Assembly: GCA_000146465.1 (NCBI GenBank)
Contig: CP001947.1
Length of the DNA: 64,000 nt
Strand: one strand, 5' to 3'
Shown here: positions 1-64,000 of the stretch, piece after piece
Layout: every line of letters begins with the position of its first letter
Position numbering within the stretch: the first letter of the stretch is position 1
Position numbers and translations under genes: made by a program
Notes under the pieces: model-generated
What the model saw: the letters and a program-made list of their open reading frames with translations, nothing else
Told to the model about the DNA's origin: nothing
Database searches by the model: none

Positions 1-285
1 TCCATAGATCCGAATCACATCCTCCTTAAGCTTCTCGCTGCTGTATAGGGATTCCTTGTCCCTGAGGACTGCTTCAATGTCAAATAGATATTCCCCGTTG
101 AGAATCGACCTGTACACCTCATCCTTCTTCCCTAGATGCATCAAAAGTACACTGTATACAGAACTTGGAGGCATGAACTCGTTTATCTTGTTCGACAATG
201 TAAGCTCCTCAATCACCGAGTCCACATCTATTTTTATCTTATACTTTTCCAGTCTATCCTCTATGTACCTCTTGGCATTTTCCAT
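1..285 (-). CDS. partial CDS (N-terminal 95 aa; gene continues beyond window start), hypothetical protein
   Basis: Minus-strand ATG at 283-285, open to the window edge. Translation MENAKRYIEDRLEKYKIKIDVDSVIEELTL... is non-repetitive and protein-like. No family recognised. Confidence 0.4.
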   Translation of the reverse strand, partial: MENAKRYIEDRLEKYKIKIDVDSVIEELTLSNKINEFMPPSSVYSVLLMHLGKKDEVYRSILNGEYLFDIEAVLRDKESLYSSEKLKEDVIRIYG

Positions 286-365
286 AACAGAATGGGTTGG
301 GATCCAGGAAATCTAAATTGAAGAAGAAAGTTCTCTTCCTCTTTCACAAGAAACAGAAATAACCT

Positions 366-1964
366 TTAATCATAAAAATCAGAGATGACATTGTCGATCT
401 TGAGAACCATTGTAACAAGCTGTGTTGCCATCTGGAACTGCCGAATCTTGCTGCTGAGAGCATCAAAAACCCCCAACTTCTTCATGTCCTGCTCCCCAAC
501 GTCCAGGCAATCAACTCCAAGCCTGAAGTTCTTACTTTCCATTTGCAATTTCCGAAGGTCCGACGAATACTCAATCGGGTTGTAACCACTGTTTCTTGCC
601 AAACAGAGCGGAATCTCCTCAAGAGCCCTTCCAAACCCAAGGATCGCTTCTTGCTCCTCTCCAGAATACTTCCCTGCTTCCTCTTCCAAGGAAAGAGAGC
701 ACGACATCTCAGAAGATCCTCCTCCGTAAACTATTCTGTTGTTGGTAAGGATGTTCCGAACGGCACAAAGAGCATCTCGGATAGATCTTTTGGCTTCCTC
801 AATAACTAGATCATTTGCTCCTCGAACAAGAATAGTAACGGCCCTGCTACGCTCCGGGTTCTCAACTACAATAATCTTGTCGTTTTCCGTTCCAAGACTC
901 TCCTCACGGATACTTGCCTTTCCAAGATCAGATTCGTCGAGATCTTCAAATCGGGCTATTATCGATCCTCCTGTATGGACAGCCAGAAGCTCAAGCTCGT
1001 GTCCTCCAACCCACCTCACCGCTGGAAGATCATTCTCCATAAGAAGAGAGTTTGCTTCGTCATCAAACCCCCATTGGCACATAACAATGTTGGCTCCGCT
1101 TTTCCTGACACTTTCTATCATCTCTGTAAACTTCCTTCTTTCATATTCCTCTAGCTCCTTGTACTCCTTAGCATTCCCAATAATAAGACTATGCTTGGTC
1201 TTCAGCTTCGGAGGTTCAAAGGGACAGCTGAGAAGTGCTATCCGTCCGTCCTCAATCTTCTTCTTCATCTGAGGATGGCTGATCTCCTTGTTAAGAACAA
1301 CCCCCTTCACAAGCGTGGTGTCAGATATATCCCGTCCAACCTTACCTTCAATGTTGATTAACTCAAAGTCAAGGTCCTTTCTCTCTGTATCCGCAACCAT
1401 CAAAACTGCAGATGTACATATCTCTGCAAACTTCTCAAGAGACTTGCTCACTATCTTACTCCCTAGGCTTGTCTTTGCTGCTTTCATCATCGTCTCTCTT
1501 AGATCGCATATCTCTTCGGAAATCTCATTTAGATGCTTAACAGCACACTCTAGAGCTAGCTCAAAACCCTCAGATATCTTAACCGGATGTATCCCTTGTC
1601 CAAGTAGTATCTGGGCCTGTCCAAGGAGAGCAGAAGCAAGTACAACTACCCCTGTGGTCCCATCTCCTATCTCCTCATCCTGAGATTCACTTAACTGCAC
1701 TATAAGCCTTGATATCGGATTCTCTGTCATCTCCATCTCTTTAAGTATGGTTGCTCCATCATTGGTCACAACTATATCGTCGTCCTTGCTCTGCAGTATC
1801 TTATCCATTCCAGTCGGCCCCAAAGAAGTTGAGAGAAAAGCTGCTATCGACCTAACAACTCCAATGTTTGCAATAATACATTGATGTCCCTTGGTCCTGC
1901 ACATCTTGTCCTCTTCAGTTATCTGAAACGTCTGCCCTAGTTCGTCAGTTAGAAGATCCGGCAT
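366..1964 (-). CDS. CCT5: T-complex protein 1 (CCT chaperonin) subunit epsilon
   Basis: 532 aa. Group II chaperonin motifs LGPTGMDKIL, VTNDGATIL, GDGTTGVVVLA, VYGGGSSE. The block LSESQDEEIGDGTTGVVVLASALLGQAQILLGQGIHP matches the CCT epsilon signature. ATG confirmed. Confidence 0.9.
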   Translation of the reverse strand: MPDLLTDELGQTFQITEEDKMCRTKGHQCIIANIGVVRSIAAFLSTSLGPTGMDKILQSKDDDIVVTNDGATILKEMEMTENPISRLIVQLSESQDEEIGDGTTGVVVLASALLGQAQILLGQGIHPVKISEGFELALECAVKHLNEISEEICDLRETMMKAAKTSLGSKIVSKSLEKFAEICTSAVLMVADTERKDLDFELINIEGKVGRDISDTTLVKGVVLNKEISHPQMKKKIEDGRIALLSCPFEPPKLKTKHSLIIGNAKEYKELEEYERRKFTEMIESVRKSGANIVMCQWGFDDEANSLLMENDLPAVRWVGGHELELLAVHTGGSIIARFEDLDESDLGKASIREESLGTENDKIIVVENPERSRAVTILVRGANDLVIEEAKRSIRDALCAVRNILTNNRIVYGGGSSEMSCSLSLEEEAGKYSGEEQEAILGFGRALEEIPLCLARNSGYNPIEYSSDLRKLQMESKNFRLGVDCLDVGEQDMKKLGVFDALSSKIRQFQMATQLVTMVLKIDNVISDFYD

Positions 1965-2006
1965 CCACTGGGGTAATTTTTTCCAGGACTCTTTTCCACC
2001 AAAACT

Positions 2007-2453
2007 TTAGTCCCGCTTGTTCAACACCATTTCATAAAACTTATTACATTTATATTCCTTGTTAATCTCAAATCCATTTCTTCTGTAGAATTCCAGGCCT
2101 CTTGTGTTTTCTCTGTACACATACAAAACCACTCTCCCCACAATCTCGTTGTACTGCACCTTGCACTCATTCAGCAGCAAGGTTCCAATTCCCTGCGACC
2201 TATAGTTCTCCTCAACATGGAGCTCAAACACATACGCAGTATCTTTGGAAAATCGGAACGTAATAAATCCAGCAGGCTCCTTTCCAACATAACAGAAGAT
2301 GTAATTATTACTTCTATTTGTCAGAGACTTATACTTTGAAAATCGAAGCAAAGGACTTTTGCAATATTGGCGTATATTTGAGACTGCCAGATCTAAAGCC
2401 CACTCAATCATATTCTTACTAGGTTTTTCCACCTTCAGGACTCTCCTCTCCAT
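2007..2453 (-). CDS. GNAT-family N-acetyltransferase
   Basis: Acetyl-CoA binding motif (ELHVEENYRSQGIGTLLL). The track start (2555) overlaps the neighbouring gene. The first in-frame ATG that gives a GNAT-sized 148-aa protein is at 2453. Confidence 0.6.
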   Translation of the reverse strand: MERRVLKVEKPSKNMIEWALDLAVSNIRQYCKSPLLRFSKYKSLTNRSNNYIFCYVGKEPAGFITFRFSKDTAYVFELHVEENYRSQGIGTLLLNECKVQYNEIVGRVVLYVYRENTRGLEFYRRNGFEINKEYKCNKFYEMVLNKRD

Positions 2454-2490
2454 TGGAAATATTTTTCTAAGGCTTCTTCCCAGCCCAGCC

Positions 2491-2964
2491 ATGGAAAGCA
2501 AAAGAAAAAACACCACGAAGGAGCTTCTTAGAAAAATAGAATCACAGATAGACAAAGTGGCCTTTCTTCATTCTAATCCTACTCAAGCCAGAGAAATCGG
2601 AAAGGCTCTCCCCCCTCTACACCATCCCCAGGAAATTCTTGGAAGGTGTATTGCGAGGATGGACCGGCTGAACTCAATGATGAATCCAATGAAGTGCTTC
2701 ACAACATCTATTCCTTCAATAGAGAAACAGGTGGAGTACTTGTACCAAAGAAAAAAAGAATTTGACGAGGACAAGTGTTATTCTCTTCTTACAAAAAATA
2801 GAGTCGATGGAATCCTTTCCAACAGAAAAGCAACAATCAGGACAAAAGGAAGAACTCTAAGCTACGAGTTTAAGGAAAAGCTCACAGGATTCTTGTCAAA
2901 GAGAGGTAATGCTTCATGGAGCAATGAGAAAATAGATGACTTCATTAACTCGATGATGAAGTAA
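2491..2964 (+). CDS. hypothetical protein (157 aa)
   Basis: ATG at 2491 (MESKRKNTTKELL...). Sits in the otherwise gap-free gene array. No recognisable domain. Confidence 0.45.
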   Translation: MESKRKNTTKELLRKIESQIDKVAFLHSNPTQAREIGKALPPLHHPQEILGRCIARMDRLNSMMNPMKCFTTSIPSIEKQVEYLYQRKKEFDEDKCYSLLTKNRVDGILSNRKATIRTKGRTLSYEFKEKLTGFLSKRGNASWSNEKIDDFINSMMK

Positions 2965-2989
2965 CTCATATAAACCATCCTAAGCCTGT

Positions 2990-3766
2990 TTATTTATCTT
3001 TTCTGGACTTTGTTCTACCAATGTACTTGGTTCTACACTGGATGGGGTTTCGAGTCATTACATGTGTGCTCACGTTTCGCCAATCTCCCTCTCCATATAT
3101 GTTCACACCTTCCATTAGTCTTTCATTTTCATCCTCTGTCCATTTGCCTTTGCGAAAATTTTTGTTGAGGAAATAAAATCTCATGGCACATTCCTTCCCA
3201 GTCTTTGTCTTAACTATCTTCGATACATATCTCCATTTCGAAAGCCCGTACTTCTCCACTCCCTGCTCCAAAAGCTTGTCTTCCTCCACACTCCACATCT
3301 TCGGTACAGATATGGTATTTGACCGAAGATGCTCTGTAAACACTTTAAAGGGTCTACATCCAACTTCCTTGGATATTTCAATCCAGTCTCTGCCCTCCTC
3401 GCTCATTTCCTTGACTCTGGCCATGTCGCTCTTACTCAGTTTCTTGTCGAGGCTCTCCTCCTTGTTGATCCATTTGTTAAAGCATTCATTTCTTGAAATG
3501 CTGAACTTTTCAGACATCTCCTTCCAGAAAGAGTCCTTGAGATCAAATCTCATGCAGTTCTTTGTTTTCTTGTGGAACTCCTTGTCCCGTTGAATGTCCG
3601 CTTCAACAGATATGGATACTTTTCCCTTCGGCTTAAGCCTGGCTATTGTGTTATTATAAGAGCATTGTCTTTTTATGTCTCGAAGCCTCTTCAAAATTTT
3701 CTCTATCTCTATGTAATCCATGTAAAGTCTCTCCAACCTTTTGTTCAGAGACCCCTTCTCTACCAT
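2990..3766 (-). CDS. Myb/SANT-domain DNA-binding protein
   Basis: Two Myb-like repeats in the C-terminal half (WSVEEDKLLEQGVEKYGLSKWRYV..., WTEDENERLMEGVNIYGEGDWRNV...QCRTKY). The track M is TTG. First in-frame ATG is at 3766. Confidence 0.6.
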   Translation of the reverse strand: MVEKGSLNKRLERLYMDYIEIEKILKRLRDIKRQCSYNNTIARLKPKGKVSISVEADIQRDKEFHKKTKNCMRFDLKDSFWKEMSEKFSISRNECFNKWINKEESLDKKLSKSDMARVKEMSEEGRDWIEISKEVGCRPFKVFTEHLRSNTISVPKMWSVEEDKLLEQGVEKYGLSKWRYVSKIVKTKTGKECAMRFYFLNKNFRKGKWTEDENERLMEGVNIYGEGDWRNVSTHVMTRNPIQCRTKYIGRTKSRKDK

Positions 3767-3790
3767 TGGGCTGTCTTGTCCATCCAATTT

Positions 3791-4816
3791 TCACTTCAGC
3801 TGTCTGCTTATGTTCGTAAGCCCACATCCAGGCCCAAACACAGTATGTCCTTGTGCAGTGTTCCGAACCTCGTACTCAAACCCAAAAAACCGCTTCAGCA
3901 TTTCCAGGATCTTTTCCACATCCAAGTCAACCTTTCCAACCCACAGACCTCCTACACTTGGAGGTGCCAAGGACATTAAGGAAAGTGCAAGATAAAGAAG
4001 CTTCTTGTCAAACATCCCTCCATATTTGATGCTCTTTAAAAGATCTTTGCAGGCTCTTGTTGCTGTTTCTCTCGGTGTTAGACCTTCCCCGTTCATTACA
4101 GAATAATAAATCCCGTTCTTCGATTCCGCAAAAACTGCACACTGGAATCCAGGAGACGGCCCCGAATCTAGTCTATTCGACATGTTGGAGAACACCTTTG
4201 TGTTTGAAACATCCTCCATAAGTTCCTTAATTCGCTCGGTCATCTCCTTGACAGGTATGGAACTCACTCTGCTGCTCAGAACTAACCCTCGGATCTTGAG
4301 AATCTTCTCTGGATTCTCCAATGAAATGGTAGTTATCTTCCCAGGCATGTCTACTGTGAATATAACCTCTCCTTTCCCTTCAGGCCCAAAGCCCCTCTTC
4401 TTGACTACAATCTCGCATCCCTTGATCCCAAATCTCTTCAGCACTCCAAAATGTGCAATTCTAATAAGATCGACACACAGCTTGTCGTTTGTTACTCCTT
4501 TAAACCTTATCTTCAAGGGCTCCGTTATAAAGGGACACAGAATAAGAAGGGGCTCTATATACATCGAGATCTCATCTTCACATCTTGCAACAACATCTCC
4601 TCCTTTCAGCGACCCAGGAGTAAAAACCATCTGGCCCTCCTCCCAAGAACAAGTAGATCCATGGGATATGCTCCGTAGAAGTTTGATAAACGATCTTGCC
4701 ATCTTAAGTCTCTTTTCTACTGCCACCCTGACTTTGTTCTTGGACAAAAGACTAAAGACAAGAATAAGCTCCAGATTCTCTTCGCAGTCAAAGACCATCT
4801 CTTCTATGCAATTCAT
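3791..4816 (-). CDS. RNA 3'-terminal phosphate cyclase family protein (Rcl1-like)
   Basis: 341 aa. The N-terminus (NLELILVFSLLSKNKVRV) resembles the Rcl1/RtcA start (NFRLRIVLATLSGKPI). Size fits the RTC fold. ATG confirmed. Rcl1 versus true cyclase cannot be decided. Confidence 0.55.
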   Translation of the reverse strand: MNCIEEMVFDCEENLELILVFSLLSKNKVRVAVEKRLKMARSFIKLLRSISHGSTCSWEEGQMVFTPGSLKGGDVVARCEDEISMYIEPLLILCPFITEPLKIRFKGVTNDKLCVDLIRIAHFGVLKRFGIKGCEIVVKKRGFGPEGKGEVIFTVDMPGKITTISLENPEKILKIRGLVLSSRVSSIPVKEMTERIKELMEDVSNTKVFSNMSNRLDSGPSPGFQCAVFAESKNGIYYSVMNGEGLTPRETATRACKDLLKSIKYGGMFDKKLLYLALSLMSLAPPSVGGLWVGKVDLDVEKILEMLKRFFGFEYEVRNTAQGHTVFGPGCGLTNISRQLK

Positions 4817-4824
4817 CCAGAGGG

Positions 4825-5487
4825 TTAGGGGCAGTGCAAAAAAGAATCCCTCGAGAAAGGGCTTCCCAGAAACTGCTCTGTGATCTCTTCCAGGAATCTT
4901 TTTCTATCTTTAGATCTGAAATACCCAGACCCAACCACTGCATAATCCACTCCCCTAATCTCCTTGATATTTTCAATTCCTATTCCTCCATCAATTCCAA
5001 CTATCTTTCCACTCCTCTGGATCTCCTCCACTTTTGCCAAGCATTCTCTTTGGAATCTTTGCCCTCCAAACCCTGGACTAACACTCATTACGAGAACGAA
5101 GTCTATGCCTTCCATCCCCACCTCTTCCACTCGAGTCTCAGGATTGATGGCAATCCCAAACAACACATCTCTTTGCTTTAGATATTCCCTAACTCCTCTT
5201 TTGTTAGATATCTCATGATGGATTGTCACCAGAGTCACTTTCCTCAGATCTATCCTCATAATAACATCCAGAGGCGACTCCACCATCATATGTATATCAA
5301 ACACAAAGTCATGCTCAAGGATCCTGTTGATTATACATGGCCCGAACGTGATGTTCTTGACAAAGGTCGTGTCCATGACATCCAAGTGAACATTGGTCAC
5401 TCCATTCCTCTTTAAGTCTTGAAGCTCCTCTTCAAGTCTCAAGAAGTCGCAATCTAGTATGCTTATTCCTATCTTTCTCTTTAACAT
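4825..5487 (-). CDS. RPE: ribulose-phosphate 3-epimerase
   Basis: Motifs HLDVMDTTFVKNITFG, HMMVESP, SVSPGFGGQRF. ATG confirmed. Only 8 bp separate it from the upstream same-strand gene. Confidence 0.85.
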   Translation of the reverse strand: MLKRKIGISILDCDFLRLEEELQDLKRNGVTNVHLDVMDTTFVKNITFGPCIINRILEHDFVFDIHMMVESPLDVIMRIDLRKVTLVTIHHEISNKRGVREYLKQRDVLFGIAINPETRVEEVGMEGIDFVLVMSVSPGFGGQRFQRECLAKVEEIQRSGKIVGIDGGIGIENIKEIRGVDYAVVGSGYFRSKDRKRFLEEITEQFLGSPFSRDSFLHCP

Positions 5488-5534
5488 TCAGGATGGGTCC
5501 AAAAGCGTCTATCCAATATCATTTATTTATCTTC

Positions 5535-5882
5535 TTAGAACGTCAGGTCACTATCTTCACATGGAATAGGCTCTGAAAGGAACTTGTAAACCCAAATCCT
5601 CCTTATCTTCATCTCATGTAGGTCCTGTGTCAGGCTATTACAACAGCAGAGGCTTTTAATCGCACTTGTTTCAAAACTCTCTCTATATTGAAGCTTGTCT
5701 TGCACATACCTTCGGATTCCATATACACTGAACGGAACAAGAAAGAACCCAAATGCAGAAAACCTTTTGTTCCTGAATATCCTTGCATAGACTATCGAAG
5801 ATAGATAGCATGGACATAAAGTAGATGCCAGGCAAAATCTGGGCGAAAGTATAGGACACACGAATGGAAGATCATAATCCAT
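5535..5882 (-). CDS. hypothetical small Cys-rich protein (115 aa)
   Basis: The track start is TTG. First ATG is 2 codons in. No family recognised. Confidence 0.35.
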   Translation of the reverse strand: MDYDLPFVCPILSPRFCLASTLCPCYLSSIVYARIFRNKRFSAFGFFLVPFSVYGIRRYVQDKLQYRESFETSAIKSLCCCNSLTQDLHEMKIRRIWVYKFLSEPIPCEDSDLTF

Positions 5883-5994
5883 TACCAAACCTTGAAAGGA
5901 AAAATATATCCTCTCTTCTCCTATTCAAATAGGAGATTGCCCAATAGGATCATCGGCCTCATTAAGGAGGACGATAAGGAGATGCCATGGCAAG

Positions 5995-6300
5995 TCATGC
6001 CATCCAGAATCTTCCATACACTGCTTTCCCACACACATTACATTCATCCCCATCCTGATACTTCTTTATTGCACACAAAGAGCAAAAGCTATGCCCGCAT
6101 TCTGTGAGGACTCTTTCCTCAAATGTCTTCTTGCATATTCCGCACAAAAGATCATCATCTGAAATCATCCCCATCTCTGAAAATCCTATTGATCTTTCAT
6201 GCAAATATTTGCAGGAATCTCCATATCCGCAGTATCCCGTTTCTCTAAATGGCTTGCAGATGATTTTGTGTGTCTCTACCATTTCATTATCTTTGGCCAT
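5995..6300 (-). CDS. CCCH + RING zinc-finger protein (Cwc24/RNF113-like splicing factor)
   Basis: C-x-C-x-H CCCH finger (CKPFRETGYCGYGDSCKYLHE) followed by a C3HC4 RING (CGICKK...CGHSFCSLCA...CNVCGK). First ATG is at 6300. Confidence 0.65.
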   Translation of the reverse strand: MAKDNEMVETHKIICKPFRETGYCGYGDSCKYLHERSIGFSEMGMISDDDLLCGICKKTFEERVLTECGHSFCSLCAIKKYQDGDECNVCGKAVYGRFWMA

Positions 6301-6356
6301 AAGCCCCAAGGATAGTCTTGATGGGTCTTATATTTTTCCCAAAGCAATCTCAACAT

Positions 6357-7385
6357 TCAATCAAATTCGTCAGACAACGGGGCTTCTCTGGGAGGCTTTG
6401 TCCACCATCCATAAAAAGATTTCGAGGCTTTGGAAAGACTCCCAAGTGCTTGAGGAACATACTCTTGAACCTTATTCTTAATGGTACTTCCAAGTTCTTG
6501 AGGAACATACTCTTGGATCTTTTCCCTAACGATGTTTTTAAAATTGGGAATATACTCCTGCAATATCTTCTTTACAATAGATGGAATTATCTTCTTTGCA
6601 TATTCTAGAACAAGGATCTTGGCCTCTTCCTCCGATAGGGAGGAGCCCTTCTTTTTTGAGCTGTGCTCCTCATTTTCGATTGCAATGATCCATTCAAAAA
6701 AGAGAACAATGCATCTCTTTGCTATTGGATATAAAAAGGGAAAAGATACCACGATCAAAAACAAAAAAGTTATTGGTAGTGAAAACTTTTCAAATCTAAA
6801 CGGAACTCTCTCCATTCTCTCTTCAACCTTTCTCTTGATAGTCGACTCCATTGCCATCAGAACAACACCCACCAGATAGGAAATCTCTGAGGGAATTCCT
6901 TCTCTTCCGTGATTCAGAAAATCAACTGCCAGTGCTGTTCCAATGATCAGAATAGTCAAAGATGAAAATATAGTCTTACTGGCAGAATAAGGAGTAGTGG
7001 AATTCAATGTCTCACAAGCATTTGGCAGTAGATATCCCATCGACACAAAAATGGCACACTTGTGGATTCCAGCCTTTCCAGTTTTGAATGCAACAATTGC
7101 CCTGAGAAAGTATATTGTTAGAACAGCTATGCAGAATAGCTTCATCATAGTTTTGATATTTATATCATTCAAAGCAGACTTCCCGTCGCTTCTGTTGATG
7201 GAAATCAATCGCAATAAGAGTCTTACTTGGTAAAGGAAATTCACAAGCATAAGAATCCTAATTATCCAGCTAGCCAACACCCAGTTTACATTTGCGTATT
7301 GTATTCCAACTATAAAGTACAAGGTAAATAGTGTCAAAACCTCACTGCTAAACGGTTTTATGTTTATGGAAGCGATCTTCTCCAT
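6357..7385 (-). CDS. hypothetical multi-pass membrane protein with C-terminal 18-aa tandem repeats
   Basis: 342 aa with several hydrophobic helices. The C-terminus carries three repeats of a K(I/V)QEY(I/V)PQ unit, encoded by a 54-nt tandem DNA repeat. Confidence 0.55.
   Translation of the reverse strand: MEKIASINIKPFSSEVLTLFTLYFIVGIQYANVNWVLASWIIRILMLVNFLYQVRLLLRLISINRSDGKSALNDINIKTMMKLFCIAVLTIYFLRAIVAFKTGKAGIHKCAIFVSMGYLLPNACETLNSTTPYSASKTIFSSLTILIIGTALAVDFLNHGREGIPSEISYLVGVVLMAMESTIKRKVEERMERVPFRFEKFSLPITFLFLIVVSFPFLYPIAKRCIVLFFEWIIAIENEEHSSKKKGSSLSEEEAKILVLEYAKKIIPSIVKKILQEYIPNFKNIVREKIQEYVPQELGSTIKNKVQEYVPQALGSLSKASKSFYGWWTKPPREAPLSDEFD
6420..6625. repeat. 54-nt direct tandem repeat (about 3 units) inside the CDS 6357..7385
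   Basis: The 19-mer cttgaggaacatactcttg recurs 54 nt apart. It encodes ILQEYIPNF / IQEYVPQEL / VQEYVPQAL. Confidence 0.6.
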
Positions 7386-7523
7386 TCCCTACTTCTGAGA
7401 GAAAACCAAGATAAATTAATTACAACTGTGAACCAATAAAAACACTCTTTCTCTCCTTATTAATCAAATTCAAAAAGAAAATCCATGTTATTCAGGATCG
7501 CAGGGCTAAGTAAAGATGTTTAT

Positions 7524-8068
7524 TCAAGACGAGACTGCTCTGTTCGACAAGTTAAGTGCCTCTGCCTGCTCGGCAAGCTCTCGGGCTCTTTGCTCATCGG
7601 CCTTTCTCTTGATTATGCTATCTTTCATGTGGAATCTGTGCTTGAAAAGATGGCCCTTTGCCTGCTTGTAAAACACTCGGAAGTCTTCCTTGGTGATCTC
7701 TCCATTGGCCCTCATCTCCTTCAGCATCTTCCTCATTGCACGAATCTTCTTCATCCATAGCTCCTTCCTTGGCATTCTTGCATTGGCCGTACCAAAGCGC
7801 TTTCCAGGCCCCATGTGCCTCCCCTTCTTCTTGGCTGCCAGGCGCTTTCGGAGTCGTCCTCTGCTGGTGTGCTTGTCCTGCTTCATAATAATCACATTGT
7901 CTTGTATCAGCTGCCTAATCTGATCCCGAGTGGTTGCTCCGTTGAGCCTCTCAATTTCGTTGTTATCCAACCAAAGCTTCTTCTTCCCACATCCTAGGAT
8001 GTCTGCTGCCAAACGCCTGACTCTCTCCTCGTTCGACCTTCAAATTAGAAATGATCCATCACTTACAT
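7524..8068 (-). CDS. RPL19: 60S ribosomal protein L19e, interrupted by a 29-nt intron that splits the start codon (AT|G)
   Basis: Body matches L19e (GCGKKKLWLD...GRHMGPGKRFGTANARMP). There is no in-frame ATG for the conserved N-terminus. Upstream the minus strand reads AT-GTAAGTGATGGATCATTTCTAATTTGAAG-GTCGAACGAG... Splicing gives MSNEERVRRLAADILGCGKKK, which matches the canonical ...QKRLAASVL N-terminus. Exon 1 is about 8067-8068, the intron about 8038-8066. Confidence 0.8.
8038..8066 (-). other. spliceosomal intron (29 nt) of RPL19
   Basis: 5' GTAAGT, branch-like CTAAT, 3' AG. Removal restores the conserved L19 N-terminus in frame. Confidence 0.7.
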
Positions 8069-8152
8069 TTTTAGGGTGCAAATTTTTCCGGGCTTTTGCC
8101 TAAAGGCCTGATCAAACAACTCTCCAAAAACAAGATTTATTCGTCCGAGTCT

Positions 8153-8641
8153 CTAGGCCTCGCATCCACACTGCCAAATCTCATCAACGGTCCTGCAATC
8201 AACAATAGTCTTTCCAAGTCTCTCGTTAACTATGTTGTGGACCTCGCACAGCCATGTCTTGAATTCCTTACCACTTCCAACTCTTGGAGGATGATCTTGA
8301 ATCAGCTTTTGAAAGTGCTTAGTACACTCACCACAGGGAAACAGAGATGACAGGAGATGAATGAAGCTTAGGGTATCTTTCTTCTGCTGGAAGCTTGGCG
8401 ACGCTGGATATCTCGACCCCATTGTGTGGAGTAGTGTCCATGTAGCCCTTCCCAGCCTTTCTCTTATCTCCTTCTTGTTCATCTTCCTCACCTGAAAGTC
8501 TTCAAGCCTAACTCCATTCCAGGAGGATAGGTTGGAAATCTTCTTTTCTCTATTTCCTGCTACAAACTCGTAGCATCTATATATAATCCATGCTGCAATC
8601 AGTACTGCTAAGATCTTTCCATACCCCTTCTCTCTCTTCAT
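8153..8641 (-). CDS. FAD-linked sulfhydryl oxidase, Erv1/ALR family (Erv2-like with N-terminal membrane anchor)
   Basis: Motifs WTLLHTM...YP, CGEC..HF CxxC, WLCEVHNIVNERLGK, C-terminal CxxC. The track start is GTG. First ATG is 5 codons in. Confidence 0.75.
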   Translation of the reverse strand: MKREKGYGKILAVLIAAWIIYRCYEFVAGNREKKISNLSSWNGVRLEDFQVRKMNKKEIRERLGRATWTLLHTMGSRYPASPSFQQKKDTLSFIHLLSSLFPCGECTKHFQKLIQDHPPRVGSGKEFKTWLCEVHNIVNERLGKTIVDCRTVDEIWQCGCEA

Positions 8642-8802
8642 GTTTATACTCCACACTTCTTTATTTATAGACTTTCATGTTTCATCCTTATCACTCCTCA
8701 TCAGTTTTCGTCCCTTGGATATTTACTTGACAGAGCTCTTGAAAGCCGGATATCCAGTCATACTCGCAAGGAATAAATATAGCTGGTTGGCAGACCCCAA
8801 GG

Positions 8803-9741
8803 ATGAAAACACTTCCGAAGTTCAAGCCGTTTGTCCAGGCTTGTACAGACTGCGGAGAAACACAGAACATAGTCGAAGACTACAAAAACGGATACCATGT
8901 GTGTGGAAGATGTGGATGTATTGTGGGAAACAGAATCATAGACGAGGGAAGCGAGTGGAGATCATTTGGAGATAGCAATAAGGTAGATCCATGCCGAATC
9001 GGAAGTGCAAGTAACCCTTATCTCGAATCGGAACAGCTAGACACCATTATAAGCACAGGCGGAGGAATGAATTCCTATATGCTGTCGAAAATCCAGATGA
9101 AAAACAGCATGAGAGGTCCAGAAAGAGCTCTAAAGCATGGGATGAATCTTATCACTGCATTCTGTGAGAGGTCGAATCTTTCAAGGACCATCATCGACAG
9201 AGCACATTACATCTTCAAGAACATCGAGGAGAGAAAGCTTCTGAAGGGTAAAAACGTGGAAGGGATTGTTGCAGCCTGCATATACATAGCATGCAGGCAA
9301 GAGGAGTGTCCCAGAACATTCAAGGAGATAAGTGTGATGACTGCTGTACAGAAAAGAGAGATAGGAAGATGCTTCAAGTTGATATCTCCCCACTTGGAGA
9401 GGATGGCAACAATGTCTACAGAGAATATAATAGCAAGATTCTGCTCCGATCTTAATTTGAACATCAAGATCCAGAAGATTGCTACAGAAATAGCAAAGGC
9501 AGCACATGAGCTGGGATGTCTTGCAGGTAAAAGCCCTGATTCCATAGCAGCAGCAGTCATATACATGGTAACAAATCTATTTCCCGAGGAAAAGAGAATC
9601 CAGAAGGATATTCAGTTTGTAACCAATGTCACGGAAGTTACAATCAAGAATACATATAAAGAATTGCTGGCCTTCAAATATGACATAATCCCCGAAAACA
9701 TGGTCTGCAAGGAAAACATAGACAAACTCCCTGGATATTGA
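8803..9741 (+). CDS. TFIIB: transcription initiation factor IIB
   Basis: N-terminal Zn ribbon (CTDCGETQNIVEDYKNGYHVCGRCGCIV) followed by two cyclin-like repeats. 312 aa. ATG confirmed. Confidence 0.85.
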   Translation: MKTLPKFKPFVQACTDCGETQNIVEDYKNGYHVCGRCGCIVGNRIIDEGSEWRSFGDSNKVDPCRIGSASNPYLESEQLDTIISTGGGMNSYMLSKIQMKNSMRGPERALKHGMNLITAFCERSNLSRTIIDRAHYIFKNIEERKLLKGKNVEGIVAACIYIACRQEECPRTFKEISVMTAVQKREIGRCFKLISPHLERMATMSTENIIARFCSDLNLNIKIQKIATEIAKAAHELGCLAGKSPDSIAAAVIYMVTNLFPEEKRIQKDIQFVTNVTEVTIKNTYKELLAFKYDIIPENMVCKENIDKLPGY

Positions 9742-9801
9742 TGAGATGCTAAGGACTGTAATTTCTAGGGATAGAGATATGCATAAGAATTAAAAATTCC
9801 T

Positions 9802-10263
9802 TTATTTCTTTCTTGAAACACCCATGGACTTCCCACGTCTTCCATTTGACTTGGTCCTTTGTCCACGGACCTTGAGGCCAACATCGAGTCTGCATGCTCT
9901 GATGCGCTTGTTCTTCTTTCCTCTTTCAATCATCATTCTTAGATCTGCATCGAGTTTTGTACCTATGAGATGGGATGTTGTCCCGTCAACAGGATCCTTC
10001 TGATGGTTTAGATAAGATTCCGGAATTCCTAGGCTTGCAGGGTCGAGAATTGCATCTGAAATCCTCTTCATCTCCTCCTCAGACATTTCTCCGGCACGCC
10101 TCTTCAAATCAATCCCAAGGCGCTTGCATATGGCTGTCGAGATTCTTATTCCCACACCTCTGATCTTTGTAAGAGCAAAAGCAATTCTCTTTGTCCCGTC
10201 AATGTTGGTGTTGTGGATACGAACGATGTACTGGACGTCAGCCGGGTCGTAGACATAGTTCAT
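9802..10263 (-). CDS. RPS18: 40S ribosomal protein S18 (uS13)
   Basis: IVRIHNTNIDGTKRIAFALTKIRGVG...RGQRTKSNGRRGK matches the S18/uS13 family. Full length, ATG. Confidence 0.9.
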   Translation of the reverse strand: MNYVYDPADVQYIVRIHNTNIDGTKRIAFALTKIRGVGIRISTAICKRLGIDLKRRAGEMSEEEMKRISDAILDPASLGIPESYLNHQKDPVDGTTSHLIGTKLDADLRMMIERGKKNKRIRACRLDVGLKVRGQRTKSNGRRGKSMGVSRKK

Positions 10264-10358
10264 TTAAGGGATTAAATTTTTCACGGTTCAAAATGAAGGC
10301 AGACTTTCAAGATGGAAAGACAACAGGACGTAGTAACAGATAAAACCAAAAGTATACT

Positions 10359-10643
10359 TTATTCCTCCAGAAGCATCTTTGTCAACTTCTTCATCCTCTT
10401 TCCTGCACGCTTGTGAGACCCCAATCTCTTTCGGAGAATCCTCTGTGCCTTGCTATTGTTCTTTGCCTCAATAAGCGAAATAACTTTCTTCTCAAGTGGA
10501 GAATAACCGCATAACTCCTCTGCAACTGAGGCTGCAAACATGCGTATCTTTCCAGACTCCTCGCTGGGCTTCTTGGCTTCTCTCTTCACATCGGGCCTCT
10601 TTACTGGATAACGTACTCGAACTTTCTTGAGAGCGTTCTTCAT
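10359..10643 (-). CDS. RPL36: 60S ribosomal protein L36e
   Basis: The C-terminal 94 aa of the track ORF (AEELCGYSPLEKKVISLIEAKNNSKAQRILRKRLGSHKRAGKRMKK) match L36e. The upstream part of the track ORF is run-through. ATG at 10643. Confidence 0.8.
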   Translation of the reverse strand: MKNALKKVRVRYPVKRPDVKREAKKPSEESGKIRMFAASVAEELCGYSPLEKKVISLIEAKNNSKAQRILRKRLGSHKRAGKRMKKLTKMLLEE

Positions 10644-10695
10644 TGCAGGGCCGAGAAAAATTTTAATTCTACAAGGATGCAGTCCTTGCAAACCA

Positions 10696-13287
10696 ATGCT
10701 TATTGAGAGGTTCAAAGAAATAAGAAACAAGATATATGAGGATATCCATGCAGCCTCTGAGACAGACATAAGATTTATGAGGGATGCTCTGGGTCTACAA
10801 GACATGGCATATGGAAGGATCAAGACGTATTCTGCCGAGGACAGCAAGGTTCTGGCGCTTTTTACATTGAAGTACAATGTTGCAGTTCTCTTGGAGTTTA
10901 TTTCCCGAAACGGAGTCGAGCTTGGGAGCGATATATGTATGGCGCTTTGCAATGCATTGTTTGAGGAGATTCCTCAGGCATCTCCTGAATGTTCCCTGGA
11001 GATCGAGGATATAAAAGCACGAACGGACGAGGTGATTGTAGACATCCTGTGTAGCATTGGAGAGGGGATGCATGTTGAGAAGATCAAGTCATATTTGAGC
11101 TTGCAGGAGATTCCTGACGGGGTTAGCGTCAATCTTGCAGTGGTGTTTACAGCTCCATCCTGGAAGTCGTATGACCTCCGTGTGATTAATGAATTGGTTC
11201 TTGGGCCTGTTTTGGTGGAGCTGCTGAGAAGTTTTAAGGAATCTCTCCGGCCGCAAATAAAGGAAAGAATATTGGACTCTTGCAAGAAGAGACTTAGGAA
11301 TGAAAGAGATCGGTCGATTATTTACCAAATATTCTACGAGCTTAACACAGGGAAGGACATTAAGATGTTTGAAATTGAAGAAGACGAGAAAGAGGAGGCA
11401 TATGTTGGATTTATATACTCTCTAATGGTTGATGAAGAAAGTTGCTTAAAGGGATATGAGGTTTTGTCAAAGGCAGGTCTTTTTAACGACCTAAGAAAGG
11501 CTCTTGAAATGATAAATGTTCTAAGCCAGGCAGAATATAAAAGAATTAGGCCTGAAGATGAAAAGCTCATCTATCATCTTATGCAAGTGATTGAGAGGCT
11601 TGTATCTTCAGACTGGCATGGCCTTGGCTTTGTAAGGCTGTACTTCATGAGATTTGTCGAGCTGTTTCTTAACACTCTTGTAGGGCAAATTTCTCTAAGG
11701 ATAAAAGGGCAGATATACGAGATCCTATCTTCATTCATGAGAGATGGAGACTGTAAGGAAACAATCTGCGAGTTTATGAGAGGAGTTGGGATATTCAACA
11801 AAGAGGCCATCCATGCTGATTTCGAGAAAGAACTTGAGAGTAAGAACTTCTCTATGGCTCCGAGTTTCCTCCGGTTTTGTACGTTTCTTGGAAATGAGGA
11901 ATGTATCAGATTTGCCATGTACGCACTTAAAAGCGAGGATCCATCAACAGTCACCCGGTGCTTTGACGTCATCGAAAGGTTTGTGGACAAGAAAAACACA
12001 GAGGGGGGGAGTAGCAGTGAGTTTATTGTTTCTCAGCTCTCCTTGATGTCTCAACATATTCGAGTAGCAATGCTAAACAACTCACAAGTCACCAACAGGA
12101 TTTTGGAATTCCAGCTGAGCACGGGCATTGTGATTGGAGATGTGTCGATAATCAATGTGATCATAAATACACCGAACCCAAGGTTCTTTGAGTATGTAAG
12201 GCTTTTTGAGGACTTCTCATTCTTCATGAATGAAAACTTCCTTGAAAGGCTTTCTGAAGATGAAGAAGAAGGCTTCAAATATCTCTGTGAGGTGACTGCT
12301 AACAACCATGAAGCATGCAAGTTTGTGATGAACAATGAAGATTGGTTCAATGCTTATGTCAAAAACAATCCTTGTGTTCAAGAAGCAGCCATTAGGATAT
12401 ACGAGAACCTGGTTGATTATGACATCGAGAATGTGGAAGTCAGCTTTGACAGAGGGTTTATCCTTCCAGACATACCACATCGGTCAGTATTCTCGATTCT
12501 TAGCAAGTTGATTCTTTATTCGGTTTATACAAGAAAGACTTCATACTCAAGATATATCACAGACAAAGACTACAGCTTGGATAGCTCAAATATCAATGAG
12601 TACTGTTTGTATATCAAATGCAGAATAGTTGTAGGAGACAATGTTGAGGATAGGATCAAATATCTTATGAAACAGTATACAGGAATAGAAGATCTACTCG
12701 GATATTATGAGGTTTCCACTGGGATATCACTGAACATCTCCTCCTCAAAGAACCTCTTGGTAAACATAGGAAAGAAGGATACAAGCATGTTTATCAACAT
12801 GTTTAGCAATGCTAGTAACTTCGAGAAGTTTCTTTTATTCTTTTTCATTGGAGAAATTGATGCAGAGGAAGGCAAGGCAATTGAGAAAATAGTCAAAGAG
12901 GAAATCACAAGAATAATGGTATCCCAGTCCTCGAGCACATCGGAGAAAATGATTCTGAGGCAATGCTTGATAACACTCTTGTCTCTTAACAACATAGACT
13001 CGATTGTGAGGTTGATAGGCGAATATGACGACACCGATCTACTTCTAAAAGCCAACATAAGAAATCTTCTGTGCGGAGGGTCATACTTCAATAGCTCTTT
13101 GGTCATGAAAGGCCCATTGGAGCTGCAAGTCTATGCTGTTCTCCTCCTTTATTACAAATCAGTCTGGGACTTAGCTGCTCTGAAGGATTGGATCCTGTAT
13201 CTTAGGAGAGAGTGTAAGGATAACGACGACCTGGAATATCTTATAAGCGATATCAAGAGCAAAAACATACGGATTGAGCTTGAGTAA
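10696..13287 (+). CDS. hypothetical large alpha-helical protein (about 864 aa)
   Basis: Long uninterrupted ORF. The track start overlaps the RPL36 start, so I anchored to the next in-frame ATG (MLIERFKEI...). No family recognised. Confidence 0.6.
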   Translation: MLIERFKEIRNKIYEDIHAASETDIRFMRDALGLQDMAYGRIKTYSAEDSKVLALFTLKYNVAVLLEFISRNGVELGSDICMALCNALFEEIPQASPECSLEIEDIKARTDEVIVDILCSIGEGMHVEKIKSYLSLQEIPDGVSVNLAVVFTAPSWKSYDLRVINELVLGPVLVELLRSFKESLRPQIKERILDSCKKRLRNERDRSIIYQIFYELNTGKDIKMFEIEEDEKEEAYVGFIYSLMVDEESCLKGYEVLSKAGLFNDLRKALEMINVLSQAEYKRIRPEDEKLIYHLMQVIERLVSSDWHGLGFVRLYFMRFVELFLNTLVGQISLRIKGQIYEILSSFMRDGDCKETICEFMRGVGIFNKEAIHADFEKELESKNFSMAPSFLRFCTFLGNEECIRFAMYALKSEDPSTVTRCFDVIERFVDKKNTEGGSSSEFIVSQLSLMSQHIRVAMLNNSQVTNRILEFQLSTGIVIGDVSIINVIINTPNPRFFEYVRLFEDFSFFMNENFLERLSEDEEEGFKYLCEVTANNHEACKFVMNNEDWFNAYVKNNPCVQEAAIRIYENLVDYDIENVEVSFDRGFILPDIPHRSVFSILSKLILYSVYTRKTSYSRYITDKDYSLDSSNINEYCLYIKCRIVVGDNVEDRIKYLMKQYTGIEDLLGYYEVSTGISLNISSSKNLLVNIGKKDTSMFINMFSNASNFEKFLLFFFIGEIDAEEGKAIEKIVKEEITRIMVSQSSSTSEKMILRQCLITLLSLNNIDSIVRLIGEYDDTDLLLKANIRNLLCGGSYFNSSLVMKGPLELQVYAVLLLYYKSVWDLAALKDWILYLRRECKDNDDLEYLISDIKSKNIRIELE

Positions 13288-13415
13288 TAAAATATCTTAA
13301 AGCACGCGATTGCGCTTCCTGTGTAATCTACTTCTCATCAAAACTGAAACAAGAAAGAGGCCGAAGCTATTTATTCAAGAAGGGCTTGACTTCCGTGCAG
13401 GCCCGTGGGTCTGGC

Positions 13416-13637
13416 TCAAGGCTTGCTTGTATTCTCTTGCTTCTTGATCTCTCTCTGCTTCTGCCGCTCCCTTAAGAAGTTCCTCTTCTTTGTCTTTAAG
13501 ATCTTGATCTTGCTAAGGAGGCTCTTTCTTTCCTCCTGCTTCTGCTGCTTTATTCTCAGCCTCTGCTTGAAGGAGAGGACTGTATTGGGATCTTTTTGTT
13601 TCTTCTCCTTCCATACCTTCAAGTAAGTTTTGCTCAT
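13416..13637 (-). CDS. small lysine-rich basic protein (73 aa), possibly nucleolar/ribosome-associated
   Basis: MSKTYLKVWKEKKQKD...REIKKQENTSKP. The upstream part of the 150-aa track ORF is run-through, and it overlaps the Sm gene on the other strand. Confidence 0.45.
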   Translation of the reverse strand: MSKTYLKVWKEKKQKDPNTVLSFKQRLRIKQQKQEERKSLLSKIKILKTKKRNFLRERQKQREIKKQENTSKP

Positions 13638-13721
13638 TGCTGCGGTTCCTTGAAAAATATTTTTATCGTTAAGACATTCAAGCCAAAATAGTTGTGAGGG
13701 TGGAAAAGCCCTTAATTCGAA

Positions 13722-13937
13722 ATGGACAACACCCTGTACACAGCCTTTATAGGAAAGGCTGTTAAGGTCAAGATTTGCGACGGCTCTGAGTTTAGAGGAA
13801 CATCGGCAGCAATAGATGCATATCTCAACATATCCTTGGAGTCTGTATTCTACCTTCAGAAAGGCCAAGAGCCCAGATATTATTCCTCTCTATTCATCAA
13901 AGGATCGTATATCGACCACATAGCATTGGATGTATGA
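13722..13937 (+). CDS. Sm-like (Sm/LSm) protein
   Basis: 71 aa. Sm1/Sm2 pattern (FIGKAVKVKICDGSEFRGTSAAIDAYLNISLESV...GSYIDHIAL). Confidence 0.65.
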   Translation: MDNTLYTAFIGKAVKVKICDGSEFRGTSAAIDAYLNISLESVFYLQKGQEPRYYSSLFIKGSYIDHIALDV

Positions 13938-13980
13938 GGTTTTCAGGCCGAATAGGCAAGTCTTCTATCTAAAATGAAGT

Positions 13981-14418
13981 TTATAAGGAAGGTTTATTTC
14001 TTTTGATCTTACAGACTATCTTACTGCTCATAGCCTGGATGTTATGCCGTATGGACTCGATGTCATTCATGATCCTTAGGGTTTCTCTACGATACTCCGT
14101 AAGAAGTTTTCCTAAGTACTCGATCTTCATCATTAGATTCTCACTTTTACTATCAACAGCCTCGTGGCGGAGAAGATGTTTCTTAAGAGGATCGCTTCGT
14201 GTATAATCCTTCCCACACAAATGACACTCGAAGGGCCGTTCTCCCGTATGTCTCCGTGCATGGGCAAGCAGTGCGTGCTTACTAACCTGGACTTCTCCAT
14301 ATCTCGGACAATCTTTCCACAAGCACCTAGCCTCCTCGTCCTTTTCTATGTGGGAGAGCAGATGACCTCTCACATTATCTTCGATGTCTTTCTGACACTC
14401 CTCCCATTCACATCTCAT
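13981..14418 (-). CDS. C2H2 zinc-finger protein
   Basis: Three C2H2-type fingers (CLWKDC...H, FECHLCGKDYTRSDPLKKHLLRH) plus a C-terminal coiled-coil. ATG confirmed. Confidence 0.7.
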   Translation of the reverse strand: MRCEWEECQKDIEDNVRGHLLSHIEKDEEARCLWKDCPRYGEVQVSKHALLAHARRHTGERPFECHLCGKDYTRSDPLKKHLLRHEAVDSKSENLMMKIEYLGKLLTEYRRETLRIMNDIESIRHNIQAMSSKIVCKIKRNKPSL

Positions 14419-14493
14419 TGCTTAGGAGGGCTACCATGGGCAAAAGCTCTTCTCCAAAAGGAAAACAACATTTTAGCTTTATCATCATATAGA

Positions 14494-15411
14494 TCATGTT
14501 CTGTATAGATTATTGTATTTCTTGAAAGCTTGGGCTTCAGAATCATACTCGCCTAGGCATGCTCGCTCCCTAGCCTCTTGGATTCTTTGCTTGAGTAGTC
14601 GAATCCTTGTTCTGTCAAACATAATGTCTCCAATAGTTCCGCTTGCACAAACCACTCCATCCTTCGGAGATTTTCCATGTCTATCCAGTATCTTCCTACC
14701 CATCTTCTTCCTTGCTTTCCTGGAACTGTTCTTCATGAGCAAACAAAATGTTTCGAGCAAGCTGCACTCCACATCCTCCAGATCCCTTTCCAGCTTGTTT
14801 CTCTTGCCATAAAGCTTGCACAATGCCTCAAGTAGATGTAGCTCTTTCCACATCCTTTCGACCTTCTCCTTCGAGAGCTCTTCACTTCTTCTACTTCTCC
14901 TACTAGGCTTAATAATTCTCTTGCGGAAGCACACATAAGCAAGAGGATTGAATTTCTCGTTTCTGATTAGTATTCTGGATGCAACCATCCTGGAGAACTT
15001 TTCCTTGCCTTCTAAAAGGTCTTGCTTGTTGGAGATCGTAGACAGTATCCCATAAAACTGCTTTTCATCCACTCCAGACTCCTTGCATATTCTCCTATCT
15101 TCGTTGTTCATCAAGTACTCGTTCTCGGCATCTCCAATCCATTCGACATATTTGCGCTTGGGAACATATTTGCCATAAATTTCTCGTGCCGGGTTATCCA
15201 CTTTAGTTATCACCGGAATCGGGATGTTTCCCTTCTCTCCCTCCATTATCTTTTTCAGGTGGAGCTCTTTCTCTTCATCGGCTTCCATCCCTGTGTCAAG
15301 CGACGGAGGAACATACTCCTCCAAGGAAGACACGTCGAAGGACCCGGGTTTGTAAATAGCATATGGCAAGCCATTGTCTATTTTCACATTTCTCTTTCTC
15401 TTGTATACCAT
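14494..15411 (-). CDS. Enhancer-of-polycomb-like protein (EPL1/EPcA domain; NuA4-type HAT subunit)
   Basis: EPcA-like block YVEWIGDAENEYLMNNEDRRICKE...YVCFRKRIIKPSRRSRR. The track start is TTG. First ATG is at 15411. Confidence 0.5.
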   Translation of the reverse strand: MVYKRKRNVKIDNGLPYAIYKPGSFDVSSLEEYVPPSLDTGMEADEEKELHLKKIMEGEKGNIPIPVITKVDNPAREIYGKYVPKRKYVEWIGDAENEYLMNNEDRRICKESGVDEKQFYGILSTISNKQDLLEGKEKFSRMVASRILIRNEKFNPLAYVCFRKRIIKPSRRSRRSEELSKEKVERMWKELHLLEALCKLYGKRNKLERDLEDVECSLLETFCLLMKNSSRKARKKMGRKILDRHGKSPKDGVVCASGTIGDIMFDRTRIRLLKQRIQEARERACLGEYDSEAQAFKKYNNLYRT

Positions 15412-15498
15412 GGATAATTTTTCAGAGACCACGTTTAAGCACAACAAATTGAGTTTATTGGGAGAGAATATAGGGCCGGAAGTCTTTTGGGCCCTTGA

Positions 15499-16146
15499 AT
15501 GGAGAGAGCAATAGAGCTGGTGATGGAGGAGCTAGGAAGTACTCACGACTCTGAATGCATAAGGAATTGGTACTTCTCGTATCTTCAAAGGAAAGAGAGC
15601 CCAAAAAGCAAGTTCAAGGATGTTCTATCGATTATCAAGGCAGACATTGAAGATATCAAGGTGCTGGAATCGACGGTCATGCTCTTTGAAATTTCACAAG
15701 AGACAGCAGATGAGATTTCCTTGAAAGATGTGGCCCATTCTTACGAGAATTCGATGGAGATCATCTCGATTTTGTCTTTATACAATTCTATCTTCCCTAT
15801 AATTCAAAGATGCATCAGGAACGAGAGTGTTGGAAGCCGAGTCTCTGATCTCTACAATGAGGTTAGTATGCATTTGAATGGGCCACGGGAAGGATCCCGA
15901 GAAGTCCTGGAAGGGAGAAGGAGGTTTTTCTTTGATTTCTATATTCCTGTTGAGATATACTTTATGTCTGTGGGAAAGAACTATGAAATGAAAGAGAAGG
16001 AGAAGAAGTTCGTCGAAATGTATTTGACTAAGAAGAAGCTGGATAAGAAGGGTTTGGCCTATGGAGACAAATTTTATGAGGAGATGTCGTGCGGGGACGA
16101 AAAGGTTTCCAAGGCATTAAAATTTCTCTTTGAAGAGGTTTATTAG
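15499..16146 (+). CDS. hypothetical protein (215 aa)
   Basis: ATG-initiated ORF filling a gap. No family recognised. Confidence 0.45.
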   Translation: MERAIELVMEELGSTHDSECIRNWYFSYLQRKESPKSKFKDVLSIIKADIEDIKVLESTVMLFEISQETADEISLKDVAHSYENSMEIISILSLYNSIFPIIQRCIRNESVGSRVSDLYNEVSMHLNGPREGSREVLEGRRRFFFDFYIPVEIYFMSVGKNYEMKEKEKKFVEMYLTKKKLDKKGLAYGDKFYEEMSCGDEKVSKALKFLFEEVY

Positions 16147-16201
16147 ATTGGAAAATTGCAAGATAGTATAGATGTTGAAAATCCGGATGATTTTTTGACC
16201 C

Positions 16202-17140
16202 ATGACGATGGAAATTAATAATAAGGAGGATGAAAATCTCTCTAGCTTTAAAAGGAATCTCAGGAAGATGATTCAACTGGAGGAGGAGGCCAAGAAGAGG
16301 AGAGAAGATCAAAGGTCCCGGAAGCTGGTCTCTATCAGGGTTGGGAAGATTGAGGGAATGGGAGAGTCACCTGAAAGAAAATTTGTTCAGGACAGGAAAA
16401 GGGTATTTGAAGAGCCAAAGGTGGAATATGAAGGAGAAGGAAAAGTAAGAGAGAGGATAGAAAGTTTCAGCAAGAAGGATGATGGTGTGGACGAAAGGAT
16501 TTTAGGCGAAGAAGAAAAGAAGGGTTTTGTTTATGATAAAGACCATGGAAGGAATGGAGAAGAGGCCCAAAACAGCACCAATGCTGAGAGGAAGGGTAGT
16601 GAGAGCCTGAAGATTGTAGAAGAATGTAAGATAAGTGTCAACAGAGAGGTATTGGAATCTGGACCTAAATATAAAGACGAAGAAGCAGAGGATGAATGCT
16701 TCAAAGAGATTTCCGTTGAAGACATCAAAAAGAGCCTCCTTGCAGAATTAGATTCGGAGAGGGAAAGTGAAGCAGATATCATAAGTACTGTGATGAAGTC
16801 TGAAAACTCAGCACCTTCGCAGCAGGAAGTTATATATGTTGACAGAGAAAGTAGTTCTTTGGAAACAGAAAAGAACCCATATAACATAGGGTGTAATGTA
16901 TATGCTTACGACATCCACTATAAGATCTCTGATCTGTCTTGGGGGAACCCATCTGGACATATAACTCCTAATGAAAAAGAACCATCGATTAGTAGCAACA
17001 AAAGTCCTGTAAGGGAACATGGAGACGTTAATCTGGAGGATGGACCTGTAACTTACCAAGATCTTGACGAGGAAAAGGAGGAGAAGGGATGGTTTTCTTT
17101 GATATTTGAGTCCGTTTTTTCTATCTGCTGTGGTAAGTAG
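16202..17140 (+). CDS. hypothetical acidic K/E-rich protein (312 aa)
   Basis: ATG at 16202. Highly charged, low-complexity N-terminal half. Ends ...FSICCGK. Confidence 0.5.
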   Translation: MTMEINNKEDENLSSFKRNLRKMIQLEEEAKKRREDQRSRKLVSIRVGKIEGMGESPERKFVQDRKRVFEEPKVEYEGEGKVRERIESFSKKDDGVDERILGEEEKKGFVYDKDHGRNGEEAQNSTNAERKGSESLKIVEECKISVNREVLESGPKYKDEEAEDECFKEISVEDIKKSLLAELDSERESEADIISTVMKSENSAPSQQEVIYVDRESSSLETEKNPYNIGCNVYAYDIHYKISDLSWGNPSGHITPNEKEPSISSNKSPVREHGDVNLEDGPVTYQDLDEEKEEKGWFSLIFESVFSICCGK

Positions 17141-17236
17141 AAATAAAGAGTTGTAATAGTTTTTAGCTAAGCCTAAGGGTCTTTGTCTTTATGCATCCAA
17201 GTAATAAAATTTATAGACGAAAATTCTAGCCCTGAG

Positions 17237-18346
17237 ATGGTTGACCGAAAGGTGCTGTTTGCAAGGTCTTCGAAGTCAAATAACTTGAGCATGGGAATAG
17301 TTGGACTTCCAAATGTAGGGAAGTCAACTCTTTTCAACTTTCTTACAAGGAACAATGTTCCTGCGGAAAATTACCCGTTCTGCACGATTGATCCTTCGGA
17401 AGGTCGTGTGGAGATTCAGGACGAGAGAGTGGACTTTCTGGAAAAGAAGTACTCTCCTCAAAATGTTGTGAAGGCATATTTAAGTATAACAGACATAGCC
17501 GGACTTGTCAAGGGAGCTAGTACTGGAGTTGGGCTTGGAAATCATTTTCTGGACAACATCCGAAGTGTGGATGGAATATTTCATGTTGTAAGATGCTTTG
17601 AAGATACAGGAGTGGCTCATTTTGAGGATGGGGTTGATCCAATAAGAGACATAGAAATAGTCAACGAGGAGCTGAGGCTCAAGGACTATGAGACTATGGT
17701 TCGCCATGAAGAGAAAATGTCGAAGGATCTGAAGTCGAAACCTTCTGACAAAAAGCTGAAGGATCAGGTTTTGCTGGTCAGGAGGCTTGTGGAGATATTG
17801 AAGAGCGATTGGGTAAACAAGCATTCGTTCAACGAAGAAGAGATTGGATACATAAGCACTCTGAATCTGCTCACAGTGAAGAATGTAGTGTATCTAGCCA
17901 ATATCAGTGAGAAGGATTATGAAATGCGGCGGGCAAACAAGCACCTACGAGCGGTTATGAAGTATTCTGAGGATGTTATTGTGTTTAGTGCTACATATGA
18001 GGCCAACCATGAATCCAAGGTATTTTTGAACAAGCTTGTAAAGAAGGGATATGAGTCTTTAGACCTAATAAACTTCTTTACTGTGGGAAAGGACGAGGTC
18101 AGGAGCTGGACGATAAGAAGAGGAATAAATGCACCTTCTGCAGGGGCAGTAATCCACACGGACTTCAAGAAATATTTTATTATGGCCGAGGTGATGTCTT
18201 TTGAAGATTTCAAGACATATGGAGGAGAGGCTGAGGTCAAGAAGGCTGGAAAGTACCACCAGAGAGGGAAAACATACATTGTTAATGACGGAGACATAAT
18301 TCTCTTCAAGGTCAATCCACCCAAGTCCACAGGAAAGAAGAAATGA
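17237..18346 (+). CDS. OLA1: Obg-like ATPase 1 (YchF/OLA1)
   Basis: G1 motif GIVGLPNVGKSTLFN, then TIDPSEGRVEIQDER, and a C-terminal TGS domain. The track start is TTG. First in-frame ATG (MVDRKVL...) is at 17237. Confidence 0.85.
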   Translation: MVDRKVLFARSSKSNNLSMGIVGLPNVGKSTLFNFLTRNNVPAENYPFCTIDPSEGRVEIQDERVDFLEKKYSPQNVVKAYLSITDIAGLVKGASTGVGLGNHFLDNIRSVDGIFHVVRCFEDTGVAHFEDGVDPIRDIEIVNEELRLKDYETMVRHEEKMSKDLKSKPSDKKLKDQVLLVRRLVEILKSDWVNKHSFNEEEIGYISTLNLLTVKNVVYLANISEKDYEMRRANKHLRAVMKYSEDVIVFSATYEANHESKVFLNKLVKKGYESLDLINFFTVGKDEVRSWTIRRGINAPSAGAVIHTDFKKYFIMAEVMSFEDFKTYGGEAEVKKAGKYHQRGKTYIVNDGDIILFKVNPPKSTGKKK

Positions 18347-18396
18347 ATATCTGTTCCGATTAAATAGAATTTATTTAAGTTTCTATGCATATACAA

Positions 18397-20187
18397 CTAG
18401 AAGAAATAGAACTCAAAGTCGTCGATTTCCTTTGTTTTTTCCTGCACGTGCTCCTCAGGCTTGTGTGCCTCCTTTCCATCTATCTTCTTGAGAATGTCCT
18501 GAAGTCTTTCGATAAGCTCGTTTTTCTTACCGGTGTGGTTCAGTCCAAACTCTTTCATAAGACTCTTGAGTTGCTGAACTGTGACATTGTTAAAGTCAAG
18601 CTCGCTTACCGAGTCCTTGAAGTTTTGAACCACTTCCTTAAACTCGTCTGTAACGCCTTTATTGGAATTAAGGAATAGCGGAAATATAGAATTTCCGTTG
18701 CTTCTCTCTGGAGAACTCTTTCTCATTGTCCCAAGATACATCTTTTGGCTGTCATCGACCCCTTGGATGAAGTCCAGACTCGAGTATTTTGATGGATGAA
18801 CAATTCCCGGGTGCAAACCTTGGTTACTCTTTATGTATTGCCACAAGAGAGGATTACTCTTCCTCTTTTTCCGGTTCATCCATGCATTGTTTTGTACAGG
18901 TACATCCGTATACCTCTGCTGGAAATGCGTCCTGAAGGCTGGATTCGGAAAGAGAGATGCCATCATTCTCCGGTCATAGTCTGCTCCGTCCACCTGCCTG
19001 TGCATTTTTTGGCCGCTTCCGAAAGAGGCTTGGCTATGACCGAACTCACGGTCGCCAAGAGTATGTGGTGAGGAAAATGCTCCACTATGTAGGTGATTTC
19101 TTGGTCCTTCGGAGCCATGTATTCTAGAAATTTCCCCAGGCCCAAGGGGAACAGCTCTTCCTTCATAAAAGGAATGCCTTTCATTATTTCCAAATCCTCC
19201 TTCATAGTAGGAGTCAGGCCCCATCCTCACTTGAAAAGGCCCTTTGCGAAATCCTTGATTTAGTTCTTCGCCTTCCTTATACAAGAGATGTGTTGGGCCT
19301 TCAGAAAGCTTTTCCTCTCCCATACTCTTTCTTGAGGGCCCATATCTACCATATTCCTCTTTTCCTTTGGAAAATTCTTGATGGAAATTCCATGGTGTGC
19401 CTTGACTTCCAAAAGATCCAGTATTACCGAATGCATCGTCTTCTTGGAACAGTCTTCTTCCCATTTCTCCGAAGTTGCTATCTTGTGAGCCTTTGGGCTC
19501 TCCCGGGAATTCCTGAAAAAAGGATGGAAGCCCAGTGCTCTGCTCATTTCCAGCTCTTCCACTATAATATGGATTTCTATTCCCTAGGTAGTCTCCTCCA
19601 TCTTTCCCCACCCCATTCAGACCGTTATTGCTATAGGTCTCCACTTTTTTTACATCTAGAGAATTATCGGAGTTAATGCTATTGTTGCATGCTTCATTAG
19701 AAGAAATATCACCTGCTCTGGAAAATGGCTTACTAAATCCAAGAAAATTAGTTATGCTATCTGAGGAGTCTCCGGCCCTGCTGGTCTGTAGATATTCGCT
19801 AGGTAGGGAATTCTGCATCCCTTGCAGTCCTCCTAAAGAGAAATGCTCTACTTGATTTGTAAACTGCTTTTGCCCATAGTCAACTTTGTCTCCAAAGCCA
19901 TTTCGAATCTGGGTAACATGTAGAAAGGATTCCACATCTCTCTTTCGAGGCCTTCCTCTGGATGGAATTTCTATTGGCTTGGAATTCTGGTCGTCATCCA
20001 TCTTGTCTCCTTCCTCTGTCCTCCATTTTGCTTTTAAATGTTTTAGGTACTCTGTTTCATTTCTCACAAATAGGATCTTGAGACTTCGTTTGTGGCCAGT
20101 AGCAGGGCGAGACTTGATTCCCAAAACCTTCATTTTAGTAAAAGACAAGCGCAGGTCCAAATAATTGTTTTGTTTATGGATGTCCAT
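18397..20187 (-). CDS. SAP-domain / AT-hook nuclear protein with G/F/Y-rich low-complexity core
   Basis: 596 aa. AT-hook (PSRGRPRKRD) near the N-terminus. C-terminal SAP motif (VTVQQLKSLMKEFGLNHTGKKNELIERLQDILKK). ATG confirmed. Confidence 0.6.
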   Translation of the reverse strand: MDIHKQNNYLDLRLSFTKMKVLGIKSRPATGHKRSLKILFVRNETEYLKHLKAKWRTEEGDKMDDDQNSKPIEIPSRGRPRKRDVESFLHVTQIRNGFGDKVDYGQKQFTNQVEHFSLGGLQGMQNSLPSEYLQTSRAGDSSDSITNFLGFSKPFSRAGDISSNEACNNSINSDNSLDVKKVETYSNNGLNGVGKDGGDYLGNRNPYYSGRAGNEQSTGLPSFFQEFPGEPKGSQDSNFGEMGRRLFQEDDAFGNTGSFGSQGTPWNFHQEFSKGKEEYGRYGPSRKSMGEEKLSEGPTHLLYKEGEELNQGFRKGPFQVRMGPDSYYEGGFGNNERHSFYEGRAVPLGPGEISRIHGSEGPRNHLHSGAFSSPHTLGDREFGHSQASFGSGQKMHRQVDGADYDRRMMASLFPNPAFRTHFQQRYTDVPVQNNAWMNRKKRKSNPLLWQYIKSNQGLHPGIVHPSKYSSLDFIQGVDDSQKMYLGTMRKSSPERSNGNSIFPLFLNSNKGVTDEFKEVVQNFKDSVSELDFNNVTVQQLKSLMKEFGLNHTGKKNELIERLQDILKKIDGKEAHKPEEHVQEKTKEIDDFEFYFF

Positions 20188-20632
20188 GGCTAAAGACCAA
20201 GAGAAGGTTTACATGCTTTTGGAACTAGAAAGGATCCGGCAGCTGAATATCCCGCACGTGTATGCATTTCCTACTGGAACTCTGGAATTCACATGTGCAA
20301 TGTTCCGAGGCTCGGACCATACTGTCTTCAAGCTAATAAAATCAGACATTTATGAGAAGTGGAGTGTCCTAATCGATGGGGAATGTAGTGAGGAAATGAA
20401 CAAGATGTCTGGCTCATGCGATGCACATATAACACTAGAAACAACTGTACAGACACTAAGCAGATGCCATAATACCAGTCTCTTTGGAAAGTCTAAAAAC
20501 ATCTTTCCATTTATTTCCGAAGGTTTTCCAAACAGAGAGAAAAATATTACAGCGCTTTTGCTCTTTGTTAAAAATAGATGTTCCAAGACAAATGGTTGTG
20601 GAGAGAAGATGGCTATTCAGATAAAAGAGTAG
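20180..20632 (+). CDS. hypothetical protein (about 150 aa)
   Basis: The start is ambiguous (ATGs at about 20180, 20186, 20213). The first codons overlap the start of the divergent minus-strand gene. No family recognised. Confidence 0.35.
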   Translation: MSMAKDQEKVYMLLELERIRQLNIPHVYAFPTGTLEFTCAMFRGSDHTVFKLIKSDIYEKWSVLIDGECSEEMNKMSGSCDAHITLETTVQTLSRCHNTSLFGKSKNIFPFISEGFPNREKNITALLLFVKNRCSKTNGCGEKMAIQIKE

Positions 20633-20663
20633 AAACAAACAGAAGCGAAGATAAGATGTTTAA

Positions 20664-21014
20664 TCATGCCAGTCCCTTTTCCTTTAGGAGCTCGTCCTCA
20701 ACTCTTTTCCTCAGCTTCATCTGGAATCTCTCGAAATCATTGGTTGTATCCTCCTCACTAATGCTTTCTGGAATGAGCTTTCCTATCTCTTCTGGACTAA
20801 GATCCTTAATGTCAAACGACTCATCCTCAAGGTGGAGATTAGATATAGAGCACATTTCCCTCTCTCCATCCTTCCTCTGGAGAAGTACAAAGGTTGCATC
20901 GATGATGCCAACAATTATGCCATATGTTTTTCTTTTTTCTTTGAGTGCAGGTGTCACAATCCTTCCCAGCCTTACTGTCTTCTAAAGTTAGCCAAAAAGA
21001 AGCTCACTTACCAT
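20664..21014 (-). CDS. RPL14: 60S ribosomal protein L14e with a 30-nt intron directly after the ATG
   Basis: The spliced product MKTVRLGRIVTPALKEKRKTYGIIVGIIDATFVLL...NDFERFQMKLRKR matches L14e (KOW-like N-terminus; TDFDRFKVMKAKK-type tail). ATG at 21012-21014, intron 20982-21011, exon 2 from 20981. Confidence 0.8.
20982..21011 (-). other. spliceosomal intron (30 nt) of RPL14
   Basis: ATG|GTAAGTGAGCTTCTTTTTGGCTAACTTTAG|AAGACAGTAAGG. Canonical 5' splice site, GCTAAC branch-like box, 3' AG. Restores the L14e N-terminus. Confidence 0.75.
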
Positions 21015-21061
21015 TTTTAGGGCAAATTTTTGTGTAGATTTAACCGTAGGAAAGTACACTG

Positions 21062-21379
21062 GTGAATCCCCAGGCACAGATGAAGATAACAGACTTGCAG
21101 AATGAGGTCAACCACCTCCTGTTTCTTTATTTCACATCTATAGGGGTCATCCAAAGAGATGCGGGACTAGGAGACATTTACGACAAGATGGAAGAGCTGA
21201 AGAGAGAGATTGATGACTGCCGAAAAAGGATTATGCGGCTCATGGACTCTGAGGAAGTGGATGTAGAACTCTGCAATGACTACAAAGAAATCATCACCGA
21301 GGGTAAGGAATTTGTGAGAGATGGGCTGAGTTTCCTTGACAAGCTTCTGAAGAAAGACTATGGACCTGGAAACTATTAA
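21062..21379 (+). CDS. hypothetical coiled-coil protein (105 aa)
   Basis: ATG-initiated. Heptad-rich, with a C-terminal KKDYGPGNY tail. No family recognised. Confidence 0.4.
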   Translation: MNPQAQMKITDLQNEVNHLLFLYFTSIGVIQRDAGLGDIYDKMEELKREIDDCRKRIMRLMDSEEVDVELCNDYKEIITEGKEFVRDGLSFLDKLLKKDYGPGNY

Positions 21380-21406
21380 CATGAAAGATTTCAAGCTGCC
21401 CCTAAA

Positions 21407-23446
21407 ATGGTTATTAAAATTTCTATGGGAGATGGTGAAGATATTAGCTTTGATATCGAGAATCCTCCTCTAGATTCGAAGTTTGATGAGCTGTTAAAAC
21501 TTCTGGATACTAATAAGGTTTCTCGATCTATACAACATAAAATAGTATATGGATATAGAAGACGTCCAGAGCTTGCCATGAAGATACTTGAGCAGCTGAT
21601 CAGGGCTGACGGTGAGGATCAGATCACACTTCTACTTCTACTTGCATGCAAGCTTCAAGCAGGAATGGATGGAGTTGACATAGTACAAAGGATGGAGCTT
21701 TTTGAATCTCCAATGCTTGATATTCTCAAAGGATTTGCTTCTCTAAGGAAGGAGAGCTATGACGGAGCACTGTTTCTCTTTGGAAAGGCAGGGTTTTCTC
21801 TCGGGATCCAAATCTGCAACTATTATCTTGGGAACATTGCAGAAGCCAAGAAGTCTGAAAATAAGGTGGTGAAGGGATATTGTCTTCTAAAGGAAGCCAA
21901 AAGCAACGACGAGCTCCGGGAGGTTACACGATTGTTTCGGGAGACCGGCAAAAAGGATCTTCTGTTTGGACTAGGAGTCGGAGAGGATTATGAAAATCGG
22001 GAGAATGTTGATGTGAAGATGAGACTTATTGGGGAATTTGTGGAAAGAGGAGAGTTTCAAGAGGCATGGGAGGAAATGGAAGGGATGCCAAGGAGCGCAG
22101 AAGTTCTCTATCTAAGAGGAAAGGTAGAGCACATGAAAGGGGATTTCGAGAAAGCAAAGAGGTACTACACAGAAAGTCTGGAGTGTGATAGAGATTTCTT
22201 TAAGAGTGAATACAATCTACAAAGGATAGTCCAGAATAAGATGAGAGAAGCGCACTATCGGTCTCCCGAGTTTTGTGATTTCAAAGCCTATCTCGAGCTC
22301 AAGAACAAGATAGTTGATATAAATCTAGACGGATGCAGTGAAGAATTTCGGAATGTGGTCTCTGTGATAGCCAACAAAGGGCTGAGGAGAAGAGATACTC
22401 TTCTAAGAAGATATATGAAGCTGATAGGGAATCCATGGATTGAGAACTTTGTAGTGATGAACAATATTGGATATTCCCTGTGCAGTCACATGAGACCTTT
22501 TGACGAAACAGAAGAAAGGACGGAAGGAAACGACCGATTTCTTATTGGATCGATTGGAATAGATGAAGAAGACAAGAAATGGAGGGGAGAAGGAGAAGAG
22601 GGGGAAAAGAGAGCAAAGGAAGGAGAAAAGTATTTGAGAAAGGCATTAGACGAATGCCCTGATGAGTACAGGGAAGTGATAAGATACAACCTTGGATATG
22701 TGATGGAAGATAAAGAGTTGCTAGCAGATCTGTCATTAAAAGAAGCAAGGTTGCTGCTCTCAGTTGAAGGAGAAGGGATATCTTCCATTCCCAACGAGCT
22801 TGAACTAGCAGGGTTTTATCATATGAAGAGAAAGGAATTCAAATTAGCAAAAAAGATATTCCAGAAGTTGGATACATTGTACAGTAGCATTGGGCTTGGA
22901 AATATATACATTAGAAGCTTCTACAAGGACAAGGACGAATCTGCATTAGGGAAGGCTATGAAAGCGTTTTCCAAGGGGTTGAAGTCGTACTATTGTGGAA
23001 ATGGAGTTGGGATATGCCTTGCATTGAAGGGGAGGATGGAAGAGGCTATCGATGTGTTTAATAACGTTTCGATTGACTGGCCTGGAGGATATGTAAATCT
23101 TGGAAACACACTGATTCTTTGTAGAAGATATAGAGAGGCTATGGATGCCTTTTTGAAGACCTCTTCGATGAGATATTCTCGGAAGATGCTTGAAAGGCTC
23201 TGTAATATTGTTAATGAAATTGACGGATATAGACTGTGTGTGGATGTGGGGATAGCCGGGGCTAGAGAGAAGGCTTTTGAGCTTCTTGTTGAGCAAGGAC
23301 GGTTTGAGGAAGCTTCTAAGCTTGGAGTCTCTGATGAAAGGCTTGTAAGAATATACGACGAAAAGAGAGAAGAGGAAAGAAAGAAGAAGGAGGAGTTGAA
23401 GAAAAAGGCTGAGGAGATGAGGGAATACAGAAAGAGAAGAAAATAA
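21407..23446 (+). CDS. TPR-repeat protein with K/E-rich C-terminal tail (possibly Ctr9/Paf1-complex-like)
   Basis: 679 aa. Multiple TPR-like helical pairs. The C-terminus EERKKKEELKKKAEEMREYRKRRK. The Ctr9 assignment is tentative. Confidence 0.6.
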   Translation: MVIKISMGDGEDISFDIENPPLDSKFDELLKLLDTNKVSRSIQHKIVYGYRRRPELAMKILEQLIRADGEDQITLLLLLACKLQAGMDGVDIVQRMELFESPMLDILKGFASLRKESYDGALFLFGKAGFSLGIQICNYYLGNIAEAKKSENKVVKGYCLLKEAKSNDELREVTRLFRETGKKDLLFGLGVGEDYENRENVDVKMRLIGEFVERGEFQEAWEEMEGMPRSAEVLYLRGKVEHMKGDFEKAKRYYTESLECDRDFFKSEYNLQRIVQNKMREAHYRSPEFCDFKAYLELKNKIVDINLDGCSEEFRNVVSVIANKGLRRRDTLLRRYMKLIGNPWIENFVVMNNIGYSLCSHMRPFDETEERTEGNDRFLIGSIGIDEEDKKWRGEGEEGEKRAKEGEKYLRKALDECPDEYREVIRYNLGYVMEDKELLADLSLKEARLLLSVEGEGISSIPNELELAGFYHMKRKEFKLAKKIFQKLDTLYSSIGLGNIYIRSFYKDKDESALGKAMKAFSKGLKSYYCGNGVGICLALKGRMEEAIDVFNNVSIDWPGGYVNLGNTLILCRRYREAMDAFLKTSSMRYSRKMLERLCNIVNEIDGYRLCVDVGIAGAREKAFELLVEQGRFEEASKLGVSDERLVRIYDEKREEERKKKEELKKKAEEMREYRKRRK

Positions 23447-23509
23447 ATACTATTAAAGCTTCATGGGGTGGTTGTTTCCTTTTTAGAAGGATTTAATGTC
23501 CCTTGTATA

Positions 23510-24973
23510 ATGAATGATTTTGAAACCATAGGAGTTAAAAGATTCTTCAATGGGCATATCAAGGACGGAGAATGTGTACTAAAACAGGAAGTATTTGACT
23601 TTATAGTTCAGGAGATGACACCAACTAGGCTGTGTGGAATACTCCCTATTGTCGACCATAAAGGATTTCTGGAAGGAAAAGAAGTAGTCGGATATTCTGA
23701 GGGTCTAAGTATTGAGGAGAAGGAACAACGCACTATAATGCACAAGAAGCTAAAGTGTTATCCATTTGTAAAGGCCAAAACTATTGGGGGGAAGATATGT
23801 CTTGAGCATACCGACGAGGATGTATATTCATTTGTTCTCCAGAAGGTGATGTTTAATACGATTGATGCAGGAAAATGGATCTGTAAAAGACTTGGAGTTC
23901 CCGATAATGCATTTCAGTTTGCAGGGAATAAGGATAAGAGAGCTGTTACATTCCAGGAGGTTACTGTTCAATGTTCCTTCATGAAACTCTACAAACTTGC
24001 AGTGAAGTTGAACAAGGAAGAGAATTCTTTCGAATGGGAAGATTTGATTGGGGAAGGTTACAGCAGGGAAAGTATTGAAGAGGAAAACAGAAAGGTGGAA
24101 GAAGAAATCCTAAAGATTAAGGGGATAAGCTCAGAAGAATGGAAAGAAGAACTTGAGAGGAGTTGGCCGGAGGAAAGAGAAAGGATAGAAAAGCCCTTAG
24201 ATAGAGAACTAGCTGAATGGGAAAGATTCAGGTCTTCAATAAAGATCTTTGATATCAAGAAGTCGTCAGTAAGGAAACTGGGAGACTTAAAGGGAAATAG
24301 GTTTAGTATAGCATTGCGAGGCTTCAAGGACAAAGGACTGATAGAGAACCTAGAAAGGGGCTTTTTGAATTACTTTGGACAGCAGAGATTTGGAAATAAG
24401 CTAAAAAATCACGAGATAGGATATGAAATTCTGACAAAGAAATACGAAGAGGCTGTTAATAAGATTATGAAGGGAGGAAAATGCTATGAACTTTATATAG
24501 ACGGGAAGTACGAAGAAGCCATGAGCCTCGGAGATGGAGTGGAAAAGTACATTCTGAAGTGCAAATCCAAAGGGATAAAGGAAAAGGATATGATATATGG
24601 ACTACGCAGGGAGCTTCGGATGTTATACCTCCATTCTTACCAGAGTCTAAAGTTTAACGAAGCTATTAACAGCAGGATGGAGTATGGAACAAGTGTTGTT
24701 GAGGGAGACATGGTTTATGTGGATGGAGAGGTCAAGGCTGTGGAGAATCCATCTGAGTTTAGTATATTCGATGTGGTCCTACCGTTGGAGAAATTCAACA
24801 ACAAGATGCTAAAGGGTGGGTATAGAAAAATAGTGGAAAAGGCCAACAACGTCATTATGACTGAGTTTGAGGATCGGGTTGTGGTTAAGTTTTTCCTGAA
24901 TAGCTCGTGCTATGCCACAATGGCTCTGAGAGAGGTAATTGGAAACTCTGTACTGAATAAAGTAAGCGTTTAA
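23510..24973 (+). CDS. PUS7: tRNA pseudouridine synthase, TruD/Pus7 family
   Basis: TruD signature NYFGQQRFG. The track start is GTG. First in-frame ATG (MNDFETIG...) is at 23510. Confidence 0.75.
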   Translation: MNDFETIGVKRFFNGHIKDGECVLKQEVFDFIVQEMTPTRLCGILPIVDHKGFLEGKEVVGYSEGLSIEEKEQRTIMHKKLKCYPFVKAKTIGGKICLEHTDEDVYSFVLQKVMFNTIDAGKWICKRLGVPDNAFQFAGNKDKRAVTFQEVTVQCSFMKLYKLAVKLNKEENSFEWEDLIGEGYSRESIEEENRKVEEEILKIKGISSEEWKEELERSWPEERERIEKPLDRELAEWERFRSSIKIFDIKKSSVRKLGDLKGNRFSIALRGFKDKGLIENLERGFLNYFGQQRFGNKLKNHEIGYEILTKKYEEAVNKIMKGGKCYELYIDGKYEEAMSLGDGVEKYILKCKSKGIKEKDMIYGLRRELRMLYLHSYQSLKFNEAINSRMEYGTSVVEGDMVYVDGEVKAVENPSEFSIFDVVLPLEKFNNKMLKGGYRKIVEKANNVIMTEFEDRVVVKFFLNSSCYATMALREVIGNSVLNKVSV

Positions 24974-24980
24974 TTCCGTA

Positions 24981-26213
24981 TTAGTTGAGAAGTCCTTTTT
25001 CCAGGTTCTTTAAGATTTGGATTCGTTTCCAAACGATAAGCTTTTTTACATACCAAACGTTTCGGTTGAAGATCTTTTTGTGTTTATCGCAACGCCTTCT
25101 CCAATAGTTGTTTAGTGATTCTGGGGTCTTGCAGCAGCTTAGCAAAGACTTGAAGTCTTTTATATTTTTTTCTATAATGTAGTTTCCAGTCCATGTAATT
25201 TTTGATATTAGGGTTTTGAGATAGATCTGGAGTCTTTCTTCTTCCCCTCCAAAGATTTCCAGCTGTTCTTGGGTGGTTTCCTCCACAGAGGTGTCGTAGG
25301 GCTTGTGAAGGATCTTGTTGAGGTTTTTTATGGCTCTCAACACATCAAAATTCTTTTTGTAGTTCATGATATATATGTACAGAAAGGTTGATATCTCTAT
25401 CTCTGGAATGTGGATGGTCCAAGTGGTGTCGAGTGCATAAAAAAATGTCTTGAACTTCCTTTCAAGATCTTCGGTGATCTCCAGGAGAAAGATTCCACAA
25501 ATCCTTTGAAGATACTGGAAAAACATTCCATAATCTCTTCTAAGATCCTGTCTGAAGCAAGCCTTGTTATTTTCAATCTCTTCATCAGGAATTCCTGTTT
25601 CGTTGTAGAATTCCACAATGCGACAAGCATGGCGATTCTTTTGAATGCTAGTGCATTTTTCTCCAAGACGTTTAAGTATTCTATACACAGGAATTAGGCC
25701 TGTGTCTTCAAAGCGGGCCGTAAGGAATCGGGAGTATTTCATTCCTAAAGCCTCAAGCCTTTCCCTTTCTCTTTCTTCGCGTGGATACAGCTGCATCGAC
25801 TGATAATAGTCCAAGTAAAGATAAGTCTTTCCTTCGGCTTCCATCTCTATTCTCTTCGAGTAATAGCCCAGTGCTCTGAGAACCGGATATATCGGCAAGG
25901 GCTTTGAAAGAGCTCTTCCCGGCATTTCTTTAACTGTGTCCGCAAAGATATCGAAGTATCTGGTGGATTTAATACCTAGATAGTTTTTGATGTCATCAAA
26001 CAGTACATAGTAGATCAACAAGTTCACATAGTCCTCGCTATATTTCTTGATTAGGAACTTCCTGGGCTTTTCCTTGTTGATGGTTTTTCCAACAAAAGCT
26101 GGTAGAATTTCGCTTGAAACTTCCATTCTGTCTTTTATGATATGACCCTCCTCACAGATATAGTCGTTCTCTATCATCTCGAGGGGAGCACCACATATTT
26201 CACAGACAATCAT
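24981..26213 (-). CDS. TFIIB-like Zn-ribbon transcription factor (candidate RNA pol I factor Rrn7/TAF1B, or Brf-like)
   Basis: N-terminal C4 Zn ribbon (CEICGAPLEMIENDYICEEGHI) plus a helical body. The track start is TTG. First ATG (MIVCEIC...) is at 26213. Convergent with PUS7, with a 7-bp gap between stops. Confidence 0.5.
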   Translation of the reverse strand: MIVCEICGAPLEMIENDYICEEGHIIKDRMEVSSEILPAFVGKTINKEKPRKFLIKKYSEDYVNLLIYYVLFDDIKNYLGIKSTRYFDIFADTVKEMPGRALSKPLPIYPVLRALGYYSKRIEMEAEGKTYLYLDYYQSMQLYPREERERERLEALGMKYSRFLTARFEDTGLIPVYRILKRLGEKCTSIQKNRHACRIVEFYNETGIPDEEIENNKACFRQDLRRDYGMFFQYLQRICGIFLLEITEDLERKFKTFFYALDTTWTIHIPEIEISTFLYIYIMNYKKNFDVLRAIKNLNKILHKPYDTSVEETTQEQLEIFGGEEERLQIYLKTLISKITWTGNYIIEKNIKDFKSLLSCCKTPESLNNYWRRRCDKHKKIFNRNVWYVKKLIVWKRIQILKNLEKGLLN

Positions 26214-26257
26214 TCTGGGATTTCCAAGGGCATTTTTATCTATGTCTTCCTTCGCCC

Positions 26258-27652
26258 ATGGAAAAGAACACAAAGATCAAGGGCGGGTCCTTCAAAACCA
26301 TGGGATTGGATTACAGACTTCTCCGAAACATTCTTTACGAAAACCCAACGCCAATTCAAAGAAAGACAATTCCGTTGGTTCTGGAGAGAAGGAGTCTAAT
26401 GGGGGTTGGAAGAACAGGGAGTGGAAAGACACTATGCTATCTCATCCCTGCTGTGCAACGAGCCATCGAGGGAGAAAGAACACTTGTGATTGCCCCTACC
26501 AAGGAGCTTGTCACCCAGGTCAGAAGGGTACTGAAGAGACTGGCAAGAGGGATAGAGGATGTATGGAAGCTCATTGAAATCAACACTCCAGGAAATATTC
26601 AAAGCACAAGTGTTGAGATGCTGGTGGTTGATGAAATAGATAGAATTCTGGAAGAGCCAAGCCTGAAGTTGGTATTTGATAGGATAAGCGAAGAGGTGGC
26701 GTGCCAGAAGGTATTCTTTAGTGCAACACTCCCAGATCATCCATTGAACATAAAGGTAGTTGAAATAGAGGCCAAGATAAACGAGACGGTTAAGCATTTT
26801 TTCTTCTATGTTCCAAGTGAGAGCAAGGAGGCAGCTCTGCTTCGAGTATTGGATAAGACAAGAAAGACAATTGTGTTTGTTGCAACTAAGTATGCTGTGG
26901 AATTGCTTCTAGAGATCCTTAACAAAAACAATTTCGAGTCACGTGGAATTTATTCTTCAATGGACGATGAGGCAAGAAGAACCAATTTCAAAGACTTCAA
27001 CTCTTCCAAGTTCAACATTCTTGTTGTGACGGATGTTGCAGCACGTGGACTAGACATCCCATATCTTGACACTGTTGTAAACTATGATCTGTGTGACGAA
27101 AGGACATTTCTGCACAGGGTTGGGCGTGTTCGGGGAATGGGAGTGCAATACAGCTTTGTGACATACACAGATGTCTTTCACTTCTTCAACATACAGGAAA
27201 CATATCTTCCCAATGTTGAGATCGGAACAATTCCTCAGGAGTATCTAGATGTTTATGACTTCGGGGAATTTGAGCATCTAAAGTCTGTTGCAAACAAAGG
27301 ACATCAGAAATGCCTTGAATTTAGAAGAAAAGTCAGTGTTCCGGCCGAGTACAAAGACAAGATAAAGGGATTCAAAACTCATTCTATGTTTGAGCATAAG
27401 GAAACACTTCTTGACCAGCTTAAAGAGATGGAGAGCCGCAAGACATTACCTCGAAAGGAAGATGAAAAAGTAGAAAACAAAGAGTACAGAGACCAGACAT
27501 TTATACCCTATGCCCGTAAGGACTCTAGAATTCATTCATCTGCGTTTGGAGTGGCGAAAGATGATTACGTCAGAGAAAGAAAGGAAAAATTTTCTTTTTC
27601 CATGATGAGGAGGAGAACAGCAAAGAAAACGGCGGAAACAAGTAAAAAATAA
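26258..27652 (+). CDS. DEAD-box ATP-dependent RNA helicase (sex-locus-type RNA helicase)
   Basis: Q motif, motif I GRTGSGKT, Ia APTKELV, II DEID (VVDEIDRIL), III SAT, VI HRVGRVRG. 464 aa. ATG confirmed. Confidence 0.85.
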   Translation: MEKNTKIKGGSFKTMGLDYRLLRNILYENPTPIQRKTIPLVLERRSLMGVGRTGSGKTLCYLIPAVQRAIEGERTLVIAPTKELVTQVRRVLKRLARGIEDVWKLIEINTPGNIQSTSVEMLVVDEIDRILEEPSLKLVFDRISEEVACQKVFFSATLPDHPLNIKVVEIEAKINETVKHFFFYVPSESKEAALLRVLDKTRKTIVFVATKYAVELLLEILNKNNFESRGIYSSMDDEARRTNFKDFNSSKFNILVVTDVAARGLDIPYLDTVVNYDLCDERTFLHRVGRVRGMGVQYSFVTYTDVFHFFNIQETYLPNVEIGTIPQEYLDVYDFGEFEHLKSVANKGHQKCLEFRRKVSVPAEYKDKIKGFKTHSMFEHKETLLDQLKEMESRKTLPRKEDEKVENKEYRDQTFIPYARKDSRIHSSAFGVAKDDYVRERKEKFSFSMMRRRTAKKTAETSKK

Positions 27653-27749
27653 ACGAATTTTATTGGCAAGTAAGTTGTTGTGTCTTCTTAGTTATAAAGG
27701 TTTTCAAGAAATCAGGGTTTTGGAATTGTGTATCTCCTTTAAAGTAGGA

Positions 27750-27822
27750 GGCCTCATAGCTCAATGGTTAGAGTGTCGGCCTACGGAGCCGAAGGTTGAG
27801 GGTTCGAGTCCCTCTGGGGTCG
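27750..27822 (+). tRNA. tRNA-Arg (anticodon ACG)
   Basis: Cloverleaf: acceptor GGCCTCA/TGGGGTC, D-arm GCTC-AATGGTTA-GAGT, anticodon stem TCGGC/GCCGA with loop CTACGGA, T-arm GAGGG-TTCGAGT-CCCTC, discriminator G. No encoded CCA. Confidence 0.85.
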
Positions 27823-28404
27823 GCTGTCTTTTGTGCTTCTTTTTTTCTTCCTAGACTTTTTCATCCACATCTCTAGTGCATTGCTTCTGTATCTGCCCTG
27901 CACATCTTCATCCAACGAGTTCCACATCTTAATGAACATACGAACGTTTTCTTCTGGAGACACATTTATGTCGCCACAGATGTCGAAGAGTTCGTTTACA
28001 AAGAAAAGATATCCTGAACACTCCCATCGCTGTATATCCCGTATTTTAACATATTTTCTTAGCTTCTTTATCGTGTTTGTATCATTGACTAAATTGCCGT
28101 CGTCACAGCCATCCAACTCATTGGCTTCCTCAAGATCTTTATTGCATTTTTCCACATACATATTCCTCTCCTCGTCCGGCATTTCCTTCCATACAGCCAT
28201 CATATTCAAGGCAGTATCGACACAACTTGTGTATTTGTAATTATTACTTTGGAAAAAGTCCCTGGCAAAGACCGTGAATGGAGATCTCTGCTTGGTAGGC
28301 ATTGAATACAAGGATTCAAAAAATTTCATCTCGGGGGTATGTATCTTCGAAAAATACACCAAAGGAATTAGATAGTACAGTAGAGGCCAATAAATAGAGT
28401 CCAT
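27781..28404 (-). CDS. HMG-box protein (divergent single HMG box with extended C-terminal region)
   Basis: HMG box PTKQRSPFTVFARDFF...WKEMPDEERNMYVEK. The hydrophobic first 25 aa suggest the real start may be M26 (about 28329). The last 14 codons (...RDSNPQPSAP) are encoded antisense to the tRNA-Arg. Confidence 0.6.
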   Translation of the reverse strand: MDSIYWPLLYYLIPLVYFSKIHTPEMKFFESLYSMPTKQRSPFTVFARDFFQSNNYKYTSCVDTALNMMAVWKEMPDEERNMYVEKCNKDLEEANELDGCDDGNLVNDTNTIKKLRKYVKIRDIQRWECSGYLFFVNELFDICGDINVSPEENVRMFIKMWNSLDEDVQGRYRSNALEMWMKKSRKKKRSTKDSRPQRDSNPQPSAP

Positions 28405-28411
28405 TTAATCC

Positions 28412-28957
28412 CTATTTTCCCACCAGGCCCGAATTCACATTCTTTTCTTCAGCAATCTTGTTATAGACGGCCTTCTCGTCGTCGCTGAGTTCTTTCCATC
28501 TCTTTGCAACAGCAGACGTAGTCTCCATCATCGTGAAGCTGGGATTCTCTTCAGAAACAGCTTTTCGGACTGCCTTAAAGAACTCGTTGTACCCAGTTAC
28601 TTTCTTGGCTCCTTTTTTCTTTCTTCCAGCTGCTGCTTCATCAGCTGCAACCTTCTCAAGATAATCCTGGTACTCATCGCTCTTCTTGTATTCCTCAACC
28701 TTTGCCAGATATAGCTCTCTCTCCTTGTTTGAAATCTTGTTGTATTCCTCTCTTTCCTCATCAGAGAGCTTCTTCCACATCTCAGAAATAGATCTTCCTT
28801 GGTCTGCTACGGGTAGCTTGCTCAGTTCCTCATTCTTCTTCCTTTGCTCCTGCCCAAAAATAAAGTACCCCGACATAGGCTTCTTCGGTGCATTGGGGTC
28901 CTTGCGTTTTTTTACTGCCGCTTTACTCCTTGGCTTTTTGCTCTTCTCAGTTACCAT
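28412..28957 (-). CDS. HMG-box protein with two HMGB-type boxes
   Basis: Box 1 PKKPMSGYFIFGQEQRKK...ISEMWKKLSDEEREEY. Box 2 KKVTGYNEFFKAVRK...VAKRWKELSDDEKAVY. ATG confirmed. Only 7 bp from the downstream HMG gene. Confidence 0.8.
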   Translation of the reverse strand: MVTEKSKKPRSKAAVKKRKDPNAPKKPMSGYFIFGQEQRKKNEELSKLPVADQGRSISEMWKKLSDEEREEYNKISNKERELYLAKVEEYKKSDEYQDYLEKVAADEAAAGRKKKGAKKVTGYNEFFKAVRKAVSEENPSFTMMETTSAVAKRWKELSDDEKAVYNKIAEEKNVNSGLVGK

Positions 28958-29083
28958 AATGATGGGGGTAGAAGAAATAGCTTATAAAATTTTAATAAGA
29001 ACCAGCCCAGTCGATATTTTACAGTTAAATCGCCCTTCTAACCTCTTATCATATGCAGTAGATACCAATTGATAGAGTGTCTT

Positions 29084-29860
29084 TTACAAAATATCATTCT
29101 CGGGCCTGAGTCTCTCCTTAACAATCTCAAGTAGCTTCTTCACCTCGGAAAGCATAGCATGTGTTGAAATGTATTCCTCTATGACTCTGTGTGCCTCATT
29201 CAAGTCTCCCTGAAGTGCATTACATACCTCCTTCTCATCTCCACTGACATCAAGATCTAGAGGCGTCCCCTCGATGGAATAGCAGAGAAATCCACAGAAG
29301 GTGTATATGTTTTCCTTGAACCCCAAGAATATTTTAGCTGCCTCTCCATACCTTCCAAGTTCTATATACACCTCTGCAATGTCTCTCATTGCCTTTTTCT
29401 TATGATGCTTCCAGCTGCTTCCACAGTAGCACTCAGCAACCTTCTGCAGGCATTCCAGGCATCCCTCGAGATTTCCTTCCTTTCTTAGTATCTCAGATGC
29501 TCTTTGGAAACTCACTGCTGCCAAGCTCTCTCGTCCACATTGCTTGGAATACATCCCAGACTTCTTATATGCCGAAATGGCTTTTTCAGGATATTCATCC
29601 TCACATGTCTGTGCTATCTTCTCATACACCTGCGAAGCTTGATATCTTCCATACTCTCCGTCCTCCATCTCATAGGTCTTTGCCGCCTCCTCGTAGTATC
29701 GTATCTTTTCAGATGTCTCCTCTTCCATATTTCCAATCTCCATGAAAATCTCCGCAGAGCTTTCATAGTCTGGCGATGAAAACAGATTGAATGGAAATGC
29801 TCCCTTTGTCCTCAATTTCTCTGCTTCCTTTAGTTTTCTGGTTTTGGATTCAGCATCCAT
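29084..29860 (-). CDS. SEC17: alpha-soluble NSF attachment protein (alpha-SNAP/Sec17)
   Basis: TPR-like helical repeats (AAKTYE..., AISAYKKSG..., AAKIFLGFKE). N-terminus LSGFEKAEVLKK...F.LF. The track start is TTG. First ATG (MDAESKT...) is at 29860. Confidence 0.7.
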   Translation of the reverse strand: MDAESKTRKLKEAEKLRTKGAFPFNLFSSPDYESSAEIFMEIGNMEEETSEKIRYYEEAAKTYEMEDGEYGRYQASQVYEKIAQTCEDEYPEKAISAYKKSGMYSKQCGRESLAAVSFQRASEILRKEGNLEGCLECLQKVAECYCGSSWKHHKKKAMRDIAEVYIELGRYGEAAKIFLGFKENIYTFCGFLCYSIEGTPLDLDVSGDEKEVCNALQGDLNEAHRVIEEYISTHAMLSEVKKLLEIVKERLRPENDIL

Positions 29861-29966
29861 GGGCCCCTTCCCGTGTGTTTTTTTAAGCACCTCCGCTTTT
29901 TCAAATCCAGAGAGCAACCTGCACAAAACTTTATTTAATAAACATCAATAAATCTATCCTGAAGAC

Positions 29967-30890
29967 TTAATGGGAGCAGAAGGGCTTTCTGCTGAGATTG
30001 TATATTAGTATCCCCACAATACTTATGGCTAATCCTGCATAGTTCAAACTGCTTAGGGTGATATCTTTTGTTACTATTGCATAAAAAATAATTATCAGCT
30101 CCTTAACAATCCCTGCAACACTTAGAAACACAACACCGGTTTCCGAAACAAGCATGAACTCTGCACATAGTAGCGTAAATGATAGGACCCCGCAAAGAGA
30201 AATATACCCAAAATTTCGTAGGGCAGCATCAAACGTGTTGAAAAACCTAGATGTTGCTATCTCCATGAGACCTTCAACATGCAAAGAAATTAAGAGGAGG
30301 AGGAACGATATGGGAAGGCAAAGGTCCCTTATGGTTACAAGAATTCCTTCCTTCCGGACTTCCTGATTTCTAATAAGGTATTGGACAAACGCCCATCGGA
30401 ACCCTGCCATCAAAGAAGCAAACGAGATGGTTCCGAATCCAATAATATCAAAGCTTGTGTTTTTTATTGACGTGAGAAACACTCCCACGCCAATGGTGAA
30501 TATCGTCAGAAAAAACGTTATCGATGGTTTCTCGATCCCAAGTGCAAATCCAAATAACAGAATAAACACCGGAGAAGAAGACTTCACCATTGTGTAGAAT
30601 GCAAGGGTTGCCGACCTTAGAGATATGGATGAAAGGCCTATGTCTGTGGCTCCTGCAAGGGCACATGGAAACGAAGGCCCAAAGTAATTAGGCTTTGGAG
30701 CTTTTTCCTTCTGAAACCTCAGGGCTGTGGATGCTCCGAAAAAATGGATCAGGTTCTGCATGGACGCCTTGAACAAGGGAAAGGAGAAATTGTATGTCTT
30801 TTTGGAAAGCAGAAACGATGTTAGATATCCCAGGCTTAATGACAGAACATAATACATGAGCACTAATCCCAGTACTCTGATTCTGTTCAT
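29967..30890 (-). CDS. TPT: triose-phosphate/sugar-phosphate transporter family protein (TPT, DMT superfamily)
   Basis: About 8-10 TM helices. TPT signatures ATLAFYTMVKSSSPVFILLFGFALGIEKPS and NYAGLAISIVGILIYN. ATG confirmed. Confidence 0.8.
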   Translation of the reverse strand: MNRIRVLGLVLMYYVLSLSLGYLTSFLLSKKTYNFSFPLFKASMQNLIHFFGASTALRFQKEKAPKPNYFGPSFPCALAGATDIGLSSISLRSATLAFYTMVKSSSPVFILLFGFALGIEKPSITFFLTIFTIGVGVFLTSIKNTSFDIIGFGTISFASLMAGFRWAFVQYLIRNQEVRKEGILVTIRDLCLPISFLLLLISLHVEGLMEIATSRFFNTFDAALRNFGYISLCGVLSFTLLCAEFMLVSETGVVFLSVAGIVKELIIIFYAIVTKDITLSSLNYAGLAISIVGILIYNLSRKPFCSH

Positions 30891-31016
30891 TCCTCTTGAG
30901 TGTATTTTCTTTGGAGAGTCTTTTCTTCACAATGTTTCAAAGCCCCATCCAATCACATTGTTGTGTCTGGAACAAATGAATTCTGGTTTCTATAAATATG
31001 TTTTTTTTCCTAGGCC

Positions 31017-31210
31017 CTACCTCTCAAGCCAATCGGCTTTGATCAAGTGTAGTATCTGTTCTTGCCAGTGTAAGAACTGGCATTATCCGTAAGGATAAAT
31101 TCATCGAATTTTTGGATGGCAGGGTGATGTAGAGGAGCTTGAGCGCTTGCGTTTCGGCCAATCTACTTGAGGTCTGCAGGCTTCTGGGCTGTAGAGCCTA
31201 GGAAAAGCCG
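31017..31210 (+). ncRNA. U2: U2 spliceosomal snRNA
   Basis: GGCUUUGAUCAAGUGUAGUAUCUGUUCUUGCCAGUGUAAGAACUGGCA is near-identical to the universal U2 5' region (branch-point interaction GUAGUA, stem IIa). Stem-loop I AAGCC-AAUC-GGCUU. Sm site AAUUUUUGG at about 31107. 3' stem-loops then a T7 run at 31211-17. Confidence 0.85.
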
Positions 31211-31268
31211 TTTTTTTGTAATGTTTTCTGTTCTATTTCTTTTATCCAAGGATCCCCAACTCAAAGAA

Positions 31269-32072
31269 ATGAAGTATGCGGAGATCATCATAGGGCCTCC
31301 TGGAAGCGGGAAGTCTACCTATGTCATGAATAAAAAGACATGGCTCTCCCATAGAAGTCCATACACAATAAATCTTGATCCGGGGAATTCCAACTCCAAG
31401 GAGTTTGACTATTCGATATGCTCCATCTCGTCGTCTTCGGTATATCAAGAAAAACATGATGTTGGGCCTAACATGTCCACAAAATGCATTTTAGAGGAAT
31501 TTGTTACTCGTATCGATGAGTTCTTCCGGGAGAACATTGAAGATACAGACCACTACGTCCTAATAGATTTTCCAGGACAGGTGGAATTTTTTATATCCAG
31601 CGATATTCCCAACAGAATCATCAGATATCTTAAAAGAAATGGATATTCGGTTGTGGTTTTGAATCTTATCGACCTGGTATTCTTCTCGAACAGTCACTCG
31701 CTGGTTTCATCGTATCTAATCTCGACATTGTGCCTCTGTCTTCTTGAGTCGGCCCAGATCAACATCATCAGCAAATGCGACAATTGGAAAAGTCTTGAGA
31801 TGGAGTATCCGTTGGAAGAGATTGCATCGTTGGAATGTCTAGAGGAGATTCCGAGGAAGAAAAAGTTGTATAGTGAGATGATCTCTTTTGTCCTCAACCA
31901 AGGACTGCTACTGTATGAAATCCTGGACTATGACAATCCAGACTCTGTTCTAAATCTTCAGGTTGGCATAGACAGAGCAAGCGGGTTGTTTTTTGAAGAC
32001 AACTACTTTGACACCGAGAAAATAACAAGGATTCCTTCCAGAGATGAGGTTTTCTCAAAATACAAATCCTAA
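31269..32072 (+). CDS. GPN-loop GTPase (XAB1/Npa3 family)
   Basis: P-loop IIIGPPGSGKSTY. GPN-like LDPGN. The track start is upstream run-through. In-frame ATG (MKYAEIIIGPPG) is at 31269. Confidence 0.65.
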   Translation: MKYAEIIIGPPGSGKSTYVMNKKTWLSHRSPYTINLDPGNSNSKEFDYSICSISSSSVYQEKHDVGPNMSTKCILEEFVTRIDEFFRENIEDTDHYVLIDFPGQVEFFISSDIPNRIIRYLKRNGYSVVVLNLIDLVFFSNSHSLVSSYLISTLCLCLLESAQINIISKCDNWKSLEMEYPLEEIASLECLEEIPRKKKLYSEMISFVLNQGLLLYEILDYDNPDSVLNLQVGIDRASGLFFEDNYFDTEKITRIPSRDEVFSKYKS

Positions 32073-32387
32073 TAAAACTTATAAGTAAGCTTTTTGTTTT
32101 CATAGTATTTGGGAGTGCAAAAGAAATACCCTTCTCCAAAGCTACGGAACAAGGACAATTCCTACTTCTGCCATTTGGAGGCACAAAAAGAGCTCCAAGG
32201 AAACATGAGCCTAATGAGCTCATGTGCCATGGAGTCATACATTTTCATTTAGAGTTTTTACCACAAATCCAGTTTACCCAGAAACCGATCAATGGATAGT
32301 ATATCTCTCCATATGCCTATTTGCCATCTAAAAGGGAAGGAAATTCTGATTGGTGATATCTAAGAAGATATAACATCAATTAAAAAG

Positions 32388-33152
32388 ATGTCCATGAAAA
32401 GTATTCCATACGATGGCGATCTCGAGATGAGTGAAGAACAGGATGAAACCAATGTGTCTGTAACGATGCCTAGAGAAACCATGGAAGACTCTAGGTTTTG
32501 TAAGATTTGCTACTCATTAAGAAACCCAATAAATATGAAGGACGACTTAATTTCTCCTTGCAATTGCAAAGGATCCATCGGGCTTGTCCACGGGGTGTGT
32601 CTGAAGATGTGGAGATACAGAGGTAAAAGAATCAAGGACATAAGAAAGTGTGAGCAATGCTCTTCATTCTATAAGCTGGACAACGAAGTAGTCCCCCACA
32701 GGATTGTTGTCTCGCTTGCAACTATCGGTGTCTTAGTCCTAATATACCTGGTGTCGACCATCTTGTTTAAGTCGCTGGTCGATGCATTTGCCATAATAAT
32801 AAGAGACTTCTTCTTTACAGATGGCCATGGATTGGTAGACCTTGAGATGGGAAGAGGCCGAGGCCTTGACTATGTTTTTTTTCAAAAGCAATCTTTCACA
32901 GAATACAAATTTATTGAGACAAATGGATTTATATATCTTTTTATCACAGTTATGCTCTACCAGATCTTTTCAAGACTAAGTTTCTTTTCGATATTCAACT
33001 ACATGTTCACATTTTGGAGGCTAAACCAATTTGACTTCGCAGTAGACAAGATTCTCTTTGGATTTATGTCTATGTATTACATGAAGAAGGCATACAACGA
33101 CATCTACAGTAGGGTTGACTCCGGGCTTATCTTCTTTCTGAACTATAAATAG
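32388..33152 (+). CDS. RING-CH (MARCH-type) E3 ubiquitin ligase, membrane-anchored
   Basis: C4HC3 RING-CH (CKICY...PCNCKGSIGLVHGVCLKMW...CEQC) followed by TM helices. Confidence 0.7.
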   Translation: MSMKSIPYDGDLEMSEEQDETNVSVTMPRETMEDSRFCKICYSLRNPINMKDDLISPCNCKGSIGLVHGVCLKMWRYRGKRIKDIRKCEQCSSFYKLDNEVVPHRIVVSLATIGVLVLIYLVSTILFKSLVDAFAIIIRDFFFTDGHGLVDLEMGRGRGLDYVFFQKQSFTEYKFIETNGFIYLFITVMLYQIFSRLSFFSIFNYMFTFWRLNQFDFAVDKILFGFMSMYYMKKAYNDIYSRVDSGLIFFLNYK

Positions 33153-33236
33153 AGACGGCATAGCTCGGGATGCTTCATCACAATTAAACTATCTTTTCTA
33201 ATACAGTAGACATCTAGAAAACACTTTATATCCCTG

Positions 33237-33797
33237 ATGTTTGTGCTAGTTGAGACGGTGTATTTTATTCTCTTGCCAATAGTAACAGTTGCTTCTCACA
33301 TGTTCATGAACAACCTGACAAGACACGGACACATACCCCAAGGAATATCAAAGAATAACTATCAGTATTTTTACGCATACGGCCTGATTCTATCATTGCT
33401 ACTACCGATGAAGAACATCTATCCACTTCATCTTGGACGTAGGCTTGCAGAAACCAAGGTTTTCAAATACTCTAATAGAAGCAAAATGAGTATCCTGCAC
33501 TTTATTCACGGGCTGTTGTATTACACATTCGTTTGTGCACATCTTAGGAACAAGAGAATTGGAAACGTATATGTGTTTCTATTTCTCAATATCCTTCAGC
33601 TGGTTTCCCACTACTATGTCTTTGTCCGAAAGACGTTTGTGTACACCCATTACATTGTTGAGGTGATGATATACGGATTTATTTGTTGGGAAGTTAGAAC
33701 AATACAAATGCTCTTCAATTTGCTGTATGTATTGTCTTTTGTATTTTCGACAATTATGAACAGAAGGACTTGCAGAAGTAAGATATTTTCCAAATAA
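33237..33797 (+). CDS. hypothetical multi-pass membrane protein (186 aa)
   Basis: ATG-initiated. About 5 hydrophobic helices. No family recognised. Confidence 0.45.
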   Translation: MFVLVETVYFILLPIVTVASHMFMNNLTRHGHIPQGISKNNYQYFYAYGLILSLLLPMKNIYPLHLGRRLAETKVFKYSNRSKMSILHFIHGLLYYTFVCAHLRNKRIGNVYVFLFLNILQLVSHYYVFVRKTFVYTHYIVEVMIYGFICWEVRTIQMLFNLLYVLSFVFSTIMNRRTCRSKIFSK

Positions 33798-33811
33798 CGA
33801 ATATCCCCGTG

Positions 33812-34774
33812 ATGGATTTCAATCTTCTTAACCAAAAACTAACAGGGAAAACCGAGGTAGGACTTCTATCCACAGAGGATTATAAGCATATGATCAAAGA
33901 TGTTTATGACTACATAAGAGAAAACCATCCCCGTATAGACACATTTCTACTTCATGGAGAGGGTATACTCTGCCCTTTAAAAGCTCGGAGTTTTGAATTT
34001 TTCGTGCTTCTTGGAGTTTATTGCCCTATCCATCCTTTTAAGGACTTCATAAGTATAGAAACACACATGTCTCAGGAAGACAAGAACAATCTGGAGTCGG
34101 ACTCTCGGTGTATAGTTTATGATTCAAGCTATGGAGTCCTTTCCTTGAAAGAGTCTGAGGAAATGTATTCCAGAGATGTTCTTGTGGTGACTAGGAATCA
34201 AATGTTCTATGACTATTACCTCTACAAATATAATGCCAGGTCTTTCTACGAATTAGAAGGGCGAGACCGAATGCAGTACCTTGCATCTAAATGCAACAAA
34301 GGAGAGATGGTTCGGGATCTGCAGGTATTTGCAATAATATTTACATCGAGGGTCTACGAAGAGTTGGCAAGGTCAATAAGGAAAAAGCTTATTTCCAGGC
34401 GTAAGAATGCATACCTCCTGTTTCTAAAGGATCTTTCGTATGAAAGAATGATAACAATAGAGGGAACCGAATGCATTGTGATTGTTGATTGCCCTTTCTT
34501 TGAGTGTTCTCTTGAAATGCACATTCCTGTTGTAACGCCTTTTGAAGTTGAGTATGCGCTTTCCAGAGAGTGGAGAAGATTTGATAAAAACTCATTTCGT
34601 GTGGAGGATGAGGCTACGAGCAACTGCAAAGAACTGGATCTTGTGGAAAGAGCCGGGAAGATTCTACTAAGATCTTCTGGACAAATTGTTCCGTTTTCCT
34701 ATGAAGAAGAAGACATGGATATCCATAGCGGAGAAAGTGGGATTGCATGTAGGTACGACCATGAAGGCGTGTGA
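33812..34774 (+). CDS. hypothetical protein (321 aa); weak resemblance to the diphthamide-synthesis DPH1/2 family
   Basis: ATG is the second codon of the track ORF (GTG-ATG). Cys-containing blocks (SSYG..., IVIVDCPFFECS) are reminiscent of DPH2, but not decisive. Confidence 0.5.
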   Translation: MDFNLLNQKLTGKTEVGLLSTEDYKHMIKDVYDYIRENHPRIDTFLLHGEGILCPLKARSFEFFVLLGVYCPIHPFKDFISIETHMSQEDKNNLESDSRCIVYDSSYGVLSLKESEEMYSRDVLVVTRNQMFYDYYLYKYNARSFYELEGRDRMQYLASKCNKGEMVRDLQVFAIIFTSRVYEELARSIRKKLISRRKNAYLLFLKDLSYERMITIEGTECIVIVDCPFFECSLEMHIPVVTPFEVEYALSREWRRFDKNSFRVEDEATSNCKELDLVERAGKILLRSSGQIVPFSYEEEDMDIHSGESGIACRYDHEGV

Positions 34775-34904
34775 AGGGCTAACAATAGAGGAGGCTATGG
34801 GCAGTATTATTTTTGTAGTAGGACATGTTTTTTGGATAGAAAAAGGTAGCAAACAAACATATGGTATAATTTAAAGATAAAAACTTTTGGCGATCAAGAT
34901 TCCA

Positions 34905-35441
34905 TTACTTTTTAATCAAGGATCTTATTGAGCGGAAAACATTTACAATCACCATTGATGGCTCGGATTCCTTGATTTTCTTGGAACCCTTCTTCTTCGG
35001 GGCACTCTTATGATTGGCCATGAAGGCTAGATATTTAATACCGAAATATATCAAGTCGAGTGCTAACAAGCCAACCACAATGGACATTAAAATTACATAA
35101 AGATTGTTTCTGAAGTTCTCTTTTCCCCCAATATATAGGTATGAGTTGGCAAGTATAAAGTCATATGCAGGTTTTTTGTTTTTCAAGATGTTGTAAGCTT
35201 CAGTCAGGAGAGCTACAGCATCCTCTCTTTTCTCGATGCCAGGAATAGGTCTCGGGCGCTTCATCATTTTTTGGTATAGCTTCTTTACAGTGTTGATAGA
35301 TGTGTTTTCTGATACCCCAAAAACCTCGTAAAAAGTGCTGTACTTTGTCTGTTCGTGAAGCCTTTTGATGGCCATAAGTGTGGAGTTAAGATCTTCTGGA
35401 ATTGCCATTGCAAGTGCTACAAAAAGAGACAGATACTTCAT
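34905..35441 (-). CDS. J-domain-like membrane protein (degenerate; no HPD)
   Basis: Signal/anchor MKYLSLFVALAMA. J-like helix pattern (FYEVFGVSENTS...LYQKMM...AYNILKN). C-terminal TM. Confidence 0.45.
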   Translation of the reverse strand: MKYLSLFVALAMAIPEDLNSTLMAIKRLHEQTKYSTFYEVFGVSENTSINTVKKLYQKMMKRPRPIPGIEKREDAVALLTEAYNILKNKKPAYDFILANSYLYIGGKENFRNNLYVILMSIVVGLLALDLIYFGIKYLAFMANHKSAPKKKGSKKIKESEPSMVIVNVFRSIRSLIKK

Positions 35442-35486
35442 CTGGGGTTACAAACAAAATCAAGGAATTTACTCAAGGCCCTAAAA

Positions 35487-35927
35487 ATGTCCGGAATAAT
35501 TTATGAAAACAGGGGAGTAAATACGGAATACACGGATGTCTTTTCTAGCCTGGTAGAAGACCTGAAGAACGATGTTCTATCGTTACAACTCACAAACTTC
35601 GATGACGTAAACCATTTGTACAAGACAGAAGGAAGATGCTCTATGAATGTAAAGGATCTGGAGGATTACACAGAAAGCACCCAAGTAAAGAATATCGATT
35701 ATAATGGCCAAAAATACATTTTCATGAGAGCCATCAGTGATGATGCACAACCTTCTTTGATATTTATCAGCGTGGATGGAGACGAAAGAGGACGAAAAAG
35801 AGGACTGCTGGTGACATCCTTCTGTGAAATCCTCAAGATGATTGTTACTTTCGATTATCAGGTTGCCAACAGCGTAACAGCCAGGATCTTCAAGGTTCTT
35901 GAAGAATATTCTTGCGAAGAGGAGTGA
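35487..35927 (+). CDS. hypothetical protein (146 aa), possible longin/SNARE-like fold
   Basis: In-frame ATG (MSGIIYENRG...). The track start overlaps the neighbouring gene. Confidence 0.4.
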   Translation: MSGIIYENRGVNTEYTDVFSSLVEDLKNDVLSLQLTNFDDVNHLYKTEGRCSMNVKDLEDYTESTQVKNIDYNGQKYIFMRAISDDAQPSLIFISVDGDERGRKRGLLVTSFCEILKMIVTFDYQVANSVTARIFKVLEEYSCEEE

Positions 35928-36004
35928 AGGAAAAAGCCTTTAGAATCCTTCATGATTAAATATTCATGATATTTATATGCCCATTGGTACATTTATTAGG
36001 CCTT

Positions 36005-36961
36005 ATGAGGATAACATCGTTCAATGTTAACGGGATCCGCTCCTTCAGTAAGTATATAATGAAGAGCCACAGGCTGAGGTTCAATGATTATGTCAAGGAA
36101 ACTCTCAAGGCAGACATTCTATGTGTTCAAGAAACCAGAGGAAACAAGAATGCCTTGAATGAGTTCCACTCTCTCAAGGACTACATCACATTTACAAGTA
36201 CAAACAAGAGAAATAGTGGAAGGTCGGGTGTTTCAACAATTGTATCAAAAAAACTGTATTGTCGAGGGATCCTCCCCTCGCCATTTTCGGAAGAAGGGAG
36301 ATCGTTGCTAACCGACCACGGGGATTACAAGGTCCTGAACCTGTATTTCCCCTTTTTCGACGAGAATTCCGGGAAGGATAAATCCGAAGTGATTAAGTTT
36401 TATAATGAAGTTGGGAGGTTTATTAGGATGCATGAAAACATGGTTATCTGCGGGGACTTTAATGCAGTATATTCGATTGTGGACCATTACCAATTCTACA
36501 ATGAACTTCTACGTATACAACGCATGGGGAGGACGGGATGGACGAAGGAAACAAGACGAATGAAGAAATGCCCGTCCAAGACCGAGCTTCCTTATGAATT
36601 TTGCAGTGAAGATGCATTAGAAGCCTATTTCTTTGAAGTACAACAAAGAAAGTGGCTAAAGAATCTAGTGGACTCGGGGGAGTATATAGATACTTACAGG
36701 ATTCTGCATACAAGGCCTGAGTCGTACACATGCTGGAACACCATGCTTAACCTGCGCCCTCGCAACTTGGGTACGAGAATAGACTACATTCTTATTCCAT
36801 CGGGTTTCTTCTACAAGCTCAAGGATTGCGATATACAACCTAAGATCTACGGAAGCGACCATTGCCCAGTGTACGCAGAGATGGATTTTAAGATCACAGA
36901 CGATGGAAATAACATCCTAGACAAAAGAAAAAACAACATACTTGATTTCTTTGGGTCCTGA
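36005..36961 (+). CDS. AP endonuclease, exonuclease III family (APE1/Apn2-like)
   Basis: MRITSFNVNGIR...DILCVQETRG...ICGDFN...YTCWN...GTRIDYIL...SDHCPV. An alternative ATG 13 codons upstream (35966) adds a hydrophobic leader. Confidence 0.8.
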   Translation: MRITSFNVNGIRSFSKYIMKSHRLRFNDYVKETLKADILCVQETRGNKNALNEFHSLKDYITFTSTNKRNSGRSGVSTIVSKKLYCRGILPSPFSEEGRSLLTDHGDYKVLNLYFPFFDENSGKDKSEVIKFYNEVGRFIRMHENMVICGDFNAVYSIVDHYQFYNELLRIQRMGRTGWTKETRRMKKCPSKTELPYEFCSEDALEAYFFEVQQRKWLKNLVDSGEYIDTYRILHTRPESYTCWNTMLNLRPRNLGTRIDYILIPSGFFYKLKDCDIQPKIYGSDHCPVYAEMDFKITDDGNNILDKRKNNILDFFGS

Positions 36962-36981
36962 AACAAAAATGACAGTCCTAC

Positions 36982-37539
36982 TTAAACAGCCTTCCTTATG
37001 TTTTCAGAAACTATGTTTAGATGATTTCCATTAATCTTCCATAGAGAACAATTGGACAGTACTATAATCGCACCCACCTTCAATCCAAATTCGTCAACCA
37101 CTCTCTGGGAACAAGACCCGTATATGGAGTCGCTTTCGTCTACTAGCTCTAAACAAGCTACATCTCCTCCAAACATGTCTAGTTTTTTGATTATCCCTGT
37201 AAACTCTCCTTCAACCTTATACTTTTTGCTTTTCTTTATTTCATCTATGTCCATTTTGGCCTGTATTTCTCTTCTTATCTGCTTTAGTACATTAAAATCT
37301 AACTTCATGATGTGAAGCGGCGTAGAAACTTGGGAGGATGTAAGCTCATGGATATCTTCTTCATCTTCATCTAAGGTTTTTTCGACTTCCTCCTGGTTAA
37401 ATGGGTTATGTGGATCTTCGTCAGACAGGTCTTTAGATGCGGTGTCGTCCATAGGATGGTCACTATCATTTTCTAAGGAACTTGCTTCGTCTCTCTCTTT
37501 TGTTTCTGTGTTTCTAATCTGTGAAATTAACTCGTCCAT
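36982..37539 (-). CDS. hypothetical acidic protein with possible C-terminal OB-fold (185 aa)
   Basis: ATG confirmed. Acidic N-terminal half. No family recognised. Confidence 0.45.
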   Translation of the reverse strand: MDELISQIRNTETKERDEASSLENDSDHPMDDTASKDLSDEDPHNPFNQEEVEKTLDEDEEDIHELTSSQVSTPLHIMKLDFNVLKQIRREIQAKMDIDEIKKSKKYKVEGEFTGIIKKLDMFGGDVACLELVDESDSIYGSCSQRVVDEFGLKVGAIIVLSNCSLWKINGNHLNIVSENIRKAV

Positions 37540-37591
37540 ATAAGCAATGGTAATTGAAGGGATTCTATCTAAAAAGAATTTGGAAACTGAT

Positions 37592-38122
37592 TTAATGTCT
37601 CTTTAGCAAGGACTGATCAAATAGGAACAAACCTACGCCTTCTCCTCCACATCTTGTGCAGTTGACATATAAGTCGTTGAACTCCGAAATAGATTCTACC
37701 TGTTCGGCGATAAAATCCTCCAAGAATTGGACAATGGTCTCATCTCCTGCTTTTGCAGCTATTTCAGAAATAGTCAATATATTGTCAAGCACAGTCTGCT
37801 CAAACTCTTTGGAGGCCTTGAGAATATCACTTGTCTTTTCATACTTCTTTATGTCTGGAGCCTCTATGGTCCTGAACTCAATATTCAATCCTCTCATGTT
37901 CATAAAGTCAATGATTTTTTGTGCATGTTCGTTTTCCTCAAGACTGTTTTTCTTGAAGAAGCCAGCCAGTCCTTTGAGGCAGACATTGGGGTCTTCAAAA
38001 TGGGCAGCACATGCAGTGTAGAAGTAAAATGCATTGTACTCCAATAACAATTGAGAAGAGAGGAGTAGGCCTGCTTCCATTTTCCATTCATCAGTTGAAG
38101 CTTCTCTTGTCTCGGGATTCAT
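37592..38122 (-). CDS. ferritin-like protein
   Basis: Four-helix ferritin pattern. AAHFEDPNVCLKGLAGFFKKNSLEENEHAQKIIDFMNMRGLNIEF... and the C-terminal FLEDFIAEQVESISEFNDLY align with eukaryotic ferritin H/L (E-x-x-H ferroxidase region, FLE..FL.EQV). Anchored to the internal ATG (MNPETREA...). The track start 38290 would overlap Rqc2. Confidence 0.7.
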   Translation of the reverse strand: MNPETREASTDEWKMEAGLLLSSQLLLEYNAFYFYTACAAHFEDPNVCLKGLAGFFKKNSLEENEHAQKIIDFMNMRGLNIEFRTIEAPDIKKYEKTSDILKASKEFEQTVLDNILTISEIAAKAGDETIVQFLEDFIAEQVESISEFNDLYVNCTRCGGEGVGLFLFDQSLLKRH

Positions 38123-38213
38123 TGTATAGTAAACAAATATGTTGTTAAGAGTAGTTTCATCTTCTTTGAGATGATACTTACTCCAGAAATATTTGCAGAA
38201 AGAAAGAGCCCTG

Positions 38214-40160
38214 ATGAAGCAGAGATACACCTTTTTAGACATCAGAGCAACAGTCAACGAGTTGAAGCCTAGACTGGTGGGAAAGTTCATCCAGAACTTC
38301 TATACGACATCTCAGAGAATCATCTACATAAAGTTCAGTAACAAAGATATCCTCCTTGTCGAGCCGGGTGTTAGAATCCACTTGACGCAGGAGCATGACA
38401 TGGACATTTCCCATTTCTGCAAGATTCTGCGAAGAAAGGCCAGAAGAGACAAGGTTGTTGATATATATCAATGCGGATTTGATCGGGTGGTTGTTTTAGA
38501 GCTTGGAAGGCAGAAGATTGTATTTGAATTCTTTTCAGGGGGGAATATTTTGATTGTAGAAGATGGAAAGATAGCAGAAATATTTCGGGTTGTCAAGGAC
38601 TTAGATATTGTCAAAGGGTCAGAGTATGTGTTCAATAAGGTTGACTTTGACCTTAGCATTGATGCTTTTATCAAGAACGATCTGAAAGATTTTCTCCCCC
38701 TAGACGACCTCCTGGTCAAGAAGGTCTTGAACGAACTAGGCACCCGGATCAAGGCTGATCCTATAGACATGAAAAAAGCAGCACAGAACGGTATTCCGAT
38801 AAAGGAAGATGTCAAGAGCATATTCTTGGAGTTCATGAGTGAGTTCCGAAAGACGATGGAGGATATTCAAGGATATGGAGGTGTTATCATGGAAAAGGGA
38901 AAGCCATCGAATCTGATTCCATTTAAGGCTGATGGGGCAAAGGACTTCAACACATTTAATGATGCTGCAGAGTATTTCTTTCAAGGGAGAAAGAAATTTG
39001 GAAAGAACGATAGAGAGACAAAAGTGGATAAGGTGAGAAAAAGACAAGAAAACTATATGAAGGAGATGGAGCAGCAGGGAGAATGTTATAGGAAGAAGGC
39101 AGAGCTATTGGAAAAAAATGCGGATCTTGTTAACCGAATCCTGGAGATCTTCAAAGTTGTTAGAAAAAACAAAGTGAAATGGACGGATTTTGAAAAGTTC
39201 CGAGAACAAGAGAACAAGAAAGGAAGCGAGGTTTCCAAGGCTATTGTGAAGACGGATTTTGTATCCCACACATGTTGGATAACTTTAGAAGGAGAAGAGA
39301 TTCCGATTGATTTTAATATCTCACTATTCAATAATGTAAGCGAGTTTTATCAAAAAAGTAAGAAACTCGAAGAGAAGATTAGGAAGACTAGAGACAGTCT
39401 TGGAGAAGTGCTAAAGAAGATAGCGCCAAAGGTGGAGACTAAGAAAATCACAAGAACTCTGTATTGGTTTGAGAAGTTCCATTTCTTCTTTTCTTCAGAC
39501 GGTGTACTTGTGATCGGGGGGAAAACTGCCCAGCAGAATGAAATTCTTGTTAAGAAGCATCTAGAGCCTACAGACTTGTACTTCCATAGTGATGTACATG
39601 GTGCTTCAAGTATTATTGTCAAGAAGCCTACAGAGAAGACTATTGTAGAGACGGCATCGATGGCGCTTTGTATGTCAAGATGTTGGGAGACAAATGTTGT
39701 TTCTCCTGTATGGTATGTTTATGGTGAACAGGTTAGCAAGACGGCACCTTCAGGGGAGTATTTGGGAAAAGGGTCTTTTATGATAAAGGGAAAGAAGAAC
39801 TATGTGGATTGCCATAAGATAGAGTATGGGCTAGGATTGTTATTTCGAGTTTTCGAGGATATTGAAAAGCAGGTTGAAAACATGAAGGTTGATGAGAAGG
39901 AAAACCACAAGTTTGTGAGCGATCCGGAGGGGATGGAGATTGTCCATTCGATGCCTGTGTGTGGGCCTTGGAGTGTCATATCGACCTACAAATATAAAGT
40001 CAGGCTTGTGCCCGGAAGAGAAAGAAAAGGAAAACTGGTGCAGGAAGTATCGAAAAGATTTGTTGGGCAGGCGCCTGATAGCGAGAAGAGCTATGTGAGA
40101 AGTATATCGGTAGAAGAATACATTAACGTTCTTTTTGGAAATGTCCGAATAGGAAAATGA
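38214..40160 (+). CDS. RQC2: ribosome quality-control complex subunit Rqc2/Tae2 (NEMF; NFACT family)
   Basis: N-terminal FbpA/NFACT-N (MKQRYTFLDIRATVNELKPRLVGKFIQNFY...HLTQE). C-terminal NFACT-R (LYFHSDVHGASSIIVKKPT...WYVYGEQVSK). The track start is TTG. First ATG is at 38214. Confidence 0.75.
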   Translation: MKQRYTFLDIRATVNELKPRLVGKFIQNFYTTSQRIIYIKFSNKDILLVEPGVRIHLTQEHDMDISHFCKILRRKARRDKVVDIYQCGFDRVVVLELGRQKIVFEFFSGGNILIVEDGKIAEIFRVVKDLDIVKGSEYVFNKVDFDLSIDAFIKNDLKDFLPLDDLLVKKVLNELGTRIKADPIDMKKAAQNGIPIKEDVKSIFLEFMSEFRKTMEDIQGYGGVIMEKGKPSNLIPFKADGAKDFNTFNDAAEYFFQGRKKFGKNDRETKVDKVRKRQENYMKEMEQQGECYRKKAELLEKNADLVNRILEIFKVVRKNKVKWTDFEKFREQENKKGSEVSKAIVKTDFVSHTCWITLEGEEIPIDFNISLFNNVSEFYQKSKKLEEKIRKTRDSLGEVLKKIAPKVETKKITRTLYWFEKFHFFFSSDGVLVIGGKTAQQNEILVKKHLEPTDLYFHSDVHGASSIIVKKPTEKTIVETASMALCMSRCWETNVVSPVWYVYGEQVSKTAPSGEYLGKGSFMIKGKKNYVDCHKIEYGLGLLFRVFEDIEKQVENMKVDEKENHKFVSDPEGMEIVHSMPVCGPWSVISTYKYKVRLVPGRERKGKLVQEVSKRFVGQAPDSEKSYVRSISVEEYINVLFGNVRIGK

Positions 40161-40369
40161 TGTCTGATTAAAGATTATAAAGAATGTTTTTAGACGCCCC
40201 TCAAAGCAGAAGAAGGGATGTAGCTTGTGCAAAGTCCTTTAAACGCTTTTAAACAAAGCACCAGAGGCAAAACATTCATGTGTTCCTAATAGTGCATGAA
40301 CACCTATCCTCTGGAACATTTTTATTGTAATTTTTCGTTGTATAAATTTTTTTCTGATGGGCTTGGAGG

Positions 40370-41506
40370 ATGGGAGAGCACGAGACAAAGAGAAGGTACT
40401 CGCTTAGAAGAAGGAAGGATCCTTCGAAGGAGGTTACAAGGGCTAGAGGATCCAAGGTTGAGAAGGATTTAGACTTGGGTAGAACAGCCTTGATCGGGAA
40501 GTGGCTGGAGAAGCTAAAGGACCTTGGGCTGAATAGCGAAGAAAATACAATTCTAGAGAAGAAGAGTACGAGAGATGGGGAAGAGGTGTTTGGAGCTTCT
40601 AATAAAGAGGATTCCTGTATTGAGGAATGGAAAACGACATCAAATGAGGAGAGAAAGGAAAAGATTCGGCAGTTTGGTGGGATATCACATTTAGAATTTA
40701 AAGGACTGAGTCTAAATTTCCATCTTTATCTTCCAAAGACTCTCCAGAAGTTGTCAAGAATATTCCGCGTCTTAGAAACAATTCAACGCTTTAATACAGC
40801 AAGAAACCTGACAACGATTTTTATAAAATCGTTAGGATGTATAGAAAATCTTGTTAAACAGCGAGTGCAGGTGGAGGACATTGAAAGAATGTATTACATA
40901 GCTCCGAGGCTTTTTGGATTCAAAAGGATAAATATTCACCATGACGGAAAGGAAGTTAGGACTTTTGTCATTTATATTAATGGAGAAGCAAGGGAATTTA
41001 ACGAAGAGCTTGAGAGGTATGTTAAAGATTGCCACCTAAAGTTTCTCAAAGAGAGGGGATATGATTACAATGGAAATGGATTCCATCCTGAATTTGACTT
41101 TGAAGAGATCCCCTTGTATAGGAAGCCTTTATTTCCTGAAGAAGCTCAAGAGGAAGAAGCCTCTGGAAACGAAAACCTTATTCCGGTGAAAAGAAATCTT
41201 AAAATAGAAGAAGTAGCCAGGAAAAGAGCATCTACCATATTGGAAAGGATAAGGGAGAAGGAAAGGATGAGAAGAGAGGAGTTTATGAATAAATCTAAGG
41301 AGGAAGAGGATAATGTTCTTTTGAGCAATAGAATCCAAATCCTATTTAAGTCAGAAAACAAGCGTGCAATTCCAGTTAGTAGAGTCGTGGAGCTATTGAA
41401 GATATTTGATGGAGCAAACACAATTAACAGAATCATCAAATGGGATTCCTCTCTGTTTTACATAAAAACCATGAACGGAACGGAGTACCTTGTCTCTAAA
41501 GGCTAA
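40370..41506 (+). CDS. DNA replication licensing factor Cdt1-like (tentative)
   Basis: Central block LPKTLQKLSRIFRVLETIQRFNTARNLTTIFIKSLGCIENLVKQRVQVEDIERMYYIAPRLF resembles the Cdt1 winged-helix core. The C-terminal segment also resembles Cdt1_C. ATG confirmed. Confidence 0.45.
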   Translation: MGEHETKRRYSLRRRKDPSKEVTRARGSKVEKDLDLGRTALIGKWLEKLKDLGLNSEENTILEKKSTRDGEEVFGASNKEDSCIEEWKTTSNEERKEKIRQFGGISHLEFKGLSLNFHLYLPKTLQKLSRIFRVLETIQRFNTARNLTTIFIKSLGCIENLVKQRVQVEDIERMYYIAPRLFGFKRINIHHDGKEVRTFVIYINGEAREFNEELERYVKDCHLKFLKERGYDYNGNGFHPEFDFEEIPLYRKPLFPEEAQEEEASGNENLIPVKRNLKIEEVARKRASTILERIREKERMRREEFMNKSKEEEDNVLLSNRIQILFKSENKRAIPVSRVVELLKIFDGANTINRIIKWDSSLFYIKTMNGTEYLVSKG

Positions 41507-42106
41507 TGTAAGCTTGAATGAATATTTAGATTTTTATTTTCTTCTTCTGGACTCCATGGTATTATAGCCCCCTAGGACATGGAATAGATCCTTTATGAAA
41601 TACTTTAATTACTTTAAAAGTCTCGGATAGGCTAAATGTTCTTTCGCCTAGCATATGTTCTTGGGGATGATATACAATTAGGTTATAAAGCTAAGACATT
41701 TTGGGCAAAGACCCAACCAAAAGATTTCCGTCCTTCATGGGAATTGGCGGCCGGTTTATTTCCGTAGTACTCATGCATGCTGAGAAGTTTTCTGGTAAGA
41801 ATCCTGTGCTTGGAGATCCTTTGTCTTTGGTTTTATCTATTCTCAAAGAAAAGAGATTTTTTTCTAATTTATTCTGGAGAATCCTTGGAACCTCGAGGCT
41901 GCCTGAAGCTTTCATCAGGGTGGCAGTTAAGGCCTGTTTTTTAATAACTTCGTACTCCAACAAAGAGGAATTGAAAGAAGTAGGACGATAACCAACTGCT
42001 CTTGGATTTAAACAGAAGGACTTGGAGCCTGATTTATGTTTCCAACTGGAAGTGTACCCTTGCTAAGTTTTCCCACTCTATATATTCTGCATATGTAAAT
42101 GTCCTT

Positions 42107-42634
42107 ATGGCAATATCTCCAGAGGAAATTTTTCATATTGCCCACGAAGAGCTTGTTGAGATAGAACCCACAACGTCAATACCAGAGCTGTGTCTTCTAG
42201 AGAAGACTTATCCGGCGCTGATGCCCTTAGATATAGCAAGAATTCCGCTATATGCAGCCCTACTTCTGAAAAAATCGAACATGTGCAAGATAAGACTTCC
42301 ATCGTATCTGCAGATAGAAAATCTTAAGGCGACAATGGATGCCGAAATACAAAAAGTCGATGAATACTCTCAGATCCATCCATATTTCTTTCCTCTTGCA
42401 GAGAAGCTTCTGGAATGCTGCTACAATGTTGAGAACATAGAAGAAAGTAAGGTGATTGTTGAAAAGATCAAGGAAATAAGACTTGCAAAGACACTCAAAG
42501 GTATCAAATGCTTGGATGGAAGAGCTTTAAACATGAATAATATCACACTATTTGAGTTTAATGAGGTTAAAGAGCTTATCATCGGATCTGTGGAAGCAGG
42601 GCGGAAGATTGAGGCCTTGTCAAAAAACCAATGA
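42107..42634 (+). CDS. PSF2: GINS complex subunit Psf2
   Basis: EIFHIAHEELVEIEPTTSIPELCLLEK...IPLYAALLLKKSNMCKIRLPSYL aligns with GINS2 (EFLAEKELVTIIPNF...[23 protein letters not shown]). Anchored at the ATG (MAISPEEIF). Upstream track residues are run-through. Confidence 0.75.
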   Translation: MAISPEEIFHIAHEELVEIEPTTSIPELCLLEKTYPALMPLDIARIPLYAALLLKKSNMCKIRLPSYLQIENLKATMDAEIQKVDEYSQIHPYFFPLAEKLLECCYNVENIEESKVIVEKIKEIRLAKTLKGIKCLDGRALNMNNITLFEFNEVKELIIGSVEAGRKIEALSKNQ

Positions 42635-42764
42635 AGTCAGTATACGCATTACAAACGACTGAGAATTGGAAACCTTGTTTCATGGAGGAACTCCCTGAGT
42701 CGTCTTATCTGCGATGAAACAAGTAGGAGTAGTATATAACTACTTTGAAAAGGTTTAGTAACAT

Positions 42765-44600
42765 ATGAGATTCCAGAAGTATCTGAGGAGAAATGTATAT
42801 GCACCGTATAAGTACAATTACCTTGATTACGAAAATCTGAGAGAGAAGTTTAGGGAGAAAGAGTTTACTTCGAGCGATGAAGACGAGTTCGTCAAGGACC
42901 TAGATTCCAACATAAAGAGAGTTTTTGGGTTTGTTGAATCCAAGCATTCCGAATTTGTACAAAGGCTGAAGACACTAGAGAAAAAATCACATAGAGAGGC
43001 AAAGACCAAGATAAAGGAAATGGCCGAGGAGATGCGGCATTTTGCAGAGTTTATAAGAATCAACGTCATAGGATTCAAAAAGCTCTTGAAAAGACATGAT
43101 AAGCACACCAAGTACAAACTTCTTCCCTCTTACAAACCGATGCTAAAAGGGAAGATTAGATCTATCGAGGGTCTTGACGAGTTGATATACAAGGCAAGTA
43201 AGATTTCTCTTAAAGTTTCAGAGATGAAGAAAAGAGAAGTTGAAAGCAACAGCACGTTTATAAGAAGAACCGACAAGTATTGGGTCCACAAGGAAAACTT
43301 AGTACCTGTGAAGTTTTATATTACCCAGCATCTTCCAATATATGTTTTCACAAAAAACAACGATGGAAAGAGTCCGTACAGTTCATGGGACAAGAGTTCG
43401 CATGACTCCTGCATATCGTCTGTTTACTTTGATAACGTAACATTCGATCTTTATAGTGAGAGACTTAAGAAACTGCATCACTCAGAGGCCATCAGGATAA
43501 GGTGGTATACCTCTGAGGACCCGGAAGTGGTGTTTGTCGAAAGGAAGAGACACGAAGATGGATGGACTGGAGAGTCAAGCAAGAAGTTAAGATTTATGAT
43601 AAAAGAAAAAGACGTGCTTAAATACATTAATGGAGAAGATGTATGGGAGGATGTAGAGAAACTGAACAAAAATGAAGACGTAAGAACATTGTATGAAGAA
43701 ATACAGTCGTCTATTATCAATAGGGGGTTAAGGCCTGTTGTCAGAACGTTTTACAAAAGGAGTGCGTTTCAGCTTCCAAATGACTCCAGTGTCAGAGTCA
43801 GCCTTGATACAGACTTATGTATGATAAAAGAATGTAGTGATGGTGAAATAGCCGATCCAACCGGTCCAATCCGAAAATGGAGAAGAAGTGATGTGGGATG
43901 CGACTTTCCCTTTAGAAATGTCCCAAAGAATGAGATAGTTCGCTTTCCTCATGCAATACTCGAGATCAAAACACAAAGTTTTGACGAGACAAATCCTAAG
44001 TGGATTGAAGAGCTTATCAATGGCCCATTAGTGGAGCATGTGCACAAGTTTTCCAAGTATCTCCATGGTTGTGCAGTCTTGTATCCATTTATCCAGGATA
44101 TTCCTTATTGGCTTCCTCAAGTAACTGTAGACATAAGGAAGGATCCATTTCAGCCAGATGTGGACAAGAAGTCTTTTAAGGATACGGTTCTAGTCGATAT
44201 TCCTGCAGAAAGTGATCCCAGCAACAGTGAAAAGCTAAGTCCTATAGAAGTACATGGAAAAAGAATATCGATTCCTGTCCGTGTTGAGCCGAAGGTATTT
44301 TTTGCTAACGAAAGAACGTTTCTGTCTTGGGTCCAATTTGCCATCTTCTTAGGAGGTATAGGAAGTGCTTTATTGGGCCTTGGGGATGAGAAGGCTAGTC
44401 TCTCTGGTTTGATTCTGGTCATTGTAGCAATAATCTTCTCCTTCTATTCTTTGTACCTTTATCTATGGAGGGCCAAAATGATAAGAATGAGGGATCCAGG
44501 ACCATACGACGATATATATGGCCCTGCTGTTCTTGTCTGTGTGTTTTTAGTTGCTATGGGACTCTCAGTTTTCTTTAAGTTTCCACTAAAGAGAGTCTGA
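42765..44600 (+). CDS. VTC4: vacuolar transporter chaperone Vtc4-like polyphosphate polymerase (SPX + VTC + DUF202 TM)
   Basis: N-terminal SPX (MRFQKYLRRNVYAPYKYNYLDYENLREK). Central VTC/CYTH-like domain. C-terminal membrane anchor ERTFLSWVQFAIFLGGIGSALLGL plus two more TMs. Confidence 0.7.
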   Translation: MRFQKYLRRNVYAPYKYNYLDYENLREKFREKEFTSSDEDEFVKDLDSNIKRVFGFVESKHSEFVQRLKTLEKKSHREAKTKIKEMAEEMRHFAEFIRINVIGFKKLLKRHDKHTKYKLLPSYKPMLKGKIRSIEGLDELIYKASKISLKVSEMKKREVESNSTFIRRTDKYWVHKENLVPVKFYITQHLPIYVFTKNNDGKSPYSSWDKSSHDSCISSVYFDNVTFDLYSERLKKLHHSEAIRIRWYTSEDPEVVFVERKRHEDGWTGESSKKLRFMIKEKDVLKYINGEDVWEDVEKLNKNEDVRTLYEEIQSSIINRGLRPVVRTFYKRSAFQLPNDSSVRVSLDTDLCMIKECSDGEIADPTGPIRKWRRSDVGCDFPFRNVPKNEIVRFPHAILEIKTQSFDETNPKWIEELINGPLVEHVHKFSKYLHGCAVLYPFIQDIPYWLPQVTVDIRKDPFQPDVDKKSFKDTVLVDIPAESDPSNSEKLSPIEVHGKRISIPVRVEPKVFFANERTFLSWVQFAIFLGGIGSALLGLGDEKASLSGLILVIVAIIFSFYSLYLYLWRAKMIRMRDPGPYDDIYGPAVLVCVFLVAMGLSVFFKFPLKRV

Positions 44601-44669
44601 ATAAAACAATTTATTTGCCAATGGTTCTTAGAAATTAATGCCTTGGGAGTGGTATTATGTGGTTTTTCC

Positions 44670-44888
44670 TTACATAAAGAAGTCCATAGCGGGACTGGGG
44701 TTTTTACGGAAAAACCTAGAACCGTCAAAGCAGTCGAGAAGCCATTCAAGAGTAAGCCTTTCCTCCACCTTAAGGCTTTCCATCATCTCTTTCAACTTAT
44801 GATTATATTCTATTACATTTGCAATGTCCTCCTCAAGCTTCTTAAGCTTTGTTTCTAGTTCTTTATTAATTTCTTCCCTTGATTCCAT
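44670..44888 (-). CDS. hypothetical small coiled-coil protein (72 aa)
   Basis: ATG-initiated ORF filling the 44.6-44.9 kb gap between VTC4 and CDC23. Heptad-like sequence. Could be spurious. Confidence 0.3.
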   Translation of the reverse strand: MESREEINKELETKLKKLEEDIANVIEYNHKLKEMMESLKVEERLTLEWLLDCFDGSRFFRKNPSPAMDFFM

Positions 44889-44912
44889 GGAAAGGGTATT
44901 TTGGAGTTGAGT

Positions 44913-46304
44913 TTATTTGTTAGCGAGACTTGCATAGTAAGAGCTTCTCTTATCATCAAACATTCTTTTAAAATATTCCTCCAAAAATAAACATATTCTT
45001 CTTGTGTCGTCCTTGCTTGTTTCAACATACTTCTCATAGTACACGACTGCTTCTGTATACATCTTCATGTTCTTATAGGCATCTCCTATATATAGATATC
45101 CATCGGGATCGTTCAGCTCTATGACGTTTTTGAAGCATCTAATAGCATCGTCCATCTTATTCAGGTTCATATAGCATTGCCCTAGAGTTGTCCAAACAAT
45201 AGGGTCGTTACTCTTGTACTCCAAAGCTTTCTTGATAAAGAAAAGGGCATATTCATACATTGTCATCGTTGCATATGCCTGTCCAATACTATACCAGGCC
45301 CGGTAGTCCATAGGACACATTTTCAGAGCGATGTTGTAAGAGTTAACCGCCTTTTCCATATTCTTCATTTCAAGATGCTCATGACCTATAAGCGTATGGA
45401 CTATCGAAGAAGAAGGGTTCAGCCTTACGCTGAGCTGAAAGTATTCAATTGCTTTCTTATGCTCCTTTTTCATAGAATAATAGTTTGCTATGCAGCACAT
45501 TGTCTCGGATCTATACTTGTTTATGTTCAGAGCATTTTCTGCAAGAAGAAGAACTCTATTATCATTCTTTATGTACAAAGCGTTTGAATAGAGATCGATG
45601 TAATCCAAATCATAGTAAAAGGAGTTTTTTGTAATCTTCTCAAACACCTCGATGCATCCTTTAAAATCCTTCTGGTGATATAGAACAGCCCCGGCTAAGT
45701 TCGGATATTTCATGTTAATACAGAGTCCGTCCGAGAACTTTCTCCACTTACTTTCGCATACTTCATTTTCAGGAACAAAGGCCGGGGTCCAGGTTTTCTT
45801 GATCATCTTTGTACAAAACAGATGCATGAAAAAGAAGTCGCTTAAGCCACCAACAATGCTAATTGATCCTATAGTTTCAGGGGTGGCGATCTCTGCAAGA
45901 TCCAGATATGCTTCCCAAAACCATGGATTTATCAAAATAACATCGGAGAGAATACGGCAGTCTTTTTTTACCTTACCTTCTATGTAGAGTAAAAACTCGT
46001 CTTTTTCGCATCCACACCAATGGACCTCCACAGGTTTATTGAGATGAAGAAGTAGATTTATGTTTCTTATGAAGTTGATTCTCTGGGAACAACATGCACA
46101 AAACACGACTTCTTCAAGATGGAGAAGACTGGCCTTGCAAAGGAGAGAGACGTATGCTTTTCTGTACTCCTTTATGTTTTGGTAAGTTAGTGAAAGATAC
46201 TCCTTCGAGGACAATGTTACTGAAATTTCATCAGATGTTATTCCAACCTTGGACAAGAAGTCAACTGTTTTATGGAGATTGCGTGCAAAGAACTCGGCCA
46301 TCAT
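44913..46304 (-). CDS. CDC23: anaphase-promoting complex subunit 8 (Cdc23-like TPR protein)
   Basis: Consecutive TPRs with Cdc23-like spacing (AWYSIGQAYATMTMYEYALFFIKKALEYKSNDPIVWTTLGQCYMNLNKMDDAIRCFKNV). The track start is TTG. First ATG is 11 codons in. Confidence 0.6.
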   Translation of the reverse strand: MMAEFFARNLHKTVDFLSKVGITSDEISVTLSSKEYLSLTYQNIKEYRKAYVSLLCKASLLHLEEVVFCACCSQRINFIRNINLLLHLNKPVEVHWCGCEKDEFLLYIEGKVKKDCRILSDVILINPWFWEAYLDLAEIATPETIGSISIVGGLSDFFFMHLFCTKMIKKTWTPAFVPENEVCESKWRKFSDGLCINMKYPNLAGAVLYHQKDFKGCIEVFEKITKNSFYYDLDYIDLYSNALYIKNDNRVLLLAENALNINKYRSETMCCIANYYSMKKEHKKAIEYFQLSVRLNPSSSIVHTLIGHEHLEMKNMEKAVNSYNIALKMCPMDYRAWYSIGQAYATMTMYEYALFFIKKALEYKSNDPIVWTTLGQCYMNLNKMDDAIRCFKNVIELNDPDGYLYIGDAYKNMKMYTEAVVYYEKYVETSKDDTRRICLFLEEYFKRMFDDKRSSYYASLANK

Positions 46305-46362
46305 CAGGGCTTGGAGCTCCAAAAATTTGTTGCCCAATAAATGGACTTGAAATTGGTCCCTG

Positions 46363-47637
46363 ATGGATTTGGAGAAAGTACGTATTTCTCAAAAGAAGGT
46401 TATCAACATTGTATTTGTCGGCCATGTTGATGCAGGAAAGTCAACGATATGCGGGCAGATCCTTGTTCAAATGGGATTGGTAGATCCAAGGACATTGGAG
46501 AAGTATAAGGAGATGTCTCGAGAACAGAATAGAGAAAGTTGGTATTTGAGCTGGTGTCTGGACATCAATCCTGAAGAAAGAGAGAGGGGAAAGACTACAG
46601 AAGTAGGAACGGCATCGTTTGAGCTTCCTCACAGAAGAATAAATATACTAGACGCACCGGGGCATAACCAGTTTGTATTTGAGATGATAAATGGGGCCAA
46701 CCGAGCGGATGTGGGGATACTGGTTATATCTGCAAGGATAAACGAGTTTGAGGCGGGGTTTGAAAAGGGAGGTCAGACTAGAGAACACATCTTTTTGTTA
46801 AAGGCCGGAAGTGTCCAAAGGTTGATTGTACTAGTTAATAAGATGGATGATCCAAGTGTGGGATGGAACAAGAGTAGGTTCGATGAGATCAAGGACAAAG
46901 TCTCGGCATTTGTTAGAAGGATGTTTCCTGTCCCTGTATTTATTCCTGTTAGTGGATTTACTGGAGAATACATCAAGGACAAAGGATCATGCCCATGGTA
47001 CGATGGGGAATCTTTTCTTTCGGAGCTCGACAAGATAACAATCCCAAGAAGATCGGATGTGCCTTTGGCAATTACTGTTACAGAAAAGGTAAAGCTAATG
47101 GGAATGACGATTTTGTACGGGAAGGTTGAATGCGGAAAGGTAACTCCCGGGATGCCAATAAAAATCCTGCCACACAATACAAAGAACTTCATTTCGTCTA
47201 TAATGGATGATGAAGATGTTGAAATTGAGGAAGGGAATCCAGGAGATGTTGTGAAACTGAAGCTAAAGGAGGATCCAGATGATGTATCAGTTGGAACTAA
47301 AATACTAGATCTCAACAACATGGATTACAGATCTACACAGGAATTTACATGTGGATTAAACATACTCGACGTCGATACAATAATAAGCTCTGGGTATACA
47401 TGTATTCTTCATGTAGGAATTGCTACCGTTCAGTGCAAAATAAAAGAAATAAGGGACATCAATAACAAGAAGATCAGATTCTGCCGCCATGGAAGTAAGG
47501 TTCTTGCAAAGATAGTGGTTTCATCTCCTATCTGCGTTTTTCATGGTAACAAGGATGAAGAAGAAAGACAGAGATTTGCACTGAGGCTCGAGAGTAAAAC
47601 CATTGCTGTAGGTGTAATAAGAACCGTAAAAGAATAA
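46363..47637 (+). CDS. EF1-alpha-like translational GTPase of the eRF3/HBS1 subfamily
   Basis: GHVDAGKST, DAPGH, NKMD. GFEKGGQTREH is the eRF3/HBS1 signature. Beta-barrel domains II/III. 424 aa with no N-terminal extension. Confidence 0.8.
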   Translation: MDLEKVRISQKKVINIVFVGHVDAGKSTICGQILVQMGLVDPRTLEKYKEMSREQNRESWYLSWCLDINPEERERGKTTEVGTASFELPHRRINILDAPGHNQFVFEMINGANRADVGILVISARINEFEAGFEKGGQTREHIFLLKAGSVQRLIVLVNKMDDPSVGWNKSRFDEIKDKVSAFVRRMFPVPVFIPVSGFTGEYIKDKGSCPWYDGESFLSELDKITIPRRSDVPLAITVTEKVKLMGMTILYGKVECGKVTPGMPIKILPHNTKNFISSIMDDEDVEIEEGNPGDVVKLKLKEDPDDVSVGTKILDLNNMDYRSTQEFTCGLNILDVDTIISSGYTCILHVGIATVQCKIKEIRDINNKKIRFCRHGSKVLAKIVVSSPICVFHGNKDEEERQRFALRLESKTIAVGVIRTVKE

Positions 47638-47698
47638 AACACTCCGGCTTAAGAATCGCTGACTCCTGGAGGATTTTTATGAAAGTTCGGAAAGTCTT

Positions 47699-48055
47699 TT
47701 AATTATGAGAGCTTACCCTGTTCGGATTGAATCCATATCTGATCTTTCTTCCTTGAGAAGAGCGGACTCTAACTATCTTGGCGTGGCACGCACAAGACAC
47801 GCAGAACTGTGACTTATAGCCCATCCTTGGAACTTCAAACACTTCGTAGATGGTTTTCTCTTTCAGATCATCAAATGAGGCCTGTTCAATGAGAGACTGA
47901 ATCCTAAATCTTTTGATTGCCTTATCCTTAGGTGTTACACTGCCGCACTTATCGCACTGGATGGGCTTCACACTTCCTCTGTTCTTCTTTGATCTCCCGT
48001 GGTTTCTTCTTTTAACTGTCTATAAAATTAGAATGCTTCGCCTATCACTTACCAT
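47699..48055 (-). CDS. RPS26: 40S ribosomal protein S26e with a 33-nt intron directly after the ATG
   Basis: ATG(48053-55)|GTAAGTGATAGGCGAAGCATTCTAATTTTATAG|ACAGTTAAAAGAAGAAACCACGGG... The spliced product [28 protein letters not shown]... matches S26e ([26 protein letters not shown]). The track ORF lacks this N-terminus and starts at an internal GTG. Confidence 0.85.
48020..48052 (-). other. spliceosomal intron (33 nt) of RPS26
   Basis: 5' GTAAGT, CTAAT branch-like box, 3' TAG. In-frame restoration of the universally conserved S26 N-terminus. Confidence 0.8.
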
Positions 48056-48242
48056 TCTTAAGGGCAAAAATTTTCGAGTCAATGAACTTTGCCATTCGCA
48101 GGTTTGATCAAGTGCAGAATTCTGTTCCACCAGCCATTCCATTCTTAAAGACGGAAGAGAAATGATCCAATTCTATTTTAGTTCTTTAACTTTTAAATAA
48201 GGTACGTACTTACCCCAAACAATAACAGAACCTTGCATTTGG

Positions 48243-49055
48243 ATGAGCTTTCTAGAATACTTATCAACAATAAAAAGACATCTTCTATCCCAGAAGCTCC
48301 CGGGGACCTATAGATCCGAATCCAATAGGAACTTCCAGGCAATATTCTTTACCTTAGGCCTTCTAAACCTGATCTTCGGGGTGATGGCAACACTTGTTTA
48401 TGCCAGCCTACTGGAGGAAATCATTCCATACACAGACAGTACAAGTATCGATGTCTATCTTCCCAGTGGGAAGATTTATCTTTTTTTGGAAATGAGAGAG
48501 TTCTACCAGACCAATCTGAGATACAGCAAGAGCATCAGCCATCCTCAGCTCCAAGGCAAAAGGCCGAAGAATCTCCAAGCGGCTAGACCATTAGCTTACG
48601 ACGATGGAAAGGTTATATATCCTGCAGGACTTCTCCCAAACAGCTTCCCTCACGACACATATGAGATTGATGGAGTAGACGTTGAGACAGATGGAATTTC
48701 ATGGGAATCAGAAAGAAGCACAATGAAGCCACCGTCTTATACGAGGGATGAAGTTGTTTCTCCTCCTCTTTGGCCTGTTTATGATGATATTCCGGACCTA
48801 AGCCAAAATGAGAGGTTTATCAACTGGATTTATATATCTCCCTTTCCAAGCTTCAGAAAACTCTGGGGAGTAGCTAATGTAGAAACAGAAGGAACATACA
48901 AACTGAATATCACATCTATATTCCCATATGGAAAGAAAAGAGTGTGTCTCTTGCAATCATCGGTCATAGGGCCCAAGAACTATTTCTTGTCTATTGGGTT
49001 GATTTTTGTAGGGCTGGGGATGATTCTACTCTCTCTCCACGGCCATTTTTTGTGA
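48243..49055 (+). CDS. CDC50/LEM3 family protein (P4-ATPase flippase beta-subunit)
   Basis: N- and C-terminal TMs flanking an exoplasmic domain. ERFINWIYISPFPSFRKLWG matches the CDC50 E.FI.WMR.AALP.FRKLYG signature. Confidence 0.7.
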   Translation: MSFLEYLSTIKRHLLSQKLPGTYRSESNRNFQAIFFTLGLLNLIFGVMATLVYASLLEEIIPYTDSTSIDVYLPSGKIYLFLEMREFYQTNLRYSKSISHPQLQGKRPKNLQAARPLAYDDGKVIYPAGLLPNSFPHDTYEIDGVDVETDGISWESERSTMKPPSYTRDEVVSPPLWPVYDDIPDLSQNERFINWIYISPFPSFRKLWGVANVETEGTYKLNITSIFPYGKKRVCLLQSSVIGPKNYFLSIGLIFVGLGMILLSLHGHFL

Positions 49056-49158
49056 TGAAAGTCCTACAGATAGCATTCTTATGATTGAATAAATTAGATC
49101 CTTTTAATTGTAATACTCTAGACTTCCAGAACGCATTCTTTGCTTACCTGTATCCAAT

Positions 49159-50631
49159 CTAACTAGTGGTCTTCATAATGTCCTTATAAGATATCATCGA
49201 GTCTCCCGTAACATAAATTCTAGACTTCCCTTTCATTTCTGTATTATAATACTCATACAAAGCCCTGTATTCCGAGTAGGTTACTCCTCCCCGGACATAT
49301 ACTATCATGTAGTCCATTGGATTCTCCGATTCTCTTATCTCTAAGAAGTATCTATCATCAAGCCTACTTGTCCACCAGTGGCGAGCAATTCTTTTGATTG
49401 CAGGCTGATATCCTAGCTTAACATCAATACCATCGTGAAATCTGTATCCATAGCATCTTGGTATGGAAGCTCCAATAGAATATCTTCTTGTAAACGACTC
49501 CACTTCTTCTATAAGGTCTGGATATTTCTTAGCTTCGTCATTGGGATTTCTTTTGTTTCGGAGCGAGTATATTATAAGCAATTTACTCCGCTCCATAATA
49601 GAAATATCCTTTCTTGTAAGGTACTCGCCAACCTCTTCTTTACTAGTCCTGTTGTTTTTTAAGATGTTCATCTCGGTTTCGCTTAGGTCCTTAAGCCTGA
49701 GGCATGCTCTCATCACATAGCCATGCTGAGAAAGGTGTGCCTCTAGCTGCCGGGAAATCTTAGTGTTTTCTTCCAGATCATCGAAGACAAAGTCATGAAG
49801 CTTCTTCTTCTTAAACTCGGCCTTTTTGATTAAGCCTTTGATATCTTCCGAAACTTCATATATGTCCTTAAATTTAGAAGCATTGAAAAATGAATCATCC
49901 ACTACCGAATAACTTTTCTTTCCTATTTGAACAACACCGTTCTCATAATCTGCATGTTCATAAAGTAGAGATTGATACCTCCATTCATATAACAACGGAG
50001 TATATATATCGAAAGTTCTGTCTAGGATTATGAGAGTCCCTCCTTGCTTGCTCCCAAGACTCATAAGCCTGGTGTTCAGTGAATCTGCATCTTCTAGCAG
50101 CAACTTGTCTCCCACTTGAACCTTAATTGCTGGGACTCCTCCTAGATTCATGATAAGGGAAAAAAGACCATCCAAAGTTCTTTTTCTTATGGAAGGGGAT
50201 ACTTGATTACTTGTCTTTGCTCTGTGGAAGGTATACAGAAAATCATCTTGTCTAAAGAAGTCAATATATATTTCATGAACTTCGGAGATAACACAATATA
50301 TATCGCTCGTAGCCAGTATTTCCAGCATCAAGGAATCCATCTGATTCGTAAATAGAACAATATATCTCTCATAGAATGGATTTGCCACCTCTTCTATCAG
50401 CCATCTTATACTCTCAGGCCGTATTACTGCCATGCAGGTAATACCTTGAATCTTTTCCCTTCTTTTGTTCATTATATTATCAAATAGGAAGTAATCGTTC
50501 TCGAGAAATCTTGAATGAGGAATTATGTTACTAAGGATTATCTTGGTGTCTTCATCAAATAAGAGGGCCTTAACACCCTCTCCCATTTCCAATATCTCAT
50601 CAATCTTTTTGCTGAGTAGATCATCGTGCAT
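49159..50631 (-). CDS. Sec1/Munc18 (SM) family protein
   Basis: The N-terminal domain pattern (KALLFDEDTKIILSNIIPHSRFLEND...ITCMAVIRPE...YERYIVLFTN) is typical of Sec1/Vps45/Sly1. The track start is TTG. The ATG is the 4th codon. Confidence 0.6.
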   Translation of the reverse strand: MHDDLLSKKIDEILEMGEGVKALLFDEDTKIILSNIIPHSRFLENDYFLFDNIMNKRREKIQGITCMAVIRPESIRWLIEEVANPFYERYIVLFTNQMDSLMLEILATSDIYCVISEVHEIYIDFFRQDDFLYTFHRAKTSNQVSPSIRKRTLDGLFSLIMNLGGVPAIKVQVGDKLLLEDADSLNTRLMSLGSKQGGTLIILDRTFDIYTPLLYEWRYQSLLYEHADYENGVVQIGKKSYSVVDDSFFNASKFKDIYEVSEDIKGLIKKAEFKKKKLHDFVFDDLEENTKISRQLEAHLSQHGYVMRACLRLKDLSETEMNILKNNRTSKEEVGEYLTRKDISIMERSKLLIIYSLRNKRNPNDEAKKYPDLIEEVESFTRRYSIGASIPRCYGYRFHDGIDVKLGYQPAIKRIARHWWTSRLDDRYFLEIRESENPMDYMIVYVRGGVTYSEYRALYEYYNTEMKGKSRIYVTGDSMISYKDIMKTTS

Positions 50632-50735
50632 GGCTTCCAAGTGTTTGTTGGATTGCTCTATTTCTCTGTTTCAGAATCATATCCAAAACTAGAAATCACT
50701 CTGTTTCGAAACCACATCCATTAGTTTTACATCTT

Positions 50736-52583
50736 TTATTTCTTAGATAGAAAGCTTGCCTCAAGAAAATGGAGCTGGCCTTTAGTCCTTTCTTCTCTCT
50801 CACTATTGAACAAGGAGTTATATCCACGTCCAAACAACCATGAAAACGCAGACATTCTCTCGACGCCTTTGAGCCAATGCATTGTAGAAATTCTTTCCAG
50901 AGGAAGCACTTCTGTGGTTTTTATGAACCATTGGCTGCTATTTCTTAATTTAAATGTAAGATGAGGCCCAATATTCAGGCTGTAACTGTCGTCCTTTAGA
51001 TAATATGATGTGCGGATCTCAGAGCCTCTGACAACGGCTTTGTTATAGAAAAGTCGATATACCGGGTATCCTAGGTCATAGAAGTCGTGCAAAGATACTT
51101 CTGTTTCCAAACCCTTTGTATCATCTTTGAAACACCCTATCAATCCCATGACATCATTCCTCATGCTGACAAGATTCTCGACATTCTTCCGCGGGGTTTT
51201 TATTACAACATTGTCCTTGTATGCAGATTTCTTTCTCTCTCTTTCATTCATGAATTTGATATAGACACCATGCTTTTTCATTATCTTTTGGATATTCTTC
51301 CCTCCATACCCAATGATCCTTTTATGATGTTTTTCATCAATATAAAAGGTCAACTCTTCAGGAAATTCGTCTTCAATCATTTCTAAGGCATTTTTGAATG
51401 CTTCAGAGCGCCCATTTATGACCATATGGACCCGGGAGCTCCCCGGCTTCTTATGTATTCCAATTCCACAACATACGTCTCTCATGATCCTTGTGATTTT
51501 TCCATTTTTCTTTCCGCAGAGGAACTCCACTGTTTCTGTCTCTATGTCCATCTCAGCCTCCACATACCCTCCGTTTTCTTCTACCATCCTCAGTAAATTT
51601 TGCTTCTCGCTAATGACCAAGAAGGAACTCGTGTCGCTGATATGAAGTACAAAAGCATTATCATAATTCAAATGCTTCATGTTTTTCATCACAACCTTCA
51701 TTATGTTGTTGTACAATAAATTTATCTTGTTCTTTGCTCTTCGGACTTCATAAAGGTCAAAGCCCTTCAGAACTATCTCTGTGTAGTCGGAGCATATCTT
51801 TCTTGTGTTTATGTATGTCTGGGTGTCAGATAGAATATCCTCGATTTCTTTTCCCTTGTATAGAAGCAAATACATAACCTTTTGCGAATCAAGCACAAGG
51901 CTTTCAATTATTTTCTCTGGCTCCTTGATATCAAGACCTAAGCCGCTATGGGATATAAGACATTCGTCAGAGTTTATTCTGGAGTGATAGAATATCCTTC
52001 CTCCTTTCTCAATAACTTCTTTTGTGGGTATGAGAATTCTCCTAATCTCTGTGGTTCTCCCAAAGGCTTCTTCGATCATTAATAGGATCTTCGTTCGAGC
52101 ACTGAGACACGCCTTTCTTTTTCCACAAATAAATATTTCAACCTTCCCGCTTATCTTAATGCAAATGGAAGTGTCTGTACTACTCATTATTTCCTTAACT
52201 CTCTCCATTATCTCAGCTTTCATGGAGTAAAGACAAAGGGGGATTTCCAGTCTGTAGCAGTATCTAAAGCATCTACTAGCCAGCTCCATCATTTGGTGAA
52301 TGCCGTAAGGATGGCCCATACTCAGAGATACCTGAACCTTGTTTCCTATGCTTTTAGATACAGAGACATGGCCTATTCCCACAAGAATTTTATGGAGGTC
52401 CAAGCATATTCCATTATACATGGACGAAACCATTTCCCTCGGCGTATGTTCCCCTAATGGTATTATGAAAGACAAGGAGGCTCCGTCGAGCTCGGGCACA
52501 GTGAAGGACTCGAGCCCCTTTCTACGGTGCTCCATGGTTCTAAGGAACTGTCTGTCTTTTATACGCATAAGCATATGAAACAT
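50736..52583 (-). CDS. multi-KH-domain RNA-binding protein (Scp160/vigilin-like)
   Basis: Several KH-type GxxG cores (ICGKRKACLSARTKI, LCGKKNGKITRIMRDV, IIGYGGKNIQKIMKKHGVYIKF). 615 aa. ATG confirmed. Confidence 0.55.
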   Translation of the reverse strand: MFHMLMRIKDRQFLRTMEHRRKGLESFTVPELDGASLSFIIPLGEHTPREMVSSMYNGICLDLHKILVGIGHVSVSKSIGNKVQVSLSMGHPYGIHQMMELASRCFRYCYRLEIPLCLYSMKAEIMERVKEIMSSTDTSICIKISGKVEIFICGKRKACLSARTKILLMIEEAFGRTTEIRRILIPTKEVIEKGGRIFYHSRINSDECLISHSGLGLDIKEPEKIIESLVLDSQKVMYLLLYKGKEIEDILSDTQTYINTRKICSDYTEIVLKGFDLYEVRRAKNKINLLYNNIMKVVMKNMKHLNYDNAFVLHISDTSSFLVISEKQNLLRMVEENGGYVEAEMDIETETVEFLCGKKNGKITRIMRDVCCGIGIHKKPGSSRVHMVINGRSEAFKNALEMIEDEFPEELTFYIDEKHHKRIIGYGGKNIQKIMKKHGVYIKFMNERERKKSAYKDNVVIKTPRKNVENLVSMRNDVMGLIGCFKDDTKGLETEVSLHDFYDLGYPVYRLFYNKAVVRGSEIRTSYYLKDDSYSLNIGPHLTFKLRNSSQWFIKTTEVLPLERISTMHWLKGVERMSAFSWLFGRGYNSLFNSEREERTKGQLHFLEASFLSKK

Positions 52584-52682
52584 ACATCACATCAGGCTTC
52601 TAAAACACGGATTGTAATACCTTATGGATGTTTATTGGATTCCAACATGGAGCAAAGGCTCAGTTTAGTAAGAATGTTTTCT

Positions 52683-53867
52683 CTAGCTACAGCAGATAAT
52701 ATAACTACAAATAGAAATTCCCATTAGCGATGCAAATAAGGGGACTGAAAGTGGAAGATTGAAGGGCCTTTCCTCAGAAGGATACTTCAGCTTGAGAAGT
52801 ACAAGACCTATGCATGACAAAGAATAAAACAGAGATATTCCAAATGCTATCTTGTTTACCATCCAGGTTATGCTCTCCAGCTTGGCAAATCCAAAGACAA
52901 TGAAAGAGAAAGCAATAAGTGACATCACCTCCGTCTTCTTGTTGAATTTCTCTGGAATAAGAGACTCGATAATCCCAGAACCAACAATAAATGAGCATAT
53001 GAGAGATCCAAAGGTGGGGATAAGTGTAACTATCACCGATAGAATTCTAGGAGTAACTGGGATTCCCACTGCTTTGAAGTATTCGTCGATAAAAAAGACG
53101 CTTCCAATAATGTGGTCGTATGGTACCACACACATCATCGATAAACTTATGAGTATGTAAATGAAAGCTACAGCCCATATAGATCCAACTATAGCCCTTG
53201 GAAAGGTCTTTGCAGGGTTATGTATTCTGTTTGCAATGTAGTTTCCACAGTTCCATCCGTCAAACGAAAATTGCGTAAAGCACAGTCCCTGAACTATTGA
53301 CGTTGAGTCTATCTCCACAGTATTATTTCTTTCGTCCAGTATTGCGGGATTTGCAGAATTCTTAATTACGGTAAACGACACCAAAGAAATTCCCAAAAGA
53401 GAGACAACAGTGGCAACCTTGAGGAAAAACAGTGCCCTCATTGTCCATGTGACTAGTCTCCCTCCAAAGGATAGAAATATAGTGCATAGAGCTAATACCA
53501 CGCCAATGCAACAATCTCTTCCAATGTCGTCCTCAAAACACTCATATATCTTGATCGACATAACTGCACAAGACAGTGGTAGGATCAGTAGTATGGAAAC
53601 CATGGAATAAATAGTTCCTACATGTTTTGAATATGCTCTTCCAAGATAGTTCAAGTCTCCTCCCGGATATGGATAGGTTGCCCCAAGTTCTGCGTAACAT
53701 AGTCCAAATACTGTTGCAATTACTGCCGAAGCAACTATTAGAAGGATGGAAGAGACACAAGTTCCCGTCTGTGATAAAATATAGTGGGCCATACTAAAAA
53801 CTCCTATTCCAACCATGTTACATATGGACAAAAACATAAGATCAAACGTCTTGATTTTTTTTTTCAT
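52683..53867 (-). CDS. amino acid permease, APC superfamily (short form)
   Basis: N-terminal APC signature (LSICNMVGIGVFSMA...AELGATYPYPGGDLNYLG). 10-11 predicted TMs. 394 aa. Confidence 0.65.
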   Translation of the reverse strand: MKKKIKTFDLMFLSICNMVGIGVFSMAHYILSQTGTCVSSILLIVASAVIATVFGLCYAELGATYPYPGGDLNYLGRAYSKHVGTIYSMVSILLILPLSCAVMSIKIYECFEDDIGRDCCIGVVLALCTIFLSFGGRLVTWTMRALFFLKVATVVSLLGISLVSFTVIKNSANPAILDERNNTVEIDSTSIVQGLCFTQFSFDGWNCGNYIANRIHNPAKTFPRAIVGSIWAVAFIYILISLSMMCVVPYDHIIGSVFFIDEYFKAVGIPVTPRILSVIVTLIPTFGSLICSFIVGSGIIESLIPEKFNKKTEVMSLIAFSFIVFGFAKLESITWMVNKIAFGISLFYSLSCIGLVLLKLKYPSEERPFNLPLSVPLFASLMGISICSYIICCS

Positions 53868-53942
53868 TTACGGGGCTTTGATTCGGAGCTTTTAAATTAA
53901 GGGATATGCCGCTGAGCCAAAACTAGTAAAAAAGAATGCCCT

Positions 53943-54800
53943 ATGGATATCGAGTCCGCAAGAGACAATCTAAGAAATGATAGTGTCCCTATAGCAAGGA
54001 GAATGAGATCTCTGTTCTATTTACGAAATATATTGGAGCCTGGGTCTGTAGATGCTATTTCTGGGGCATTTACATCCAAGTCCGTTCTCTTGAAGCATGA
54101 GGCTGCATATGTTCTTGGACAAATGTGCATAGAAAATTCTATTAAGGTACTTCTAAATGTTTTATCTGATGAAAGCGAGAATGAAATTGTTAGGCATGAG
54201 GCGGCGGAAGCACTGGGGAATTTCAAGGCAACAGAAGAGATTGTAGCAGCGTTAAAGAAATACTCCGATCATCCTTTGAAGCCTATTTCCGAGACTTGCT
54301 ATCTGGCACTTATGAAACTGAAGAACGGAATAAATATTGTGTCCAAGTTTGGATCTCGGGACCCGGCATCTCCAATGGAAGGAAGTTTTGAGGAGGCAAG
54401 AAAGATTTTACTGGATAGAAATGAATGTCTGTATAGAAGATACCAAGCGATGTTTTACTTGAGAGATCTAAATACGCTTGATGCTATACATTCTCTTGGG
54501 GAGGCTATGAGAGACGATTCATCACTATTCAAACATGAAATATCGTTCGTTTTTGGCCAGATGAGATCAGTGGAATCTATTCCATACCTTATTAAGGGGA
54601 TGGAAGATGAAAAAGAACATGGGATGGTTAGGCATGAATGTGCAGAAGCTTTGGGAGCGATTGGAAATGACAAGGCTTTGGAGGCGTTGGCCAAATACCT
54701 TCACGATCCATGTGACATTCTGAGAGAAAGTGTAGAAGTGGCGGTAGACATTCACAATTATATGACCAGTAACGAGATAGAGTACTGCAATGTACAATGA
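53943..54800 (+). CDS. DOHH: deoxyhypusine hydroxylase (HEAT-repeat dinuclear iron enzyme)
   Basis: Four His-Glu motifs in HEAT-like repeats ([39 protein letters not shown]). 285 aa. Confidence 0.85.
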
Positions 54801-54905
54801 GATGAACATAGTGAGTTGCATTAGAAGAGAACATGAAACTATGTTGCTTGGGTATTTTCATTAAATTGGTTCAAGATCTTTGGGGAAACTTACAAGATAC
54901 GCAGT

Positions 54906-55601
54906 TTATTTTCCAGACAGAGTGGAAATGTAACCTTTTAGTAAAGGAATGAGAAAACACCAATTGGCTAGTACGGTCATTACATGGAATATCTCGTGGT
55001 ATCCAAATACCTGAGGATATGGATTAGGCTTTTCGATTCCGTAAATGAGTCCTCCGATTATGTATATGGCACCACCCAATATAAAAAGTGAAGTATCCCC
55101 GACTGTAATGCTACTCGCAATGATACGGAAGAATGGAATAACAGAAATACCGTGAAGTATATAGACCATAAGATCAAAATGCAGATGCAGCTTTTTCATC
55201 AGAACGATCTTTAGAATTCCTGCAAGTGATATTGTCCAGGTCATCAATAGAGCGTACTTTGTATATGTGCCCACTGGAACCAAGGTAAGAATCACAGAAG
55301 TCTGGGTACCCGATATCAGAAGGAATATAGAGATGTGGTCCAGCCTCTGGAAGAGGGATCTTATCTTCTCATCCTTCCACGACGTAACATGGTATGTGCT
55401 GCTTACACCGAACAAGATCAGCTGAGACAGAAGATATATCATTATTCCAAAGTTGCCTTTTTTATGAAAACAGCAAATAGTGTACAAAAAGGTCTTTACG
55501 ATGGTGAGATAAAAAGCTATCTGGTGGATCCGTCCACGGAGCATAGGTTTTGGCTTTGTCATTTTGTTGGGTATGAGTAAACTAATTTTAATGCACATCA
55601 A
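54906..55601 (-). CDS. PAQR/hemolysin-III family membrane protein
   Basis: 7-TM protein with motifs RIHQIAFYL, SSTYHV, LDHISIFLLISGT, and the C-terminal GYHEIFHVMTVLA. Confidence 0.7.
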   Translation of the reverse strand: MMCIKISLLIPNKMTKPKPMLRGRIHQIAFYLTIVKTFLYTICCFHKKGNFGIMIYLLSQLILFGVSSTYHVTSWKDEKIRSLFQRLDHISIFLLISGTQTSVILTLVPVGTYTKYALLMTWTISLAGILKIVLMKKLHLHFDLMVYILHGISVIPFFRIIASSITVGDTSLFILGGAIYIIGGLIYGIEKPNPYPQVFGYHEIFHVMTVLANWCFLIPLLKGYISTLSGK

Positions 55602-55700
55602 TCAATGTTGTTGTTGCTTTAAAACAATCCTGAAATGATCGTGCATATGAGAGGGGAGGAGGAATAGAGGAAATTAAAAAGAAGAAGGTAGGCCCCGAAT

Positions 55701-56384
55701 ATGAAAAGATCTCAAGATAATAAGAAGGATGAGATACGAAAAGACAAAAACATGAAGTCTCCTTCACTTAAAGAAAAGCTCACACCGGAAGAAGTGTGGA
55801 AAAACGCAGCTATTCTCCTAGGGACAAAAAAAAAAGAAGTAGCGCCAAAATCAACACAGGGCATGAAGAGTTTTGACTTTAACGAGGTTTGTACGGAGAT
55901 TGAGAAAATAAACAAAGAAAGAATCCAGCTCTACGGTAGTGAGCACGAAGAGGGGATAAAAAGGTTTTATGAAATAGAGACTTCAAACTCCCTTGTCCAC
56001 ATTCCTAATTTCAAGAGTTTGGAGAGAAAATATGTTCCAAGAACTCCTGTGGAGACTCCCATCTTCTTTCCCAAAACACCGTTGTATGTGTTTGAGAGCC
56101 AGGACATATTTAAGAAACTAGATATAGACACACTTTTCTTTATTTTCTACTCACAGCTCGGAACTGTTCAGCAATACTACGCTGCAGCACAATTGAAGAT
56201 GTATTCATGGAGATTTCATACAAAATACTTTACGTGGTTTCAGAGGTTGGACGAGCCCAAGCTAATAACAGCAGATTATGAAAGAGGAGATTTTCTATTT
56301 TTCGATTATGATGTCACATGGTCCTTCATGAAAAAAAGTGACTTTACATTTGAGTACAAATATCTGGAATGTTCCGAGTGGTAA
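55701..56384 (+). CDS. CCR4-NOT complex subunit with C-terminal NOT-box (NOT2/NOT3/5 family)
   Basis: NOT-box LFFIFYSQLGTVQQYYAAAQLKMYSWRFHTKYFTWFQR...ERGDFLFFDYDVTWSF. Confidence 0.7.
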   Translation: MKRSQDNKKDEIRKDKNMKSPSLKEKLTPEEVWKNAAILLGTKKKEVAPKSTQGMKSFDFNEVCTEIEKINKERIQLYGSEHEEGIKRFYEIETSNSLVHIPNFKSLERKYVPRTPVETPIFFPKTPLYVFESQDIFKKLDIDTLFFIFYSQLGTVQQYYAAAQLKMYSWRFHTKYFTWFQRLDEPKLITADYERGDFLFFDYDVTWSFMKKSDFTFEYKYLECSEW

Positions 56385-56448
56385 ACTCTCCTTTATGTAC
56401 TTGTAACCCATATAGCTATCTTGGTAGAAGAAATAAATACTTTTGTTC

Positions 56449-57513
56449 CTATTTCTTTTTTCTCTTCAAAATTTCCTTGTATATCCTTTGAATTTCTTCT
56501 CTCTGCTTTGTGTCTTCAATTTCCTTTCTAAACCACAAGGAAATCAAAAACTTCTGGGGCGGAATCTTCGCCTTGAGAGCCATGCTCATCACCTTGTATG
56601 CGTGCCGGAATATTTCAAGCACCAACTGGGAGTTTCTACAAACCGCTGCCACGTCGCAATCGGGATCAGTTGGATCCTCTATGGACAATGTTCTTGTGTC
56701 ATTCTTTACATATCCGGCCTTGTTTACTGAAATCCTTGCTATTTTGTATGGAAAGTCACATCCATAGTACTGGAAAAAGTCCATAAAAAGAATTCCGATA
56801 TTCTTAAGAGGGGAGATTTGATTCTCTTGGACAAGCGGATGTAATTGGAAGAAACTCAAAAGAAGAAGAAATTGGGAGTAACTGTTGAGACCTCCTGTTG
56901 CTGCATCCGATTGGTTTCTTATTGTAAGAAAGTGCTTTAACAGAATGGCAAACACCTTCATGTAAGGATGCTCCTTCAAGGTGTAGCTTACGAACTTGGC
57001 TGCTTCGATTCCATTTGTCTGGTTCACAGAAATATCTATTTTAAACCCAAACACTTTATCGCTAAACTTAAGGATAGGTATTCTGCATTTTCTGATATGA
57101 AATAGAGTTTCTTTTCTGATGAAGTCTGCCTTAAGCATGAGGCTTTTTATCTTTGATAGGTACCTATTAGAATATTCCTTATCGTGGTTATTCCCAAGCT
57201 GGATATTTATGTCAATATCACTTGATGGAATAATAAGTCCGGTAGTATAGCTTCCAAAAGGCTCTACTTCGGCATTTGGAATCTCACGGACTATTAGCCT
57301 TTTGATTTTTTCAAATATATACTTCCGAGAGTTGATTTCTGTTGTTGTAGGTGCTAACTTTTGGTACAGTTGGTGTAGCTCAAGATCGAGTTTTTCCAAG
57401 TTTCCAAGAGAAACAGAGGACATATTTGTATCAAGCAATGATTCTATCGAAACCGCCTTGTGAACTATGGGGTTTACTCCTGCTTTGTTGTCTCGAGTTG
57501 GCCTAATAGACAT
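56449..57513 (-). CDS. non-canonical poly(A) RNA polymerase (Trf4/Cid1-like nucleotidyltransferase)
   Basis: Pol-beta NTase core (EVEPFGSYTTGLIIPSSDIDINI) plus a PAP-associated domain. The track start (57585) overlaps the NDK stop codon region. Anchored at the internal ATG (MSIRPTRDNK). Confidence 0.65.
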   Translation of the reverse strand: MSIRPTRDNKAGVNPIVHKAVSIESLLDTNMSSVSLGNLEKLDLELHQLYQKLAPTTTEINSRKYIFEKIKRLIVREIPNAEVEPFGSYTTGLIIPSSDIDINIQLGNNHDKEYSNRYLSKIKSLMLKADFIRKETLFHIRKCRIPILKFSDKVFGFKIDISVNQTNGIEAAKFVSYTLKEHPYMKVFAILLKHFLTIRNQSDAATGGLNSYSQFLLLLSFFQLHPLVQENQISPLKNIGILFMDFFQYYGCDFPYKIARISVNKAGYVKNDTRTLSIEDPTDPDCDVAAVCRNSQLVLEIFRHAYKVMSMALKAKIPPQKFLISLWFRKEIEDTKQREEIQRIYKEILKRKKK

Positions 57514-57572
57514 CTCTACGGCACAATTTGTATGAGGATAAAAATAAGATGAAATATTATAGAGAAGAAAAT

Positions 57573-58016
57573 TTAATAGACCCATTTCTCATCAAAGAAG
57601 GACATTGGCAGAGCTTCGTCCCCAATCCAAAGCTTGATTTCCTTCTCGGCATTTTCAACCGAGTCCGAGCCATGGATGATGTTTTTTCCCGTAGCCATTC
57701 CATAATCTCCTCGGATAGTTCCTACAGAGGCTTCCCGAGGATTTGTTTCTCCAATTAGTTTCCTTCCCACAGATACAGCATCTTTACCAACCCACACCAT
57801 TGCTAGAACCATTCCAGACATCATGTGCTCCACCATTTCACCAAAAAATGGCCTGGCAGACAGATGGGAATAGTGCTGTTCTAGAACCTCTTTCTTTGGA
57901 ATTACACATTTGGAAGCGGCTAGGTACAGTCCCTTTTCCTCGAATCTTTGGATCACTTTGGACATCAGCCTTCGCTTGATACCTTCGGGCTTGATCATGA
58001 TAAAAGTTCTCTCCAT
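57573..58016 (-). CDS. NDK: nucleoside diphosphate kinase
   Basis: ERTFIMIKPEGIKRRL...NIIHGSDSVENAEKEI (active-site His). 147 aa. ATG confirmed. Confidence 0.9.
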   Translation of the reverse strand: MERTFIMIKPEGIKRRLMSKVIQRFEEKGLYLAASKCVIPKKEVLEQHYSHLSARPFFGEMVEHMMSGMVLAMVWVGKDAVSVGRKLIGETNPREASVGTIRGDYGMATGKNIIHGSDSVENAEKEIKLWIGDEALPMSFFDEKWVY

Positions 58017-58177
58017 TTAAAGGGATTCGTTCTTTTCGATTAAATTTTTACCAAGGTATTCAGAATACTAAAACTATTAATTCATCGGTTTATTACTTTC
58101 TATAAAAAGCACATAGATATCCCTGCCATATAGAAATCACTTGGTATACCGTACCTTATGTATTTTGGAGTATCTAA

Positions 58178-59764
58178 TTAAACAAAGTCATTTAAGTCGC
58201 TGTTTGTCAGAAGCTCTCGGAATTTATCTATAAAATCATCATCCAAATTTAGCTTTTGATGTTTGCTTGTTTCTTTCATCTTGGAGCTTAAATTTTTTCC
58301 GTTGCTTCTCTTCTCCTGAACCGGTGAGTTGGTAGTAATAGAAGTTACACCGGTGTCAGGCTTTATAGTCTCTACGCTAGTTCTTAAAGGAATATGTATT
58401 TTTTCTGGATGCAAAGTGTTTCCTGCGGAGTTCTCTAGGGAATTTCTTCGATTGTAGTCCATGTGAGCATCTTTATCCAGTCGGTTGGCAAGATATTGGC
58501 TGTAACTACTCTTGAAGCCTGATTTACCATCCATTATCTTAGAGTTTGTAGAGTCATGCATGATATCTTTGGAGAAGTAAGATGGCCCCTGTGGACCTTT
58601 ATAAAGTTCCTCTTTCTTTTCATCCTCACTCTCTGTCGAATCGAGAATAATAGCCTCTTGATTTTCTGTTGCTTTGGGTTCCTCCAAACTAAAGGATTTT
58701 CCCTTCTTTAGTACCTCCTCAGAGCTTTCTAGCTTGAATATCTGCTCTGGGGCACGCGAACATGGCATAAAGACAAACGAGTCCTTATAATACGTCACAC
58801 AAGAGTTCTTTCCCCCAACTAATGTAAAATGGCCCTTGTTATCTACTTCTGAGACGGCCACATTCTTTATGACATATCCAAACTCATGTTCATCCATCTT
58901 AGAATCACTTTCAACCACATAGGACCTCTTAGGTGTTTCAGATTTTCTGGGGAGCCTTATATTGTGTAAAGTACTGTTAACTTCCACATCCAACTGCGAC
59001 TCTGACGGAACGTCATATACCTTCTTATTATCAGGATCCCCTATCTCGTCGGAGATTTCACCCGGCGATTTAGTTCCCTCCTCAGCAACCTTTGCTTCAA
59101 GAGACTTTCTCTGCTTTGCTTGCCGAAAACCTCTCTCTTTCCACCCTCCATGTCCTATGCCATATTCTTCCTGATCCTTTGGAACGGTGGAAGATATTTG
59201 CTCTCTTTTCTTTGGAGCTGAAAATCTCTCTCCTCCCAAGGATAACTTTTCCGATGCAGGTTTCCTTTTACTGCTTGGGACGTCTTTTGTTTTCTCTATT
59301 TCATTTGGATTGTCTTTGCGGCCGGGATGCGATAGGTAGCCAAACGGATCTATCTTTTTTCTGTGTGGGCGAAACGATGGATTGGAGGAAAATCCTATGC
59401 TTTTTTCTCCCATTGCATTGTAAACAATTAGCTTGATTTCCAATTCTCCATGCACCATCGCTAGTGTATAATATATTCCGTCCTTGAGAAAATACAAGAC
59501 TCGGTTGTGGACTACAACTCGCTGATCAGACAGGCTAGGTAGCAATGGAAAGTCGAGCTTCAGAATTCCATTATTATTGGTGACATATTGGCTATCCTTA
59601 TGTTTAAGTCTTAGTAGTCTATCGCATATCACAAAAGGAAGAAATACAAGCATGGATATCATTGCTCGTAATGCATTGTTTATCTCTTTCCGCTTTAATT
59701 CTCTGTGTTTCATGTTCAAAAACTGAAGTATAAACAGAATAAGAGTTAGAAACGTGTATCTCAA
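58178..59764 (-). CDS. hypothetical secreted/membrane-anchored protein with long charged low-complexity C-terminal region
   Basis: N-terminal signal/anchor MRYTFLTLILFILQF plus a second hydrophobic segment. 528 aa. No recognisable domain. Candidate lineage-specific protein. Confidence 0.55.
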   Translation of the reverse strand: MRYTFLTLILFILQFLNMKHRELKRKEINNALRAMISMLVFLPFVICDRLLRLKHKDSQYVTNNNGILKLDFPLLPSLSDQRVVVHNRVLYFLKDGIYYTLAMVHGELEIKLIVYNAMGEKSIGFSSNPSFRPHRKKIDPFGYLSHPGRKDNPNEIEKTKDVPSSKRKPASEKLSLGGERFSAPKKREQISSTVPKDQEEYGIGHGGWKERGFRQAKQRKSLEAKVAEEGTKSPGEISDEIGDPDNKKVYDVPSESQLDVEVNSTLHNIRLPRKSETPKRSYVVESDSKMDEHEFGYVIKNVAVSEVDNKGHFTLVGGKNSCVTYYKDSFVFMPCSRAPEQIFKLESSEEVLKKGKSFSLEEPKATENQEAIILDSTESEDEKKEELYKGPQGPSYFSKDIMHDSTNSKIMDGKSGFKSSYSQYLANRLDKDAHMDYNRRNSLENSAGNTLHPEKIHIPLRTSVETIKPDTGVTSITTNSPVQEKRSNGKNLSSKMKETSKHQKLNLDDDFIDKFRELLTNSDLNDFV

Positions 59765-59827
59765 TAAATAGAATTTATCCCAGAATCATGGTTTAGTGCT
59801 CGAGCCCAGACGGTGCACTCCCATCAG

Positions 59828-60784
59828 TTATACCTTTACACCAGTAGTGCTGACCTGAATGGCCTTAAGCTGTGTAGGTCTGTAGGTCGTTACGTATCCT
59901 GTAGACCAATCATTTCCGGTGGCATAGACATAATAGCTTCCGTTTGTGTTAAATCTTCCATAAGTTATAGGCTGGCTTTCCGTTTGAGTAAACATTTTTG
60001 TCCTTGCCTGCGAGTCAAAAAATACGATGGTACCATCACTTCCTGCGGTAACAAGTATGTTATGGTTAGTTGGAAGAAATGATACAGAGTTGACAGCATA
60101 GACCTTATTGTCAACTCTGTGGCATCTAAAGATCATCTTCTTCACAGGAGAATTGACGTTGAATATTTCTGCCTTTCCTTCTATTCCTCCAACTGCAAAG
60201 GTTTCGTTGTCCTGGGCACAGGCTATAGACCTAATCATCCAATTTAGTTTTGAGACATGAGGTTTCTTTTGGTTTATGTTGTTCAGATTGTATGTAATCA
60301 CTTCGTTTCGTGAAAGAGACATTGAAAGTAATTCTTTCTCAAGATCCATGGCATAAACCTTTCCTGGAAGGTCTAGAGAAACCACAAGCTTGGACGACCT
60401 GACGTCCCAGAACTTAACTGTCTTATCCCATGAGCCTGTAATCAACATGTTTGAAAAGCATCTTACAGACTTGACTCCTTCGTCGTGTGCTTGAAAGGAT
60501 GAGACCTGGTTAGTCTGGAGGTCCACCATTTGTAAGCTTCCGTCAGCAGCACCTGCAAAAGCCAATGAAGGAGTCTCTTTGCTGAAGCAACATGTAAGAA
60601 GAGGCTTGTTCAAACTCACAACACTGCTGTTTGGACTGTATAGATTTTCCAGGTCATATGTCCGAATTGTACCATCCCAACTGGATGCTGCCATCAAGCC
60701 ATGCATCTGGCTAAATGCAATCTCCGAAACTGTATCGGACGGAGGATTGGGAATGTCCGAAATCTTAGCGCTGTACTGAGCCAT
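59828..60784 (-). CDS. WD40 protein of the Rae1/Gle2 (or Bub3) family
   Basis: Seven WD repeats. ITGSWDKTVKFWDVRSS and CHRVDNKVYAVNSVSF...TAGSDGTIVFFDSQARTKM match the Rae1 C-terminal signature (CHR...GSDG.F.FWDKDARTKL). Confidence 0.65.
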   Translation of the reverse strand: MAQYSAKISDIPNPPSDTVSEIAFSQMHGLMAASSWDGTIRTYDLENLYSPNSSVVSLNKPLLTCCFSKETPSLAFAGAADGSLQMVDLQTNQVSSFQAHDEGVKSVRCFSNMLITGSWDKTVKFWDVRSSKLVVSLDLPGKVYAMDLEKELLSMSLSRNEVITYNLNNINQKKPHVSKLNWMIRSIACAQDNETFAVGGIEGKAEIFNVNSPVKKMIFRCHRVDNKVYAVNSVSFLPTNHNILVTAGSDGTIVFFDSQARTKMFTQTESQPITYGRFNTNGSYYVYATGNDWSTGYVTTYRPTQLKAIQVSTTGVKV

Positions 60785-60914
60785 TCCGTGGGGTTAAAAA
60801 TTAGGCCAAAGAAATCTCACTTCAGGACTTCCACTTAATACGTTGATAGTCACTTTGCCAAGATGGACCGAAGGATTGTTTTATTTTATTTACGTTCAAT
60901 CAGAAAATCCCAGG

Positions 60915-62996
60915 CTACATTTTCTTCTTGAGGAGCTGGAGATACTGGCTATACTCCTCAGGATATTGTTCCGCCGTGCAGACGTTAGTCCATAGGCATC
61001 CCGAGCTCATCTTTTTGATCTTTTCAGTGTTATCCAAGATGATCTGTCTATAGTCCATTTCCTCTTTCTTTTTTAACTCTTCCAAGCTTTCCCTGCCAAC
61101 AAATTTGTTTCTATATATAAAGACCTTGTCATAAATATTTCTAAGAGACTCGTCTAAATATGTCCGATCCCCAGTGGTGATAAGCAAATGATAATACAAG
61201 GCGGAAGCTTCTGTACTCCTTCCATTTGATAGGAGGAATGATATACCTTGCTCAATTCCTGGAGAATATTTGAGGAAATATTCCACCATGTCTGAAGACA
61301 TCAATGTTTTCATCGATTCGGGGAGTATGCATCCAACTAATAAATCATATCTCCCGCCTATAAATTGCACTATATCCCTAGATGCTTTACATCTATCCTT
61401 ACTTTTCTTCCACATTTCACAGAGACATCTAAGAACATCCCATCCACTGACTATGGAATAAGCATGCTTTTGTGATATAAGATAAGCAAGGTTGTGTTTG
61501 CAAATACACTCAAGAGAAGAGTCTCTGCCGAACCCGGTCTTCTTCCACAAGAGTATAATTTCGGCTATTTTATCGTTTTTTTCCAATATCCTCACCACAT
61601 CGTCAAACAGCCCAGTACACTTGTAAAAAGGTTCCATAAACTCTTCTCCTTGCTCCATAAGCTTTCTTCCCTGGAGAAGGAAATATCTAGGAACTTCGAT
61701 AAAATCAATATTCCTGAATGAAATCTCCGCCATATCCACTAGGAGCTCCTCATTGATGGCTTGAGGGTGAATTATCTCGGTGATCTTTCCATATATCTTC
61801 TCTATATCCACATTCATGCCCACAAATCTCTTATAAACCCTGTGTCCAAACTTCATGGCCTCGTTAAGAACCTTCAATTTTTTAATGGCTTTACTGTCTT
61901 TCTCTACTTCATTGAGCGTATTGCAGATCAACTTACAACATTCGACTTTGAACCCACAGTACACCAAAAAGCCCAAGAAATATCCTATCTTTCTTTCTTT
62001 GCCTTCCTCCTCTGCTAAGTCCCAGGAGTTCTCCTTTGTCTTGGAAAACTTGAAACTTCGGCACGTGTAAGGAGTGAAGTTTCCATTGAGCACATTGTTC
62101 AGTAATCTGTATTCGCTGTCTAGGAGTTTTAAGTCGAAATCCTTGTCATTGGGTAGAAAATACAAAAAAGAAGAACTAACGCCAATAAAGCAACCTCTGT
62201 AGGACCCAAAGGATTGTACAAGGTCGTTTGTATCAAACAAATATCCGTCAACATAGAGAATATATCCGCTATTGGTGATGCCACTCATATAGAGTAAATT
62301 GTTCTGATACTTCAGATACTTCCATTTGGCGCTTATCCTTACATTAGGATTTATTCTTGCAAGAAGCTCAACTCCATCCGACACATCATACAAAAATATC
62401 TCGTTGTTCTTTTGAATAGCTACTCCTTTGTCGCTTATAAATGCTTTCTGCGTGCAGGGATACTTCTTTAGGATTGGTATACCATCAGTAGAATAAATAC
62501 TTGTGTAAGAATCTGTCTGGTAAACAATTATGTCTGTATTCGACGTTCTTCCACAAGAATAGGTGACTATAGTTCGGAAGTACGGGGAAATCCGCAGGTT
62601 TTTAAATCCACTCTCGGTGAGTAAGTAGAACGAGTTGCTGCTAAATATCACCACAGTCTGTCCCCAGGCGCTGATTTCAGGGCGTGAAAAGTTGTGTGCC
62701 ATCTCACTGAACGAAGACAATCCATCCGTAAAGTGATAGAGCTTGGTTGCTGTTATAGCAAACACATGTAAGCCGTCGTCTCTTTCGGAAATAGCTGCGT
62801 CTATAACAGGTAAGGCTTTGGAAACAGAAGTTTCTTCCCGGCGGCCCAGGAGTGGAACAGTAACTAGTTCTATATACTCCTCATTCCACAGAAGTATGCT
62901 TAGCTCATCACCTATTACAACCATTTTACTCCTTTTTGGATCAAACCTTACAAGAAAGTTCAGATTGTTTCTTACTGACAATGGGACAAGAAACAT
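60915..62996 (-). CDS. hypothetical large protein (693 aa; beta-rich N-terminal half, helical C-terminal half)
   Basis: ATG confirmed. The architecture suggests a tethering, HOPS-like or nucleoporin-like scaffold. No decisive motif. Confidence 0.5.
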   Translation of the reverse strand: MFLVPLSVRNNLNFLVRFDPKRSKMVVIGDELSILLWNEEYIELVTVPLLGRREETSVSKALPVIDAAISERDDGLHVFAITATKLYHFTDGLSSFSEMAHNFSRPEISAWGQTVVIFSSNSFYLLTESGFKNLRISPYFRTIVTYSCGRTSNTDIIVYQTDSYTSIYSTDGIPILKKYPCTQKAFISDKGVAIQKNNEIFLYDVSDGVELLARINPNVRISAKWKYLKYQNNLLYMSGITNSGYILYVDGYLFDTNDLVQSFGSYRGCFIGVSSSFLYFLPNDKDFDLKLLDSEYRLLNNVLNGNFTPYTCRSFKFSKTKENSWDLAEEEGKERKIGYFLGFLVYCGFKVECCKLICNTLNEVEKDSKAIKKLKVLNEAMKFGHRVYKRFVGMNVDIEKIYGKITEIIHPQAINEELLVDMAEISFRNIDFIEVPRYFLLQGRKLMEQGEEFMEPFYKCTGLFDDVVRILEKNDKIAEIILLWKKTGFGRDSSLECICKHNLAYLISQKHAYSIVSGWDVLRCLCEMWKKSKDRCKASRDIVQFIGGRYDLLVGCILPESMKTLMSSDMVEYFLKYSPGIEQGISFLLSNGRSTEASALYYHLLITTGDRTYLDESLRNIYDKVFIYRNKFVGRESLEELKKKEEMDYRQIILDNTEKIKKMSSGCLWTNVCTAEQYPEEYSQYLQLLKKKM

Positions 62997-63042
62997 TCCT
63001 GGGGATAACCATTAGACAAGGATATATGTAAGTACTTGAGGA

Positions 63043-63759
63043 TTATAATTCTCCTTTAATATTCGACGAGGGAAGCCTTTCGGATATTCCAGACTTCCTG
63101 AAAACATGTTTGTAATATACTGCAAAGAAGTCCATATAAAGTAGGGTCTGAACAATCCCACATGCAATGGGAATATTTCCTGTGTTCCTTATATTATAGA
63201 ATCTTTTGACGATGAAGTATACTGTGTACGAAGCCCTGTAAAGGCCCAGCAGAAGAATGTATTTAGAAGTCATTGTCTCTGATTCACCGGCTTCTTGGAG
63301 CTGAACAAGTTGTGGAAGAATAGAAACGCTTTCAAGGAACAAAGATGATATGTACAGGACTTTGGGGACATATTTGGAGAAACTTCCTGAATCCCTGGCA
63401 AAGTACAACGAAAGCACAAAGCACGGGATTATCAGAACTAAGATATTAAACTTGTCCCACTTCTTGTCGTAGGTGGAAAAGTACTTGAATCTCATCAAGA
63501 AAAGAATGAGGACTTGGAACCCGATAAATAAGATCTTCATTATGAAGTTGTAAACTTCAAGAGGGCTTTCGACGTGGAGATCAAGGAGATCGATATATCT
63601 AAATACAAATACCATGGCATACAGGAATTGAGTCTTGAGTGACAGCCCACTACAGGACCTTGTTTTTGTTATCTTTGTTATTAACACAATTTTTGAGGCC
63701 ACGTGAAGGAAGTCCCCACAAAATCTGAATGCATCTGCTATTATATATGGAAGAAACAT
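63043..63759 (-). CDS. ERD2: ER lumen protein-retaining receptor (KDEL receptor)
   Basis: MFLPYIIADAFRFCGDFLHVASKIVLITKITKTRSCSGLSLKTQFLYAMVFVFRYIDL matches the ERD2 N-terminus. 7 TMs. Confidence 0.85.
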   Translation of the reverse strand: MFLPYIIADAFRFCGDFLHVASKIVLITKITKTRSCSGLSLKTQFLYAMVFVFRYIDLLDLHVESPLEVYNFIMKILFIGFQVLILFLMRFKYFSTYDKKWDKFNILVLIIPCFVLSLYFARDSGSFSKYVPKVLYISSLFLESVSILPQLVQLQEAGESETMTSKYILLLGLYRASYTVYFIVKRFYNIRNTGNIPIACGIVQTLLYMDFFAVYYKHVFRKSGISERLPSSNIKGEL

Positions 63760-63879
63760 CTTTGGGGTTAGGAAAAGTTTTGAAGATAGGTCTTAGTGGG
63801 GAGAGACATGAGGTTGTAAGGGTTAGGCCTGGAAATAATAAGTTTCAAAAGGGAAGTGGGACCGCAGCCTCGTGAGGAA

Positions 63880-63951
63880 GGTTGCGTGGTGTAATGGTTA
63901 TCACTTCAGACTCTGAATCTGACAATCTGAGTTCGAATCTCGGCGCGACCA
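63880..63951 (+). tRNA. tRNA-Gln (anticodon CUG)
   Basis: GGTTGCGTGGTGTAATGGTTATCACTTCAGACTCTGAATCTGACAATCTGAGTTCGAATCTCGGCGCGACC + A. Acceptor GGTTGCG/CGCGACC, anticodon loop CTCTGAA, T-loop TTCGAAT. Close to canonical eukaryotic tRNA-Gln. Confidence 0.85.
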
Positions 63952-64000
63952 ATAGCTTTTGGCCCAAAGCTTAATTGTTTAAATTTTGCTGAGGACTCTT

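Follow-up and report, generated by a model that had tools for sequence, protein, structure and literature searches.

The start codon of the Encephalitozoon intestinalis RPL19 gene is very probably split by a 29-nt spliceosomal intron

The gene for ribosomal protein eL19 (RPL19) on chromosome VI of Encephalitozoon intestinalis almost certainly carries a 29-nt U2-type GT-AG intron within its start codon, and splicing recreates an in-frame AUG. The gene is on the minus strand of the window, the 64,000-nucleotide stretch of DNA that was analysed, which has a G + C content of 40.6%; that reported for the E. intestinalis genome is 41.4% (PMC4313915). A preliminary description had assigned the locus to RPL19 and proposed a 29-nt intron dividing the start codon as AT/G (the stroke marks the intron), with a one-nucleotide doubt about the boundaries. 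Scripted splicing settled this doubt in its favour, and the extent it proposed for the gene, 7524-8068, is exact.

Direct reading of the minus strand from 8400 to 7300 gives ...GGAAAAATTTGCACCCTAAAA-AT-GTAAGTGATGGATCATTTCTAATTTGAAG-GTCGAACGAGGAGAGAGTCAGGCGTTTGGCAGCAGAC..., and with scripted splicing the gene start resolves into CCCTAAAA-AT, the intron GTAAGTGATGGATCATTTCTAATTTGAAG, and GTCGAACGAG. The coding part of exon 1 is confined to the AT of the start codon (8067-8068, minus strand), as found by direct reading, by the splicing script and in the orthologue alignment. The GT-AG intron GTAAGTGATGGATCATTTCTAATTTGAAG occupies 8038-8066 (minus strand); it runs for 29 nt from 8066 to 8038, starts with GT, ends with AG and is followed by a G at 8037. 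Its length and the restored frame come from the script, and motif statistics and a seven-lineage comparison bear on it as well. Exon 2 (7524-8037, minus strand) contributes this first G, which completes the ATG, and then eL19 codons 2-171 and a TGA stop codon (7526-7524), as shown by translation, Pfam and identity to a deposited protein. Re-checking the frame, as the preliminary description had advised, showed that removal of 8066-8038 restores it: the coding sequence is 516 nt, divisible by 3, has no internal stop and encodes 171 amino acids. The junction of the spliced model reads ...CCCTAAAAAT joined to GTCGAACGAGG, which can equally be written ...CACCCTAAAAAT joined to GTCGAACGAGGAG. Translation begins MSNEERVRRLAAD... 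(also MSNEERVRRLAADILGCGKKKLWLDNNEIERLNG...), and the predicted N-terminus, MSNEERVRRLAADILGCGKKK, proved correct.

The intron opens with the 5′ splice site GTAAGT (8066-8061) and closes with the 3′ AG (8039-8038). Between them, TTCTAAT (8050-8044) resembles a branch-point sequence; its putative branch A is at 8045, and the 3′ AG comes 7 nt later. Judged by its sequence, the intron appears to be a short U2-type GT-AG intron of the kind found in the Encephalitozoon clade, which it resembles in boundaries, motifs, length, frame restoration and orthologous position. At the other end of the gene, an AATAAA hexamer resembling a polyadenylation signal (7519-7524, minus strand, by direct reading) begins on the final base of the stop codon (TGAATAAA). 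AAUAAA-like signals of E. cuniculi can start within coding sequences (PMC2803860), and the hexamer may represent the same compact arrangement of stop codon and putative poly(A) signal.

The identity of the product is clear. Both Ribosomal_L19e domains exceed the gathering score in the spliced 171-amino-acid protein: the N-terminal domain PF01280 (E-value 8.4e-22, 77.3 bits against a cut-off of 25) and the C-terminal domain PF25476 (1.9e-31, 108.5 bits against a cut-off of 25). Residues 5-54 match profile positions 3-52 of 53 in PF01280, and since this match begins at residue 5, the short extension encoded at the start of exon 2 is required to complete the N-terminal domain. By exact-sequence look-up the product is ADM11708.1, 60S ribosomal protein L19 of E. 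intestinalis ATCC 50506; the deposited gene model would thus appear to use the AT/G intron. Two further spliced products of the window, described below, are likewise identical to E. intestinalis proteins, and on these matches the window was assigned to chromosome VI of this species. A protein search returned three orthologues, given here with their N-termini: E. cuniculi (89% identity, 171 amino acids, full coverage, MSNEERVRRLA), E. hellem (87%, 171 amino acids, MSNEKRIRRLA) and Ordospora colligata (74%, 172 amino acids, MTNEQRVKRLA).

Orthologous loci were compared in E. cuniculi (three strains), E. hellem, O. colligata (three strains) and three further relatives represented by Logan assemblies. 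The gene order L36e-S13-TFIIB-ERV1-L19 is common to all of them, except L008, where no S13 gene is called. The preliminary description had suggested a comparison with RPL19 of Encephalitozoon, and the AT/G intron is indeed present in E. cuniculi (31 nt) and E. hellem (31 nt); the NCBI gene span minus the coding sequence is 31 nt in each of these and 26 nt in Ordospora. The intron position is identical at syntenic loci in seven lineages, i.e. the species of the window and six others. The architecture in every lineage consists of the upstream signal AAATTT(T)G(C/T)ACCC(T/C)(G/A)AAA(A), the dinucleotide AT, an intron that begins GTAAGTG and ends TAATTT(G/C/GT)AG, and a second exon that begins G(T/A)C(G/A)AA(C/T)GA. 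In all seven the 5′ site is GTAAGTG without exception, a TAAT sequence resembling a branch point is present, and G is the base after the 3′ AG. The introns measure 25, 26, 27, 29, 30, 31 and 31 nt, values that are mostly not multiples of 3; they differ in length only in the part that separates the 5′ site from the branch-like motif.

Beyond the 3′ splice site the pattern of substitution is that of a coding sequence. Over the 20 codons that follow the ATG, the window and E. cuniculi differ at 3, 1 and 11 sites in codon positions one, two and three, respectively, with 2 amino-acid changes; the corresponding numbers for the window and L009 are 2, 0 and 12. As exon-2 differences fall mainly at third codon positions, the proposed 3′ splice site is precisely where coding constraint sets in. 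Ahead of it lies a segment that, on this comparison, behaves as non-coding DNA with conserved splice signals, as would be expected of a real intron. A Logan contig from the same species (L012, ERR13302946) also contains the intron; it may originate from DNA or RNA and hence is not transcript evidence.

That the gene is a pseudogene or the product of an assembly error is barely credible. The one observation in favour is the absence of a contiguous open reading frame starting with ATG. Against it, the same structure recurs in independent assemblies of seven lineages, including the three E. cuniculi and three Ordospora strains, and the L19 body has no defect and evolves under purifying selection. 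Each genome shows a single eL19 gene at the syntenic position, a gene that is presumably essential.

A second alternative is that no splicing takes place and L19 is translated from unspliced RNA, either via a non-AUG codon (TTG at 8012, giving a 162-amino-acid open reading frame) or from the internal Met52. The mechanical list of open reading frames holds only the 162-amino-acid, TTG-start frame at this locus (7524-8012), and a Logan gene call gives the same frame, as prokaryote-style callers do. Short introns of microsporidia are, moreover, inefficiently spliced, and 5′ RACE showed that one intron predicted in an E. cuniculi ribosomal protein gene, L7A/L27A, is not spliced (PMC2803860). In the frame of the L19 body, an intronic TGA (8043-8041) lies 10 codons upstream of Leu10 (TTG at 8012), in agreement with the stop noted in the preliminary description. 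The accompanying statement that the L19e body has no in-frame ATG is true as far as codon 52: in-frame ATGs do occur, the first being codon 52 itself (7886-7884), so there is no usable ATG ahead of the conserved N-terminal domain. Initiation at Met52 would remove this domain entirely. Initiation at TTG 8012 conflicts with the nine codons upstream of it (SNEERVRR), which are conserved at the protein level in seven lineages, with changes mainly at third positions, and which are needed for a complete Pfam N-terminal domain. The segment from the ATG to SNEERVRR, in turn, invariably opens with ATG-TAA, and its length changes between lineages by numbers that are not multiples of 3. Finally, an RNA-seq study of E. 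cuniculi reports splicing of all previously annotated introns (Grisdale et al., 2013; PMC3629993). Translation from unspliced RNA is very improbable on these grounds.

The region upstream of the split codon carries a recognizable start signal. Directly upstream of the ATG (8069-8085, minus strand), direct reading gives AAATTTGCACCCTAAAA-ATG, composed of AAATTT (8085-8080), GCA, CCC (8076-8074) and TAAAA. The stretch at 8085-8066, AAATTTGCACCCTAAAAATG, fits the AAATTT-like plus CCC signal close to a start codon, a motif defined by Peyretaillade et al. (2009; PMC2803860); in the supplement to that paper the E. cuniculi L19 entry reads 'AAAAAATTTGCACCCTGAAA (intron)' and the Nosema ceranae L19 is likewise marked "(intron)". 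The signal is nearly invariant in all L19 orthologues compared, and 8069-8085 probably contains the core promoter and a very short 5′ leader. The pattern AAATTT-N0-8-CCC-N1-8-ATG has 6 matches in the window and 1.23 expected, an excess that makes it a useful marker of start codons in this genome. Five belong to ribosomal protein genes, all on the minus strand: L19 (8066-8085), S13 (10261-10279), L36e (10641-10663), Eint_061145 (21012-21029) and S26 (48053-48073). The sixth, AAATTTGTTGCCCAATAAATG (46323-46343, plus strand), is 20 nt upstream of an open reading frame of 424 amino acids resembling translation GTPases (start at 46363). It was considered as another gene with a split start and rejected, being out of frame with the GTPase-like frame and having no adjacent GTAAGT. 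The ATG at 46363 is itself preceded by GGCCC.

Similar introns occur elsewhere in the window. The pattern GTAAGT-N5-30-YTAAY-N2-10-AG gives 7 matches, which represent 4 distinct sites, compared with 1.32 expected, and none of 100 shuffles reaches 7. Three of the four sites coincide with or immediately follow an ATG preceded by AAATTT...CCC, and all three are starts of ribosomal protein genes on the minus strand. In Eint_061145, a 30-nt intron, GTAAGTGAGCTTCTTTTTGGCTAACTTTAG (20982-21011, minus strand), directly follows an intact ATG (21014-21012) preceded by AAATTTGCCCTAAAA. The spliced product of 106 amino acids is exactly Eint_061145 (AHL30120.1), which UniRef names 'Ribosomal protein L14E/L6E/L27E'; Pfam returned nothing for it at E<=0.01. 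In RPS26, a 33-nt intron, GTAAGTGATAGGCGAAGCATTCTAATTTTATAG (48020-48052, minus strand), directly follows the ATG at 48055-48053; the spliced 107-amino-acid product is exactly ADM11746.1 and matches Pfam S26e at 7.3e-38. Deposited S26 proteins are of 105 amino acids in E. cuniculi GB-M1 and 108 in EcunIII-L, gene models thus differing between strains. A plus-strand match, GTAAGTACTTGAGGATTATAATTCTCCTTTAATATTCGACGAG (63028-63070), was rejected as an intron: its spacer is long, its branch motif (TTTAAT) is weak, and neither an ATG nor a ribosomal protein context accompanies it, so that it is probably a chance match of the sort expected from the shuffles.

These two introns bear on a third alternative, in which the L19 boundaries lie one base further on (ATG/TAAGTG...GAAGG/TCG), which would leave the start codon whole in exon 1 and make the intron one of phase 0, bounded by the non-canonical TA-GG. 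Each junction is followed by a G, so the shift gives an identical mRNA, and also an identical protein, and the claim of a split start codon therefore rests on the GT-AG rule. The other two introns of the window directly follow an intact ATG, as the shifted intron would. Their 5′ sites, however, match that of L19 only if the last base of the ATG is assigned to the intron; the GTAAGTG is invariant in the seven orthologues, and TA-GG ends conflict with the GT-AG rule, which is universal in the clade. The shifted boundary is accordingly rated as extremely improbable, and the AT/G placement is retained.

With the intron inside the start codon, expression of RPL19 may be pictured as follows. The transcription start would be a few bases ahead of the ATG and immediately past the AAATTT...CCC signal, as suggested by reports on E. 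cuniculi, and exon 1 of the mRNA is probably shorter than 10 nt, with only AU coding. The 5′ splice site of the pre-mRNA would overlap the start codon (AT/GTAAGT). The spliceosome would recognize this strict 5′ site and UUCUAAU, the putative branch site 7 nt from the 3′ AG, and would join AU to the G of exon 2, forming an AUG that opens the frame of codons 2-171. The L19 intron is one of those in the original E. cuniculi annotation (PMC2784321), and the RNA-seq published for E. cuniculi suggests that the intron is likewise removed from RPL19 transcripts here. Unspliced RPL19 RNA contains ATG-TAA, a one-codon open reading frame, so that full-length L19 would come from spliced mRNA alone. Splicing of short introns in E. 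cuniculi is inefficient, with 22 of 37 having less than 20% spliced transcripts, and for this reason most L19 transcripts may stay unspliced.

The unspliced form opens with ATG-TAA in every one of the seven lineages. One might suppose that this AUG-UAA overlap is a conserved fail-safe or regulatory device, whereby abundant unspliced L19 RNA is kept silent and the rate of splicing sets eL19 output, possibly with feedback by eL19. The invariance of the arrangement in seven or more lineages is compatible with such silencing or regulation and does not demonstrate it. The authors of the study of splicing levels in E. cuniculi found little evidence for regulatory splicing of ribosomal protein genes, and a device of this kind is considered rather unlikely.

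In Logan and metagenome assemblies the 5′ ends of L19 calls are wrong (L008 at 2990-3020; L009 and L011 near 2900-3000) because the intron was ignored. The proteins P0001, P0004, P0006, P0007 and P0009 are truncated or start inside the intron: P0004 begins at an intronic GTG (MVICRTNEK...), and the other miscalls begin at downstream codons. The true N-termini should be MTNEK..., MTNED... and MSNEE....

Just downstream of L19, the window has an open reading frame of 342 amino acids (6357-7385, minus strand), whose orthologues are without a Pfam match. It is present in Encephalitozoon, its counterparts having 339-350 amino acids in E. cuniculi, 318 in E. hellem and 383 in L011. The frame is missing from that position in Ordospora and two relatives (by comparison with L005, L008 and L009), where a gene with a CCCH/RING zinc finger directly follows L19.

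Novelty, as far as the preliminary description implied it, does not hold: the intron is already in the literature (PMC2685015, PMC2784321 and the supplement to PMC2803860). With the E. intestinalis product deposited and the intron described in related species in 2009, the AT/G intron of RPL19 is a correct rediscovery of a known feature that is annotated in this genome. It is one of about 36 tiny introns retained in the smallest eukaryotic genomes and a well-known case of extreme 5′ intron bias, to which no new knowledge is added. Its relevance is mainly to annotation, in that prokaryote-style or naive callers of open reading frames miss the RPL19 start. A coding exon of 2 nt can, as the case shows, be recovered from raw sequence by a careful reader.

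The RPL19 intron of E. cuniculi is the same as that of E. intestinalis in its AT/G position, GTAAGTG 5′ site, 3′ half (TTTCTAATTTGAAG followed by G), upstream AAATTTGCACCCTnAAA signal and gene neighbourhood. It differs in length (31 nt compared with 29 nt), and the differences are found where length is variable, after the 5′ site and before the branch motif. It has reportedly been annotated since the work of Katinka and colleagues in 2001. The intron is also shown in Figure 1 of Cornman et al. (2009). In the more distant genera represented by Nosema ceranae and Octosporea bayeri, RPL19 has introns that are described as interrupting the start codon, or as lying in or near it, and that are reported as homologues of the E. 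cuniculi one (PMC2685015, PMC2784321), a likeness drawn from the descriptions; the homologous intron of O. bayeri was reported by Corradi et al. (2009).

Inside the window, the RPS26 and Eint_061145 introns (30-33 nt) share with that of L19 the GTAAGTGA 5′ site, CTAAT or CTAAC near the AG, and the AAATTT...CCC...ATG signal, but they follow an intact ATG (phase 0), whereas that of L19 starts within the ATG, a base sooner (phase 2). [quoted passage not shown] The length range is given there as 22-76 nt, and Pombert et al. (2015; PMC4313915, Table 1) list 36 spliceosomal introns of 23-76 bp in E. intestinalis; the 29 nt of L19 fall within both. Whelan et al. (2019; PMC6349667) describe a class of about 25 nt with GT-AG ends and an extreme 5′ bias. 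Introns of Saccharomyces cerevisiae ribosomal protein genes and of cryptomonad nucleomorphs have the same extreme 5′ position, on or beside the start codon, in intron-poor genomes and with strict splice motifs (PMC2784321), but those of S. cerevisiae differ from the L19 intron in being 50-1000 nt long and efficiently spliced (∼80%).

What the first reader, a model, noticed from the sequence alone, without database searches (positions are those of the whole stretch)
7524..48055. Shared intron architecture in three ribosomal-protein genes
All three introns start GTAAGTGA. Each carries a (T/G)CTAA(T/C) branch-like box 6-8 nt before the 3' AG, followed by a T-run: CTAATTTTATAG, CTAATTTGAAG, GCTAACTTTAG. 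Lengths are 29-33 nt. All three sit at or inside the start codon. This constrained structure supports a reduced but functional spliceosome. It is consistent with the U2 snRNA and Cwc24, Sm and LSm genes found in the same window. It also gives a search motif for further missed 5' micro-exons in this genome.
Basis: inference. Interest (0 to 1): 0.55.

Follow-up and report, generated by a model that had tools for sequence, protein, structure and literature searches.

The report
Known start-codon mini-introns in Encephalitozoon ribosomal genes
Three ribosomal-protein genes in this stretch of the microsporidian Encephalitozoon intestinalis each carry a genuine 29-33 base intron at the start codon, but these introns are already annotated and their stereotyped design has been described in the literature, so the finding is correct but ordinary.

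Summary
On the minus strand there are three introns of 29, 30 and 33 nt: 8066..8038, 21011..20982 and 48052..48020. Each begins GTAAGTGA. Each has a CTAAY box whose branch A lies 6-8 nt from the 3' junction, followed by T's and AG. They sit inside the start codon (AT|G) or directly after it (ATG|).

The composite pattern occurs 3 times against 0.03 expected (0 of 300 simulations reached 3). Removing the introns gives eL19, eL14 and eS26. These products are identical, residue for residue, to proteins already deposited for E. intestinalis ATCC 50506 chromosome VI (ADM11708.1, AHL30120.1, ADM11746.1).

Introns at the same position, with the same GTAAGTG...CTAAYT...AG signals and variable spacers, occur in E. 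cuniculi, E. hellem, E. romaleae and Ordospora colligata. The window also holds a U2 snRNA with the GUAGUA branch-binding box, a Cwc24-like gene and one LSm6-like gene. I found no second Sm gene.

Published work has already described this architecture, its 5' bias, the reduced spliceosome and the motif-based search for missed introns (Katinka 2001 as cited in PMC6349667; Peyretaillade 2009; Corradi 2010; Lee 2010 as cited; Grisdale 2013). A relaxed scan of the window found no further credible intron.

Verdict: real, correctly interpreted, already known.

The parts
7524..8068 (-). eL19 (60S ribosomal protein L19) gene. Exon 1 is 8068..8067 ('AT'), the intron is 8066..8038 (29 nt) and exon 2 is 8037..7524 including the stop codon.
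   Evidence: The spliced translation (171 aa) hits Pfam Ribosomal_L19e N- and C-terminal domains at E=8e-22 and 2e-31. It is identical to ADM11708.1 of E. intestinalis ATCC 50506. The unspliced reading is 'M*'.
8038..8066 (-). Intron 1, 29 nt, phase 2 inside the start codon. The 5' splice site is GTAAGTGA, the branch box CTAAT lies at 8048..8044 (branch A at 8045, 7 nt from the 3' junction), and the 3' end is TTTGAAG.
   Evidence: Orthologous introns of 31, 31 and 26 nt occupy the same AT|G position in E. cuniculi, E. hellem and O. colligata. E. cuniculi L19 is flagged '(intron)' in the PMC2803860 supplement.
8074..8087 (-). AAAAATTTGCACCC: an AAATTT-like signal plus a CCC-like signal immediately upstream of the eL19 ATG.
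   Evidence: Sequence. It is conserved in all orthologues. It matches the E. cuniculi L19 entry AAAAAATTTGCACCCTGAAA in PMC2803860. That paper reports 5' UTRs under 7 nt.
20664..21014 (-). eL14 gene (Eint_061145, orthologue of ECU06_1215). Exon 1 is 21014..21012 (ATG), the intron is 21011..20982 (30 nt) and exon 2 is 20981..20664.
   Evidence: The spliced 106-aa product is identical to AHL30120.1. It is 82% identical to ECU06_1215. It matches ribosome chains 7qep_M4 (E=5e-53) and 6rm3_LM0 'eL14' (E=7e-29). Pfam L14e is only sub-threshold.
20982..21011 (-). Intron 2, 30 nt, phase 0 directly after ATG. The 5' splice site is GTAAGTGA, the branch box CTAAC lies at 20991..20987 (branch A at 20988, 6 nt from the 3' junction), and the 3' end is TTTAG.
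   Evidence: Orthologous introns of 30, 30 and 28 nt are present in E. cuniculi, E. hellem and O. colligata. A second AG 3 nt downstream (AAG) would also stay in frame. The first AG is the one that reproduces the deposited proteins.
21020..21031 (-). AAAAATTTGCCC promoter or transcription-start motif upstream of the eL14 ATG.
   Evidence: The motif class is described in PMC2803860.
47699..48055 (-). eS26 (40S ribosomal protein S26) gene. Exon 1 is 48055..48053 (ATG), the intron is 48052..48020 (33 nt) and exon 2 is 48019..47699.
   Evidence: The spliced 107-aa product hits Pfam Ribosomal_S26e at E=7e-38, aligned from profile position 1. It is identical to ADM11746.1.
48020..48052 (-). Intron 3, 33 nt, phase 0 directly after ATG. 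The 5' splice site is GTAAGTGA, the branch box CTAAT lies at 48031..48027 (branch A at 48028, 8 nt from the 3' junction), and the 3' end is TTTTATAG.
   Evidence: A 33-nt intron sits at the same place in E. cuniculi, E. hellem and E. romaleae. E. cuniculi S26 is flagged '(intron)' in the PMC2803860 supplement.
48062..48074 (-). AAAATTTTTGCCC promoter or transcription-start motif upstream of the eS26 ATG.
   Evidence: PMC2803860.
31017..31209 (+). U2 snRNA gene. Its branch-point-binding box GTAGTA lies at 31049..31054.
   Evidence: Rfam RF00004, 83.5 bits against a gathering score of 46, E=5.6e-15, full-length match. The sequence was read.
5995..6300 (-). Cwc24/RNF113A-like splicing factor, a minimal 101-aa protein with a CCCH zinc finger followed by a RING finger.
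   Evidence: Pfam zf-CCCH at residues 14-34 and RING at 53-90. The best PDB sequence hits are yeast CWC24 (5gm6_a, E=1.5e-16) and human RNF113A (5z56_M, E=4e-16).
13722..13937 (+). LSm6-like Sm-fold protein, 71 aa.
   Evidence: Pfam LSM domain at E=1e-9. The best PDB hits are LSm6 chains (3jcr_6, E=9e-8). It is the only Sm-fold ORF found in the six-frame scan.

Best explanation
The window is part of chromosome VI of the microsporidian Encephalitozoon intestinalis. The three elements are ordinary U2-type GT-AG spliceosomal introns of the miniature, highly stereotyped kind typical of Encephalitozoon.

Inferred mechanism, drawn from the published work on the sister species:
- Transcription starts a few bases upstream of the ATG, just after the AAATTT/CCC signal. 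The 5' exon is therefore only about 5-10 nt long.
- U1 snRNA pairs with the near-perfect GTAAGT donor.
- U2 snRNA pairs through its GUAGUA box with the CTAAY box and bulges out the branch adenosine. That adenosine lies only 6-8 nt from the acceptor.
- The first AG after a short T-run is used as the acceptor.

What is shown here: the sequence anatomy; that splicing is required to make the proteins, because an unspliced message stops after 1, 8 or 11 codons; the exact identity of the spliced products to deposited proteins; the conservation across species; and the U2 box.

What is not shown here: actual splicing in E. intestinalis RNA and the length of the 5' exon. Both are inferred from E. cuniculi RNA-seq and RACE data.
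For: Organism: ORF 21407-23446 is exactly Eint_061160 of E. intestinalis ATCC 50506. The window's G+C of about 0.41 matches the published 41.4% (PMC4355639).

Intron anatomy.

Statistics: 3 composite matches against 0.03 expected, with 0 of 300 simulations reaching 3.

Restored reading frames: the spliced proteins are identical to ADM11708.1, AHL30120.1 and ADM11746.1. They align to the family profiles, or to the ribosome-structure chain, from the first residues.

Conservation: across 12 orthologous introns from 5 species, positions +1 to +7 read GTAAGTG, with one A-to-T change at +4. CTAAYT is invariant. The branch A lies 6-8 nt from the junction. Phase relative to the ATG is identical. Spacers differ.

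Machinery: U2 with its GUAGUA box, plus Cwc24-like and LSm6-like genes in the window.

Literature:
- E. cuniculi introns are about 25 nt, GT-AG, and usually start in the codon right after the ATG of ribosomal-protein genes (PMC6349667).
- The Encephalitozoon U1 carries ACUUACC (PMC5499648).
- E. intestinalis and E. cuniculi share the same intron complement (PMC4355639).
- E. cuniculi L19 and S26 are flagged as intron-containing, while S18 and L36 are not. This is the same pattern as in the window.
Against: No RNA evidence for E. intestinalis itself was available to me. No spliced-form protein from a transcriptome (Logan) source appeared in the cluster look-up.

In E. cuniculi most short introns are removed from fewer than 20-50% of transcripts (PMC3629993). 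One predicted 27-nt intron in a ribosomal-protein gene was found unspliced in a RACE product (PMC2803860).

U1, U4, U5 and U6 are not in the window. The donor-U1 pairing therefore rests on the literature.
Confidence: 0.95

Rival explanations
1. The introns double as a regulatory gate. The ATG is followed by a stop unless the intron is removed, and removal is inefficient. Intron retention could therefore set, or autoregulate, the output of a subset of ribosomal-protein genes, as in yeast RPL30- or RPS14-type feedback. This adds to the main explanation and does not replace it.
For: Retention gives peptides of 1, 8 or 11 residues. Very low and sometimes time-dependent splicing levels were seen in E. 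cuniculi, with 11 of 37 junctions differing between time points (PMC3629993). The introns have been retained at the same site across Encephalitozoon and Ordospora despite extreme genome compaction. Only 3 of the 5 ribosomal-protein genes in the window carry one.
Against: Grisdale et al. found most of the changes too small to support regulated splicing. They also saw no compensatory role in balancing ribosomal-gene expression. The 5' bias is equally predicted by passive, reverse-transcriptase-mediated intron loss that spares 5' introns (PMC6349667). The spacers carry no conserved element beyond the core splice signals.
Confidence: 0.15
2. The elements are not removed. The proteins start at a downstream non-AUG or internal codon, and the upstream ATG plus 'intron' is a tiny upstream ORF or leader.
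For: Mechanical ORFs with TTG or GTG starts exist downstream: 7524..8012, 20664..20957 and 47699..47971. One predicted E. cuniculi intron in a ribosomal-protein gene was seen unspliced by RACE.
Against: Conserved N-terminal residues extend exactly to the predicted 3' junction and no further. Examples are SNEERVRRL matching the L19e profile from position 3, and [10 protein letters not shown] matching the S26e profile from position 1. Donor, branch box and acceptor are invariant in 12 orthologous introns while the spacers drift. RNA-seq confirmed splicing of all annotated E. cuniculi introns.
Confidence: 0.03
3. The shared motifs are a chance co-occurrence.
For: GTAAGTGA alone (3 against 1.68 expected) and GTAAGT alone (17 against 20.8 expected) are not enriched.
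Against: The composite pattern gives 3 against 0.03 expected, with 0 of 300 simulations reaching 3. All three matches sit at the start codons of ribosomal-protein genes and restore full-length conserved proteins. All are conserved in other species.
Confidence: 0.01

Closest known systems
Miniature spliceosomal introns of Encephalitozoon cuniculi ribosomal-protein genes (Katinka 2001; Lee et al. 2010, 'Constrained intron structures in a microsporidian'; Grisdale et al. 2013, PMC3629993)
   Same: The match covers every feature: GT-AG boundaries, a strict GTAAGT donor, a branch motif very close to the acceptor, a size within 22-76 nt, a position at or just after the initiator ATG and a host gene class of ribosomal proteins. 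The three introns here are the direct orthologues of the E. cuniculi L19, ECU06_1215 (eL14) and S26 introns.
   Different: Only species-level differences. The spacer sequences differ. The eL19 intron is 29 nt here against 31 nt in E. cuniculi. The +8 base is A in all three introns here but A, T or G in E. cuniculi.
Annotated intron set of E. intestinalis ATCC 50506 (Corradi et al. 2010, PMC4355639)
   Same: These are the same introns. The deposited proteins equal the spliced translations exactly. The paper reports manually detected spliceosomal introns of 23-47 bp, shared with E. cuniculi.
   Different: None for eL19 and eS26. The eL14 gene carries a later-style locus tag and accession (Eint_061145, AHL30120.1), which suggests it was added in a later annotation update. 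That is my inference from the identifiers.
Yeast (Saccharomyces) ribosomal-protein gene introns
   Same: The same gene class is enriched for introns. The introns are 5'-biased, with near-consensus donor and branch (UACUAAC-like) signals. The U2 GUAGUA box is identical.
   Different: Yeast introns are generally 50-1000 nt (PMC3629993), and by general knowledge the branch point lies further from the acceptor. Here the whole intron is 29-33 nt and the branch A is 6-8 nt from the junction. The box is only CTAAY, not the full TACTAAC, in E. intestinalis.
Long conserved microsporidian introns (poly-A-binding protein and S23 genes; Whelan et al. 2018, PMC6349667)
   Same: Same organisms and the same spliceosome.
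   Different: Those introns are about 76 nt in E. cuniculi. They have a conserved internal region with a predicted stem-loop and are spliced at about 80%. The three introns here are short, have no conserved internal element, and belong to the poorly spliced short class.

Membership tests
Encephalitozoon-type miniature U2-dependent spliceosomal introns | GT...AG boundaries | tested here: met
   All three introns begin with GT and end with AG.
Encephalitozoon-type miniature U2-dependent spliceosomal introns | Strict 5' splice site GTAAGT, complementary to the U1 5' end ACUUAC(C) | tested here: met
   GTAAGTGA is present in all three introns. GTAAGTG is present in 11 of 12 orthologous introns. 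The U1 sequence is taken from PMC5499648, because U1 is not in the window.
Encephalitozoon-type miniature U2-dependent spliceosomal introns | Branch-point motif close to the 3' splice site and complementary to the U2 GUAGUA box | tested here: met
   CTAAY is present with the branch A 6-8 nt from the junction. The U2 gene in the window carries GTAGTA at 31049-31054.
Encephalitozoon-type miniature U2-dependent spliceosomal introns | Length within the published range (22-76 nt; 23-47 bp in the E. intestinalis annotation) | tested here: met
   Lengths are 29, 30 and 33 nt.
Encephalitozoon-type miniature U2-dependent spliceosomal introns | Removal restores a conserved reading frame, and retention gives a stop or frameshift | tested here: met
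   The spliced products are full-length eL19, eL14 and eS26. The unspliced readings are M*, MVSELLFG* and [11 protein letters not shown].
Encephalitozoon-type miniature U2-dependent spliceosomal introns | Intron position conserved in orthologous genes of related species | tested here: met
   The position and phase are the same in E. cuniculi, E. hellem, E. romaleae and O. colligata.
Encephalitozoon-type miniature U2-dependent spliceosomal introns | Excision demonstrated at the RNA level | not testable with these tools
   No E. intestinalis RNA data could be reached. For E. cuniculi, RNA-seq confirmed all annotated introns (PMC3629993).
Microsporidian ribosomal-protein gene promoter (AAATTT-like plus CCC-like signal; Peyretaillade 2009) | An AAATTT-like box followed by CCC within about 15 nt upstream of the ATG | tested here: met
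   The upstream sequences are AAAAATTTGCACCCTAAAAATG, AAAAATTTGCCCTAAAAATG and AAAATTTTTGCCCTTAAGAATG. The intronless eL36 has AAAATTTTTCTCGGCCCTGCAATG. The motif is described in PMC2803860.
Ribosomal protein eL14 (third host gene) | Significant match to the L14e family | tested here: met
   Pfam L14e is sub-threshold (13.8 bits against a cut-off of 30.5). phmmer matches the E. cuniculi ribosome chain 7qep_M4 (E=5e-53), the chains named eL14 in 6rm3 (E=7e-29) and 6zu5 (E=9e-19), and more weakly eL14 of plants and archaea.

The most novel reading that the evidence does not exclude
The start-codon introns might be retained because they act as an on/off gate for translation of a defined subset of ribosomal proteins, not only because 5' introns escape loss. 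In this window the subset is eL19, eL14 and eS26, and it excludes the neighbouring uS13 and eL36. Under this reading, inefficient splicing by the minimal spliceosome sets or feeds back on ribosomal-protein dosage. The invariant G at +7 and the fixed 6-8 nt branch-to-acceptor distance would then be constraints of a spliceosome working on a 5' exon of under 10 nt.
Probability: 0.12. Interest if true: 0.45.

Novelty: already known. Interest (0 to 1): 0.08.

Why it matters
The result matters mainly as quality control. It shows that the first-stage reader can recover true micro-exon and intron structures from raw sequence, and can correctly link them to splicing machinery encoded nearby.

Biologically, these introns belong to a well-studied model of how far a spliceosome and its substrates can be reduced. 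Nothing in this window adds to that picture.

The only practical by-products are two annotation inconsistencies in related public genomes. The Ordospora colligata eL14 annotation lacks its 5' micro-exon. The E. cuniculi GB-M1 eS26 annotation uses an acceptor 9 nt too far downstream.

Tried and rejected
1. Relaxed intron scan. I searched both strands for donor GT[AG][AT]G[TA], any NTAAY box 1-14 nt before an AG, and a length of 18-90 nt. This gave 63 nested candidates.
   - Apart from the three known introns, only two joined long ORFs.
   - The candidate at 17133-17216 (+) has a GTAAGT that overlaps the stop codon of ORF 16202-17140. The downstream ORF is a complete YchF GTPase with its G1 motif at residue 19. 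I rejected it as two separate genes.
   - The candidate at 33778-33845 (+) has a non-consensus GTAAGA donor and is 68 nt long. It lies between an unassigned ORF and a diphthamide-synthesis ORF. I rejected it as unsupported.
2. All 17 GTAAGT sites were inspected. The only other site with an 'AT' in front (63028, +) lies in an intergenic stretch with no plus-strand gene.
3. Pfam scans of 64 ATG-ORFs found only 13722-13937. So did a six-frame hmmsearch with an Sm profile built from human Sm sequences recalled from memory plus the window's own LSm protein.
4. Pfam alone did not identify the third gene as a ribosomal protein. The question was resolved through PDB ribosome chains.
5. Lee et al. 2010 (Mol Biol Evol) could not be opened. 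Its content is cited only through papers that describe it.
6. The per-gene list of the 37 E. cuniculi introns is in a figure or PDF that is not held.
7. The alternative acceptor 3 nt downstream in the eL14 intron (TTTAG|AAG) keeps the frame, but it is not conserved. In E. cuniculi and E. hellem the next AG is 2 nt away and would shift the frame. The first AG is therefore taken as the acceptor.

Full report
**1. What is in the sequence**

GTAAGTGA occurs three times in the window, each on the minus strand, at 8066, 21011 and 48052. Reading that strand shows three structures:

| Gene | Sequence around the intron | Intron length |
|---|---|---|
| eL19 | aaaAT\|GTAAGTGATGGATCATTTCTAATTTGAAG\|GTCGAAC | 29 nt |
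| eL14 | aaaATG\|GTAAGTGAGCTTCTTTTTGGCTAACTTTAG\|AAGACA | 30 nt |
| eS26 | gaATG\|GTAAGTGATAGGCGAAGCATTCTAATTTTATAG\|ACAGTT | 33 nt |

The '6-8 nt' spacing holds when counted from the branch adenosine to the 3' junction (7, 6 and 8 nt). The gap between the 5-nt box and the AG is 3-5 nt.

**2. More than chance?**

The octamer alone is not significant (3 against 1.68 expected). The hexamer GTAAGT is not enriched either (17 against 20.8).

The composite pattern is highly significant. GTAAGT...CTAAY...AG gives matches at 3 loci (5 nested) against 0.64 expected, with 0 of 100 shuffles reaching 5. With the start-codon context added there are 3 matches against 0.03 expected, and the maximum in 300 Markov simulations is 1.

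The pattern does not occur at random intergenic positions, and every hit restores a reading frame.

**3. What the genes are**

Splicing gives proteins of 171, 106 and 107 aa.

- The first and third are eL19 and eS26 by Pfam, at E=1.9e-31 and 8.4e-22 for eL19 and E=7e-38 for eS26.
- The second is below the Pfam threshold for L14e. It matches chain M4 of the E. cuniculi ribosome structure 7qep (E=5e-53). It also matches chains named eL14 in the microsporidian ribosome structures 6rm3 and 6zu5.

Unspliced, the messages read M*, MVSELLFG* and [11 protein letters not shown], so removal of the intron is required for protein production.

**4. Where the window comes from, and whether this is already annotated**

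An exact-sequence look-up shows that ORF 21407-23446 is Eint_061160 of Encephalitozoon intestinalis ATCC 50506.

The three spliced translations are identical, first to last residue, to deposited proteins:
- ADM11708.1, 60S ribosomal protein L19
- AHL30120.1, Eint_061145
- ADM11746.1, 40S ribosomal protein S26

The window's G+C of about 0.41 matches the published 41.4% (PMC4355639). The introns are therefore already in the public annotation, with exactly these boundaries.

**5. Comparative evidence**

I fetched the orthologous loci from E. cuniculi, E. hellem, E. romaleae and Ordospora colligata and compared the 5' ends.

Across all 12 introns:
- The phase relative to the ATG is the same.
- Positions +1 to +7 read GTAAGTG, with one GTATGTG in Ordospora eL14.
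- The +8 base varies (A in 9, G in 2, T in 1).
- CTAAYT is invariant.
- The branch A lies 6-8 nt from the junction.
- The spacers between donor and branch box differ freely.
- Lengths are 26-31 nt (eL19), 28-30 nt (eL14) and 33 nt (eS26).

This is the signature of selection on splice signals only. The truly constrained donor is GTAAGTG, not GTAAGTGA.

**6. Machinery and promoter context**

Rfam finds a full-length U2 snRNA at 31017-31209 (83.5 bits). Its sequence contains the canonical branch-binding GUAGUA at 31049-31054.

A 101-aa protein with a CCCH finger and a RING finger (5995-6300, minus strand) has yeast CWC24 and human RNF113A as its best matches among solved structures. A 71-aa Sm-fold protein (13722-13937, plus strand) is closest to LSm6. 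I found no second Sm-fold gene.

All three intron genes are preceded by AAA(A)TTT..CCC within about 20 nt of the ATG. This is the ribosomal-protein promoter or start-site signal described by Peyretaillade et al., who measured 5' UTRs under 7 nt (PMC2803860). The 5' exon of these pre-mRNAs is therefore probably 10 nt or less. That is an inference.

Two further ribosomal-protein genes in the window have the same upstream signal but no intron: uS13/S18 (9802-10263, minus) and eL36 (10359-10643, minus). The E. cuniculi table in that paper shows the same pattern in the same order. L19 is marked as having an intron, S18 and L36 are not, and S26 is.

**7. Further introns?**

A relaxed scan and inspection of all 17 GTAAGT sites gave no additional credible intron. 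The two candidates that would join adjacent ORFs were rejected.

**8. Comparison with what is known**

Published descriptions cover every element of the finding.

- E. cuniculi introns are very short and GT-AG. [quoted passage not shown] A combined visual and string-search approach raised the count to 34 and then 37. All were confirmed by RNA-seq, but most are poorly spliced. The spliceosome is reduced to about 30 predicted proteins (PMC3629993).
- U1 with ACUUACC was later found in all four Encephalitozoon species (PMC5499648).
- E. intestinalis shares the same intron complement, and its introns are unusually well conserved (PMC4355639).

**9. Verdict**

This is a real feature, correctly observed and correctly interpreted, and already known and annotated. 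The interest score is low.

One open reading remains: that retention at the start codon serves as a dosage gate for a subset of ribosomal proteins. It is not excluded, but the E. cuniculi transcriptome study looked for it and found no strong support.

Noticed in passing
L008:1380-1560 (Ordospora colligata GCA_052575955.1, contig JBLVQE010000004.1): The eL14 gene is annotated as a 90-aa protein (OCOL_000771) starting at an internal Met. The DNA shows AAATTTTGCCC..ATG|GTATGTGAATTCAATGCGCTAATTTAAG|AGAACAATAAGACTTGGA. This is a 28-nt start-codon intron that restores the conserved N-terminus MRTIRLGRII. That annotation therefore misses the 5' micro-exon.
   Followed up: partly
L009:601-960 (E. cuniculi GB-M1 AL590446.1, eS26): The GB-M1 eS26 protein is annotated as 105 aa (MRRNHG...), which implies a 42-nt intron ending at GTTAAG. 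The other E. cuniculi annotation seen (KMV66041.1 from EcunIII-L and UYI27741.1; 108 aa, MTVKRRNHG...) and all other species imply the 33-nt intron ending at the first AG after the branch box. That form also matches the S26e profile from position 1. The older model is probably 3 residues short.
   Followed up: partly
window 9802-10263 (-) and 10359-10643 (-): Two more ribosomal-protein genes, uS13/S18 and eL36, have the AAATTT/CCC upstream signal but no intron. Only 3 of the 5 ribosomal-protein genes in the window are interrupted, the same pattern as in E. cuniculi. The mechanical eL36 ORF extends upstream to 10805 and overlaps the neighbouring plus-strand gene. The ATG at 10643 behind the CCC box is the likely start.
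   Followed up: yes
window 13722-13937 (+): Only one Sm-fold gene, LSm6-like, could be found in the window.
   Followed up: yes
window 30990-31016 (+): The U2 snRNA gene is preceded by TATAAATA and by CCTAGGCCC directly at its 5' end. This agrees with the report that Encephalitozoon ncRNA genes share the TATA-like and CCC/GGG start signals of mRNA genes (PMC5499648).
   Followed up: no
window 37592-38290 (-) versus 38214-40160 (+): The ferritin-like ORF, taken from its first ATG, overlaps the start of the NFACT-family gene on the other strand by 77 nt. The ferritin domain begins only at residue 76, so a later ATG (around MNPETREA) is probably the true start.
   Followed up: no
window 41507-42106: This roughly 600-nt stretch lies between the CDT1-like and PSF2 genes. 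It contains only short ORFs on both strands with no Pfam match, and it has no Rfam hit at the gathering threshold. That is unusually long for an 'empty' interval in this compact genome. It could hold a small unannotated gene or an ncRNA.
   Followed up: no
window 27750-27822 (+) and 63880-63951 (+): tRNA-Arg(ACG) and tRNA-Gln(CTG) genes, neither with an intron.
   Followed up: no

What the first reader, a model, noticed from the sequence alone, without database searches (positions are those of the whole stretch)
20664..21014. RPL14: 30-nt intron after the ATG, missed by ORF calling
The 97-aa track ORF starts at an in-frame GTG. Upstream is ATG|GTAAGTGAGCTTCTTTTTGGCTAACTTTAG|AAGACAGTAAGG... Splicing produces MKTVRLGRIVTPALKEKRKTYGIIVGIIDATFVLL..., which is the KOW-like N-terminus of ribosomal protein L14e. 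The C-terminus NDFERFQMKLRKR also matches L14e. Without the intron the gene cannot be identified and has no ATG.
Basis: partly seen in the sequence, partly recalled or inferred. Interest (0 to 1): 0.65.

Follow-up and report, generated by a model that had tools for sequence, protein, structure and literature searches.

The report
Known microsporidian eL14 gene with mini-intron

Summary
On the minus strand an ATG (21014..21012) is followed by a 30-nt GT-AG intron (21011..20982, GTAAGT...CTAAC...TAG) and a 318-nt exon 2 (20981..20664). Splicing gives a 106-aa protein. The window is Encephalitozoon intestinalis chromosome VI. That exact protein is already in GenBank as Eint_061145 (AHL30120.1). 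It is 82% identical, end to end, to chain M4 of the E. cuniculi ribosome structure (7QEP, ECU06_1215). Nicholson et al. 2022 identified that chain as a highly diverged eL14 that homology searches had missed. Six Encephalitozoon/Ordospora genomes carry the intron at the same position. Its length is 28, 30 or 32 nt, every unspliced reading hits in-frame stops, and every spliced product is 106 aa. The gene has the AAATTT + CCC motif typical of microsporidian ribosomal-protein promoters. Two other ribosomal-protein genes in the window (L19, S26) have the same intron type, and my splice models for them reproduce the annotated proteins exactly. The Pfam L14e profile does fail (13.8 bits against a 30.5 cut-off), but that is the known divergence. 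A family profile and a predicted fold both reach canonical eL14. Splicing in E. intestinalis itself was not tested. Verdict: correct reading, already known, low interest.

The parts
21015..21031 (-). Promoter-proximal motif AAAAATTTGCCCTAAAA (AAATTT-like signal plus CCC-like signal), directly upstream of the ATG
   Evidence: PMC2803860 describes this motif pair upstream of ribosomal-protein start codons in microsporidia; its E. cuniculi S8 example is AAAAAAATTTGCCCTGAA. All 6 such sites in the window precede translation genes, 5 of them ribosomal proteins. The motif is conserved in all six orthologous loci.
21012..21014 (-). Exon 1 coding part: the ATG start codon only
   Evidence: The same arrangement is annotated in E. 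cuniculi and E. hellem: a 351-nt gene span for a 106-aa product. The spliced translation equals P0002 and P0003 exactly.
20982..21011 (-). 30-nt spliceosomal intron GTAAGTGAGCTTCTTTTTGGCTAACTTTAG. 5' splice site GTAAGT at 21011..21006; branch motif CTAAC at 20991..20987 (branch A at 20988, 6 nt from the intron end); 3' splice site TAG at 20984..20982
   Evidence: Orthologous introns are 30, 30, 30, 32 and 28 nt with the same signals, and all have in-frame stops if retained. The intron interior is 21-79% identical between species, against 81-93% for the first 27 nt of exon 2.
20664..20981 (-). Exon 2: codons 2-106 of eL14 plus the TGA stop (20666..20664)
20955..20957 (-). GTG = Val10, the false start of the mechanical 97-aa ORF
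   Evidence: This codon is ATC (Ile) in Ordospora colligata, so it cannot be a conserved start. It lies inside predicted strand beta-1, residues 8-12.

Best explanation
This is the single-copy gene for large-subunit ribosomal protein eL14 of Encephalitozoon intestinalis (Eint_061145). It is transcribed from a short divergent promoter that carries the microsporidian ribosomal-protein motif pair (AAATTT-like, then CCC-like). By analogy with E. cuniculi, the 5' UTR is only a few bases long. The coding sequence is split right after the ATG by a 30-nt U2-type GT-AG intron. Its signals are a consensus 5' site (GTAAGT), a yeast-like branch motif (CTAAC) and a TAG acceptor 6 nt after the branch A. Removing the intron joins the ATG to AAG ACA GTA..., giving a 106-aa protein. 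That protein has an SH3/KOW-like five-strand barrel (residues 8-56), a short helix, and a C-terminal helix carrying the DFERF motif. It sits in the 60S subunit at the eL14 position. An unspliced transcript can only give an 8-residue peptide, because the branch-site TAA and the acceptor TAG are in-frame stops. Shown here: the sequence anatomy, conservation of the intron, identity of the product with the annotated protein, and orthology to a chain built into a solved ribosome. Inferred: that splicing happens in E. intestinalis, that the first AG is the acceptor, the UTR length, and the ribosomal location in this species.
For: Exact anatomy is. The spliced product is byte-identical to NCBI AHL30120.1, Eint_061145. 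The neighbouring genes are Eint_061150 and Eint_061160, which fixes the organism. Against solved structures, 7qep_M4 (ECU06_1215) matches at E 4.7e-53 over 1-106/1-106, 6rm3_LM0 eL14 at 6.9e-29 and 6zu5_LM0 eL14 at 9.4e-19. PMC8807834 states that this E. cuniculi protein (M970_061160) is eL14, retained but undetectable by homology search, and found in the cryo-EM map. 7qep_M4 has 104 modelled residues of 106. So residues upstream of Val10 are present in the orthologous protein, and the only upstream ATG is the one before the intron. The orthologue profile reaches canonical eL14/L14e at E 3.8e-5 to 1e-3, with alignments starting at query residue 1-2. The AF2 model (pLDDT 76.8) is a 5-strand barrel plus helices, and its Foldseek top hits are nearly all eL14 chains. 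Synteny is the same in E. cuniculi, E. hellem, Ordospora and two unnamed assemblies: TruD, TPR protein, 99-aa gene, eL14, about 140-aa gene, SAP protein. Intron lengths are 30/30/30/30/32/28, so two are not multiples of three; all six spliced products are 106 aa. Codons 2-10 change mostly synonymously or conservatively: ACA/ACG, GTA/GTC, CTG/CTT, AGG/AGA, ATT/ATC, K/R, V/I. As an internal control, the same splice rules applied to the L19 and S26 genes of this window reproduce the annotated proteins exactly. ECU06_1215 is expressed at FPKM 115/91/87 in E. cuniculi. The intron matches the class described for Encephalitozoon: very short, GT-AG, usually directly after the initiator ATG, mostly in ribosomal-protein genes (PMC6349667; PMC3629993).
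Against: There is no transcript evidence for E. intestinalis. A search for an intron-less junction sequence in public metagenome contigs found nothing, which is uninformative. Pfam Ribosomal_L14e is below its gathering cut-off (13.8 against 30.5 bits). I could not confirm from held text that the ECU06_1215 intron was one of those whose junction reads were counted in Grisdale 2013; the intron list is a figure or file that is not held. Short Encephalitozoon introns are reported to be spliced on average in fewer than 20% of transcripts, so most transcripts may be unspliced. One predicted 27-nt in-frame intron in another E. cuniculi ribosomal-protein gene was found not to be spliced (PMC2803860); the text found does not say whether that intron contains stop codons.
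Confidence: 0.95

Rival explanations
1. There is no intron. The gene is the 97-aa ORF, translated from the GTG at 20957 or another non-AUG codon, and the upstream ATG plus GTAAGT...TAG is a coincidence.
For: The ORF list gives exactly this ORF. ORF-calling pipelines produce the 97/98-aa form in several assemblies. The splice motifs alone are not statistically rare. One predicted short in-frame intron in E. cuniculi was reported unspliced.
Against: The GTG is ATC in Ordospora. The nine codons upstream of it evolve like coding sequence and are conserved in six genomes. They align with the N-terminus of canonical eL14 and archaeal L14e. The E. cuniculi chain in 7QEP has 104 of 106 residues modelled. 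In two genomes the intron length is not a multiple of three, yet the ATG is retained at the same distance from the promoter motif.
Confidence: 0.02
2. The protein is not eL14 but a microsporidia-specific protein, or another member of the KOW-like L14e/L6e/L27e superfamily.
For: Pfam Ribosomal_L14e is below cut-off and matches only residues 79-94. NCBI names the protein 'uncharacterized'. UniRef gives only the superfamily-level name 'L14E/L6E/L27E'.
Against: Chains labelled eL14 in three independent microsporidian ribosome structures are full-length homologues. The published structural assignment is explicit. In the profile search nearly all of the 53 hits are eL14/L14e chains, and none is eL6 or eL27. 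The Foldseek hits are nearly all eL14 chains. The gene also has the ribosomal-protein promoter motif.
Confidence: 0.02
3. The intron is real but a different acceptor is used: the AG 3 nt downstream (TTTAGAAG|) would give a 105-aa protein lacking Lys2, or the AG 7 nt downstream would give a frameshifted dead-end product.
For: Three nested AG ends fit the pattern. Rare use of downstream alternative acceptors (<5% of reads) is reported for three E. cuniculi genes.
Against: The first AG after the branch point is the one that gives a 106-aa product in all six species. In the orthologues the next AG (TAGAG|) would shift the frame. The annotated E. cuniculi, E. hellem and E. intestinalis proteins use the first AG.
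Confidence: 0.03

Closest known systems
Eint_061145 of Encephalitozoon intestinalis ATCC 50506 (GenBank AHL30120.1; also KAL7345618.1 and others)
   Same: The protein sequence is identical to the spliced product (106 aa). The flanking genes are Eint_061150 and Eint_061160. This is the same gene.
   Different: Nothing differs in sequence. NCBI still names it 'uncharacterized protein'. The intermediate locus tag and the later accession series (AHL, against ADM for its neighbours) suggest it was added after the 2010 annotation; that is my inference.
E. cuniculi eL14 = ECU06_1215 / M970_061160, chain M4 of PDB 7QEP (Nicholson et al. 2022, PMC8807834)
   Same: 82% identical over all 106 residues. 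The gene span is the same 351 nt with a 30-nt intron after the ATG, and the neighbouring genes are the same. It was shown by cryo-EM to occupy the eL14 site.
   Different: It is from a different species. The intron interior is only 57% identical (63% over the whole intron), and its branch context is ACTAAC rather than GCTAAC.
Short 5'-biased spliceosomal introns of Encephalitozoon ribosomal-protein genes (Katinka 2001; Lee 2010; Grisdale 2013, as summarised in PMC6349667 and PMC3629993)
   Same: [quoted passage not shown] The L19 and S26 introns in this same window are of the same type.
   Different: None found.
Canonical eukaryotic eL14 (Pfam PF01929 Ribosomal_L14e) and archaeal L14e
   Same: An N-terminal SH3/KOW-like barrel and a C-terminal helix with the DFERF motif. 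The family profile reaches them at E about 4e-5, and the fold matches.
   Different: This protein is much shorter than canonical eukaryotic eL14, which is mostly about 125-140 aa in the solved chains. It is below the Pfam gathering score. In E. cuniculi the rRNA-binding helices are reported to have degenerated after loss of expansion segment ES39L, with only 18% identity to yeast.

Membership tests
Ribosomal protein eL14 (L14e) | Scores above the curated gathering cut-off of Pfam PF01929 Ribosomal_L14e | tested here: not met
   13.8 bits against a cut-off of 30.5, and only residues 79-94 match. This is the published behaviour of microsporidian eL14.
Ribosomal protein eL14 (L14e) | Full-length homology to a protein experimentally placed at the eL14 position of a ribosome | tested here: met
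   7qep_M4 at E 4.7e-53, 1-106/1-106, 82% identity; 6rm3_LM0 at 6.9e-29; 6zu5_LM0 at 9.4e-19. The assignment is described in PMC8807834.
Ribosomal protein eL14 (L14e) | Detectable sequence relationship to canonical (non-microsporidian) eL14 / archaeal L14e | tested here: met
   The profile of 9 microsporidian orthologues gives plant eL14z at 3.8e-5, archaeal L14e 2joy at 4.3e-5 and 2kds at 1e-4. Nearly all listed hits are eL14.
Ribosomal protein eL14 (L14e) | SH3/KOW-like beta-barrel followed by a C-terminal helix | tested here: met
   The AF2 model (pLDDT 76.8) has strands 8-12, 22-27, 32-37, 42-46 and 50-56, and helices 64-70 and 83-102. Foldseek hits are eL14 chains. Archaeal L14e superposes at rmsd 2.7-2.8 over 68-75 columns.
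Ribosomal protein eL14 (L14e) | Physically part of the 60S subunit in this organism | not testable with these tools
   It is shown only for the E. cuniculi, V. necatrix and P. locustae orthologues.
Encephalitozoon short spliceosomal intron | GT-AG boundaries with a strict GTAAGT 5' site and a YTAAY branch motif a few bases from the 3' end | tested here: met
   The intron is GTAAGT...CTAAC...TTTAG, with the branch A 6 nt from the end. The same holds in the window's L19 and S26 introns.
Encephalitozoon short spliceosomal intron | Length in the 22-76 nt range and a position at the extreme 5' end of the coding sequence | tested here: met
   It is 30 nt and lies directly after the ATG.
Encephalitozoon short spliceosomal intron | Conserved position in orthologues, non-coding mode of evolution, and an intact reading frame only after removal | tested here: met
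   Six genomes have lengths 30/30/30/30/32/28. All have in-frame stops when unspliced, and all spliced products are 106 aa. The intron interior diverges faster than the flanking exon.
Encephalitozoon short spliceosomal intron | Spliced junction observed in RNA | not testable with these tools
   No E. intestinalis RNA data were reachable. A junction-sequence scan of metagenome contigs gave 0 hits. For E. cuniculi, the paper states that all annotated introns are spliced, but I could not verify that this intron was in that set.
Microsporidian ribosomal-protein gene promoter class | AAATTT-like signal followed by a CCC-like signal immediately upstream of the ATG | tested here: met
   AAAAATTTGCCCTAAAA is followed directly by ATG. 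The definition is in PMC2803860. Five of the six such sites in the window precede ribosomal-protein genes.

The most novel reading that the evidence does not exclude
The intron acts as a dosage throttle rather than as inert leftover sequence. The TAG acceptor is in frame with the ATG in the four genomes with a 30-nt intron, and a retained intron stops translation in all six. Short Encephalitozoon introns are reported to be removed from only a minority of transcripts. So eL14 output, and that of the similarly built L19 and S26 genes, could be set or regulated by splicing efficiency, as in the intron-dependent autoregulation of some yeast ribosomal-protein genes. Nothing here tests this.
Probability: 0.1. 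Interest if true: 0.35.

Novelty: already known. Interest (0 to 1): 0.08.

Why it matters
It matters little as a discovery. The gene model with this intron is in GenBank for E. intestinalis, E. cuniculi and E. hellem, and the eL14 identity of the orthologue was published in 2022. It is useful as a calibration case. A reader working from raw sequence recovered a gene that prokaryote-style ORF calling truncates, and that Pfam-based annotation cannot name. Two small practical points follow. First, the NCBI product name for Eint_061145 (and for EHEL_061160, 'hypothetical protein') could be updated to eL14. Second, the Ordospora colligata model OCOL_000771 (90 aa) appears to be truncated, because a 28-nt intron after the true ATG was missed.

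Tried and rejected
(1) Pfam scan of the spliced and unspliced products. Ribosomal_L14e was sub-threshold in both. I rejected this as a refutation because of the structural orthologues and the published divergence. (2) Motif statistics alone. ATGGTAAGT and a loose intron pattern are not significantly enriched, so I did not rely on them. (3) A full-text search for 'ECU06_1215' found no paper. The Grisdale 2013 supplement has its expression values, but the intron table is not held as text. (4) Lee et al. 2010 (PMC3809491) and Pombert et al. 2012 (PMC3412028), which probably document when this intron was found, are not held. (5) A scan of metagenome contigs for an intron-less junction sequence, degenerate across Encephalitozoon species, gave 0 hits. 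(7) I considered the antisense ORF 20578..20985 (+, 135 aa). It is not among the called genes of any orthologous locus and lies wholly opposite the eL14 gene, so I treat it as spurious.

Full report
WHAT IS IN THE SEQUENCE. On the minus strand, the mechanical ORF 20664..20957 is 97 aa and begins at a GTG. Reading further upstream on the same strand gives AAAAATTTGCCCTAAAA, then ATG (21014..21012). Next comes GTAAGTGAGCTTCTTTTTGGCTAACTTTAG (30 nt, 21011..20982), then AAG ACA GTA AGG CTG GGA AGG ATT GTG... from 20981. Joining the ATG to 20981 gives a 321-nt coding sequence and a 106-aa protein, MKTVRLGRIVTPALKEKRKTYGIIVGIIDATFVLLQRKDGEREMCSISNLHLEDESFDIKDLSPEEIGKLIPESISEEDTTNDFERFQMKLRKRVEDELLKEKGLA. 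The intron length is a multiple of three, but retaining it is not harmless. In the ATG frame it reads MVSELLFG*L*, and the two stops are the TAA of the branch motif and the TAG of the acceptor.

IS IT MORE THAN CHANCE? The motifs alone are not. ATGGTAAGT occurs twice in the window against 0.5 expected, and 9 of 100 shuffles reach two. A loose intron pattern occurs 5 times against about 10 in shuffles. The strict pattern GTAAGT-N(5-35)-CTAAC-N(1-10)-AG occurs only at this site, against 0.3 expected. The case therefore rests on the combination of features and on comparative data.

ORGANISM AND ANNOTATION STATUS. An exact-sequence look-up shows that the spliced 106-aa product is already in public databases. 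It is Eint_061145 of Encephalitozoon intestinalis ATCC 50506 (AHL30120.1 and later assemblies). NCBI names it 'uncharacterized protein' and UniRef names it 'Ribosomal protein L14E/L6E/L27E'. The neighbouring 679-aa and 99-aa proteins are Eint_061160 and Eint_061150. The window's G+C of 40.6% fits the 41.4% reported for that genome. So the statement 'missed by ORF calling' is true of mechanical ORF calling, but the curated record has this gene model. Logan-derived ORF calls in the protein collection do give the 97/98-aa truncations.

IDENTITY OF THE PROTEIN. Pfam's Ribosomal_L14e model scores only 13.8 bits (cut-off 30.5) and covers just the DFERF helix. The score is the same with or without the nine N-terminal residues. 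Against the sequences of solved structures the picture is clear. Chain M4 of the E. cuniculi ribosome (7QEP, 'ECU06_1215 protein') matches at E 4.7e-53 over 1-106 to 1-106 with 82% identity. The chains labelled eL14 in the Vairimorpha necatrix (6RM3) and Paranosema locustae (6ZU5) ribosomes match at 6.9e-29 and 9.4e-19. Nicholson et al. 2022 (PMC8807834) discuss this protein directly. eL14 had been predicted lost from E. cuniculi, was annotated as hypothetical protein M970_061160, and was recognised only in the cryo-EM map. Its sequence is 18% identical to yeast eL14, after loss of rRNA expansion segment ES39L. A profile built from nine microsporidian orthologues reaches canonical plant eL14 (3.8e-5) and archaeal L14e (4.3e-5, 1e-4), and nearly all of its 53 listed hits are eL14 chains. 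Those alignments start at query residue 1-2, so the residues encoded upstream of the GTG belong to the conserved domain. An AlphaFold2 model (pLDDT 76.8) shows a five-strand barrel (strands 8-12, 22-27, 32-37, 42-46, 50-56) and two helices. Foldseek against the PDB returns 7qep_M4 first (1.3e-12), then eL14 chains from microsporidian, trypanosomatid, plant, animal, yeast and archaeal ribosomes.

EVIDENCE FOR THE INTRON. (a) In GenBank the E. cuniculi and E. hellem orthologues span 351 nt for a 106-aa product. Applying 'ATG + 30-nt intron' to those loci reproduces P0002 and P0003 exactly. (b) I recovered the locus from six genomes: the window, E. cuniculi, E. hellem, two unnamed Logan assemblies and Ordospora colligata. 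All are in the same gene neighbourhood. All have the promoter motif, then ATG, then GTA[A/T]GT...CTAA[C/T]...AG, with the branch A 6-8 nt from the intron end. Intron lengths are 30, 30, 30, 30, 32 and 28 nt. Every unspliced reading hits stops, and every spliced product is 106 aa. Indels that are not multiples of three are tolerated only inside the proposed intron. (c) Between the four 30-nt introns the interior is 21-79% identical, while the first 27 nt of exon 2 (upstream of the GTG) are 81-93% identical. The differences there are synonymous or conservative. (d) The GTG is ATC in Ordospora, so it is not a conserved start. (e) The 7QEP chain has 104 of its 106 residues modelled. The N-terminal extension therefore exists in the orthologous protein, and the only ATG that can supply it is the one before the intron. 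(f) Internal control: two other genes in this window have the same layout. An S26 gene has ATG 48055..48053 and a 33-nt intron 48052..48020. An L19 gene has a 29-nt intron 8066..8038 that splits the start codon as AT|G. My spliced translations equal the annotated E. intestinalis proteins ADM11746.1 and ADM11708.1 exactly. (g) The intron fits the published description of the class: extremely short, GT-AG, usually starting directly after the initiator ATG, mainly in ribosomal-protein genes, 22-76 nt.

PROMOTER CONTEXT. AAAAATTTGCCCTAAAA directly before the ATG is the AAATTT-like plus CCC-like signal pair that Peyretaillade et al. 2009 found upstream of ribosomal-protein start codons in five microsporidia. 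They also reported 5' UTRs under 7 nt. The window has six such sites. They precede L19, S18/uS13, L36e, eL14, S26 and an EF-Tu-family GTPase. This evidence is independent of protein homology, and it supports both the ATG at 21014 as the true start and the gene's place in the ribosomal-protein regulatory class.

MECHANISM. The following is inferred. Transcription starts a few bases upstream of the ATG. The reduced microsporidian spliceosome recognises GUAAGU and the CUAAC branch site and uses the first downstream AG. The spliced mRNA encodes eL14, which assembles into the 60S subunit at a site reduced by loss of ES39L. The following is shown here: the anatomy, its conservation, and orthology to a protein placed in a ribosome structure. 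Splicing in E. intestinalis itself is not shown. The orthologue is expressed in E. cuniculi (FPKM 115/91/87), and that study states that all annotated introns are spliced. I could not verify that this intron was in its list. Short introns there average under 20% splicing, so many transcripts may be unproductive.

RIVALS. A GTG-initiated intronless 97-aa gene, a non-eL14 identity, and an alternative acceptor are each contradicted by the data above. I give them 2-3% each.

VERDICT. Its proposed refutation test (the L14e HMM) would have misled, because Pfam fails on this family for known reasons. The feature is already known, both as an annotated gene model and as a published identification, so it is of low interest as a finding.

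Noticed in passing
window 7524..8068 (-): This is the ribosomal protein L19 gene. A 29-nt intron (8066..8038, GTAAGTGATGGATCATTTCTAATTTGAAG) splits the start codon itself as AT|G. The ORF list shows only a 162-aa TTG ORF. The spliced 171-aa product equals the annotated E. intestinalis L19 (ADM11708.1).
   Followed up: yes
window 47699..48055 (-): This is the ribosomal protein S26 gene. It has a 33-nt intron directly after the ATG (48052..48020, GTAAGTGATAGGCGAAGCATTCTAATTTTATAG; branch motif TCTAAT). The spliced 107-aa product equals the annotated E. intestinalis S26 (ADM11746.1). The upstream motif is AAAATTTTTGCCCTTAAGA.
   Followed up: yes
L009:1400-1773 (Ordospora colligata GCA_052575955.1, JBLVQE010000004.1): The orthologue is annotated as the 90-aa 'hypothetical protein OCOL_000771', starting at an internal Met. 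The locus has AAATTTTGCCC...ATG followed by a 28-nt GTATGT...CTAAT...AAG intron. Splicing gives a 106-aa eL14 (MRTIRLGRIITPEIKEMRNTY...). The deposited model appears truncated because the intron was missed.
   Followed up: partly
window 8066, 10261, 10641, 21012, 46341, 48053 (positions of the ATG after the motif): The AAATTT...CCC...ATG motif occurs at six places. Five precede ribosomal-protein genes (L19, S18/uS13, L36e, eL14, S26). One lies upstream of an EF-Tu-family GTPase gene (46363..47637 +). There the motif's own ATG (46341) opens only a 29-codon ORF in another frame, 22 nt before the long ORF's ATG. I did not resolve whether that is a short upstream ORF or a mis-assigned start.
   Followed up: partly
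L008 (Logan SRR21633403 contig, 79.6 kb) and L007 (Logan SRR23946965 contig, 174 kb): These are two unnamed assemblies with the same gene order and an eL14 orthologue. L008 is clearly more G+C-rich, 68% identical in protein, and has a 32-nt intron. L007 is closest to E. hellem (possibly E. romaleae). No NCBI-annotated copy of either protein was in the collection.
   Followed up: no
window 21080..21379 (+): The divergently transcribed 99-aa neighbour Eint_061150 starts only about 65 bp from the eL14 ATG. It is conserved in all the orthologous loci but has no Pfam match at E <= 0.01 and is named 'uncharacterized'.
   Followed up: partly

Follow-up and report, generated by a model that had tools for sequence, protein, structure and literature searches.

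The sex-related locus of Encephalitozoon intestinalis is very probably a collinear run of housekeeping genes that resembles the zygomycete sex locus in family names

[quoted passage not shown] In the tptA-sexM/P-rnhA locus of Mucoromycotina (Phycomyces, Mucor, Rhizopus), an HMG-box gene lies between a TPT-family gene and an annotated RNA helicase gene, as it does in the window analysed here, a stretch of 64,000 nucleotides. The locus once served as an argument for an origin of microsporidia from sexual zygomycete-like fungi and for the antiquity of HMG-based sex determination. Our re-examination agrees with a later critique, according to which the flanking genes are housekeeping genes, paralogous but not orthologous to those of the zygomycete sex locus. 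With paralogous flanking genes and a chromatin-like HMG protein, the cluster is no evidence of a mating type in Encephalitozoon and carries no phylogenetic information. Very probably, it is a published E. intestinalis locus of independently acting housekeeping genes that shares a likeness of family names with the zygomycete sex locus. We infer that it has no sex-determining role.

Exact protein matches (Eint_061210, Eint_061230, Eint_061240, ADM11726 and ADM11728) identify positions 26258-30890 as the chromosome VI "sex-related locus" of Encephalitozoon intestinalis ATCC 50506, already published by Lee et al. (2010, PLoS One 5:e10539, PMC2866331, citing their own 2008 paper). The helicase, tRNA-Arg, two HMG genes, SNAP-like gene, TPT and U2 snRNA listed by an initial annotation of the window are all present where it placed them, and its label of a microsporidian sex-related locus is the one that Lee et al. 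use for these genes. Open reading frames and Pfam matches give the order TPT, hypothetical protein (HP), HMG, weak HMG, helicase, in agreement with the Encephalitozoon architecture TPT-HP-HMG-weak HMG-helicase of that paper. Species, chromosome region, genes and order are all the same, and interspecies identities agree as well (HMG about 90%, HP about 80%, weak HMG by far the most diverged). Nothing substantive separates the two descriptions, although the published text leaves tRNA-Arg and U2 snRNA unmentioned and HP unnamed. The annotated weak HMG and SNAP-like proteins start at internal ATGs and are shorter than the mechanical open reading frames (27781-28404 and 29084-29926, respectively).

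[quoted passage not shown]
Feature	Position	Strand	Evidence
DEAD-type RNA helicase, DDX54/Dbp10-type	26258..27652	+	ADM11726 exact; Pfam DEAD 93.9 bits, Helicase_C 82.9 bits
tRNA-Arg (anticodon ACG)	27750..27822	+	ARAGORN; Rfam tRNA 67.3 bits
Weak HMG (Eint_061210, 182 aa), probable diverged two-box copy of adjacent HMG	27781..28329	-	100% match
Two-box HMG protein, nearest HMGB/NHP6 architectural type	28412..28957	-	ADM11728 exact; Pfam HMG_box 75.2 bits, two stretches
SNAP-family (alpha-SNAP/Sec17-like) protein, 258 aa	29084..29860	-	Eint_061230 exact; PF14938 45.9 bits
TPT, triose-phosphate/nucleotide-sugar transporter family	29967..30890	-	Eint_061240 100% match; PF03151 64.6 bits
U2 spliceosomal snRNA, between TPT and GPN-loop GTPase genes	31017..31209	+	Rfam RF00004 83.5 bits

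The helicase shares 87-89% amino acid identity with its counterparts in E. hellem and E. romaleae. Its best relatives of solved structure, by a wide margin, are DDX54 (173 bits) and Dbp10 (161, 160 and 145 bits), which have the same DEAD and Helicase_C domains; the next helicase scores 119 bits. DDX54 and Dbp10 are DEAD-box assembly factors of the pre-60S ribosome. The window protein may likewise act in large-ribosomal-subunit biogenesis, although at 464 aa it is far shorter than the matched chains (732-995 aa). Motif II reads DEID, and all six orthologues carry DEID or DEVD. The motifs G(V/I)GRTGSGKT (GVGRTGSGKT in the window copy) and PTKEL are S2 motifs in variant form, whereas the zygomycete sex-locus helicase has the S1 motifs IQGPPGTGKT and NHALDQF (Koestler and Ebersberger 2011). 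In their published analysis, the E. cuniculi orthologue has 197 S2 versus 24 S1 characteristic sites. Orthology of the helicase to RnhA was rejected indirectly, on the S2-like motifs, the DDX54/Dbp10 relatives and these site counts.

The TPT is 91-92% identical to its counterparts in E. hellem and E. romaleae. It would be a Golgi/ER transporter; several sources name its homologues "solute carrier family 35 member C2" (SLC35C2). Within 10 kb of its best homologue in Phycomyces blakesleeanus (P0069), two assemblies show neither an HMG nor a helicase gene; the neighbours there are Zip, ERGIC, Iki1 and Ala_racemase_N. A published ortholog search with trees parts S1 from S2 with 100% bootstrap (Koestler and Ebersberger 2011). 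Orthology of the TPT to TptA was rejected on the P0069 neighbourhood and these trees, both of them indirect comparisons. The helicase and TPT fall into ortholog groups different from those of their zygomycete counterparts, the split predating the divergence of plants, animals and fungi. The initial annotation had treated both as the orthologues that flank HMG genes elsewhere, which is correct for the Encephalitozoon and Ordospora genomes and not supported for zygomycetes.

The two-box HMG protein, annotated in E. intestinalis as "high mobility group protein" (ADM11728), is 90-92% identical to its counterparts in E. hellem and E. romaleae. The best solved relatives of its profile are HMGB1, HMGB2, HMGB3, NHP6A and SSRP1, and, save for one SRY/HMGB1 chimera aligned on its HMGB1 part, there is no SOX, LEF or MAT-type chain among its 37 solved-structure matches at E<1e-5. 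Its two boxes follow the tandem A-B layout of HMGB1, which together with NHP6A heads the matches; as a difference, no acidic tail is evident. Phylogenies of HMG boxes are uninformative and cannot settle orthology (Lee et al. 2010), so that best hits do not prove the protein to be of HMGB type. From these relatives, it looks like a general chromatin protein, with a probable architectural role.

The second HMG gene is far less conserved. Its identity is 52-56% to E. hellem and E. romaleae and 49% to the E. cuniculi homologue, annotated "weak similarity to HMG"; Lee et al. (2010, PMC2866331) gave about 46% between E. intestinalis and E. hellem. Both HMG reading frames had been expected to pass an HMG-box profile. 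The two-box gene does so, and the mechanical frame of the weak HMG, taken alone, does not (HMG_box 17.1 bits against a cut-off of 25.4). The family as a whole, however, supports its being an HMG-box protein: all six orthologues match PF00505 (best E 4.6e-9), and hhalign pairs the weak-HMG profile with that of the neighbouring HMG (94%, E 1.2e-7, 137 columns across both boxes). An AlphaFold2 model of low confidence (pLDDT 57) has two three-helix units, and the top matches of a fold search, Abf2 and TFAM, are not significant. Profile comparison points to a diverged copy of the neighbouring gene with both boxes, presumably a fast-evolving tandem duplicate.

HP, which Lee et al. left unnamed and which is listed as the uncharacterized protein Eint_061230, is assigned here to the SNAP family. 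Its PF14938 match clears the Pfam gathering score of 25, spans only profile positions 5-178 of 282, and is recorded for all orthologues. A profile search of the PDB finds alpha-SNAP weakly (E 0.01-0.05). The fold search, made with a low-confidence model (pLDDT 59), places alpha-SNAP chains first (E 4.6e-4), interleaved with generic TPR proteins. The gene may encode a reduced alpha-SNAP/Sec17-like protein that acts in vesicle fusion.

At least thirteen consecutive protein genes (21.4-35.4 kb), together with tRNA-Arg and U2 snRNA, keep their order in E. hellem, E. romaleae, O. colligata and one further genome, and an 11-kb contig of another relative carries 11 of the 13 in unchanged order. The proximity of the genes would reflect the collinearity of this chromosome part across Encephalitozoon and Ordospora rather than a functional unit. 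Between E. hellem and E. romaleae, HMG (dN 0.023), TPT (0.029) and helicase (0.043) are the most constrained of the 13 block genes, unlike mating-type genes. The weak HMG has the highest dN of the block (0.221); this value and its low interspecies identity are reminiscent of mating-type genes.

Within species, the available data contain no variation of the kind expected of alternative mating types. The initial annotation had proposed a comparison of isolates for idiomorph-like divergence; this small sample, comprising 15 published isolates, 5 contigs and one independent assembly, contains none. The published isolates (11 E. cuniculi, 3 E. intestinalis and 1 E. hellem) lack idiomorphs (Lee et al. 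2010, PMC2866331). In the literature, identity exceeds 99% among the three E. intestinalis isolates, and the 11 E. cuniculi isolates are nearly identical. The same protein sequences occur under four accessions on the 5 contigs. Over 27500-29208 (1709 bases), an independent read assembly agrees with the window at 100% identity.

The reading of the block as the gene triad that defines sexM/sexP is not supported, in view of the S2-type helicase, the unlinked Phycomyces TPT homologue, the two-box HMG and the lack of known idiomorphs. Zygomycete HMG genes are single-box idiomorphs, with sexP and sexM only 14-20% similar, whereas the two-box HMG of the window does not vary within species and is 90% conserved between them. 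The block also holds the SNAP-like, weak HMG and tRNA genes in its interior, in addition to the Mucoromycotina layout. The resemblance to tptA-sexM/P-rnhA is thus one of family names only, and its most likely cause is chance or convergent assembly during genome compaction. In a simulation of random placement with published E. cuniculi family counts, a helicase and a TPT together came to lie no more than two genes from the HMG pair in about 4e-4 of trials. The match itself concerns gene families only and was spotted after the fact. The adjacency is consequently not trivially expected, and pure chance is not a comfortable explanation.

That rarity favours a shared history without orthology, in which a TPT-HMG-helicase cluster of early eukaryotes was duplicated and its copies persisted, one as the zygomycete sex locus and the other as the microsporidian cluster. 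In that case, the likeness would be historical regardless of present-day gene function. Koestler and Ebersberger (2011) call such a history formally possible, and Lee et al. (2010) propose positional orthology with replacement by paralogues. However, it needs many independent losses in all other lineages (Koestler and Ebersberger 2011), and all that the helicase has in common with the S1 helicase are general motifs in variant form. TPT-HMG linkage persists from Encephalitozoon to Vairimorpha and is also reported in Enterocytozoon and Antonospora (Lee et al. 2010, PMC2866331), but the full cluster does not extend as far. V. necatrix retains only U2-TPT-tRNA-Arg-ORF-HMG; the helicase is unlinked in Vairimorpha, as it is in N. 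ceranae and A. locustae (Lee et al. 2010, PMC2866331). The TPT orthologues of Nematocida displodere and Gurleya vavrai are without an HMG, helicase or SNAP neighbour within 8 kb. The cluster therefore looks non-ancestral even within microsporidia, and we consider an early duplicated cluster improbable.

Less probable still is a working determinant of sex or cell identity in a homothallic parasite, in which the two HMG genes, or the two boxes, would take the SexP and SexM roles within one genome, so that idiomorphs would not be expected. This hypothesis was raised by Lee et al. (2010), who also state that there is no direct evidence that the HMG gene controls mating type. It fits the two adjacent HMG genes, one of them fast-evolving, and the presence of only two HMG-type proteins in E. 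cuniculi (Koestler and Ebersberger 2011). Against it, the weak HMG is confined to the Encephalitozoon/Ordospora group and so cannot provide a general mechanism. The main HMG is nearest to HMGB-type proteins and among the locally most constrained genes, and the general chromatin role must fall to it if there is no other canonical HMG-box protein. These species have no documented sexual cycle. The narrower proposal that HMG and weak HMG form a self-compatible determinant in Encephalitozoon and Ordospora, with the weak HMG as specificity partner of the conserved HMG, is just as poorly credible; if true, the cluster would be a genuine counterpart by analogy to the zygomycete sex locus, though one assembled independently.

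Under the preferred reading of a run of housekeeping genes, what is gained is at the level of annotation: the SNAP family for HP, a probable origin of the weak HMG by divergence from its neighbour, and tRNA-Arg and U2 snRNA as stable members of the block. The tRNA and alpha-SNAP genes had been regarded as extra passengers of the block. HP and weak HMG are part of the published architecture, however, and tRNA-Arg and U2 snRNA hold their positions in all five relatives examined. U2 snRNA does lie just outside the TPT, as first described, with an Rfam match over the full model length (cut-off 46). In V. necatrix, its position is also kept, and tRNA-Arg is linked to TPT and HMG. In the window, the 3' end of the weak HMG gene runs antisense to the tRNA-Arg gene, with an overlap of 42 bases.

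All the features listed by the initial annotation (helicase, tRNA-Arg, two HMG genes, SNAP gene, TPT and U2) were found in the window, which has a G+C content of ~40% and densely packed open reading frames (ORFs). The exact protein matches for the genes of the locus come from Encephalitozoon intestinalis ATCC 50506. The helicase (ADM11726) is annotated as 'DEAD box ATP-dependent RNA helicase', the HMG (ADM11728) as 'high mobility group protein', and the TPT is Eint_061240. Because the weak HMG (Eint_061210) is annotated with 182 aa and the SNAP-like protein (Eint_061230, 'uncharacterized protein') with 258 aa, we place the starts of their genes at 28329 and 29860, respectively.

Features of the locus and its surroundings, with the overlap of weak HMG and tRNA-Arg in three relatives.
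Feature	Sequence	Coordinates	Strand	Evidence
Helicase, 464-aa ORF	window	26258-27652	+	DEAD 93.9 bits, Helicase_C 82.9 bits
tRNA-Arg(ACG)	window	27750-27822	+	
Weak HMG, 207-aa ORF	window	27781-28404	-	HMG_box 17.1 bits, below the cut-off of 25.4
HMG, 181-aa ORF	window	28412-28957	-	two HMG boxes, 75.2 bits
SNAP-like ORF	window	29084-29926	-	SNAP family 45.9 bits, cut-off 25
TPT, 307-aa ORF	window	29967-30890	-	TPT family 64.6 bits
U2 snRNA	window	31017-31209	+	83.5 bits, cut-off 46
tRNA-Gln(CTG), second tRNA gene, near window end	window	63880-63951		
Weak HMG/tRNA-Arg overlap	L001 (E. hellem)	11162-11203		
Weak HMG/tRNA-Arg overlap	L005 (read assembly)	7263-7304		
Weak HMG/tRNA-Arg overlap	L003 (Ordospora colligata)	9138-9180		

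The naming of this region as a microsporidian sex-related locus was right. Its architecture is that described by Lee et al. 2010 (TPT, hypothetical protein, HMG, weak HMG, RNA helicase), whose sequences of it came from 15 isolates, namely 11 of E. cuniculi, 3 of E. intestinalis and 1 of E. hellem (PMC2866331). They reported between-species identities of ~90% for HMG and ~45-51% for weak HMG, found the E. intestinalis isolates to be >99% identical at the locus with no idiomorphs, and described TPT and helicase as apparently paralogous to the zygomycete sex-locus genes (PMC2866331). A later study placed the microsporidian (S2) and zygomycete sex-locus (S1) helicases and TPTs in separate ortholog groups, with animals, fungi and plants represented in each; the Phycomyces S2 orthologues lie on scaffolds other than that of the sex locus, and convergent assembly was judged plausible (Koestler and Ebersberger 2011, PMC3056290). 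Subsequent genome papers name the locus as a candidate only. In view of the published architecture and the S1/S2 critique, the finding is a rediscovery of an already known and contested locus.

The locus is very probably a collinear stretch of housekeeping genes with a superficial likeness to the zygomycete sex locus. The homologous loci compared include two of O. colligata (L003, L004). In those of E. hellem (L001), E. romaleae (L002), O. colligata (L003) and a public read assembly (L006; L006 and L007 derive from SRR21023581 and SRR21023579), 13 consecutive protein genes occur in the same order and orientation, corresponding to window 21.4-35.4 kb from the gene for a 679-aa TPR protein through a DnaJ-like gene. 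A further read-assembly locus (L005, SRR21633403) is an 11-kb contig that covers 11 of the 13. The positions of tRNA-Arg(ACG) and of U2 are unchanged across these five loci. What had been taken for extra passengers are therefore constant parts of a long collinear stretch, neither inserted into a three-gene unit nor peculiar to the window. The read assemblies also contain an HMG 87% identical to that of the window, from a relative that is Encephalitozoon-like in appearance, and one ~60% identical from an Ordospora-like relative.

Further away, Vairimorpha necatrix retains DnaJ, Dph, RINGv, GPN, U2, TPT, tRNA-Arg, an unrelated 203-aa ORF and a two-box HMG. At its locus (L012, 9045-12811), tRNA-Arg(ACG) lies between TPT and the 203-aa ORF, followed by the two-box HMG and a histone-fold gene; helicase, SNAP-like gene and weak HMG are all absent nearby. 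This arrangement agrees with that of N. ceranae as described by Lee et al. 2010 (PMC2866331). The TPT orthologues of Nematocida displodere and Gurleya vavrai have no HMG, helicase or SNAP-like gene within 8 kb.

Among solved structures the helicase is closest to human DDX54 (173 bits), followed by chains of Dbp10 (161, 160 and 145 bits); the next helicase reaches 119 bits. DDX54 and Dbp10 act in the nucleolus, in the assembly of the large ribosomal subunit, and we infer from these matches that the window helicase, which is about half as long as either, may have a role in the same process. The helicase carries G(V/I)GRTGSGKT and PTKEL, which vary on GMARTGSGKT and RELALQT, the motifs published for S2, and which are unlike the zygomycete S1 motifs IQGPPGTGKT and NHALDQF. 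Motif II (window 26630-26641) reads DEID, or DEVD in L005 and L006; DEAD occurs in none of the six orthologues.

Several sources name the TPT homologues 'solute carrier family 35 member C2'. In two assemblies of Phycomyces blakesleeanus, the best TPT homologue has Zip, ERGIC, Iki1 and Ala_racemase_N as neighbours and no HMG or helicase gene within 10 kb. The comparison with SexM, SexP, TptA and RnhA rests on this context and on published motifs and trees. With an S2-like helicase and a best Phycomyces TPT homologue lacking HMG or helicase neighbours, the initial annotation was wrong to see here the gene triad that defines sexM/sexP.

Chance co-location was simulated by random placement, using the family sizes published for E. 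cuniculi (48 helicases, 3 TPTs, a single HMG pair; PMC3056290) and assuming ~2000 genes. In ~4e-4 of trials both a helicase and a TPT landed no more than two genes away from the HMG pair, and in ~2e-4 they did so on opposite sides of it; co-location by chance is thus rare, but the comparison is post hoc and made between gene families, and its reference locus was picked for its likeness. An ancient duplicated cluster behind the likeness of the microsporidian and zygomycete loci seems improbable.

Between E. hellem and E. romaleae, dN is lowest among the 13 genes for HMG (0.023), TPT (0.029) and helicase (0.043), and highest for weak HMG (0.221). Synonymous sites have reached saturation, with dS running from 0.65 to more than 2 and some values undefined, so that we used the dN ranking alone; dN/dS ratios, all well below 1 across the block, are indicative only. 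Comparing the window proteins with those of E. hellem or E. romaleae gives the same picture in amino acid identity, with 87-92% for HMG, TPT and helicase, 81% for the SNAP-like protein, 59-81% for neighbours and 52-56% for weak HMG. HMG genes of mating-type loci usually rank with the fastest-evolving genes; the main HMG of the window is among the slowest. A working homothallic determinant at the locus is most improbable.

Identical protein sequences are on record in four accessions on five contigs. A 1709-base contig assembled from an independent read set shows 100% identity to window 27500-29208. This contig came from a look-up of the HMG protein, and the DNA-level comparison within E. intestinalis covered it alone; look-up of the 182-aa weak HMG returned no record.

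Two HMG genes had been proposed, of which the one at 28412-28957 is clear. The weak HMG stays below the cut-off when searched alone, while all six orthologues match PF00505 (best E 4.6e-9). Among solved structures, the HMG profile built from six orthologues matched HMGB1, HMGB2, HMGB3, NHP1, NHP6A, SSRP1 and TFAM; the sole sex-determining chain was an SRY/HMGB1 chimera, aligned on its HMGB1 part. The tandem-box layout of the window HMG is that of HMGB1. The profile of the weak HMG family and that of the neighbouring HMG align along 137 columns spanning both boxes (94%, E 1.2e-7), which would be explained most simply if weak HMG were a diverged tandem duplicate of HMG. Both of its HMG-like boxes have invariant W, Y and F positions. 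The predicted structure contains two three-helix units at low confidence (pLDDT 57); a fold search with this model gave nothing significant (best E 1.0), the list being headed by the two-box proteins Abf2 and TFAM. A non-coding artefact beside the tRNA was rejected, as the ORF is kept in six genomes with dN far below dS.

The last 13 codons and TAG stop of weak HMG lie antisense within the tRNA-Arg(ACG) gene (window 27781-27822), with the stop codon in the anticodon loop. The tail RPQRDSNPQPSAP is common to E. hellem and L005, and nearly so in O. colligata; presumably it is kept because the tRNA is conserved.

Membership of Eint_061230 in the SNAP family is established at the sequence level by a Pfam match above threshold, with weak support from solved structures. 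A phmmer search of the PDB gave no match, and a fold search with the single-sequence model (pLDDT 59) placed alpha-SNAP first, with generic TPR proteins interleaved. The protein is likely to be specifically orthologous to Sec17/alpha-SNAP.

U2 lies between the GPN-loop GTPase and TPT genes in all relatives examined, V. necatrix included. The mechanically called ORF at 31167-32072 has a TTG start within the U2 gene; a more probable start for the GPN-loop GTPase (PF03029) is the ATG at 31269, giving 267 aa, compared to 268 aa in E. hellem. On the other side of the locus, the ORF at 24981-26273 (-) has no Pfam match and changes at about the rate of weak HMG, its identity being 59-60% with E. hellem and E. 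romaleae and 39-44% with remoter relatives. Read from a TTG it would share 16 bases with the start of the helicase; its true start is probably an internal ATG, since the relatives are annotated at 405-418 aa.
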